From positions 944,472-976,471 of the forward strand of contig NZ_JACVOV010000001.1 of assembly GCF_018882245.1 (NCBI RefSeq): 32,000 bases of DNA. Direction: 5' to 3'. This document shows, piece by piece, positions 1-32,000 of this stretch. This stretch comes from Polynucleobacter sp. AP-Capit-er-40B-B4. GTDB lineage: Bacteria; Pseudomonadota; Gammaproteobacteria; Burkholderiales; Burkholderiaceae. A program made the position numbers and the translations under genes. Positions within the stretch are counted from its first letter, which is position 1. Every line of letters starts with the position of its first letter. The notes beneath the pieces are model-generated. The model was not told where the DNA came from, made no database searches, and saw nothing but the letters and a program-made list of their open reading frames with translations.

Positions 1-222
1 CCTGAGGCGCTTGCACACGCACTAGAAAAAATTCATAACTATGCTCAAGGCATTCCGTTTCAGGCTGTCGAGCAGCATCCAGAAACAGCGCAGATGATGA
101 TTCTGAATCCTCTTACTGCTGGCGGACTTGCGCAACTTTTCTCAACCCACCCTCCTACTGAAGAGCGGGTGGCACGCTTAATGCATATGGCTAAAAACGG
201 GGCATACCCCGGAGCAAATTAA
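1..222 (+). CDS. htpX: HtpX-type M48 membrane protease, C-terminal 73 codons (5' end lies outside the window)
   Basis: Frame 1 is open from the window edge to TAA 220-222. The translation ...[38 protein letters not shown] has the conserved HtpX C-terminal STHPP-x-ER motif. It is absent from the ORF track because it has no start codon in the window. Confidence 0.7.
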
Positions 223-223
223 T

Positions 224-1540
224 TTGACCGACCAAAAAACACCACGCAGTCTCCCGCTTTCAGAAGCAATCACTATTGCAGCACAAGCAATCAGCGAGGT
301 AATGAGCGGAAGGTCACTTACAGAGGTCTTGGATCAACTAGAGCCCCATGAGCGCCCAATCGTTCAAAGCCTCAGTTTTGATGCGCTTCGAAAGTGGGTG
401 CGCTCTCATGAATTAATCAAGCAATTTATTCCAAAGACTCCGCCGCCTGAAACAGAGCACTTACTAAGCGTGGCAATCGCTTTATTTTTGCAGGATGCAG
501 CGGAAGGCAAAGGCTACCCGGCACACACCATTGTTGATCAGGCTGTGAAGGCATGTGGCGAATATGACAAGACTATGTACGCCAAGGGATTGGTGAATGC
601 AGTGCTGCGCAAGGTAAGCCTCTTAGTGCAGCCGCCCGAAGGCGAGAAACGTTATCCACCCGACCCGATTCCAATGTATGTGCCTGCATGGTGGCGCGCA
701 AATTTAAAACGTAATTACTCAAAACATTGGCAATCGATTTTGTTTCAGCAGGCCAAGCGCGCACCATTAATTTTGCGTGTTAATCAACGGCAATACACGC
801 GCGAGCAATATCAATCACTATTGTCTGATGCCGGCATTCCATCAAAACCAATAGATGAAGTGGCTGGCATTCAATTGCCTTGTGCACTTTTAGTTCCAGA
901 AGCTGTGCCCGTTTCTGATTTGCCTGGTTTTTATAGTGGCGCTGTATCTGTACAAGATGCGGGAGCACAACTAGCTGCGATTTTGTTGAGCCCACAGGAG
1001 GGCGAATTAGTGCTAGATGCATGCGCTGCTCCTGGCGGAAAAACCGCACATTTATTGGAGCTTGCCGATTGTTCAATGCAGGCCTTGGAATTAGATGGCG
1101 AGCGGATTGGAAAAATTAGCGGCAATCTAGATCGCCTTCGCCTGCATTCTGAAAAGGTAAGAGTGTTGCGTGGAGATGCGTCTAAAGCCGCATGGTGGGA
1201 TGGGGTTCTTTTTGACAAAATTTTGCTTGATGCGCCTTGTTCTGCCTCGGGAATTGTGTCTCGACATCCAGATATTCCATTTTTAAGACGTGAGGCGGAT
1301 GTAAAAGCGCTGCAAGAAAGACAGCGCGGTATTCTGAATCAGGCGTGGAAGATGCTCAAGCCGGGTGGCGCCCTCTTGTATGTAACTTGCTCAATATTTG
1401 TCGAAGAGGGCGAGGATCAAGCCAATTGGTTTGCTGAGCAGCATTCCGATGCGGTACGATTAGACGCTCCAGGCCAGCTTTTGCCGGGCGAACTAAATGA
1501 CGGTTTTTATTATGCTTTGTTTAAGAAAAATGGGCCATGA
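224..1540 (+). CDS. rsmB: 16S rRNA (cytosine967-C5)-methyltransferase RsmB/Sun
   Basis: 438 aa with a NusB-like N-terminus. It has the SAM-binding motif LDACAAPGGKT and the two catalytic cysteine motifs DAPCSASG and TCS of RsmB-type m5C methyltransferases. The start is TTG. Confidence 0.9.
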   Translation: MTDQKTPRSLPLSEAITIAAQAISEVMSGRSLTEVLDQLEPHERPIVQSLSFDALRKWVRSHELIKQFIPKTPPPETEHLLSVAIALFLQDAAEGKGYPAHTIVDQAVKACGEYDKTMYAKGLVNAVLRKVSLLVQPPEGEKRYPPDPIPMYVPAWWRANLKRNYSKHWQSILFQQAKRAPLILRVNQRQYTREQYQSLLSDAGIPSKPIDEVAGIQLPCALLVPEAVPVSDLPGFYSGAVSVQDAGAQLAAILLSPQEGELVLDACAAPGGKTAHLLELADCSMQALELDGERIGKISGNLDRLRLHSEKVRVLRGDASKAAWWDGVLFDKILLDAPCSASGIVSRHPDIPFLRREADVKALQERQRGILNQAWKMLKPGGALLYVTCSIFVEEGEDQANWFAEQHSDAVRLDAPGQLLPGELNDGFYYALFKKNGP

Positions 1541-2118
1541 GCCGAAGAATTAAACAATTCCTCTTCTTGCTCTTAATGGTTATGGGGATGATCTCCACTA
1601 CCGTTAGTGCAGAAGGCATCAAGATCAAATCCTTTGAGCTGGAAAGGTCCGATAACGACTGGTTATTGAGCGCCACGTTTCAGATCGAACTGTCTCCAGG
1701 ACTAGAAGACGCAGTACAAAAAGGTGTAGTGCTGTACTTCCAAACCGAGTTTGATCTAACGAGATCACGTTGGTATTGGTTCGATGAAAAGCCAGCCCTT
1801 ATTCAAAGGCAAACCCGCTTGTCATATCAGCCCTTAACGCAGCAGTACCGCATTGCCTCCGAAGGTTTTACTTTCTCAGCTAAATCAATGTCTGAAGCAT
1901 TGCAAGCGGTAGGCAGCATTGGTGGATGGCGTGTAATGGAGAATTCACAGCTAGACCCAGGGAAGTCATATACAGCAAGTATGCGTATGACCTTAGACCT
2001 TAGCAAACTGCCAAAGCCGTTTCAGGTCAATGCTCTGAACAACCGCGATTGGAATGTTTCTAGTGATTGGTATCGTTTCCCATTTTCCTCAAACGGCCCT
2101 AATCTGATTAAGCGATGA
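1537..2118 (+). CDS. DUF4390-like secreted protein
   Basis: 193 aa with a signal peptide (LLLMVMGMISTTVSA). ATGA stop/start overlaps link it to both neighbours. It sits in the conserved position between rsmB and ntrY, and the RWYWFD and LSYQPLTQQYR motifs match my recollection of DUF4390. Confidence 0.6.
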   Translation: MSRRIKQFLFLLLMVMGMISTTVSAEGIKIKSFELERSDNDWLLSATFQIELSPGLEDAVQKGVVLYFQTEFDLTRSRWYWFDEKPALIQRQTRLSYQPLTQQYRIASEGFTFSAKSMSEALQAVGSIGGWRVMENSQLDPGKSYTASMRMTLDLSKLPKPFQVNALNNRDWNVSSDWYRFPFSSNGPNLIKR

Positions 2119-4424
2119 GATCTATAGCAACCCTGCTGGACTCAGGCTTTTTTACATCAAAAGCGTTGGGCAAAAAAGTTGTGCCAATCACGATTGGATT
2201 AATTGGCTTATTCGCTCTATTACTATTGGTTCTATTGGCAATAGCCTCATCCAATACAGAATTTTTTGATAACTATTTCATTTGGCTGTACGCCGCGAAT
2301 GTAGTCATTGGCGTTTGTTTGACTTTAGTTATTTTGACTCTAGTAGGCGTGATCGCGGTACGCTGGTATCGAGGCCATTTTGGCACCCGCTTGATTGCCA
2401 AACTGGCGATGATTTTTGCTTTGGTTGGTATTGTTCCCGGATTAATTTTGTACGGCGTATCTTTGCAGTTCGTATCCCGAAGCATTGAAACTTGGTTTGA
2501 TGTGAAGGTAGAGTCAGCATTAAATTCCGGCTTGGAATTAGGGCGAGTGACTCTGCGGGTCGCCGAGGAAGAGATTTTGGGTGAGGGCAACTTTATTGCA
2601 GAACAAATTGTTCAAGCCCCTTCGGGTGCAACAGCTGATCAGGTTGGCGCCACGATTATGAAGATTCGCAACCAATTCGGCATCCAAGAGGTAAGCCTCT
2701 TCACTATGCAGCGGAACTTGATTGTTACTAGCGAGCTAAAGCCTAAAAAATATTTTCCCGCGCCCAGTGCAGAGGTGGTTGCTGAGGCATTTAAAAAGAA
2801 AGGGATAACTTTTCTAGATCAAATTGAAATGGATGGCGGGCAGCGCGGTTATCGAATTAGGGCAATTATTCCGGTTGTTCGTAAAAAAACTATTCATAGC
2901 AAATTAGATTCTGGCAAAGATGCGGACGATAAATATTTTTTACAACTCGTGCGCTATATTCCAACCCCATTGGCTAAAAACATTTTTGCGGTTGAGTCTG
3001 CTTATAGTGAGTATCAAGAAAAATCGTTAGGGCGCACAGGCCTGCGGAAGATGTTTGTGGGCACCCTAACCCTTACACTTTTCTTTGCAGTATTTGTTGC
3101 GATTACCTTGGCACTCATGCTGGGTAGGCAGTTAGCTCGCCCACTCTTAATGCTGTTGAAGGGCACGCAAGCGGTTGCCCAGGGAGATTTATCACCTAAG
3201 CCTGAGTTGGATACTGGCGATGAACTAGGGATGCTTACACGTCAATTTAATGTCATGACAAGGCAGCTGGCAGATACTCGCACCTCTTTACAAGAATCCA
3301 AGGCATTCTTAGAGCGCGTTCTAGGGAGCCTTACTGCAGGCGTATGCATTTTTGATAAAAACTATAACGTTGTATCTAGCAATGCAGGGGCGGACCGAAT
3401 TTTTGGTCAAGACCTCACTCAGCTTGACGGAAAACCCCTGAGTAGCAGTCCTGCTTTGCAAGAGTTTGAGGGCGCGATTAAAGAGGGCTTTGCGACCATG
3501 AAGCTTGCTGTGGTTAGCGAGGGCGATGCAGCGCAAAATACCAAACAAACCAATGCTCCTGTGTGGCAGAAACAAATTCAGCTACACAGCACTAATGAGT
3601 TTGAAAATGAACTAGGCGTTACTTTATTTGTGCGTGGCACAGAGTTGACTGGTGATTTACGCATGGTTGTTTTTGATGACATTACCGATGTGGTGAGCGC
3701 ACAAAGATCGATTGCATGGAGCGAAGTGGCAAGACGCCTTGCCCATGAGATTAAAAACCCTCTAACACCTATTCAGCTCTCCGCCGAAAGGTTGCAACAT
3801 AAGCTCGCTGGAAAGCTGAGTCCAGAGCAAGAAGAAATGATCAATCGCAGCACTGAAACCATTATTGGTCAGGTGCAGGCCATGAAAGAAATGGTGAATG
3901 ACTTTAGGGATTTTGCTAAGACGCCAACCCCACAATTGAAGCCGGTATCAATTAATACGCTCACTTCAGAGATTTTGGGTCTTTATGAAGGAAGCCCATT
4001 AAAAACGAAATTGGATCCATCTTGCCCAAATATTATGGGTGACCCAACCCAGTTGCGGCAGGTGATTCATAACTTACTCCAAAATGCCCAAGATGCCACT
4101 CTTGAGGGCCCGAACCCTAGCAGCCCAGTTGAGGTGAAAACAGAGTTGGTGCCTTACGGTGAGCATAATGGCGTAGTTCAAAATGCAGTGCGATTAACAA
4201 TAAGTGATTGTGGAGTTGGATTTCCAGCTAAGATATTGGCAAGAGCCTTTGAGCCGTATGTAACAACAAAGAGCAAAGGTACTGGATTAGGCTTGGCAGT
4301 AGTGAAAAAAATTGTTGATGATCACGCTGCAAAAATTGAAATTAGAAATCGTATGCAGGGCGATGAAGTAGTTGGTGCGCAGGTATCAATATTGTTTATG
4401 AATCTAGCAAAAGAGGCAGCCTAA
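2115..4424 (+). CDS. ntrY: NtrY-like sensor histidine kinase
   Basis: 769 aa with N-terminal transmembrane segments, a HAMP-like linker and a PAS region. It has the H-box HEIKNPLTPI and the ATPase boxes NLLQNAQDA, DCGVGF and GTGLGLAVVKKIV. Confidence 0.85.
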   Translation: MRSIATLLDSGFFTSKALGKKVVPITIGLIGLFALLLLVLLAIASSNTEFFDNYFIWLYAANVVIGVCLTLVILTLVGVIAVRWYRGHFGTRLIAKLAMIFALVGIVPGLILYGVSLQFVSRSIETWFDVKVESALNSGLELGRVTLRVAEEEILGEGNFIAEQIVQAPSGATADQVGATIMKIRNQFGIQEVSLFTMQRNLIVTSELKPKKYFPAPSAEVVAEAFKKKGITFLDQIEMDGGQRGYRIRAIIPVVRKKTIHSKLDSGKDADDKYFLQLVRYIPTPLAKNIFAVESAYSEYQEKSLGRTGLRKMFVGTLTLTLFFAVFVAITLALMLGRQLARPLLMLLKGTQAVAQGDLSPKPELDTGDELGMLTRQFNVMTRQLADTRTSLQESKAFLERVLGSLTAGVCIFDKNYNVVSSNAGADRIFGQDLTQLDGKPLSSSPALQEFEGAIKEGFATMKLAVVSEGDAAQNTKQTNAPVWQKQIQLHSTNEFENELGVTLFVRGTELTGDLRMVVFDDITDVVSAQRSIAWSEVARRLAHEIKNPLTPIQLSAERLQHKLAGKLSPEQEEMINRSTETIIGQVQAMKEMVNDFRDFAKTPTPQLKPVSINTLTSEILGLYEGSPLKTKLDPSCPNIMGDPTQLRQVIHNLLQNAQDATLEGPNPSSPVEVKTELVPYGEHNGVVQNAVRLTISDCGVGFPAKILARAFEPYVTTKSKGTGLGLAVVKKIVDDHAAKIEIRNRMQGDEVVGAQVSILFMNLAKEAA

Positions 4425-4426
4425 GC

Positions 4427-5110
4427 ATGGCTAGTATTTTGGTTGTTGATGATGAGATGGGAATTCGTGAGCTTCTCAATGAGATTCTGACGGATGAGGG
4501 CCATACTGTGTACGCCGCAGAGAGTGCGATACAAGCACGCACCATTCGCGAACAAATGCGTCCTGATCTGGTGCTGCTCGATATTTGGATGCCAGATACC
4601 GACGGCATTACTTTATTAAAAGAATGGTCTAACACCGGCCAGCTCACTATGCCCGTGGTGATGATGTCTGGCCACGCAACAATTGATACCGCTGTTGAAG
4701 CAACTCGAATTGGCGCTCTAAACTTTTTAGAAAAGCCGATTGCATTACAAAAGCTTTTGAAGACAGTTAGCAAGGCTTTAGAGAGCTCTCCAAAATATGT
4801 TGAACCTGAACAAGAGCGCGCTGTTCAGGCCAGCACAAACGCAGTGGCAACACCAAAGCAGGTGATTGTTGAGTCGGCTCCTGCGCCTGCCGAAGGTGAA
4901 TACATCAGCGGAATAGCAAAAACGTATTTCGACCTCCCATTAAGAGAGGCTAGGGATCTCTTTGAAAAAGCGTATTTTGAGCATCAAATGCAAATCATGG
5001 GCGGCAGCATGACCAAGATTTCCGAGTACACAGGTCTTGAGCGCACCCATTTGTATCGCAAGCTTAAGGCGCTAGGAATAGATACATCGCGGAACAAAGG
5101 CGAGAGCTAG
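4427..5110 (+). CDS. ntrX: NtrX-like response regulator (REC + Fis-type HTH, no AAA+ module)
   Basis: 227 aa. The receiver domain shows VVDDE, LLDIWMPDTDG and FLEKP. The C-terminus has a Fis-type HTH (ISEYTGLERTHLYRKLKALGI). The protein is too short to hold a sigma54 AAA+ domain. Confidence 0.75.
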   Translation: MASILVVDDEMGIRELLNEILTDEGHTVYAAESAIQARTIREQMRPDLVLLDIWMPDTDGITLLKEWSNTGQLTMPVVMMSGHATIDTAVEATRIGALNFLEKPIALQKLLKTVSKALESSPKYVEPEQERAVQASTNAVATPKQVIVESAPAPAEGEYISGIAKTYFDLPLREARDLFEKAYFEHQMQIMGGSMTKISEYTGLERTHLYRKLKALGIDTSRNKGES

Positions 5111-5186
5111 ACCCCTGTTATCCAAGGGCATGCAGCCCATAAAATTAGGCAAATCCCCCAAATCAAGGGCGCTTAAAGCAAATTCG

Positions 5187-5241
5187 TTATAATTCCAAGT
5201 CTTGGCCTGGTAGCTCAGTCGGTAGAGCAGAGGATTGAAAA
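5187..5241 (+). repeat. attL-type repeat copy 1: native TATAAT box plus displaced 5' 38 nt of tRNA-Phe
   Basis: The 55 nt TTATAATTCCAAGTCTT+GGCCTGGTAGCTCAGTCGGTAGAGCAGAGGATTGAAAA are identical to 11616-11670 and 22907-22961. Identity to the tRNA stops after the anticodon loop (TTGAAAA); the next base is A instead of T. Confidence 0.9.
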
Positions 5242-5441
5242 AAATATTTTTCGATGTTTGACAGTTGTAAACATTAGCTCAAAGCTTCTCTTCACAGCGC
5301 CGTTCAATTCGCAGAAATATCTGCGGCACTCAATAAAAAAATCACACACATAATTTTGTTCGCAGAGTATTGCGTGGGATTTTTGCGACGATAAAAAACT
5401 AATCGTCGTCCAAGTAGGCGTTTGAAAACATACTTGCGTGT

Positions 5442-6656
5442 ATGAGTTCGCTACAACAATTATTCACAACACAGTTTGATGCAAACACTATTAAACAAGT
5501 AAAGCTGATGGACGGCAAAGCCTTGCTGTATAAGCGTCCGCAGTCATCACAGTGGCAAGTGCGATTTAAGTTGGCAAACAACAAGTGGCATAGCACGACA
5601 ACAAATACTACTGACATAGAGCAAGCAAAGATAAATGCGATTGTAATATATGAAACAGTAAAAATAAAAACAGACGCTGGCTTGGCAATCACTACGAAAA
5701 CATTTAAGCAGATTGCGTTAGATGAAATTGCAAATATGAGTAGAGCATTGAATAACAACATTGGTCGTCGTTGTTATAGAGATTATATTTTTGCAATCAA
5801 TAAATATCTCATTCCTTTTTTTGGCGCCTACGAAATAGAAAACATTACAACAGAGATGCTTGCAGATTTTGATGCGTGGCGAATTACTGAAATGAATAAA
5901 GTACCGATGGCAAGCACGAAACGCAATCACGCAAGTGCATATATTCGTGTTGTGAATTTAGCGAGAGAGCGTGGCTATGTTGCACACAATCGTGCTGTGC
6001 CAATGTTAGACAGCAAAGGCAAGCGTAGTCAGCCTCGCCCAGCTTTTAGTAAAGAAGAAATTATTGATTTGATAAGTTATACAGAGACTTGGGTAAGGAG
6101 TAGCTATACAGAACGCACAAAACTAATGCGAACGCTGTGTGTTGCTTACATAGAATTTTTGGTAAACACTGGAGTTAGACACGGCACAGAAGCACTACGC
6201 TTGCGTTGGAAACACTTGCAGTGGCATTGGATAGGCAATAAAAAATATTTGCGTGTTTGGGTAAGTGGCAAGACTGGTCCACGCTACCTAATTGCTAAGC
6301 ACGAAGTAATCAAAGTATTTGAGCGTCTAATGCGTTGGCATAAGTTGGACTACACAAACTTAAATGGACTAATTGAAGCTAAGTTAGACAAAGCCATCTT
6401 TTGTTTGCCTGACAACACGCAGATAAGCAATATGGAAAATATATTTAGAAACTTAATGGTGCGAAGCAGTATGCGTAAGGATAGTGGTGGCTTAAACCGA
6501 ACGCTGTATAGCTTGCGTCATACCTACGCTACTTTTGCGTTAGCAAGCGGCATTGATATACATACGCTTGCTAAGCAAATGGGAACTAGCGTGAATATGA
6601 TTGAACGGCACTACAGCAAAATGACAGCAACAATGGCAGCAGAGAGATTGGCATAA
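5442..6656 (+). CDS. int: Tyrosine recombinase / island integrase (I1)
   Basis: 404 aa. Catalytic contexts are NTGVRHGTE (Arg), LYSLRHTYATFAL (His-x-x-Arg region) and IERHYSK (Tyr). It is colinear and gap-free with 17097..18311, at roughly two-thirds identity by eye. Confidence 0.9.
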   Translation: MSSLQQLFTTQFDANTIKQVKLMDGKALLYKRPQSSQWQVRFKLANNKWHSTTTNTTDIEQAKINAIVIYETVKIKTDAGLAITTKTFKQIALDEIANMSRALNNNIGRRCYRDYIFAINKYLIPFFGAYEIENITTEMLADFDAWRITEMNKVPMASTKRNHASAYIRVVNLARERGYVAHNRAVPMLDSKGKRSQPRPAFSKEEIIDLISYTETWVRSSYTERTKLMRTLCVAYIEFLVNTGVRHGTEALRLRWKHLQWHWIGNKKYLRVWVSGKTGPRYLIAKHEVIKVFERLMRWHKLDYTNLNGLIEAKLDKAIFCLPDNTQISNMENIFRNLMVRSSMRKDSGGLNRTLYSLRHTYATFALASGIDIHTLAKQMGTSVNMIERHYSKMTATMAAERLA

Positions 6657-6700
6657 CAATGTAATATTGGTTATCTGCTTACTTTTTATATATGTGACTT

Positions 6701-7387
6701 ATGGCACGCTTTAATAACGAGACACGCAAGAAGCGTATTAAAGAGCTAATGCGTATGTTGGAAAAAGGATTGGATGTTTCGCCGCGTGACTTTAATAATG
6801 CGGTTGGCAAAGACTTTGCAAAACTATACAAACAGCGTTGGGCTGAGCAACAAGAGTTGCGTGAAATAAAACCACCGCAAGAAGTAAAAGAGTATGAGCA
6901 AATGCTACAAGAAGCAGTGATGTGGCACGGAAAATTGGATAGCTATAGCGGACGCAATCCCAAAGTTGGCAAAGTAATTGTCAATCGCATTAAAAAAGCA
7001 GACGAGATTAAAAATAAGACTGACGGCTTATTTGAGCGAGCATACGAAAAATTACAAGAAATTATTAGCAAAGACAAAACATTGGCAGTATGGTTTGACA
7101 GAGATATTGATTTTAGTTTTGACAGCGATATAAGTTTAGATAGCGATGGTATGCCACGCTTGATTACAAGTAAGAGTGCGAATAATTTGGCACAAGGACG
7201 ATTACAGCAATTGCACGGATGGAAAACAAAAGCACAAGTGAAGTTAGATGTAATGGCATTAGCGTTAGAGGAATTGGTAAAGCAAGAACGCACAGCAGAA
7301 GAAATTGAAGCAGAGTTAAAACAAAACCAACAACAAGCAGAGAAGTTAAAAGGAATGCTTGCTAACTTGAAGAAGCAAGGCAAGTAA
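6701..7387 (+). CDS. Hypothetical coiled-coil protein (I1 cargo)
   Basis: A 228-aa ORF rich in K/E/Q. I recognise no family and see no clear SD. Confidence 0.5.
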   Translation: MARFNNETRKKRIKELMRMLEKGLDVSPRDFNNAVGKDFAKLYKQRWAEQQELREIKPPQEVKEYEQMLQEAVMWHGKLDSYSGRNPKVGKVIVNRIKKADEIKNKTDGLFERAYEKLQEIISKDKTLAVWFDRDIDFSFDSDISLDSDGMPRLITSKSANNLAQGRLQQLHGWKTKAQVKLDVMALALEELVKQERTAEEIEAELKQNQQQAEKLKGMLANLKKQGK

Positions 7388-7511
7388 GGATGGTTTGGCT
7401 GACTACACAGCTAAAAAACCTACACATAAAGCCCACTAGCCATAAGCCTTTTATATGTATGTTTTTCGACTGTGTGCCTGACCATCAAATCCTTGCCAAC
7501 CAAGTAATCCA

Positions 7512-8096
7512 TCACACCACAGCCAAATTCTCCACAGCGTTTCTCATAAGCTCACTATTGCAGTCGATATAGCATTGCACACTACTAAGTGCTTTATGTC
7601 CGCTTAATCCCATAATCACTCTTACGCCGATACCTTTGTTTGCAAGCGTGGTTATGAAGGTACGACGCGACGAATGTGAGCTTGCTCCATCCAACCCAAC
7701 ACGCTTATACAAATAGTGAAAGTGCTGTGTAAGCGTATTTGCCGTAAAGCCGTCGCTATCCTTCTTTTGACTATAGAAGAACTTATTGCTTGGATTTGAG
7801 TTGGCATATACCTTTACGTATTGCTGTAGCTCTTTTCGTAACTTCTCGTTCACAAATACCGTTCTTGCTTCATTAGTCTTTGTATTCTCTGCCAATAAGC
7901 GTATTTCATTCTTTATGTTGCCTTCGCTATCAACAACATCTTTAATTCTCAAACTTGCTACCTCGCTGACACGCATTCCCGTATTAAACATAATTAACAC
8001 TAACGCTCTATTGCGTTGTGAGTGTTTTCTTGTTGAACAGTAATCAAGTACTTTACGGATTTCTGTGCTGTTTAGAACCTTTGCTTGCTTAGTCAT
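7512..8096 (-). CDS. Small catalytic-domain-only tyrosine recombinase (FimB/FimE-sized), I1
   Basis: 194 aa if started at ATG 8096, which has AAGGA 7 nt upstream; the track's start at 8189 adds 31 aa that are absent from the I2 paralog. Motifs are NTGMRVSEVASL (Arg), HSSRRTFIT (His-x-x-Arg), GH and Y in VQCYID. It is homologous to 19902..20468. Confidence 0.8.
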   Translation of the reverse strand: MTKQAKVLNSTEIRKVLDYCSTRKHSQRNRALVLIMFNTGMRVSEVASLRIKDVVDSEGNIKNEIRLLAENTKTNEARTVFVNEKLRKELQQYVKVYANSNPSNKFFYSQKKDSDGFTANTLTQHFHYLYKRVGLDGASSHSSRRTFITTLANKGIGVRVIMGLSGHKALSSVQCYIDCNSELMRNAVENLAVV

Positions 8097-8404
8097 AACT
8101 TTTTCCTTCTTTAACCAAATGTTTGCTAAGCGTTTAATGTATTTTCTTTTGTATCTTTCTGCGACCGTTTCGTGTGTGTATGCTGTCAAATTAAATTCTT
8201 TCCAATAATCAATGAGATATGTAGGTTTTGACGAGAAACCAAAGCTTCTTTGTATTTCCTTACATATAACTATTTATTGATAGTGTTGGATTTTGACTAC
8301 AGAAATACGCAGACTTGCGTACAGCGTCTATACGCTGTTTGAGCACATCTCTGCTGTATTGCTATTCACTGTCACTCGTTAAGTGTTTATAGCGTGGGTT
8401 TGAG

Positions 8405-9448
8405 GTGCTGTTTGACAAATTAAACGATTGGGCAGAGTATAAAAATATGACAAACACTAATACTGACTTAAATCTTCGCTACAGACGCTTGTTTGAAACT
8501 GCACAAGATGGCATTTTGATATTGGAATTTGAAACAGGAAAAATTGAAGATGTAAATCCATACCTAATACAGATGCTTGGTTATACAAAAGAAGAGCTTG
8601 TTGGTATGGAGTTGTGGGAAATTGGTGCAATGGTTGATAAAAGTGCGTCCATTAAAGCCTTTGCTGTATTACAGAAGGACGGCTATATTAAATACAACGA
8701 TTTACCATTACGCACAAAAGATGGAAAAATTATTAGCGTTGAGTTTGTAAGTAATGTATACGGTGTAAATGGCGACAGAGTTATTCAATGCAACATTAGA
8801 GACATTACAAGCAGAAAGAATGCTGAAAGTTCTTTAATCCGCTATCAACAAGCTCTCGCACTCAATATGTATCAGGTTGTGGAGGCATTGACTAAAGTTA
8901 TCGTAGCGAGAGATGCATACACTTACCAACATCAATGTAGTGTTGCACACTTGTGTGTTGCAATTGCTACAGAAATGAATTTACCAATCAATCTGATTGA
9001 AGGATTAAAGCTAAGTGCGTTGATACACGACATTGGCAAGATTGCTGTGCCAGCAGAAATTTTAAGCAAGCCAACCAAATTAGAATCTTTCGAACTTGAA
9101 GCATTGCATAGACACGCACAAACTGGTTTTGATATTGTTAAGAAAATAAACTTCGAATGGGCACTTGCACAAACCATCTATCAACATCACGAACGACTTG
9201 ATGGCAGTGGTTATCCCAATCACTTAAAAGGCGATAGCATTATTAAGGAAGCAAGAATATTAGCTGTAGCTGATACTGTTGAAGCAATGTCTCACGCTCG
9301 TCCGTATCGTCCTGCAATTGGTATAGATGCGGCATTGCAAGAAATTGAGAATGGCAAAGGAAAGCTATTTGATGCTGAGGTTGTTGATGCTTGCTTAAAG
9401 TTGTTTAGAGAAGATGGTTATCAATTCCCCCCCCCCCATACTAAATAA
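8405..9448 (+). CDS. PAS-domain HD-GYP cyclic-dinucleotide phosphodiesterase
   Basis: The N-terminal PAS region reads LFETAQDGILILE...VNPYLIQMLGYTKEEL. The HD-GYP signature is LIHDIGK ... HHERLDGSGYP. The start is GTG 8405 or ATG 8447. Confidence 0.85.
   Translation: MLFDKLNDWAEYKNMTNTNTDLNLRYRRLFETAQDGILILEFETGKIEDVNPYLIQMLGYTKEELVGMELWEIGAMVDKSASIKAFAVLQKDGYIKYNDLPLRTKDGKIISVEFVSNVYGVNGDRVIQCNIRDITSRKNAESSLIRYQQALALNMYQVVEALTKVIVARDAYTYQHQCSVAHLCVAIATEMNLPINLIEGLKLSALIHDIGKIAVPAEILSKPTKLESFELEALHRHAQTGFDIVKKINFEWALAQTIYQHHERLDGSGYPNHLKGDSIIKEARILAVADTVEAMSHARPYRPAIGIDAALQEIENGKGKLFDAEVVDACLKLFREDGYQFPPPHTK
9427..9437 (+). repeat. Homopolymeric C11 tract inside the last 8 codons of the HD-GYP gene
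   Basis: Counted directly: TTC CCC CCC CCC CAT ACT AAA TAA. Confidence 0.95.
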
Positions 9449-9456
9449 TTCTAATG

Positions 9457-9798
9457 CTAGTTATCCAAATGTCCTTGCTTAAACTTGGCAATAAGCTCGT
9501 CTAAATCTTTTGCTGTTTGGTGAGAAGCATTAGCACACATAATAAGTGCTTCATTCTTAGTAAGCATTGCCATATCCGCAGTAATGCTTGCGGCTTGTGT
9601 GGATAGTGTGGCAAATTGTTCTATGAGTTTTGCTTCGTCAGTAAATCCTTTTGCCAAAACAAATAGCTGTTCAGCGTTCATATTTAATCTATCTCGCACT
9701 ATCCCATATGATGTGCGTAGATTCTCTACTTCGTGCGTAAGAGCAACTACTCTATCTAATAGCTTTTGGGTATATTCACTAATTTGATTTTCAGTCAT
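9457..9798 (-). CDS. Hypothetical helical protein
   Basis: A 113-aa ORF with a strong SD (AAGGAG 8 nt upstream of ATG 9798). It is convergent with the HD-GYP gene. Confidence 0.6.
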   Translation of the reverse strand: MTENQISEYTQKLLDRVVALTHEVENLRTSYGIVRDRLNMNAEQLFVLAKGFTDEAKLIEQFATLSTQAASITADMAMLTKNEALIMCANASHQTAKDLDELIAKFKQGHLDN

Positions 9799-10170
9799 AT
9801 GAAACTCCTTTCTTTCATAGTAACTCAGTTATTCGAAGCAAGCTACTTCGTTGCTTGCTGTGTCTTCGCTAAAGCTATCGCTTTCGCTCGTCACATTTCC
9901 TTCGGCTCATTATTGATTTGCTTTTGCTTTGTTGTTTGACTGATTTTGGAGTAAACAACGGCTATATGCGACTTAAAGAAGTAGCATTGATAGTCGTCGC
10001 TTGTATGTAATGTTCTGATTCCATCGCATACAACTGTAAAAGAATTTAACGAGAGACGAATGTATTAAAACTCTCAACCAGTTTTCGCATTGATTTGCTA
10101 AACAGTAATTCTGCGGCTCGCTCATATGTATCGCAACCTTTACAGCAATTGCAATACGAGCACGAAGTCA

Positions 10171-10512
10171 TTAGCCGTTATATTCCACTTCGTGTTTTTG
10201 TCCTTTGTTATCGCAATGACTTATTTGCGTGTGCTGTCTAAATAATTTTCTGTTCGTCCGTTTGCCTAAATTGAGCACCTTGTAAGCCATAGCTCTACAA
10301 GCCTTGTTCTGTCTTGCTCTTATCTGCACGGTTTTTGTATATGTCGTTAGTAAATCGCGTTCGTCGCTGTTTAACCATTCTGCGTGATGTTTGAGTAAGT
10401 TTGTCGCAACTATCTGTGCTTGCTGTAAGCATAAGTCCACTCTGTCCATATGCTTTATTGCAATACCGTTTTGCTTTAACCAATCATTTGCTACTTGTTC
10501 GTCATTACGCAT
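10171..10512 (-). CDS. Hypothetical protein (start uncertain: ATG 10512 or TTG 10590)
   Basis: The open frame is 420 nt and plausibly helical. Neither candidate start has an SD. The equivalent region of I2 has no counterpart. Confidence 0.4.
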   Translation of the reverse strand: MRNDEQVANDWLKQNGIAIKHMDRVDLCLQQAQIVATNLLKHHAEWLNSDERDLLTTYTKTVQIRARQNKACRAMAYKVLNLGKRTNRKLFRQHTQISHCDNKGQKHEVEYNG

Positions 10513-10656
10513 ACAAATATTTATCAACAACCAAATATTCCTTAATATTTGCTGTCCATTTCTTACATATGACTGGGTATTGCACGGCAAATTCAGGTTG
10601 TTCTCGTAGCGTTTCCGAAACTACAGTAATTGAACTTACTTACAAAGGAGATTGAT

Positions 10657-11097
10657 ATGAGTACATTAGATGGATTAAAACTTAGCACAGCAAAAAAACC
10701 AGCACATATACCAGCAGTCGTATTTCGTCGCAATAAGCTGTCTAATAAACTTTGGGAGCAAATCGAGCTTGCTAAGAGCCAAATCAACGGCACTAGCTTT
10801 GCTGTTAAAAAGTTTCGCACAGTAAAGGATAAAGAAACTGGTTTGCGTAAAAGTGTGGAAGTAAACAAAAGGTTGAGAGAGTGGTGGTTTAAAAATGATG
10901 CTGGCAAAGTCTGCGTCAGCATTAAATATGGCAGTCAGCTTATTGAGTTGGCAAAAGGTAAACACAGCGTAGAGTGCGACACAGCACAAGGTTTAATTAA
11001 AGCGTTAGAGCAAATTAAAACGGCTGTGGAGTTGGGTGAGCTTGATACGCAGATTGCAACAGCAAGCGTGAATTTGCGTAAAGGATTTGGAAAGTAA
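10657..11097 (+). CDS. Conserved island protein A (146 aa), right-end module gene 1
   Basis: ATG 10657 has AAGGAG 6 nt upstream. From this start the protein is the same length as 21618..22058 and about 70% identical by eye (KKP.H.PA.V.RRNKLS.KLWEQI.LAKSQ..GT.F.V.KF.T.KDKETGLRK). Confidence 0.8.
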   Translation: MSTLDGLKLSTAKKPAHIPAVVFRRNKLSNKLWEQIELAKSQINGTSFAVKKFRTVKDKETGLRKSVEVNKRLREWWFKNDAGKVCVSIKYGSQLIELAKGKHSVECDTAQGLIKALEQIKTAVELGELDTQIATASVNLRKGFGK

Positions 11098-11144
11098 ATT
11101 CTCGCTGTAGTGTCGTGCTTGGCACGGTACTACTAAATACTTGT

Positions 11145-11291
11145 ATGCACAAATACCGAGCAACAGTTAAAGCAAGCGGACTATGGACAGAAACAATTGT
11201 GTTTGCACAAAATCAAGCACAAGCATACGCATTGTTTAAGTCCATCTTCGGTGCCGCCAACGTGCCCCACCAGCCGCAACAAATTACTTGA
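11145..11291 (+). CDS. Conserved island small protein B (48 aa), below the ORF-track cutoff
   Basis: The translation is MHKYRATVKASGLWTETIVFAQNQAQAYALFKSIFGAANVPHQPQQIT. The paralog at 22104..22250 has the same length, with mostly synonymous or conservative differences. The upstream CTAAATACTTGTATG is conserved. Confidence 0.7.
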   Translation: MHKYRATVKASGLWTETIVFAQNQAQAYALFKSIFGAANVPHQPQQIT

Positions 11292-11301
11292 GAAAGCCTA
11301 T

Positions 11302-11496
11302 ATGCTTATTAGAGAAGTTGAACAGAGGATTAGTTACAGCGTGCCCAACCCTAGCAAGCCTCGCACACCACAACAAGCACGCTTAGACGCATTAAAAACG
11401 CAGAAAGACAATGTCAGCCGAGCGTTAGACACGGAGCGTAAGCGGCAGAAGGTGGCAAAAGCACAGCAGAATTTAACGAAGGCAATGTCTGCGTAA
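11302..11496 (+). CDS. Conserved island small basic protein C (64 aa)
   Basis: This is the internal ATG of track ORF 11197..11496. The K/R/Q-rich sequence (PQQARLDALKTQKDNVSRALDTERKRQKVAKAQQNL) parallels 22253..22417 (PEQARLKSMRDRVKRDQEAVKAERVRQKIKAGQQEL). Confidence 0.6.
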   Translation: MLIREVEQRISYSVPNPSKPRTPQQARLDALKTQKDNVSRALDTERKRQKVAKAQQNLTKAMSA

Positions 11497-11615
11497 GCAG
11501 GAAAAGCAGAACACCGTTAAACAGGATTAAACATCCTTAACTGCCGTAGGATTAAGCAAATACAAGGCGATTGAGTACAGTTGCACACATTTGTGTAGCT
11601 TGATTACAGTTTCAT

Positions 11616-11670
11616 TTATAATTCCAAGTCTTGGCCTGGTAGCTCAGTCGGTAGAGCAGAGGATTGAAAA
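11616..11670 (+). repeat. att repeat copy 2: island-borne TATAAT box plus 5' 38 nt of tRNA-Phe, now orphaned
   Basis: Identical to 5187-5241 and 22907-22961. It is preceded by the island-specific CAGTTTCATT, also found before copy 3. It is followed by CGTAGG rather than the tRNA 3' half. Confidence 0.9.
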
Positions 11671-11833
11671 CGTAGGATAGAGGACTAAAACAGTTCTGCA
11701 CATTGGGTCTAAGCTGGTTGCGACCCACCGCCCTACAAGCACCGAATCTCGTGGCTCGCAGCGGTTTCAAATATTTCCCGAATGGCATCAACAGTTTTGC
11801 ATTGAGGGTCTCGACTAAGGGTATTATTTGTAA

Positions 11834-12580
11834 ATGGCTAAGGCGAGCAAAAATTATATTCACCCACCAATTACAGAAGCTGTAATAGCAATTAATTTCA
11901 AATCTACTATTGGATTTGATGACTTAACTTCAGTCAGCAAAAAATATCAAAAAGAATATCCCCAATCACAGGCAGTTTCAAATCTAAGTTTCACTGTGGA
12001 TGTTGATGGAGAGGGTGGAGTTCCGATTCCCAAAAATACACAGAACCAAAAAGGATGGCGCCTTTCCTCAAATGATATGACTCAGATTTTGGTTCTGTGG
12101 CCGCAATCCTTTACCATTTCACAGTTGGCCCCGTATGTCGGATGGGAGACTTTCCTAGAGCGTTTTATGCGTGATTGGAAGAAATTTAAGCGGAATATTG
12201 GGCAAAAAGAAATTGCTCGTATCGGCGTTCGGTATATCAATCGAATTGATATACCAGTGACAGGCGATATTGTTGAGCATGAGAAATACCTAAATATTTT
12301 TCCAAAGCTGCCCAATTCCTTAACTCCGCTGCATGCGTTTGCAGTTCAGTCGGCCTTGAAGTTGCCTGACATTGGTTGTGATTTGCTGATTAATTCAGCC
12401 GCTGCTCCCTCCCCAATTCTTGATCATGCCAGTTTTATGTTGGATTTAGACATCTTTAGGGTTGAAGATTTGCCTCAAAGTGATCAGGACATCTACAATT
12501 TATTGAATGAAATTCGTAACAAGAAAAACAAAGTCTTTGAACAGTGCATTAGTAATCGTGCAAGAAAGCTTTTTGGTTAA
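11834..12580 (+). CDS. TIGR04255-like uncharacterised protein
   Basis: 248 aa. The N-terminal KNYIHPPITEAVIAINF matches my recollection of the TIGR04255 N-terminal signature (Y..PL.EV..E.RF). It is the first gene of a three-gene operon. Confidence 0.55.
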   Translation: MAKASKNYIHPPITEAVIAINFKSTIGFDDLTSVSKKYQKEYPQSQAVSNLSFTVDVDGEGGVPIPKNTQNQKGWRLSSNDMTQILVLWPQSFTISQLAPYVGWETFLERFMRDWKKFKRNIGQKEIARIGVRYINRIDIPVTGDIVEHEKYLNIFPKLPNSLTPLHAFAVQSALKLPDIGCDLLINSAAAPSPILDHASFMLDLDIFRVEDLPQSDQDIYNLLNEIRNKKNKVFEQCISNRARKLFG

Positions 12581-13266
12581 TGAGTAGAGCTCTATTAAAA
12601 AAGACTGAAGTTAAGCAATTTCCTAATGTCCTATTGGCGAAGGACAGGGCTGCTTTAACATTTTTTTCGGAGCAAATGGCCAATCAAAAAGTTTTCTCTG
12701 CACTTGGAGGGCTTGGCGAAAATTTAGTCAGTCATACAACGAGTGAATTTCAAAAATCTATTCAAAGTCTGGTGAGCATTAAATCGCCTTCTACTCAAGC
12801 GATTAGCGAACATAAAACACTTTCGGAAAAGCTATACGACGCAACATCAGAAGTGAAGATCCTTACATCTCAAGTTTCGATGTATTTAACTCGCGAGTGG
12901 AGAGATCGGGTTTTCAAGCGGCTGGATAACATGCACGATATCAGTGAGTGGGATGCTGATACAAGCCCAATCCAAAAGGAGTCGTATAAAACTTTTTTAA
13001 AGCTTGTGATTTCGTTAAAGCCAAATAAGCACCCAGGACTGGGGCTTTCTGATAAAGGTTTTCTGCTGGCAGCGTGGATAGTTGGTGGGGACCGATTAAC
13101 CACAGAATTTTTGCCAAACGATAATATTAGATGGACTCTTTCGACGCTGGTTGATGGCGAAATAGATCGTGCCGCTGGAGTTACAAAGGTTTCAAGATTG
13201 CTCCTCAATCTTTTGCCATATCAGCCCAATAAATGGTTTTATGAAAATACCCACCAAAAGGGGTAA
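12580..13266 (+). CDS. Hypothetical protein, operon gene 2
   Basis: 228 aa. The start overlaps the upstream stop (TAATG). I recognise no family. Confidence 0.55.
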   Translation: MSRALLKKTEVKQFPNVLLAKDRAALTFFSEQMANQKVFSALGGLGENLVSHTTSEFQKSIQSLVSIKSPSTQAISEHKTLSEKLYDATSEVKILTSQVSMYLTREWRDRVFKRLDNMHDISEWDADTSPIQKESYKTFLKLVISLKPNKHPGLGLSDKGFLLAAWIVGGDRLTTEFLPNDNIRWTLSTLVDGEIDRAAGVTKVSRLLLNLLPYQPNKWFYENTHQKG

Positions 13267-13693
13267 TTTGATACCAGATGAGCACGAGGTTGTTCGTCAT
13301 GTTCCTTATCAAAAAATAATATTTGATGAGCAAGAAAATATTATCGGAATATTTCCGCACGCCTATGCATTGCGTAAAGATGAGCCTCAGCTTTCTGTCG
13401 ATTGGCTCGATTATTATGATGGCACAAGAGACGAGAAATTAAAGGCCGTCCTGCAGGGATTGCAAGCATCCAAAGGTATTGGAAAAAAGAGTGCGCTAGC
13501 CTTAGGCAATGTGATGGCTATAAAAACAGCCGCACGGAATGCCTCAAGTATTAATTTACGAATTTCCTACGCTCCAAATGGAACAAATAAAGCGCATTCA
13601 TTGATTCATAACATTAATAATGATGAATTACAGCTCTTAGAGGCCTTGGCAACAGAAGGATTTGCCGACATTAGACAGGTTCGCTCCATATAA
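13241..13693 (+). CDS. Hypothetical protein, operon gene 3 (about 150 aa; the track's alternative start is GTG 13169)
   Basis: The ORF overlaps the end of gene 2 by 26 nt when started at ATG 13241. I recognise no family. Confidence 0.5.
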   Translation: MKIPTKRGNLIPDEHEVVRHVPYQKIIFDEQENIIGIFPHAYALRKDEPQLSVDWLDYYDGTRDEKLKAVLQGLQASKGIGKKSALALGNVMAIKTAARNASSINLRISYAPNGTNKAHSLIHNINNDELQLLEALATEGFADIRQVRSI

Positions 13694-13704
13694 AGGAGTG
13701 ATTC

Positions 13705-13725
13705 AGCGTCCAGTAACTAGACGCT
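13705..13725 (+). repeat. Family-A palindromic repeat, copy a
   Basis: AGCGTC CAGTAACTA GACGCT: 6-bp arms and a 9-nt asymmetric centre. Confidence 0.85.
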
Positions 13726-13905
13726 TAACTTCTTCAAGCAGTCCCTACACAAGCATTGATCTTTTGATTTGTCTTCAAGTGCTTGTTCGAGCTTTGCCTT
13801 GTCTACTGGCACTTCAAAACACCAACATTTTTTATCGCCACCCATTTGGCAGTCATTGGCTCTTCCACAAGCTGGGCAAATTTTTCCAATATCTTCCGTT
13901 TTCAT
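13717..13905 (-). CDS. Cysteine-rich CWC family protein
   Basis: 62 aa with the pattern CPACG...C...CWC...CLCRDC, typical of the Cys_rich_CWC family. Confidence 0.65.
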   Translation of the reverse strand: MKTEDIGKICPACGRANDCQMGGDKKCWCFEVPVDKAKLEQALEDKSKDQCLCRDCLKKLSV

Positions 13906-13975
13906 GGCCTGATTCTACGGGGTTGGAAAGATAGGGGGTTTGTTTCTGTCTGTTCCAGATGGAACAAATTTATTC

Positions 13976-13996
13976 AGCGTCTAGTTATGGGACGCT
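13976..13996 (-). repeat. Family-A palindromic repeat, copy b (centre inverted relative to copy a)
   Basis: AGCGTC TAGTTATGG GACGCT. Its reverse complement AGCGTCCCATAACTAGACGCT matches the other copies. Confidence 0.85.
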
Positions 13997-14014
13997 CAGC
14001 TTAGCTAATAAGCT

Positions 14015-14707
14015 TTAGTTTCTCAATAGCAGCCTTAAACATTGGGCATATTCTTTTGCGTTAATTGATTTTTCATCCATGAATACGCTTTGTAAAGTAA
14101 ATCCCGGGATGACAATGCCAAATAGAGCAACGGATAAATTTAAAGCGTTTAACTTTTGAGGAAGCTGACCATGCTTCTGCAAATTTAGGATGTAGCACTC
14201 TAATGCGCCACGAATTCGCTCAAAAAAGGTGGTCATAGTGTGGCGTATATTTTTATCAACCATAGCAAGAGACCAGGCATGAAAGGCGATGCCTTTGCCT
14301 GGCCCAGTCGTTATTTCTTCCGCAAAGGCAGCAAGCTCTGTGATTGTGGCAATAAGAGAGAGCTCTTGTTGACAAGCCAGGGCGAGGATTAAATCAATTC
14401 TTTCACCAAAGCGCCCAAGATTTTGAGCAATGATTATCTGAATGATTTCTTCCTTAGTTTTGAAATGATGATAAAGGTTTCCCCGTGAAAAGCCGCTAGC
14501 TTTTTGTATGTCGGCCATAGATGTGCCCACAAAGCCTTGCTCCTGAAAGCAGACCCTGGCCGCCATTAAAATTTTATCCCTACCGACTGCAAGGTCATTT
14601 ACTTTGGCATTGCTTAGTCGTTTTTTGGGTTGACTAGTTAGTCCTGTAACTACCACTGGCGAGTTTTTTTTCGAAAGAGCATTACGTTTGATGGTAGGGG
14701 TTGACAT
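14015..14707 (-). CDS. TetR/AcrR family transcriptional regulator
   Basis: 230 aa. The TetR HTH is ILMAARVCFQEQGFVGTSMADIQKASGFSRGNLYHHFKTKEEI, preceded by a ~45-aa basic N-terminal extension. It is divergent from the curlin-like genes. Confidence 0.85.
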   Translation of the reverse strand: MSTPTIKRNALSKKNSPVVVTGLTSQPKKRLSNAKVNDLAVGRDKILMAARVCFQEQGFVGTSMADIQKASGFSRGNLYHHFKTKEEIIQIIIAQNLGRFGERIDLILALACQQELSLIATITELAAFAEEITTGPGKGIAFHAWSLAMVDKNIRHTMTTFFERIRGALECYILNLQKHGQLPQKLNALNLSVALFGIVIPGFTLQSVFMDEKSINAKEYAQCLRLLLRN

Positions 14708-14819
14708 TTATACCTAGTCCTTTTTAGACCGACCGCTTTGTTAAAAAAATAGAGTTGCAGTGAGAGGAAACCAAGAGTAAATTTTTCTTTAACCAACTTT
14801 AAAAGGACTAAGTTTCAAC

Positions 14820-15524
14820 ATGAAAATTTTTAACACACTAATCATACTTTCGCTACTGACAGTAAGCCAACTCACATATGGTCAGCCATACTATGGTGGG
14901 GGCAATAGGGGTTTAATCAAAAATGTGGTGGATGAGGTTACCGATCTTCTTTCAGATGCATCCTACAAGGGCGGCTCCTTTAGCAATATTGCTGTCAATA
15001 GTAGTGACATTTTGGCAACTGTAGATCTAGCGGGGCAAAAAATTAAACTTGGAGGTACGCCTGCTACAGTGTCCGTAGCAGTTACACAAAATCTTACATC
15101 CTCCAACATTAATGCATCTTCCTCCGAAATAAATCAAAACAACAACACTACCAAATCTAACTTAACAACTGCCGTTACAAATACAACAGAAAATATTGCA
15201 ACAGCTAATTCAAATGCTGTGGCGAATATTTCTGCAATTGCATTGGCTAACTCGATTTCTGCAACTGCTATTGGAGCCATGAATACCGGAAATGTGGACT
15301 TAACCCAAGCACAGCGTTCTGGCCTTGGGGGTTTGTCAACCTACAATCCTTCTGTTGCTAACCTTGCTGTAAACACAAGCGATATTACATCTGCAGTAAC
15401 AATTTCTGCAGTAGAGAGTTTAAGAATAAACAACACAAGTATTTCAGCTGCTGCTGTTGGTGCAATGAATACGGGAAATATTTCTGTTACAGCTCCTCCA
15501 ACAGCATCTTCTTCAAGACGTTAG
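14820..15524 (+). CDS. Secreted curlin-like repeat protein (candidate fibre subunit)
   Basis: It has a signal peptide ending TYG|QPYYGGGNRG, which resembles the CsgA N22 secretion segment (PQYGGGGNHG). There is an internal duplication: NIAVNSSDILATV with NSISATAIGAMNTGNVDLTQ, then NLAVNTSDITSAV with TSISAAAVGAMNTGNISVT. The protein is N/S/T-rich and the SD is AAGGA. Confidence 0.65.
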   Translation: MKIFNTLIILSLLTVSQLTYGQPYYGGGNRGLIKNVVDEVTDLLSDASYKGGSFSNIAVNSSDILATVDLAGQKIKLGGTPATVSVAVTQNLTSSNINASSSEINQNNNTTKSNLTTAVTNTTENIATANSNAVANISAIALANSISATAIGAMNTGNVDLTQAQRSGLGGLSTYNPSVANLAVNTSDITSAVTISAVESLRINNTSISAAAVGAMNTGNISVTAPPTASSSRR

Positions 15525-15534
15525 GAGTACGTCT

Positions 15535-15930
15535 GTGCGGGCCTTGGTCAATCTCCTCGCTTTTACAGCAATAACGTGCAGTGTTGTTAAGCCTTCTCAG
15601 TCTGAAAGTGTATCCAATCAATGGAATAGCGCATGGTCTGGTCAAGACTCTGCTGCGCGGGCTGTAATGATTCAACAAGCAAACGCAATTGCATTAAGGC
15701 AATCTGACTATTACAGCAGTTTTGGGCCTGCCAATGTATCTTCAACCCAATACTCTACCAATACAAGCACTTCAAACATTGCCAATCAAAACGTCAACAG
15801 CTTTAGCACTACTTCTGTTGGTTCGATGAATACTACAAATTCGACAGTAACTGGAAGTAACAATAGCATTTCTTCTAGTGGAACAACCTCAAGTAGCGGT
15901 TCCCTGCAAAGTACGATTAACCGTCAATAA
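15535..15930 (+). CDS. Second secreted N/S/T-rich protein sharing the curlin-like motif (candidate minor subunit or nucleator)
   Basis: GTG start with AGGAG 7 nt upstream, followed by a signal peptide. The motif STTSVGSMNTTNSTVT parallels S.AIGAMNTGN..LT of the upstream protein. Confidence 0.55.
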   Translation: MRALVNLLAFTAITCSVVKPSQSESVSNQWNSAWSGQDSAARAVMIQQANAIALRQSDYYSSFGPANVSSTQYSTNTSTSNIANQNVNSFSTTSVGSMNTTNSTVTGSNNSISSSGTTSSSGSLQSTINRQ

Positions 15931-15946
15931 ATTAGTGCTGCCGCAA

Positions 15947-17005
15947 ATGCTTTTGTGTAGGCTATTTTTATATATTTTGCTTCTAATGATTCTCTCGGGC
16001 TGTCAAGGGTATAGCTTCATCACAACCAATCGAGGAGAAGATGCCCCTCTAACAAAAGGTCCCCCAATACGTGACGTTGTCACACCTTTTAATAAGGCAT
16101 TAATTTGCCTTAGAGACCGCGTAAATAAAAACATCACCTTTTCTGTTGGCGCAGTTTTAGATCAAACTGGAAAAGAACAACTTACAGATGGTGGATTAGG
16201 AAAATTTGTAACGCAAGGGGCTGGAGATATGCTTCAGTCAGCTTTGTACGAGGGCGGTGTTAGTCTACTAAATCGCAGAGACCCGAGAATCATTGAGGCT
16301 GAATTAAAGTGGGGGCTACAAGATCAGCGACTTCTGATTCCGACAGACTATTACATTACGGGGAGCATTAATAGTCTCGACATTATGCCTGGAGGAGGTT
16401 TTCAGGCTGAAATTGGGGGTGTTGGACCAACTTATACTCAAATGAGAATGTTGATTGGTATAGACCTCTCTATGACAAGCACTAAGACAAGCCAGATAGT
16501 TGCAAATGTGGCGTTACAAAAACAAATTTTTGCAACGGACTTTAATGTTGCAATGGGTAATTTTATTGGTACTACGTTATTCAATGTTAATTCTGGATAC
16601 AAAGAGAGAGAGGCAATTCATTTTGCTCTACGGCAAATGATTAATCTGTCTACCTTTGAGCTTCTAACGCAGGTCATGAATCCTGGGGCCTATTCTCAGT
16701 GTCGTAAATTAATCGACTCGGTTAATGATGGCACCATAGAGAACACTAAAACTTCAAGGCTGGTAAAGGACTATGAAAATAGCTTAATCGAATCTTCAGG
16801 CATCCAATCACAGCCAAACTTCAATCAAAAGGGGTTAACAACCCCAGCCGTTGACTTAAGTGATCCATTAATACAAAAGACTGTTAAACCAGAAGCAAAG
16901 GCTACTAATCAATTTAAAAATGCCCCGTTGAAAGACTTAACTCCAAGTGAGGCTGGCACAACTTACTTAATGAATAAACAAGAAATTATCCAGTTTTCTA
17001 AGTAA
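15947..17005 (+). CDS. csgG: CsgG/HfaB-family outer-membrane secretion lipoprotein with a ~100-aa C-terminal extension
   Basis: The lipobox is LLLMILSGC after ATG 15947; the track's start at 15878 overlaps the upstream gene. Blocks colinear with E. coli CsgG are ITFSVGAVLDQTGK, VTQGAGDMLQSALYEGG, YYITGSINSLD..GGG and MLIGIDLSMTSTKTSQIVANV. Confidence 0.8.
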   Translation: MLLCRLFLYILLLMILSGCQGYSFITTNRGEDAPLTKGPPIRDVVTPFNKALICLRDRVNKNITFSVGAVLDQTGKEQLTDGGLGKFVTQGAGDMLQSALYEGGVSLLNRRDPRIIEAELKWGLQDQRLLIPTDYYITGSINSLDIMPGGGFQAEIGGVGPTYTQMRMLIGIDLSMTSTKTSQIVANVALQKQIFATDFNVAMGNFIGTTLFNVNSGYKEREAIHFALRQMINLSTFELLTQVMNPGAYSQCRKLIDSVNDGTIENTKTSRLVKDYENSLIESSGIQSQPNFNQKGLTTPAVDLSDPLIQKTVKPEAKATNQFKNAPLKDLTPSEAGTTYLMNKQEIIQFSK

Positions 17006-17071
17006 AATATTTTTGGTAAATTAATAATTTGTAATAAATTGCCCAAACCCTAATCTGAATTTAAGCTAGTA

Positions 17072-17092
17072 AGCGTCCCGTAACTAGACGCT
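17072..17092 (+). repeat. Family-A palindromic repeat, copy c
   Basis: AGCGTC CCGTAACTA GACGCT, ending 4 nt before the TTG start of int2. Confidence 0.85.
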
Positions 17093-17096
17093 CGAC

Positions 17097-18311
17097 TTGC
17101 AAAACTTTAATCAGCTCTTCCCTGCCAATACAAACCAAGCTTCACCCAAAACAATTTCATTGTTGCGTGGTGAATTAACTCTGTTTCGGCGCCCCAAAAG
17201 CAATAAATGGCAATGCCGTTTTAAGCTACCCAATGGGCAATGGCATGCAGCTTCAACCAATACAGAAGATTCTGATCTAGCTCAAACACAAGCAATCGCC
17301 ATTTACGAAACTGTCAAAGTTAAAGTTGGTGCGGGCTTAGCTGTTGTCACCAAAACTTTTAAGCAAGTGGCTTTGGATGAACTAGCCAATATGGCGCAGG
17401 CTTTACACAATAAGCTGGGTAAGCGTATCTATCGTGACTATGCCTTTGCTATTAACAAATACCTCATTCCCTTTTTTGGGCAATATGAGATTGGTCAAAT
17501 TACCAATGAACTATTGGGTGACTTTGAGTCTTGGCGCATCTCACAAATGGGCAAGATTCCCATGGCAAGCACCAAGCGTAATCACGCTAGTGCGTATATC
17601 CGCGTGATTAATCTAGCCCGTGATCGTGGCTATATTGGATTAAATCAAGCCGTGCCATTGTTAGATAGCAAAGGCAAGAAAAGTCAGTCCCGCCCTGCTT
17701 TCACGGCAGAAGAGATTAAGGAGTTATTAAGTTACACAGAGACTTGGCAAAAGAGCTCCTATACGGCGAGAACAGCATTGATGAGAACGCTATGCGCCTA
17801 TTACATAGAGTTTTTGGTTAATACAGGTATTCGACATGGAACGGAGGCATTGCCGATAAGGTGGAGGCATTTGCAATGGCATTGGATTGGGGAGAAGAAA
17901 TACTTAAGGATTTGGGTATCAGGCAAAACGGGCCCAAGATATTTGATAGCAAGAACTGCTGTGGTGAAGGTATTAGAACGAGTAATGAAGTGGCAGAAGT
18001 TGCCTTACTCGGGGCTCAACGCAGTGATTGAGGCTAAATTTGATGCTTTGATATTTAGATTGCCAACAGGCGAGCAAATTAGCAACATGGAAAATATCTT
18101 TCGTAACTTAATGGTTCGTAGCAACATGAGGGTTGATGGAGGCGGTCAAAATAGAACCTTGTATAGCTTGCGTCATACGTATGCCACATTCGCCTTAGCA
18201 AGAGGGGTTGATATCCACACTCTGGCTAGGCAAATGGGCACTAGTGTTGGCATGATTGAGCAACATTATTCAAAACTCACTCCGATGATGAATGCTGAGA
18301 AGTTGGCTTAA
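17097..18311 (+). CDS. int: Tyrosine recombinase / island integrase (I2)
   Basis: 404 aa with a TTG start. It carries the same catalytic contexts as Int1 (NTGIRHGTE, LYSLRHTYATFAL, IEQHYSK). Confidence 0.9.
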   Translation: MQNFNQLFPANTNQASPKTISLLRGELTLFRRPKSNKWQCRFKLPNGQWHAASTNTEDSDLAQTQAIAIYETVKVKVGAGLAVVTKTFKQVALDELANMAQALHNKLGKRIYRDYAFAINKYLIPFFGQYEIGQITNELLGDFESWRISQMGKIPMASTKRNHASAYIRVINLARDRGYIGLNQAVPLLDSKGKKSQSRPAFTAEEIKELLSYTETWQKSSYTARTALMRTLCAYYIEFLVNTGIRHGTEALPIRWRHLQWHWIGEKKYLRIWVSGKTGPRYLIARTAVVKVLERVMKWQKLPYSGLNAVIEAKFDALIFRLPTGEQISNMENIFRNLMVRSNMRVDGGGQNRTLYSLRHTYATFALARGVDIHTLARQMGTSVGMIEQHYSKLTPMMNAEKLA

Positions 18312-18622
18312 CCCAAGCAGGCAATAACATCACCTGTATAGCAAGGTAATAGTGTTACTTCTGCGTTAGCAAGATTGATAAAGGGATTGCGCTTTTTAAG
18401 CTCTGTACCGAACCATGCTAACTTAGCGTTAGCACGATAAGCACCTTTGAACTTACGAATACTGTCTGAGCCGTTGACCAGTTGAATCACACCGCTAAAT
18501 TTGGCGCCCCGATACATGGCATTGATAACCTCAATGGCAAAGACATCTTGGACATGTTGTAGCTTACTTACTTGAGCTTTAGTTGATGTGTGTGGAATCA
18601 TGGTTGTAGATAGTTTTTTCAT
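18308..18622 (-). CDS. Hypothetical protein
   Basis: A 104-aa ORF. Its stop overlaps the int2 stop in the palindrome TTAA (18308-18311). I recognise no family. Confidence 0.45.
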   Translation of the reverse strand: MKKLSTTMIPHTSTKAQVSKLQHVQDVFAIEVINAMYRGAKFSGVIQLVNGSDSIRKFKGAYRANAKLAWFGTELKKRNPFINLANAEVTLLPCYTGDVIACLG

Positions 18623-18701
18623 TTGAATTTCTTTCTTAATTGAATTGAGGAAATTGTTCTATTTGGAACAACAGCTACCCCTGCAGTGGTAGCGGTCGTT
18701 T

Positions 18702-19655
18702 TTAAACTGTAATAACCGCCTTGTCGGCGGGCTTGGTTACACGTTCCGCGACTTTATAAACGGCATTAGCTTCTGCACCTAGATCCCATAAATCAGGCTT
18801 GAGATCAACATTTTTGCTGCTTTGCTTGATTTGCTCATAGCGTTGTTCACGACGAGCTTGCACAAACTCCCCAGCTTCTTTGTTGATAACAAACTTGATT
18901 GGTAGGCGGGCGGAGATTTCAGCTAATGCTTTTTCCATCGCACGCCAATCAGTGTCATCAGGTTTTTTGGTAAACAAGAGCTTGGCAAATACATACCCAG
19001 AGTTTTTGCTATCAAAGCTTAGGGGCTCTTCAATCTTGTTGATGTCCTTTGTGCTTTTGACTAGCTCATCTAGCTTTGCGCCTGTCAGCTTATTTAAGGC
19101 ATAACCTTTTTTTAGGCATTCCTCAAATGCATCTGCTGGAATTTGAGTAATTAGGTAGATATTTGTCCAGCTTGCTGGTAGCTGATCCACATATTGAATA
19201 AAGCGTGGATATACCCGACCAATAGCAGAGAACTTACGAACAGTACTGCTGTAGTCCTTAAGCCCCACTTCTTCGCAGAAGGTTTTAAATTGAAACCTAT
19301 CTAGCGATTGCTCTGCTTCATATACTACGCGACACATCTCTAAAGTACTTCGAGCAGTTTTCTCCACACCAGCTTTGAACGCAGATACATATTCTTTGCG
19401 CTCTTTTGGAATGATTGCTGTTGTATCTGCTGTGGCAGCCTCCAAGCTGAGCTTGCGCTCGTACTGAACAAGACTTGTACTAACAGATTTTGGCGAGGGT
19501 TTTACTTCGCCTTCCACCTCAAATACCTCATCAAAAGTTGATGAATCTTCTGTGATGATATTGGCATTCATCTTGCGAATATCAACAGAGGGTGTGGATA
19601 CCTCATTTGTTGATTGATTTGCCAACTGTTTTTTTACTTCAATTACTTTTTCCAT
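18702..19655 (-). CDS. Hypothetical protein (disordered N-terminus, structured C-terminal half)
   Basis: A 317-aa ORF with a strong SD (AAGGAG upstream of ATG 19655). I cannot assign a family with confidence. Confidence 0.6.
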   Translation of the reverse strand: MEKVIEVKKQLANQSTNEVSTPSVDIRKMNANIITEDSSTFDEVFEVEGEVKPSPKSVSTSLVQYERKLSLEAATADTTAIIPKERKEYVSAFKAGVEKTARSTLEMCRVVYEAEQSLDRFQFKTFCEEVGLKDYSSTVRKFSAIGRVYPRFIQYVDQLPASWTNIYLITQIPADAFEECLKKGYALNKLTGAKLDELVKSTKDINKIEEPLSFDSKNSGYVFAKLLFTKKPDDTDWRAMEKALAEISARLPIKFVINKEAGEFVQARREQRYEQIKQSSKNVDLKPDLWDLGAEANAVYKVAERVTKPADKAVITV

Positions 19656-19841
19656 TTTTACAACTCCTTAAAAATCAACTTGGCGTTAGTGACGAAATTG
19701 TCTGTTTGCTTTGTTGATGGAGTCACTGTACATTTTTGCGATTTTTCGAACAAATCACCGCGTTGTTTTATTTCCTTGACACAAAAATACGAAAAATTAG
19801 AGCCATATAAATAAAGGCTTTGCGGGCGATTATATTTTTGT

Positions 19842-19884
19842 AAAAAATGGCTGCATTTTTACGATTAAAAAAATGCAGCCATTT
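19842..19884 (-). terminator. Intrinsic terminator downstream of the small recombinase gene
   Basis: A perfect 16-bp stem (19845-19860 / 19869-19884, AAATGGCTGCATTTTT / AAAAATGCAGCCATTT) with an 8-nt loop. On the minus strand it runs into a T-tract. Confidence 0.7.
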
Positions 19885-19901
19885 AATTCTTAGATTTTTT
19901 A

Positions 19902-20468
19902 TCAAATTAATTCCACTGCATTTCGTTTCATTTCATCTGAAGCATCGATGTATTTCATCGTGACGGCAATATTACGATGTCCTGCTAATGCAGCAAGTAC
20001 ACGAACACCGACACCTTTTGAGGCTAAGGAGGTTAGAAAATTCCTTCTTCCGCTGTGGCTGCTTGCGCCACTAATTCCCGCATTACGATAGGTGTGATAG
20101 AACCACTGACATAATGAATTGGCGGTAAATCTTAGGCGTGTATTGGTGTGGAAGAGTGGAATGTCCGGATATTTGGCATGACGTGTTTTTAAGTATTCCT
20201 CCAGTTCGGCGCGTAATTTAGTAGATAAGAAAACTGTCCTCGGATATTTGCCTTTGGTTTGTTCGGCAGATAGACGAACTTCTGCCTTGACTGTGCCATC
20301 TGTATTTAAAACATCACCCATTGTTAGTGATGCAATCTCCGCAACACGAAGTCCTGCAAGAAAGCTTGTCATGAGTAGTGCCCTATCGCGTTCGGGGTAT
20401 TTTTTGGTAGATACATAGCGCAGCACTTGATCTAGTTCTGCTTGGGTAAGGGTTTTTGCTTGAGCCAT
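19902..20468 (-). CDS. Small catalytic-domain-only tyrosine recombinase (FimB/FimE-sized), I2
   Basis: 188 aa. Motifs are LAGLRVAEIASL (Arg), HSGRRNFLT (His-x-x-Arg), GH and Y in MKYID. The N-terminus AKTLTQAELDQVL...ERDRALLMTSF has the same layout as FimB/FimE. Confidence 0.8.
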   Translation of the reverse strand: MAQAKTLTQAELDQVLRYVSTKKYPERDRALLMTSFLAGLRVAEIASLTMGDVLNTDGTVKAEVRLSAEQTKGKYPRTVFLSTKLRAELEEYLKTRHAKYPDIPLFHTNTRLRFTANSLCQWFYHTYRNAGISGASSHSGRRNFLTSLASKGVGVRVLAALAGHRNIAVTMKYIDASDEMKRNAVELI

Positions 20469-20579
20469 TTGTAAAACCTTTCATAAATAAAAAAGCTCTA
20501 TTAGTGTGTTTTCTTATTGCCAAATGGTCGACCAAAATTTGCCAAAACAAGATCTTCCAAAAATCAATGACTTACGCCT

Positions 20580-20611
20580 CCACATAAGAAAAGTATGATT
20601 TTCTTATGTGG
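20580..20611. promoter_or_regulatory. Perfect 13-bp inverted repeat upstream of the I2 small recombinase gene
   Basis: CCACATAAGAAAA-GTATGA-TTTTCTTATGTGG, located 112-143 nt upstream of ATG 20468. Its function is unknown (operator, recombination site or hairpin). Confidence 0.4.
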
Positions 20612-20679
20612 TTTGCGTTATTAATATTTATGAGTATTTCGTGGGAAATAGACGACAAATTGGGGTTTGGGGTCAAAAA

Positions 20680-20752
20680 AGCCCTACACGCTGTTTGATT
20701 GGCGTCCGGCAACTAGACGCTGTGAAGCTTGAAGACCGTTGCTTGTAGGGCT
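20680..20752 (-). terminator. Compound hairpin/terminator after the 151-aa gene, enclosing family-A copy d (20701-20721)
   Basis: The outer 9-bp stem AGCCCTACA / TGTAGGGCT encloses GGCGTC CGGCAACTA GACGCT. The minus strand continues with TTTTTT. Confidence 0.55.
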
Positions 20753-20777
20753 GATTTGAACCGACTTTACTTAACAA

Positions 20778-21233
20778 CTACCTGGTATTTAGATCTACAT
20801 TGCTTGCAACAAATACGGGCTTATTGGCGCCTATAGCTTTGCAGTGATAGGCTTTTAAGTCCCAGTCATCTTTTGTTCCATTTAGAACGTCATTAATTTC
20901 AATATGTACTTCGCCTGTTGTTTGTAAGTAGATGCAATAACCATCAACTAGTTCCTTAGATTTGGTTAAGGGTTCGTAATGCACAATCCACGAAATCACT
21001 AAATCTGGCGTACTGCCTATGCCGCAGGCATCTAATTTCTTAAGTATTCTTATTTGATCGTCTGATTTGGCAGTATGTTGAAATTGTTCATATTCGTAAA
21101 AGTCCACTAGATACTTTTGGTTTGGATTATGAAGTTCTACCGATCCGTTATAGATGGCTCGTCTAAACAAGCCTTTGCCAAATGGGGTGTTGTACTTCTC
21201 ATTGATAAAACCTCTGATTGCTATTTCTCTCAT
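20778..21233 (-). CDS. Hypothetical protein
   Basis: A 151-aa ORF with a strong SD (AAGGAG upstream of ATG 21233). Confidence 0.6.
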   Translation of the reverse strand: MREIAIRGFINEKYNTPFGKGLFRRAIYNGSVELHNPNQKYLVDFYEYEQFQHTAKSDDQIRILKKLDACGIGSTPDLVISWIVHYEPLTKSKELVDGYCIYLQTTGEVHIEINDVLNGTKDDWDLKAYHCKAIGANKPVFVASNVDLNTR

Positions 21234-21266
21234 TTTTATTCTCCTTGTGTTCTAAATTGAGTTCTC

Positions 21267-21472
21267 GTTGCTAGTTGCTTTGTTGGTTACAAGAGAGATC
21301 AGAAGAGATCAGTTGCAGTAAAAGTCGCAGATCTCAAAAGAGAAGTTACGAAGTTGTGTTGCTTAGTCAGAGTTACTCATTTGCCACTACGAGTAACTAG
21401 CTAGCAACTACTCAAACTCAACCTTGCAACTTCTTTTTCTTTATGCGACATCTACTTTGTAACCAAGCAACT
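21267..21472. promoter_or_regulatory. ORF-free iteron-like region
   Basis: GTTGC occurs four times forward (21267, 21274, 21312, 21358). A central 8-bp inverted repeat AGTTACTC/GAGTAACT sits at 21371-21398. GCAACT occurs three times reversed (21404, 21426, 21467). There is also a tandem AGAGATCAG x2 at 21294-21312. Confidence 0.5.
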
Positions 21473-21617
21473 CGCAAAAATATTTATCTCTCTTAAAGAA
21501 AAACCGCTAATTTCCTGTCCAAAATGCGGCAAAAGAAGTGATTTGGCAAAAAGAGGTCGACCAGATAAAGAGATCGAAAACAAACTGCTTATGCCCATTA
21601 ACTAATAGGAGAAAACA

Positions 21618-22058
21618 ATGAGCGCATTAAGTAGCTTAAAACTAGTAGCAGTTAAAAAACCAACCCATATGCCTGCAATCGTGGTTCGTAGGAATAAGCT
21701 TTCTAGCAAGCTATGGGAGCAAATCCAGTTAGCAAAGAGTCAGATGGACGGAACGCCCTTTGTTGTTACCAAGTTCAAAACCATTAAAGACAAAGAAACA
21801 GGTTTACGCAAACAAGTAGAGATGCCCAAACGACTAAAGCCTTGGTGGTTTCAGTCAGAACAAGGCAAAGTCTGCGTTTCAGTCAAATACGGAAGTTGGA
21901 CTATTGAGCTGGCAAAAGGCAAACCCAGTGTGGAAGTGGCTAGCGGAGCAGAACTTGTCAAAGCATTGGAATCTATTAAGACGGCTGTTGAAGCTGGCGA
22001 GCTCGACGCCCAAATAGAAACAGCTAGTGCTAGCTTGAGGAGTGGATTTAAGCGATAG
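21618..22058 (+). CDS. Conserved island protein A (146 aa), I2 copy
   Basis: SD AGGAG. It is a paralog of 10657..11097. Confidence 0.8.
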   Translation: MSALSSLKLVAVKKPTHMPAIVVRRNKLSSKLWEQIQLAKSQMDGTPFVVTKFKTIKDKETGLRKQVEMPKRLKPWWFQSEQGKVCVSVKYGSWTIELAKGKPSVEVASGAELVKALESIKTAVEAGELDAQIETASASLRSGFKR

Positions 22059-22065
22059 CAACATA

Positions 22066-22093
22066 AGCGTCCAGCTACTAGACGCTGGACGCT
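22066..22093 (+). repeat. Family-A palindromic repeat, copy e (extended to a 10-bp stem)
   Basis: AGCGTCCAGC TACTAGAC GCTGGACGCT, containing AGCGTC CAGCTACTA GACGCT. It lies between module genes A and B. Confidence 0.85.
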
Positions 22094-22103
22094 AAATACT
22101 TGT

Positions 22104-22250
22104 ATGAAGCGATATAAGGCAACAGTCAATGCAGCAGGAATGTGGGTAGAGACAATTCTCTATGCACAGAATCAAGCTCAAGCCTATGCACTCTTCAAGG
22201 CAATCTTCGGGAGCGGTAATGTTCCACATCAACCACTACAGATTGGTTAA
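22104..22250 (+). CDS. Conserved island small protein B (48 aa), I2 copy
   Basis: The translation is MKRYKATVNAAGMWVETILYAQNQAQAYALFKAIFGSGNVPHQPLQIG. It is a paralog of 11145..11291 and is not in the ORF track. Confidence 0.7.
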   Translation: MKRYKATVNAAGMWVETILYAQNQAQAYALFKAIFGSGNVPHQPLQIG

Positions 22251-22252
22251 CT

Positions 22253-22417
22253 ATGAGATTCGATGAAATAGCCCCAATTAAAGCCCTAAGCCCCGAGCAA
22301 GCAAGACTTAAATCAATGCGGGATCGTGTCAAGCGAGATCAAGAGGCTGTAAAAGCTGAGCGTGTGAGGCAAAAGATAAAGGCTGGACAGCAAGAACTTG
22401 GTAAAGTTGAGCTATGA
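22253..22417 (+). CDS. Conserved island small basic protein C (54 aa), I2 copy
   Basis: The translation is MRFDEIAPIKALSPEQARLKSMRDRVKRDQEAVKAERVRQKIKAGQQELGKVEL. It starts 2 nt after the stop of gene B and is not in the ORF track. Confidence 0.6.
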   Translation: MRFDEIAPIKALSPEQARLKSMRDRVKRDQEAVKAERVRQKIKAGQQELGKVEL

Positions 22418-22435
22418 CTTTTAAGGGCTTAAAAC

Positions 22436-22720
22436 ATGAAATTAATAGTTTCTAAAATCGTCGCCTCAGTTAATGAAATTGAGATTGATCTCAATGCCTC
22501 TAATTGGAAGCGAATAAAGGCGGAAATTGAGTCCGTCCAGGAGGAAGGGCGATGCGAGGATGTTGATGTAAGCTCGCAAAAGAAGTTTATCGACTGCTTT
22601 ATTGGCAATGAAGAATTGCATGCGGAATTATTTGATATTTTGGCGTCTAATGATTTAGGCGTAGAGGAGGTCTTTTTAGATTCATCAAACGAGACTTTTG
22701 AGGGAAGAATTGAGGGTTAG
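22436..22720 (+). CDS. Hypothetical acidic protein (I2-specific)
   Basis: A 94-aa ORF with no I1 counterpart. Confidence 0.45.
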   Translation: MKLIVSKIVASVNEIEIDLNASNWKRIKAEIESVQEEGRCEDVDVSSQKKFIDCFIGNEELHAELFDILASNDLGVEEVFLDSSNETFEGRIEG

Positions 22721-22743
22721 TAGTTGGCTCATAAGGCCTTAAA

Positions 22744-22782
22744 CTAAATTCAAGGCTTTGCAAAGCTCATAGAGCAGAGGAT
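22744..22782 (+). repeat. Decayed extra copy of the promoter plus tRNA-Phe 5' segment
   Basis: AAATTCAAGGCTTTGCAAAGCTCA-TAGAGCAGAGGATT aligns with TAATTCCAAGTCTTGGCCTGGTAGCTCAGTCGGTAGAGCAGAGGATT, with deletions. Confidence 0.6.
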
Positions 22783-22907
22783 TCCCATATCTCTACCAGT
22801 CGCCACCGTCGGCAGGATAGAACATCCCCACTCACCGTAGAGTCCAGCAAAATCAAGCAGAGTTGGCAACAGTAGGCACATTTAACAAGCCCACTTTCAG
22901 TTTCATT

Positions 22908-22913
22908 TATAAT
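22908..22913 (+). promoter_or_regulatory. Consensus -10 box (TATAAT) of the island-supplied tRNA-Phe promoter
   Basis: TATAAT ends 10 nt before tRNA position 1. The same box is present in all three 55-nt repeats. I could not identify a convincing -35. Confidence 0.5.
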
Positions 22914-22923
22914 TCCAAGTCTT

Positions 22924-22999
22924 GGCCTGGTAGCTCAGTCGGTAGAGCAGAGGATTGAAAATCCTTGTGTCGGTGGTTCGATTCCGCCCCGGGCCACCA
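22924..22999 (+). tRNA. tRNA-Phe (anticodon GAA), the only intact copy
   Basis: A 76-nt cloverleaf folded by hand. Acceptor GGCCTGG/CCGGGCC, D arm GCTC-AGTCGGTA-GAGC, anticodon arm GAGGA-TTGAAAA-TCCTT, T arm GGTGG-TTCGATT-CCGCC, discriminator A and an encoded CCA. Confidence 0.95.
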
Positions 23000-23008
23000 A
23001 GAAACACC

Positions 23009-23032
23009 AAAACCACCTTCGGGTGGTTTTTT
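23009..23032 (+). terminator. Intrinsic terminator of tRNA-Phe
   Basis: AAAACCACC-TTCG-GGTGGTTTTTT. It recurs at 26260-26283 and 31286-31309. Confidence 0.85.
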
Positions 23033-23098
23033 ATTTGTGGCTTGGACCCCCCTAGTCTCAGATACCCCCATCATGAACCGTCCTTTAAAAGGACACGT

Positions 23099-23147
23099 CA
23101 ATTATTCATCCCTGCGTCAGTTGATGTCGTTTAAAACGACAAAACAA
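23099..23147 (+). repeat. 49-nt perfect direct repeat, copy 1 (copy 2 at 27399-27447), ending in a family-B palindrome
   Basis: CAATTATTCATCCCTGCGTCAGTTGATGTCGTTTAAAACGACAAAACAA is identical at both places. The palindrome GTCGTTTAAAACGAC is at 23126-23140. Confidence 0.9.
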
Positions 23148-23251
23148 TTCTTTTTAATAATGCCTATCCAATGTCTGCTAACGGCCAACAGTAGACTTTA
23201 AGCAATGGAGGTGCCAGACCTCAAGAGATTTTTTGGGGCTTGAAAAGTACC

Positions 23252-23716
23252 TCAGCGAACCCAAGTTTGAGTTCTGCCCAACAGTGGGATGCCAATATAG
23301 CCCCTTACATCCAAAGTTTTATCGTTGACCATGTTAATTTTTACCTTATAAATCTCACCTTCTTCGGGATCTAGAATTTCTCCACCCGACCAAACCCCTG
23401 GACTAGATTTTTTGAGGCCTTTCATAATCATCATACCGATTATGGGTTTACCTTTTCGCTCATCTTTACATAAGTTGCAGTGGGTTACTAGCGTTTCGCC
23501 AGGGGTAGGAATTAGCTCAGTAACGGTGCCGATTAATTCACCATTTTTTTCTTCCAATCGAATTAATGAACTGGGTTGATTTGTTTTCTCATCAATCGTT
23601 TTCCAAACCCCAATTACTGGGTCTGTCGATTGTGCATTGCCATAACTTACAAAAAGAAAAGCGCTCAACACTATGTATTGGGCAAATTTTGTAACGATTT
23701 GTAATGGGTTAGTCAT
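23252..23716 (-). CDS. DUF2147 domain periplasmic protein
   Basis: 154 aa with a signal peptide. The blocks GVWKTID..., C.LC.D...GKPIIGM, WSGGEILDPEEGEIYK and LDVRGYIGIPLLGRTQTW fit DUF2147. Confidence 0.7.
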   Translation of the reverse strand: MTNPLQIVTKFAQYIVLSAFLFVSYGNAQSTDPVIGVWKTIDEKTNQPSSLIRLEEKNGELIGTVTELIPTPGETLVTHCNLCKDERKGKPIIGMMIMKGLKKSSPGVWSGGEILDPEEGEIYKVKINMVNDKTLDVRGYIGIPLLGRTQTWVR

Positions 23717-23780
23717 ATTACTTCCATTGAGTGGTTTAGCTACTAGTACAGATAGCCGTCTTTCATGTTAGATTGACGCC

Positions 23781-24572
23781 ATGATTAAATCTGTAAAACT
23801 AACCGCAAACCTGATATTACTTTGTTTTATATCAAGCATTTCTGTAGCTTATTCTGCAAACAGTATAGATTCTGATATTCCAAACGGGATTCCAGATCGT
23901 ATTGTGGGTGATATCGGAGCTGCTGTGTACAGCACTAATCTGAATATTGGTAGCTCTGGTAGCCAATCAATGGCCTTGCCCTATGGATTTTTTGACTACC
24001 AGCGCTTTGCCATGCGCATAGATCAGTTGGCCTTTAAAACTTTGCCTGTCGGATTTGGGTTTCTTGAAATCGTAGGTAAGGTAGATCCTGATTCCTTTAA
24101 GGTCAAGTCAACCATTAACAGTCAAACGATTAACAAAGGTTACCAAGTACCTATTGGCCTAGGAACATTTCAAGATACACCTATTGGAGCATTCTTTTTG
24201 AATGCCTATCATGACTTTGGTCAATCGAAAGGCAATCTCCTTGAGGTTAATTATTTTGCAGAAATCGAATTGATTAGCAAAGTAGTCCTCTACCCACAAG
24301 TAGGCATGGAGCGCCAGTCAGGCTCTTTTGCGAACTACTACTATGGTGTTACACCTGGGGAGGCTCAAATTACTGGGTATCGAGCATATACAGCCTCTGC
24401 TTCAAATAACCCATTGGCAGGTTTTTTACTTGAAATACCAGTAGCAGATGATTGGTACGTTAATTTATACGGAAAACGAAAATGGCTAGGTTCTGGAGTC
24501 AATAACAGCCCAGTCCTCACTCGTTCATTTCAGGATACGGTGTTTATGGCGCTTGCCTATCGTTTTAAATAG
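23781..24572 (+). CDS. MipA/OmpV-family outer-membrane protein
   Basis: 263 aa with a signal peptide, alternating beta-strand pattern and a C-terminal ...ALAYRFK. Confidence 0.6.
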   Translation: MIKSVKLTANLILLCFISSISVAYSANSIDSDIPNGIPDRIVGDIGAAVYSTNLNIGSSGSQSMALPYGFFDYQRFAMRIDQLAFKTLPVGFGFLEIVGKVDPDSFKVKSTINSQTINKGYQVPIGLGTFQDTPIGAFFLNAYHDFGQSKGNLLEVNYFAEIELISKVVLYPQVGMERQSGSFANYYYGVTPGEAQITGYRAYTASASNNPLAGFLLEIPVADDWYVNLYGKRKWLGSGVNNSPVLTRSFQDTVFMALAYRFK

Positions 24573-24573
24573 A

Positions 24574-25446
24574 TTAATCAATGATGCGAGCACGAATTAT
24601 TAATTGTTTAGCATCGTTGCTGTACTCAACTATTGCCTTGCGCTTAAAAAATGCTTCTTGAATGAATTCTACGGATTCATTAACTACTATTTCACGCTCG
24701 TTATCTAAAGTGATGATATGGTAAGAGCCGCCAAGCCAAATAATCTTACAAGTTGAAGATCTGATGCTCTTAGAGAGCCAATCAATGGTTGTTGGTGCAA
24801 CTACATCATCATCAATAGAGCAAATGATTTTTAAGTCAGATCGAAAATCAAGAAGAATTTTTTTTGCAAATTCAATCAGGCGTAAGGACTGATATAAATG
24901 TTTTGCTGAGAGCGAGGCTGATCCCACTTCTGTAGTTTCTTGCTCTAAAATTTGTTTGGCAACACGACGACGCACTTCAGGGTTACGCAAGCCGTAAGGT
25001 TGAGATTCTTTATAGTGCCAATTCGTAATGCCAAGTTTGAAGACAATATAAAGTAGTGGGTAGTACCAGGGTACGCTCCAACCATCAAAAGCAAAAACGG
25101 GTGAGAGGGCGACTACTGGTATACCCTTTTGATAATCAGCCTCGTAGGCTATTGCTAGTGTTGCACCCATGCTCAAGCCAATTAAACAAACTTGATCGTG
25201 GTTTTCAAGCAGTAAATTGACTACCGTATCTAATTCAGAGAGCCAAATATCAAATGTATCAAAGCCACTTTGAGCAGAGTAGCCATGAATTCTGGGAATA
25301 CAAGAGGTATGCCCTAATTTTTTGATTGCTTTGGGGATCGATCCCAACTCCAACATGGAGCCCTGAAGGCCAGGCAGGAATACTACTGCCATACCTGAAG
25401 TTCCTAGGGTAAACTCCTCGAAAAGATCATTCACTTCATTGGACAT
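24574..25446 (-). CDS. Alpha/beta-fold hydrolase
   Basis: 290 aa with the nucleophile elbow GLSMGA and an N-terminal VVFLPGLQGS oxyanion region. Confidence 0.7.
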   Translation of the reverse strand: MSNEVNDLFEEFTLGTSGMAVVFLPGLQGSMLELGSIPKAIKKLGHTSCIPRIHGYSAQSGFDTFDIWLSELDTVVNLLLENHDQVCLIGLSMGATLAIAYEADYQKGIPVVALSPVFAFDGWSVPWYYPLLYIVFKLGITNWHYKESQPYGLRNPEVRRRVAKQILEQETTEVGSASLSAKHLYQSLRLIEFAKKILLDFRSDLKIICSIDDDVVAPTTIDWLSKSIRSSTCKIIWLGGSYHIITLDNEREIVVNESVEFIQEAFFKRKAIVEYSNDAKQLIIRARIID

Positions 25447-25486
25447 GGTTTTAATTGGTAGTTAGCTTTAAAAGAGTGTAATCCAA

Positions 25487-25924
25487 ATGCAAATAAAAAA
25501 TTCACGGGCATGGGCGCCTAATATTCCTTCTGTCTATGGATATGCATTGCTTGGAACCCTGGCTGCATTTTTCATGCGCTATCAATTCCATCCATTAATG
25601 CAGGCCCAGTTCCCAATATTATTTTTTCTGTTTAACACTACTTTGATTGTTTACAAGTTCGGCTGGAAGCCAGCATCGATGAGCGCCATTATTGGGATGA
25701 TATTGGCCTATTATTTTTTTATACCGCCATTTAATAGTTTTGAGTTACCTTCCTTACTCGATATTCTAAATCTCAGTATCTATTCGCTTCTATTCATTAC
25801 GGTTATTTATTTAATTGAAAAATTACAACGTGAGCGATACAGGGCTGTACTGATTGCCAGAGTTTCTGATTCAAGAATGCAAATAATGGCGAAATTAAGT
25901 GCCGGTATAAAACCACTAGCTTAA
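25487..25924 (+). CDS. DUF4118-like membrane protein (stand-alone KdpD-type transmembrane domain)
   Basis: 145 aa with four hydrophobic helices and the motif YYFFIPPFNSF typical of DUF4118. Confidence 0.6.
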   Translation: MQIKNSRAWAPNIPSVYGYALLGTLAAFFMRYQFHPLMQAQFPILFFLFNTTLIVYKFGWKPASMSAIIGMILAYYFFIPPFNSFELPSLLDILNLSIYSLLFITVIYLIEKLQRERYRAVLIARVSDSRMQIMAKLSAGIKPLA

Positions 25925-26001
25925 AGTCTCAGGGCTGAGGCATGCCGCACCTAAGACTGCTATGGGTCGTTAGCCGCCCATGACAACAAATTAACTTAAG
26001 C

Positions 26002-26016
26002 GTCGTTTAAAACGAC
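26002..26016. repeat. Family-B palindrome GTCGTTTAAAACGAC, copy 2
   Basis: An exact 15-nt palindrome with 7-bp arms around a central A. Confidence 0.85.
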
Positions 26017-26205
26017 ATTACAAGACACTATGGTTGTTGGCGTAGGAATGGCAACACAATCCGTACACACAGAAAAATTGCCCCTCGCAAGATTCTGATT
26101 TCATTGCTAAATTTGACCAGCACAAGGACGCACAATTTTTAGACAAGTCCAAACTGGTGACTCAAGCCCTTGAAATCAAAGCGAAAGCGGTCTATCGGAG
26201 GATAT

Positions 26206-26283
26206 TTGAAAATCCTTGTGTCGGTGGTTCGATTCCGCCCCGGGCCACCAAGAAACACCAAAACCACCTTCGGGTGGTTTTTT
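26206..26283 (+). repeat. Displaced 3' half of tRNA-Phe (from TTGAAAA to CCA) plus terminator: attR-type scar of a 3'-replacing island
   Basis: Positions 26206-26250 are identical to tRNA positions 32-76 and the terminator copy is identical. No 5' half lies upstream. Confidence 0.9.
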
Positions 26284-26359
26284 CATTTGTCCCAACGAAG
26301 GCGATTCATTAATCAAAACAAGTGGCGTGGCATACAAACGCGCAGGTATTTGTTTATGA

Positions 26360-27154
26360 TTGCTTCAAATGAAAATTCACCGCGTCATATTGACGCCCAC
26401 AATGCTATGTGTATTCGCTCTTTTAGTCCCTTCCATTGCTTACGCATACCTACAAGATGAAATTCAAATTTACGATGATGAAATTAATGCTAAGGGTGAA
26501 TATAGTCTTGAGTTACATCTAAACACGACCCCAAGAGGCAATCAGCAACAAAGCTATCCAGGGGAGGTTGTGAATAACAACAATACTCGCGTGACGCCTG
26601 AGCTTGCCTATGGTTTGGGACATGATCTTGAGGCGGGCTTTTATTTGAGCTACTCAAATAACAATAATTCATTTAATTACGCTGGCGTCAAAGCAAGGCT
26701 TAAATGGTTGCCTTATCAAGAGGAAAAGGGCGATCCATTTTTTGCTGGCATTAATTTTGAGGTTGCAGATACGCCATATCCTTACGAACCATCGCGTTAC
26801 AACGGAGAAGTGCGATTTATTGTTGGTAAGCATATTGATGAATGGTTAGTAGCTTTTAACCCTATTTTTGACCAGGCACTATCTCAGCCTCAGGTACATC
26901 AGGGGCCAATATTTGCTACGGCTACGAGAGTATCGCGTAATGTCACTACCGACTGGGCCTTAGGGAGCGAACTCTACACCAATATGAATCAAGTAAATCA
27001 GCCGATTGTCTATCCTAATATGAATAACGTGATTTATGCCATGATGTATTTTGATGGCAAACCAATTGCCTTTCAGGCAGGTATTGGTAAGGGTATTAGC
27101 CATGGCGCTGACCAAACAACACTCAAGGCAATTTTGTCTATTCCCTTGCCGTAA
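26360..27154 (+). CDS. Outer-membrane beta-barrel protein (transporter / MetA-phenol-degradation-like family)
   Basis: 264 aa. The signal peptide ends SIAYA|YLQDEIQIYDD. The sequence is rich in aromatic and Gly beta-strands. The family call is tentative. Confidence 0.5.
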   Translation: MLQMKIHRVILTPTMLCVFALLVPSIAYAYLQDEIQIYDDEINAKGEYSLELHLNTTPRGNQQQSYPGEVVNNNNTRVTPELAYGLGHDLEAGFYLSYSNNNNSFNYAGVKARLKWLPYQEEKGDPFFAGINFEVADTPYPYEPSRYNGEVRFIVGKHIDEWLVAFNPIFDQALSQPQVHQGPIFATATRVSRNVTTDWALGSELYTNMNQVNQPIVYPNMNNVIYAMMYFDGKPIAFQAGIGKGISHGADQTTLKAILSIPLP

Positions 27155-27166
27155 TTGCTACTCTAT

Positions 27167-27221
27167 TTGAATATAAGGATCTGAGGTCCTGGATCCTGGT
27201 CGATTCTGCCCCAGGCCACCA
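27167..27221 (+). repeat. Degenerate tRNA 3'-half scar
   Basis: TTGAATA...ATCCTGGTCGATTCTGCCCCAGGCCACCA compared with TTGAAAATCCTTGTGTCGGTGGTTCGATTCCGCCCCGGGCCACCA. It is related to the scar at 31223. Confidence 0.65.
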
Positions 27222-27425
27222 AGAATCTAAATGGCCCACTGCTTGGGCTATTTTTATTAGAAGTGTCTAATGGTGCTTAGACCTTGTGCCTAGGGTAGTT
27301 AGTCTCTCCCCAATGATTTAATCCGTCAATCAGGATTCAGCCGCTCTGTGTCTGGACTGGGGTATCTAGTTCGCAAAATGTCTTTTATAAGGACGAATCA
27401 ATTATTCATCCCTGCGTCAGTTGAT

Positions 27426-27440
27426 GTCGTTTAAAACGAC
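27426..27440. repeat. Family-B palindrome, copy 3 (inside the 49-nt repeat 27399-27447)
   Basis: GTCGTTTAAAACGAC, located 26 nt upstream of the MFS start codon. Confidence 0.85.
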
Positions 27441-27465
27441 AAAACAAGAGTAAATTGAGTGTGTA

Positions 27466-28653
27466 ATGCTTAAAACAATCCTCGCCCTTCCTCGCGCAGT
27501 TTGGCTTATTGGTCTGATTAGTTTGGTGAATGATTCTGCCAGCGAGATGCTCTATCCATTAATGCCTTTATATCTAGCATCGGTCTTAATGGCAGGGCCA
27601 AAAGCACTTGGCATTATTGAAGGTATTGCCGAAGCTACTTCTAGCATTTTCAAATTAGTTTCAGGCGTCATTGTTGATCGCACCAAGAAAGCAAAACCTT
27701 GGATTGTTTTAGGTTACACACTTGCTGGTATTGGCAGGCCTTTGATTGCAATCGCCAATTCATGGATATGGGTGTTAGCAATTCGCTTTACTGATCGCAT
27801 GGGTAAGGGTCTTCGAAGTTCTCCTCGAGATGCTTTGTTGGCAGAAAGTGTGAATGAGAATCAACGAGGTGTTACTTTTGGTTTACATCGCTCGATGGAT
27901 AACGCAGGAGCAGTGATTGGACCATTATTGGCCGCAATATTTCTATCCATAGGCACACCACTTAAAGACATTTTTCTTTGGGCCATAGTTCCGGCAATCA
28001 TTACTTTTACGCTAGCTTTGTGTATCAAAGAGCCGCAAAAGGAGGCCGTTCCTCAAGCCAGTAAATTTAGCTGGTCTCTTCAGGGTATGCCAGATCAATT
28101 TAAAAGATACCTTGTGGTGGCTGGTATCTTTGCGTTAGCCAATTCATCCGACATGTTTTTGTTATTAAGGGCAAGAGAAGCGGGAGTTCCACAAGAACAA
28201 ATTCCACTCTTATGGGCGGCAATCTCACTCATTACTACTGTGTTCGGAACACCCTTGTCGGCGCTGTCAGACTCCTTTGGTCGAAAACGATTTATTTTGA
28301 TTGCTTGGATTGCCTTTGCGCTGTTTTATATCGCAATGGGTTTTCCAGGAATCACCACCTACCAGATATTTGCACTTTTCGGAATCTATGGATTATTCAA
28401 AGCCGCAACAGAGGGCGTAGAGAAAGCTTTGGTGGCAGATATGGCCCCCAAAGGATTGGCTGGCACCGCTTTTGGTTGGTTTAATTTAATTACTGGGTTG
28501 ATGCTATTTCCTGCATCATTTATCTTTGGTTGGATATATGAATCAATAGCGCCACTATATGCATTCTTATTTTCAGGAGGTTGTGCTCTAGTGGCGTTTT
28601 TGCTGATGGCCTTTTGGGTTTACAGGAATAAGGCTCATTGCGATGTCGTTTAA
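27466..28653 (+). CDS. MFS transporter
   Basis: 395 aa with about 12 hydrophobic helices and the MFS loop motifs DRTKK and DSFGRKR. Confidence 0.8.
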   Translation: MLKTILALPRAVWLIGLISLVNDSASEMLYPLMPLYLASVLMAGPKALGIIEGIAEATSSIFKLVSGVIVDRTKKAKPWIVLGYTLAGIGRPLIAIANSWIWVLAIRFTDRMGKGLRSSPRDALLAESVNENQRGVTFGLHRSMDNAGAVIGPLLAAIFLSIGTPLKDIFLWAIVPAIITFTLALCIKEPQKEAVPQASKFSWSLQGMPDQFKRYLVVAGIFALANSSDMFLLLRAREAGVPQEQIPLLWAAISLITTVFGTPLSALSDSFGRKRFILIAWIAFALFYIAMGFPGITTYQIFALFGIYGLFKAATEGVEKALVADMAPKGLAGTAFGWFNLITGLMLFPASFIFGWIYESIAPLYAFLFSGGCALVAFLLMAFWVYRNKAHCDVV

Positions 28654-28659
28654 AACGAC
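28645..28659. repeat. Family-B palindrome, copy 4, overlapping the MFS stop codon
   Basis: GAT GTC GTT TAA AACGAC: the last three codons and the stop of the MFS gene lie inside the palindrome. Confidence 0.85.
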
Positions 28660-28687
28660 AAATTCAATATACTTTTAAAATTCATAA

Positions 28688-29254
28688 ATGAAATGGATTT
28701 TTTCTATAGCCCTAGTTTTGCTCCTTTCCCAGGGCTACGCACAAGAAAACTCAAATCCTTATGATGTTCACGTGAGCACTAGGGCAATTGATGGCCGCAT
28801 TCAGATAGATGCTTCCTATACTGTGCCAATAAATATCTGTAGTGCTTTTGCTTTCATCACTGCTTATGAGGGCGCAAAAAATATACCCGGAATACTGGAA
28901 TCAAAAGTGATCTCTAGGTCTGGTAATAAGGTGCGGGTTTATAGGGTGATCGAAGAACAAATTCTATTTTTTCCAATTGAGCTCAAATCTACGATTGAAT
29001 ACACCGAGGTACCAAATCGTTTGGTGGCTTTTGAACAAATTAGTGGCGATACCAAGTACTACAAAGGTAGCTGGAAACTTCTCCCAGACAAAGATGCAAC
29101 CATCTTTAGGTATGAGGCTTTAGTTGAGCCTCATACCCTTATTCCCTCGAGCATCATTGAGTACTTTATGAAAAACAACCTTAGGGAGCGTTTTGAATTA
29201 ATGGCTCAAAAGGCTCGAGAAAATAAGTCACCTACTACAATGGCTTGTAAGTGA
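28688..29254 (+). CDS. Secreted SRPBCC (START/cyclase-dehydrase-like) family protein
   Basis: 188 aa with a signal peptide. The pattern is ..V.R.G..V.V......I.F.P....S..EY.E....L.F..I.GD.K.Y.G.W.L. Confidence 0.5.
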   Translation: MKWIFSIALVLLLSQGYAQENSNPYDVHVSTRAIDGRIQIDASYTVPINICSAFAFITAYEGAKNIPGILESKVISRSGNKVRVYRVIEEQILFFPIELKSTIEYTEVPNRLVAFEQISGDTKYYKGSWKLLPDKDATIFRYEALVEPHTLIPSSIIEYFMKNNLRERFELMAQKARENKSPTTMACK

Positions 29255-29288
29255 TAAACCCCCTATAGTTTAAAAAAATCTTAGCCTC

Positions 29289-30275
29289 TCAATTCAATTG
29301 CTGGGCAATCCAAATGTATGCGGGAATTCCAAGAATGATATTGAGTGGAAATGTGATTCCAATAGACAGCCCAAAATAAATCGATGGATTCGCCTCTGGA
29401 ATCGCATAACGTAAAACCGCTGGTACCACAATATACGATGCGCTTGCCGATAAAACCATTAAAAGAATAGTGTCAGCAGTTGTTACTCCAAAGAGAATGC
29501 AGGGCCCCAAGGCAATTGCCGCATGTATCAGCGGACTAATCGTGGCATAAGCTATTAAAGCGGCTGAGTTCTTAGCGGCATCCTTCAAATTTTTGGCAAC
29601 CATTAAGCCCATGTCTAGCAGGAAAAAGGCTAGCATTCCTTTAAATAAGTCACCGGAAAACGGTTGCATCATGGTTTTCCCAGCCTCGCCGCTCAGATAG
29701 CCCACCACCATCGCACCCAAGAGCAGTAAGTGCGCCCCATCGGTAAATGACTCATGCAAAATCGCTTTTAATGATGGTCTTTTTGTGCCAGAAGTTTCTA
29801 CATTGTGTCTGAGCATATTAGCAAGCAGGACAGCCATAATGATTGCCGGTGACTCCATTAAAACCAATGCTATTGCCATGTATCCATTTGGATTTAATTG
29901 GCTTTGCTCCATGTATTGAATGGCAGTCACAAACGTCACCGCGCTAACAGAGCCATACGATGCGGCAATTGCCGCCGCATCAAACTTATCAATCTTATTT
30001 TTCAAGAATAAGTAGCCTAGCGTGGGCACAAGAAAAGCCATCACTATTGCGATAGTCATGCTAAGTGCAATTTCAGAATTAAGCCCGGTTTTGGCAAGTG
30101 CAAAGCCACCTTTAAGTCCAAGTGCCATCAATAAGTAAAGTGATAAAAACTTCGCGATGGAGCGTGGAATTTCAAGATTGGACCGAATCAGACCGGCAAA
30201 GCATCCAAAGACAAAGAAAAGAATTGCAGGGTCAAGTAAGTTCTTCATGAGTTCTCCAAATTTAGGAGCAATCAT
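29289..30275 (-). CDS. Sodium-dependent bicarbonate transport family permease (SbtA-like, Sbt_1/DUF897)
   Basis: 328 aa and polytopic. The N-terminal LLDPAILFFVFGCFAGLIRSNLEIPRSIAKFLSLYLLMALGLKGGFAL matches the family signature. Confidence 0.7.
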   Translation of the reverse strand: MIAPKFGELMKNLLDPAILFFVFGCFAGLIRSNLEIPRSIAKFLSLYLLMALGLKGGFALAKTGLNSEIALSMTIAIVMAFLVPTLGYLFLKNKIDKFDAAAIAASYGSVSAVTFVTAIQYMEQSQLNPNGYMAIALVLMESPAIIMAVLLANMLRHNVETSGTKRPSLKAILHESFTDGAHLLLLGAMVVGYLSGEAGKTMMQPFSGDLFKGMLAFFLLDMGLMVAKNLKDAAKNSAALIAYATISPLIHAAIALGPCILFGVTTADTILLMVLSASASYIVVPAVLRYAIPEANPSIYFGLSIGITFPLNIILGIPAYIWIAQQLN

Positions 30276-30335
30276 AGGGATGCCTATACATAAAGTAAAA
30301 TCGATATTAATAGTTTTATATATAGGTAAAAACTG

Positions 30336-31226
30336 ATGAATATTACTTTTAGACAGTTAAGACTATTTTTGGCGCTTGCTGAGACTGGAAGCGTTAGTGC
30401 GGCGGCGCGGATGGTTCATGTCACCCAACCAACGGCCTCTATGGGCTTAAAAGAAATCACGGATGCTGTTGGAGTGCCCCTCTACGAAGTGGTTGCTAGG
30501 AAAGTACATCTAACAGCGATGGGTCAGGAGTTGGCTAAAACAGCCAGAGCCATTTCTACCGAGTGGGAATCCTTTGAACAAGAGGTTCATGGAGTAAAGG
30601 GATTAACGCAGGGCAAGTTAAAGGTTGCAGTGGTGAGTACTGCCAAATACTTTGTTCCCAGAATATTAGGCACCTTTTGCGCAAAGTATCCTCAAATCGA
30701 TATTTCTCTGGAGGTTCTTAATCGGGATGGTGTAGTGAAAAGATTAGAAGAAAATTTAGATGATCTTTACATCATGTCTCAGCCGCCACTGCATTTGGAT
30801 TTAGAAGACGAAGTGTTTATGCCAAACCCTTTATTGTTGATAGCCTCTAAGGAGCATTTGCTTGCCAAGAAAAAGATAGTTGACCTGACCTCACTGACGA
30901 ATGAAAAATTTATCTTTAGAGAAAAAGGCTCTGGTACCAGAATGGCGACAGATGCTCACCTTAAACGACTCAAGTTCAAGCCTGATGTTAAGTTAGAGCT
31001 AGGGAGCAATGAGGCAATTAAACAGGCGGTTATAGGCGGCCTAGGCATAGCAGTTTTGTCTAGGTATTCTTTGGGTGATAAATCTGACCAAGAAGCGGTT
31101 GCAATTTTGAAATGTAAAGACTTTCCCATTCAATCAAGCTGGCATATTGTGAGCCCTAAAGGCAAAAAGCTATCTCCAATAGCAACCATATTTAAGAAGC
31201 ACTTATCTCAACAGGCCAAAGGCTGA
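30336..31226 (+). CDS. LysR-family transcriptional regulator (CbbR/CmpR-like), divergent from the SbtA-like gene
   Basis: 296 aa with the N-terminal HTH FRQLRLFLALAETGSVSAAARMVHVTQPTASMGLKEI and a LysR substrate-binding domain. Confidence 0.85.
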   Translation: MNITFRQLRLFLALAETGSVSAAARMVHVTQPTASMGLKEITDAVGVPLYEVVARKVHLTAMGQELAKTARAISTEWESFEQEVHGVKGLTQGKLKVAVVSTAKYFVPRILGTFCAKYPQIDISLEVLNRDGVVKRLEENLDDLYIMSQPPLHLDLEDEVFMPNPLLLIASKEHLLAKKKIVDLTSLTNEKFIFREKGSGTRMATDAHLKRLKFKPDVKLELGSNEAIKQAVIGGLGIAVLSRYSLGDKSDQEAVAILKCKDFPIQSSWHIVSPKGKKLSPIATIFKKHLSQQAKG

Positions 31227-31309
31227 AAATAGGATCAGACATCCTGGGCCCTGGTCGATTCCGCCTCGGGCAACCAAGAAGCACCAAAACCACCTTCGGG
31301 TGGTTTTTT
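31223..31309 (+). repeat. Degenerate tRNA 3'-half scar plus a well-preserved terminator copy (outermost scar of the 3' array)
   Basis: CTGAAAAT...ATCCTGGGCCCTGGTCGATTCCGCCTCGGGCAACCAAGAAGCACCAAAACCACCTTCGGGTGGTTTTTT. The LysR stop TGA (31224-31226) lies in the core-like CTGAAAA. Confidence 0.7.
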
Positions 31310-31457
31310 CATTTGGGTTAATCATCAAACCCAACGCTAAGGACTGCGAAATGGTAGGCTTAACCGTATAACAATTTCTTGACTTGCTCGACATTGCCAA
31401 CTAATATTTACTATTATGTTTTTTGTAAAACCTTTAATTAATTTTAGGAGGTAATCC

Positions 31458-31646
31458 ATGTATTCAAAAGTCCTTACACTTCTCTTATTGGTCGTCAGTA
31501 CAAGTTTTGCAACAGCCCAGCAGATGAAGTACTGTAGTGTCAGAATTGGAGGAACCGCTATTTATAGTTGCCACGACACTCCTGCTGACTGTAACTTTAT
31601 GAATCCTGATAAGTCAACATACAGATGTGTTGCGATGCCGAGGTAG
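31458..31646 (+). CDS. Small secreted cysteine-containing protein
   Basis: 62 aa with a strong SD (AGGAGG 6 nt upstream), a signal peptide ending FATAQ and four Cys in the mature part. Confidence 0.5.
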   Translation: MYSKVLTLLLLVVSTSFATAQQMKYCSVRIGGTAIYSCHDTPADCNFMNPDKSTYRCVAMPR

Positions 31647-31844
31647 TAAGACTCTAAGAGTCTCAGTAAGAGGCTCCTGTTTACTTTATTCCAACCCCCC
31701 TTTAGAGCCCTATCTTTGCAACTAAAGAGGCGGACGAATGGCAAAGCCGCGTCCTCAAGCCATGCGCCTCAGAGGCCACACTGCAGAACATAATATTATT
31801 TCCCGCAATAGATTTCAATAACCACCCCAATTGCTACTAAGACT

Positions 31845-32000
31845 TGAACTGACCTGATTTTTAGTACCACTCCCAAAGAGAGGATTTTTGATAATCTTCA
31901 CCTTAAAGGAGTGCTAAATATGGCAAAAGGCCAACGTCTTAAACCCGAGCAAATCGTCACCTTATTGCGTCAAATCGATGTCCTGACAACGAACGGCAAA
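31845..32000 (+). mobile_element. IS3-family insertion sequence, left end (continues beyond the window)
   Basis: A candidate IRL TGAACTGACCTGATTTTTAGTACCAC sits at 31845; IS3-family ends begin with TG. It lies 75 nt upstream of an orfA-like start. Confidence 0.45.
31920..32000 (+). CDS. IS3-family transposase OrfA (HTH, Transposase_8-like), N-terminal 27 codons
   Basis: The SD is AAAGGA. MAKGQRLKPEQIVTLLRQIDVLTTNGK resembles IS3-family OrfA N-termini (..EQIV..LRQ.EV....G). It is truncated by the window edge. Confidence 0.5.
   Translation, partial: MAKGQRLKPEQIVTLLRQIDVLTTNGK

Follow-up and report, generated by a model that had tools for sequence, protein, structure and literature searches.

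Integration sites within tRNA genes reportedly fall into several sublocation classes, as distinguished by Williams in 2002. In the islands catalogued by Islander, a tyrosine integrase lies within the island, one end is marked by the intact tRNA gene and the other by a displaced piece of it in direct orientation (PMC4383910). The block of identity stops at the anticodon loop, and islands may stand in tandem arrays. A minority of them, 159 of 3919, have a fragment from the 5′ part of the tDNA (PMC4383910). The two tandem islands described here, I1 and I2, have all these marks. However, in I1 and I2 the 5′ half of the tRNA gene is replaced together with the −10 promoter box, and within one integrase clade the carried half switches between 5′ (tRNA-Phe, tRNA-Met) and 3′ (tRNA-Arg).

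Tycheposons of Prochlorococcus and other marine bacteria (bioRxiv 10.1101/2020.12.28.424599) also resemble the present islands. Both have streamlined planktonic hosts and a tRNA-specific tyrosine recombinase that faces inwards from one end; the other end holds a conserved module of small size, and the adaptive or defence cargo in the middle varies. Tandem stacking and partial tRNAs are also common to both. In contrast to tycheposons, I1 and I2 lack the hallmark replication genes (primase, helicase, polymerase); their own hallmark module consists of a short second recombinase, a DUF6641 protein and two mini-proteins. Their host is a freshwater betaproteobacterium, and the likeness drawn here is one of layout. 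Relaxase-less IMEs, such as MGIs and the 'iOriT' islands (bioRxiv 10.64898/2026.01.13.699239), are likewise minimal, with an integrase but no conjugation, replication or capsid genes, and with evident transfer between hosts. I1 and I2 gave no relaxase match either. However, no oriT match was found in them, no helper element is known in their hosts, and MGIs and 'iOriT' islands do not feature a second recombinase or a DUF6641 operon. Minimal phage satellites (PICMI, bioRxiv 10.1101/2023.07.18.549517; P4-like elements; PICIs) are similar in that they measure about 6 kb, with a terminal integrase and a few small regulators, whereas I1 and I2 have no primase, replication gene or AlpA, and no link to the viral contigs searched. 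Finally, the short recombinase resembles the Xer family in its catalytic domain and residues, and the FimB/FimE invertases in its length. Unlike Xer, it has no N-terminal core-binding domain, and neither an invertible segment nor a dif-like site was found for it.

The window, that is, the whole stretch of 32,000 nt analysed here, comes from the freshwater bacterium Polynucleobacter. Its positions 5187–22961 hold the two islands, arranged in tandem 5′ of tRNA-Phe(GAA), with the following features.

5187–5241, + strand: att copy 1, at the outer left of the array; the original −10 box (TATAAT), now displaced, and the tRNA-Phe 5′ half to the anticodon loop
5242–11615, +: island I1, complete, 6.4 kb, between att copies 1 and 2
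5261–5275, +: I1 left-arm motif ACAGTTGTAAACATT, 20 nt past the att copy; candidate arm-type or accessory-factor site
5442–6656, +: int404 of I1, tyrosine integrase
6701–7387, +: 228-aa coiled-coil-like protein adjoining int, kept in some I1-type relatives
7512–8096, −: short tyrosine recombinase of I1, catalytic domain only; 194 aa with the probable ATG at 8096
8405–9448, +: PAS and HD(-GYP) signalling protein, I1 cargo
10171–10590, −: 139-aa ORF of I1, divergent from DUF6641; the I1-type position corresponds to that of the 151-aa ORF in I2
10657–11097, +: DUF6641 protein of I1, 146 aa
11145–11291, +: 48-aa protein of I1
11302–11496, +: 64-aa basic helical protein of I1, homologue of the I2 54-aa protein
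11514–11615, +: right arm of I1, with core-like site CAGGATTAAACATCC (11522–11536), CCGTAGGATT and ACAGTTGCACACATT (11577–11591)
11616–11670, +: att copy 2, I1/I2 junction
11671–22906, +: island I2, 11.2 kb, limits set by the att copies
11690–11704, +: I2 left-arm motif ACAGTTCTGCACATT, 20 nt past att copy 2
11834–17005: I2 left cargo; proteins of 248, 228 and 174 aa, TetR, 234 and 131 aa, and a CsgG-like protein of 375 aa
14015–14707, −: TetR regulator within the left cargo
17073–17091, +: hairpin GCGTC-N9-GACGC, 24 nt upstream of the int2 start codon
17097–18311, +: int404 of I2 (int2), tyrosine integrase with a TTG start codon
18308–19655, −: 104-aa and 317-aa ORFs, kept in I2-type relatives
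19902–20468, −: short tyrosine recombinase of I2, 188 aa, catalytic domain only
20525–20549, −: promoter/operator motif TTTGGCAAA-N-GGTCGACCA, ~57 nt ahead of the start codon of the short recombinase
20778–21233, −: 151-aa ORF of I2, divergent from DUF6641, in one orientation in all relatives
21539–21563, +: second copy of the promoter/operator motif, ~55 nt upstream of the DUF6641 start codon
21618–22058, +: DUF6641 protein of I2, 146 aa
22067–22085, +: hairpin right after the DUF6641 stop codon
22104–22250, +: 48-aa protein of I2; model beta-beta-alpha-beta, weakly like T7 Gp2 and YkzG
22253–22417, +: 54-aa basic protein of I2, predicted single long helix
22436–22720, +: 94-aa acidic ORF of I2, in some relatives only
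22806–22906, +: right arm of I2, with CAGGATAGAACATCC (22813–22827), CCGTAG and ACAGTAGGCACATT (22869–22882)
22907–22961, +: att copy 3; island-supplied −10 box and tRNA-Phe 5′ half
22924–22999, +: intact tRNA-Phe(GAA), its 5′ half overlapped by att copy 3
23009–23030: tRNA-Phe terminator, 3′ of the tRNA gene

Both islands are flanked by the 55-nt att block, whose three copies are identical. The block comprises the tRNA −10 box, 17 nt upstream, and the tRNA 5′ half, and its 3′ end coincides with the 3′ edge of the anticodon loop. Upstream of the att block that is joined to the tRNA 3′ half lies island DNA instead of chromosomal flank. Each arriving island would therefore replace the promoter and the 5′ half of the tRNA gene. 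Several decayed 5′ and 3′ tRNA fragments also lie around the locus.

An earlier sequence-only reading had described I1 and I2 as members of one island family with a shared att repeat, two recombinases, a three-ORF module at the right end and a homologous right arm of ~100 nt. Most of this description is borne out by the comparison of the two islands. Both int404 copies match Pfam Phage_integrase and are 68% identical at the protein level. The second recombinase of ~190 aa is encoded on the minus strand in both islands; the two copies are 46% identical, and the residues R-K-HxxR-H-Y are readable in them. In I1 its open frame extends to 8189 (7512–8189, a 225-aa ORF), and the true length is probably 194 aa. 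These enzymes are nearest to Xer catalytic domains, with a FimB/FimE-like length, and no target site was found when one was looked for. The module proteins of 146, 48 and 64/54 aa are 68%, 72% and 45% identical, respectively. The right arms share 69 of 99 aligned bases, including the sequence blocks named in that reading, and their alignment score of 29 is far above that of 500 shuffles (−13 ± 4.5, maximum 1); the blocks are also kept in more than a dozen other loci. At the DNA level the homologous parts are 67–69% identical, so the two islands are not a recent duplication, as had been proposed. Their cargo genes, also as proposed, are unrelated, with no blastp match between them. The reported lack of replication, transfer and capsid genes held in searches of Pfam, PHROGs, NCBIfam and PADLOC, the sole exception being a weak small-terminase match (E 0.003) of the 139-aa ORF in I1. 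These missing genes may point to a mobilisable or satellite lifestyle. Two points apply to I1 but not to I2, namely the integrase at the left end and the size of only ~6 kb. No copy of att precedes int2 and the att-bounded unit spans 11671–22906, so int2 is internal. The I2 left arm (11671–11720) is homologous to that of I1, and 5.4 kb of extra genes follow before int2.

None of the three module proteins had been recognised in that reading. Profile searches place the 146-aa protein in Pfam DUF6641 (PF20346) and phrog_31551 (E 8e-22), and its model (pLDDT 73) matches no known fold. The 48-aa protein weakly resembles T7 Gp2 (E 0.2), a match to a small and common fold. Neither profile nor structure searches gave Xis, AlpA or HTH matches among the module proteins. 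The operon encodes three small proteins, each basic with a pI of about 10, and in relatives the 48- and 54-aa proteins are fused into one, forming a family of 194 proteins. The regions upstream of the short recombinase and of DUF6641 share a promoter/operator motif, which is kept at −64 before DUF6641 in relatives. The hairpin after DUF6641 keeps its position in nearly all relatives while its sequence differs, and the spacing of the hairpin upstream of int2 is repeated in 7 related loci. We infer that the module may serve in excision (directionality) or regulatory control.

The backbone is not confined to this genome. A genome search seeded with the 146-aa protein returned 38 loci, most of them in Polynucleobacter, and 32 or 31 of these have enough flank for counting. 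In 29 of 32 loci the short recombinase is no more than 6 kb from DUF6641. Downstream of DUF6641, 26 of 31 loci have a 54-aa-like gene and 21 of 31 a 48-aa-like one; 20 of 32 loci include an integrase resembling int404. The same block also turned up in each of three lookups that started from integrase homologues. Thus the proposed two-recombinase family with its three-ORF module is real, and the module genes are linked to integrases among the searched genomes. The backbone recurs, but the conserved core is narrower: the short recombinase, the small divergent gene and the DUF6641-48-54 operon. This core is paired with at least three unrelated integrases in other genomes and is inverted relative to int in one locus, an arrangement that would fit hitch-hiking cargo too. 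It keeps a fixed att-proximal place and reads towards att, and true cargo varies around it. In two kinds of tRNA-Met(CAT) loci (integrases 60–68% identical), the att block again consists of the −10 box and the 5′ half ending in the anticodon loop. The tRNA-Arg(TCT) loci (49–56%) have the mirror layout, with a 3′ half starting at the loop.

I1 is 99.6–100% identical over most of its length to an island of another species (L026), while the flanking genes are only 78–85% identical; therefore the transfer was recent. A further island (L019) is 90–95% identical to I1, with a flank 81% identical. Among metagenome contigs the junctions are the same and the neighbours and cargo variable; in variants of I1 the PAS-HD(-GYP) gene is swapped for 447 nt. 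The near identity across species supports the mobility of I1. Neither a circular form nor an empty site was seen, the available runs consisting of assembled contigs. The short-recombinase region forms a mosaic patch within an otherwise identical island.

Several other explanations should be considered. The core block, from the short recombinase to the 48- and 54-aa genes, could be a self-contained cargo system (anti-phage, addiction or phase-variable) that was repeatedly picked up by islands of differing integrase type. Its varied integrase partners, the single inversion and the mosaic patch are consistent with this. Related islands also carry defence cargo (type I restriction-modification; SNF2/methylase/endonuclease genes), and the 48-aa fold is weakly like phage and host RNA-polymerase binders. 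However, none of the block proteins has a PADLOC match, the block is fixed in place and direction whereas true cargo varies, and its presence in both tandem islands and nearly every family member is unusual for cargo. On the whole, we find this explanation unlikely. It is unlikely that the islands are phage satellites, induced and packaged by a helper phage, with small proteins that redirect helper or host transcription and packaging. No DUF6641 relative was found by tblastn in 50,697 phage records, nor in IMG/VR contigs by two peptide patterns that reach close relatives only. Primase and replication genes, which the known families of satellites possess, are missing from the islands, and no phage integrase is more than 27% identical to theirs. 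The small size, the missing replication and transfer genes, the phrog_31551 match and the Gp2-like fold would nevertheless suit a satellite, as would the terminase match, although it is weak and restricted to the I1 type. Phage mediation has also been suggested as maybe frequent in the exchange of islands among Polynucleobacter (PMC5644125).

The short recombinase itself might be a FimB/FimE-type invertase that flips the ~1-kb segment between the 25-nt inverted repeats 20525–20549 and 21539–21563 as a module switch. It consists of the catalytic domain only, about 190 aa, NCBIfam FimB/FimE-type invertase models cover it in full (E 2e-9), and the 151-aa gene lies between repeats that are 80% complementary. 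Yet the orientation of this gene relative to DUF6641 is constant in every one of the 24 distinct relatives retrieved (23 besides that of the window), so there is no inversion polymorphism. Moreover, the repeats precede two start codons at an equal distance, an arrangement expected of duplicated promoters, the I1-type motif is not palindromic and no such inverted-repeat pair is present there, and Xer models outscore Fim models. We consider such a switch very unlikely. It is hardly credible that the islands are immobile remnants of old insertions, inherited by vertical descent only, even with the missing att copy beside the I2 integrase and the decayed tRNA fragments. For I1 this is already contradicted by its near identity across species between flanks of about 80%; the recombinases retain every catalytic residue, the three att copies are undamaged, and neighbours differ at the same junctions in metagenome contigs.

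We think it probable that I1 and I2 are small, cargo-carrying, site-specific integrative islands with a control block, found in Polynucleobacter and related freshwater Betaproteobacteria. In the life cycle that we propose for such islands, the 404-aa integrase would cross over in the anticodon loop, with the anticodon stem providing inverted core sites. Assembly of the complex may be aided by core-like AGGATT sites and by ACAGT-N4-5-ACATT repeats, present in both arms, where motifs recur at fixed distances from att across loci. The arriving circle would take over the tRNA promoter and 5′ half, and both the former 5′ half and any island already in place would be shifted upstream; I2 would then be the younger arrival. 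The short recombinase, the small divergent gene and the DUF6641-48-54 operon would form a control unit of two transcription units under the common promoter/operator motif. The operon proteins may bind nucleic acid or RNA polymerase and set the timing of island excision, and the short Xer/FimB-like recombinase could be an auxiliary enzyme resolving tandem or multimeric forms. As the islands have no replication or transfer genes, they would have to exit the cell by a host or helper route, which may be a helper phage, a conjugative helper, vesicles or the uptake of free DNA.

The two tandem islands I1 and I2 on the 5′ side of tRNA-Phe(GAA) belong to a coherent island family that has recently moved. 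The sequence-only reading had listed as their common parts an integrase of 404 aa (int404; int2 is the I2 copy), a second tyrosine recombinase of ~190 aa (below, the short recombinase), a right-end module of three ORFs, a right arm and a 55-nt att repeat. All of these are present in both islands. The integrases are 68% identical to each other at the protein level, the short recombinases 46%, and the module proteins 68% (146 aa), 72% (48 aa) and 45% (64 and 54 aa, respectively). The view that the homologues are diverged and the cargo unrelated also holds: DNA identity of the homologous parts is 67-69%, and comparison of the I1 cargo with the I2 cargo yields no match. The right arms agree at 69 of 99 aligned bases (score 29 versus -13 ± 4.5 in shuffled sequences); the sequence blocks claimed for them occur in I1 and I2 and are conserved family elements in an alignment of more loci. 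The features discussed are as follows.

5187-5241, 11616-11670 and 22907-22961: three mismatch-free copies of the 55-nt repeat
5204-5241 and 11633-11670: tRNA-Phe 5′-half fragments, same orientation as the intact gene
5242-11615: island I1 (6.4 kb)
11671-22906: island I2 (11.2 kb)
5442-6656 and 17097-18311: Pfam Phage_integrase matches of the two integrases
13706-13724, 13977-13995, 17073-17091, 20702-20720 and 22067-22085: hairpin GCGTC-N9-GACGC
20525-20549 and 21539-21563: inverted repeats around the 151-aa gene of I2
22924-22999, plus strand: tRNA-Phe(GAA)

For I2 the backbone parts stand, but the integrase at the left end and the size of ~6 kb that had been ascribed to it do not. No att copy is found in front of int2, and 11671-11720, directly after the second att copy, is a homologue of the I1 left arm that shares its motif ACAGT-N4-5-ACATT. 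Relatives are built likewise: in a complete Polynucleobacter genome, an I2 relative begins with a 5′ half-copy, then 6.2 kb of cargo (catalase-peroxidase, LysR, Zip), a hairpin and the integrase, with the hairpin exactly 24 nt ahead of the integrase start codon. I2 therefore spans 11671-22906, with an internal integrase. The 5.4 kb between its left arm and int2 (17097) hold extra genes, namely for three unknown proteins, a TetR regulator and a CsgG-like protein. Several ORFs of 100-146 aa run antisense to integrase and cargo genes (for example, 5399-5761 and 6943-7383); because their translations are of low complexity and match no family, these long ORFs are probably not genes.

The module proteins had been described as unrecognised. 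This does not apply to the 146-aa protein, which belongs to Pfam family DUF6641 (PF20346; 45.7 and 53.4 bits versus a gathering cut-off of 27) and also matches phrog_31551. DUF6641 matches no known fold. A scan with the DUF6641 protein as query, in one genome per species, returned 38 loci, mostly in Polynucleobacter. The other hosts are a few Oxalobacteraceae/Burkholderiaceae MAGs and two Methylophilaceae chromosomes. One of the loci lies on an 8-kb contig binned as Legionellaceae, which may be mis-binned because its proteins reach 96% identity with Polynucleobacter ones. In 29 of the 32 loci with enough flank, the short recombinase gene precedes DUF6641 by no more than 6 kb, and in 27 of 36 a 151-aa or 139-aa gene (the I2 and I1 types) lies directly upstream and divergent. 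Downstream of DUF6641, a 54-aa type gene is present in 26/31 loci and a 48-aa type gene in 21/31. The integrase is of the int404 type (45-100% identical) at 20 of 32 loci and quite different (25-36%) at seven. Since the block is paired with either kind of integrase, the conserved core is the short recombinase, the small divergent gene and the operon of DUF6641, 48-aa and 54-aa genes, joined to different integrases. In one case the orientation of this block against the integrase is reversed. In a reverse lookup of three integrase homologues on long contigs, the short recombinase and DUF6641 adjoin in all three. The backbone therefore represents a real island family, as had been proposed, with synteny that recurs from both the DUF6641-seeded and the integrase-seeded search. 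A plasmid context for the module was considered and rejected: the Aeromonas IncP matches are short unannotated fragments, and the distant homologue of DUF6641 that an Azospirillum plasmid carries is again beside an integrase.

The only tRNA gene in the window is tRNA-Phe(GAA), which ARAGORN reports as intact. The 55-nt repeat consists of TTATAATTCCAAGTCTT plus the first 38 nt of this gene; it thus contains a perfect -10 box and the tRNA-Phe 5′ half, and its 3′ end coincides exactly with that of the anticodon loop (TTGAAAA). The two upstream fragments of the 5′ half are 100% identical to the gene and lie on the correct side. At the intact gene, the 5′ half and the -10 box are preceded by island DNA, so that island-borne sequence is predicted to restore a functional tRNA-Phe gene; the promoter scan found the perfect -10 box but no complete sigma-70 promoter. 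The DNA left of 5187 has 46% G+C and carries ordinary core genes (rsmB and genes for a sensor kinase and a response regulator); between the repeats, G+C is 39-41%. Each interval contains a tyrosine integrase, and I1 and I2 fit the Islander definition of tDNA-integrating genomic islands.

The same design recurs elsewhere. In several genomes, islands of 6.8 to 13.3 kb are bounded by the same tRNA-Phe 5′ half. Integrases 60-68% identical to int404 are found with this arrangement at two kinds of tRNA-Met(CAT) gene, where the att site takes in a -10-like box within a short stretch ahead of the gene, then the 5′ half, and ends in the anticodon loop. Integrases 49-56% identical to int404 show the mirror design at tRNA-Arg(TCT), where the repeat runs from the anticodon loop to the 3′ end and the intact tRNA adjoins the integrase. 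In one known class of tRNA att sites, centred on the anticodon, the overlap corresponds to the loop, and the symmetric stem supplies both core sites. Because the anticodon loop forms one edge of the identity block in every case (Phe, Met and Arg), the island att sites fit this class, from which the crossover position is inferred. Islands that displace a 5′ tDNA fragment are known but rare, accounting for 159 of 3919 in Islander (PMC4383910). The present family clearly exemplifies this rare mode, with the promoter and 5′ half of a tRNA gene being exchanged for copies brought by the element.

Sequence elements in the arms may serve this process. In both arms, ACAGT-N4-5-ACATT keeps a fixed distance from the island-internal att copies (20 nt downstream or 25 nt upstream of each), and its four occurrences in 5100-23100 are all at those positions. 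The arms also contain CAGGATnnAACATCC, and the right arm carries a core-like copy, CAGGATTAAACATCC versus GAGGATTGAAAATCC in the tRNA, plus a further AGGATT. These motifs are candidate binding sites for the integrase or accessory proteins. Only the att copy joined to the tRNA 3′ half has a complete core; new arrivals would therefore insert there, and I2 would then have come later than I1.

The best evidence for mobility is the comparison with locus L026 of Polynucleobacter sp. AP-Reno-20A-A9. Between the two species, core genes on the left flank are 78-85% identical (500-nt bins), but identity within I1 is 99.6-100% over 5500-7000 and 8500-11092. Around the short recombinase (7000-8500) there is a mosaic patch of 83-93%, which has been replaced by recombination within the otherwise nearly identical island. 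In a third species, island segments are 90-95% identical and the flank 81%. Cargo is also exchanged within an otherwise conserved I1-type island, because in three lake metagenomes the I1 backbone carries 447 nt in place of the PAS-HD and 113-aa genes (8404-9837; contig joints). In metagenome contigs the I1 right arm is also joined directly to the tRNA 3′ half. No circle or empty site was seen in these assembled sequences, in which a circle and a tandem junction look the same. The island at locus L011 (1475-14098) is a mosaic: its integrase and left arm match I1 at 95% identity, but its right-end module is nearer to I2 (80% at the DNA level). The two ends of the islands recombine independently. 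Remnants of 1.9 kb, lying between two tRNA-Phe 5′ half-copies and without integrase, are seen at L019 (2681-4659) and L001 (11661-13643); the latter retains fragments of DUF6641 and the 54-aa gene. These are decayed array members. Cargo at other loci includes SNF2 helicase, DUF4391, methylase and ResIII endonuclease genes with a WYL regulator (L041, 1-9941), type I restriction-modification (L043, 1-5007) and catalase-peroxidase, LysR and Zip transporter genes (L045, 3975-9897).

The short recombinase has every catalytic residue, and its nearest relatives are Xer catalytic domains (PDB 4a8e, E 1e-12). The I2 protein has 188 aa, of which residues 6-179 form the Pfam catalytic domain, and it matches NF007370 and NF007371 over the full length. 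It has no N-terminal core-binding domain and in this differs from the two-domain recombinases of Xer/dif systems, whose target is a 28-bp dif-like site, whereas FimB/FimE likewise have none. This likeness in recombinase type, together with the inverted repeats around the 151-aa gene, would suit an invertible switch of the FimB/FimE kind. However, the 151-aa gene has the same orientation in all relatives, in contrast to a segment found in both orientations, and such a switch is unlikely. The repeats act instead as duplicated promoter elements: the short recombinase gene and the DUF6641 operon have a common motif, TTGGCAAA-N4-5-GGTCGACCA, ~55 nt ahead of the start codon, with the element GGTCGACC at these upstream sites and GGTYGNYC variants at the same place in almost all relatives. 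The recombinase gene and the operon are probably co-regulated. A sigma-54 promoter was considered for TGGCAAA-N-GGTCG, but the -12 element does not fit (by eye). The conserved element TCATTGATTnTTGGAAG upstream of the short recombinase was considered as a paired recombination site and rejected because each island has a single copy.

The GCGTC-N9-GACGC hairpins were also weighed as sites of the short recombinase, similar to pdif modules or attC. The five copies, versus 0.02 expected by chance, all lie in I2; I1 and the core flanks have none. Among relatives they are confined to I2-type islands, where they sit at gene ends and in fixed places: the integrase start has one 24 nt ahead of it, the DUF6641 stop has one immediately behind it, and another separates the 151-aa gene from the short recombinase. 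The stem shows compensatory changes. However, behind the DUF6641 stop nearly all loci have a strong hairpin whose sequence varies, and ordinary genes to the right of tRNA-Phe also end in similar hairpins. Since relatives thus have different hairpins at the same place, a terminator or attenuator is the simpler reading of GCGTC-N9-GACGC. The recurrence of a hairpin behind DUF6641 also suggests graded expression within the operon.

The operon products offer some clues to their role. The DUF6641 family comprises 1473 clusters at 50% identity, nearly always stand-alone proteins of ~146 aa; the domain fusions in this library look like truncated or chimeric gene calls and were set aside. The AlphaFold model (mean pLDDT 73) has a long helix, a six-stranded sheet and two helices, with no match below E 0.05 by Foldseek against PDB and BFVD or by phmmer and profile searches against PDB. 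We found no paper mentioning DUF6641. The 48-aa and 54-aa genes are fused in relatives into one protein of ~100 aa (L005, 10650-10955; L009, 11208-11552), a family of 194 proteins (including P0241-P0360), and because of this fusion the two proteins very probably act together. At L035 and L038 the order differs: the 54-aa type region leads, and a different C-terminal domain comes behind it. As modelled, the fusion (mean pLDDT 87) has a small beta-beta-alpha-beta domain and a basic helix of 40 residues. The top Foldseek matches of the domain are T7 Gp2 and YkzG, both RNA polymerase binders. The Gp2 match has a probability of 0.99 and a TM-score on the target of 0.73, but its E-value is no better than 0.2 and small folds of this kind are common, so that this likeness of the 48-aa domain in the model is a lead only. 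All three operon proteins have a pI of about 10. The preferred though loosely held hypothesis is that the conserved block is a regulatory or directionality unit with an auxiliary recombinase.

Replication, transfer and capsid genes had been said to be absent. No ORF of I1 or I2 matches replication, conjugation, relaxase, capsid or packaging families in Pfam, PHROG and NCBIfam, and the statement needs qualification only for a 139-aa ORF with a weak small-terminase match (E 0.003), the sole packaging-related signal. DUF6641 has no relatives in 50,697 phage records (tblastn) and none in IMG/VR contigs by two peptide patterns that reach close relatives only. The closest named relatives of int404 come from Polynucleobacter; it is at most 27% identical to phage integrases and has no relative of solved structure. 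In build and ecology the islands are closest to tycheposons (bioRxiv 10.1101/2020.12.28.424599), with which they share a tRNA-specific, inward-facing integrase, a small far-end module with cargo between, tandem stacking and streamlined planktonic hosts. The end position of the integrase is matched by I1, whereas the I2 integrase is internal, and the tycheposon replication hallmarks (primase, helicase and polymerase) have no match in I1 or I2. Minimalism is common to the present islands, relaxase-less mobilizable islands (bioRxiv 10.64898/2026.01.13.699239) and PICMI (bioRxiv 10.1101/2023.07.18.549517). As to integrative mobilizable elements, the family searches, which cover relaxases but not oriT sites, give no relaxase match; unlike satellites (PICI, P4 and PICMI), the islands show no replication gene, and DUF6641 has no close relative on the viral contigs scanned. 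The mobilizable or satellite lifestyle suggested at first is a hypothesis. PMC5644125 reports Polynucleobacter islands that cross species, possibly via phages.

The 3′ side of tRNA-Phe has repeats of its own.

22955-23032, 26206-26283, 27200-27225 and 31232-31309: repeated tRNA-Phe 3′ parts with terminator
23080-23147 and 27380-27447: 68-nt repeat, 93% identical, after tRNA-Phe and one 3′ fragment
23123, 25999, 27377, 27423 and 28642: GTCGTTTAAAACGAC-type hairpins, in the 68-nt repeat and recurring after right-hand genes

The first 3′ copy is 78 nt long, 100% identical, and begins exactly at the anticodon loop; the 5′-type and 3′-type repeats therefore overlap in the 7-nt loop. The stretches between the 3′ copies lack an integrase and hold ordinary-looking genes (DUF2147, MipA, a hydrolase, DUF4118, MFS, LysR and others). 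Comparable arrays lie behind tRNA-Phe at L001, L018, L019 and L041. These stretches resemble cassettes without an integrase, or decayed islands, and may have been moved in trans. A combined proposal, which we consider rather improbable as a whole, is that the short recombinase, DUF6641 and the 48/54-aa proteins, one of them with a Gp2/YkzG-like fold, form a new control and dissemination unit, and that int404-type integrases also move the 3′-side cassettes in trans. Such a unit may act, for example, on host RNA polymerase and on tandem arrays. If this were true, an island without replication or transfer genes could excise and spread across species, and one tRNA gene would be a two-sided gene-capture platform in abundant freshwater bacteria.

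Polynucleobacter are among the most abundant freshwater bacteria, and their strains differ mainly by genomic islands. The family described here is a compact (6-13 kb), recently transferred vehicle for the movement of such islands, with cargo for signalling, defence (restriction-modification), stress (catalase-peroxidase) and transport. Its sole conserved genes encode the two recombinases and four small proteins without known function. Knowledge of what these small proteins do would give a function to the DUF6641 Pfam family and reveal the means by which an island that lacks replication and transfer genes passes between species.
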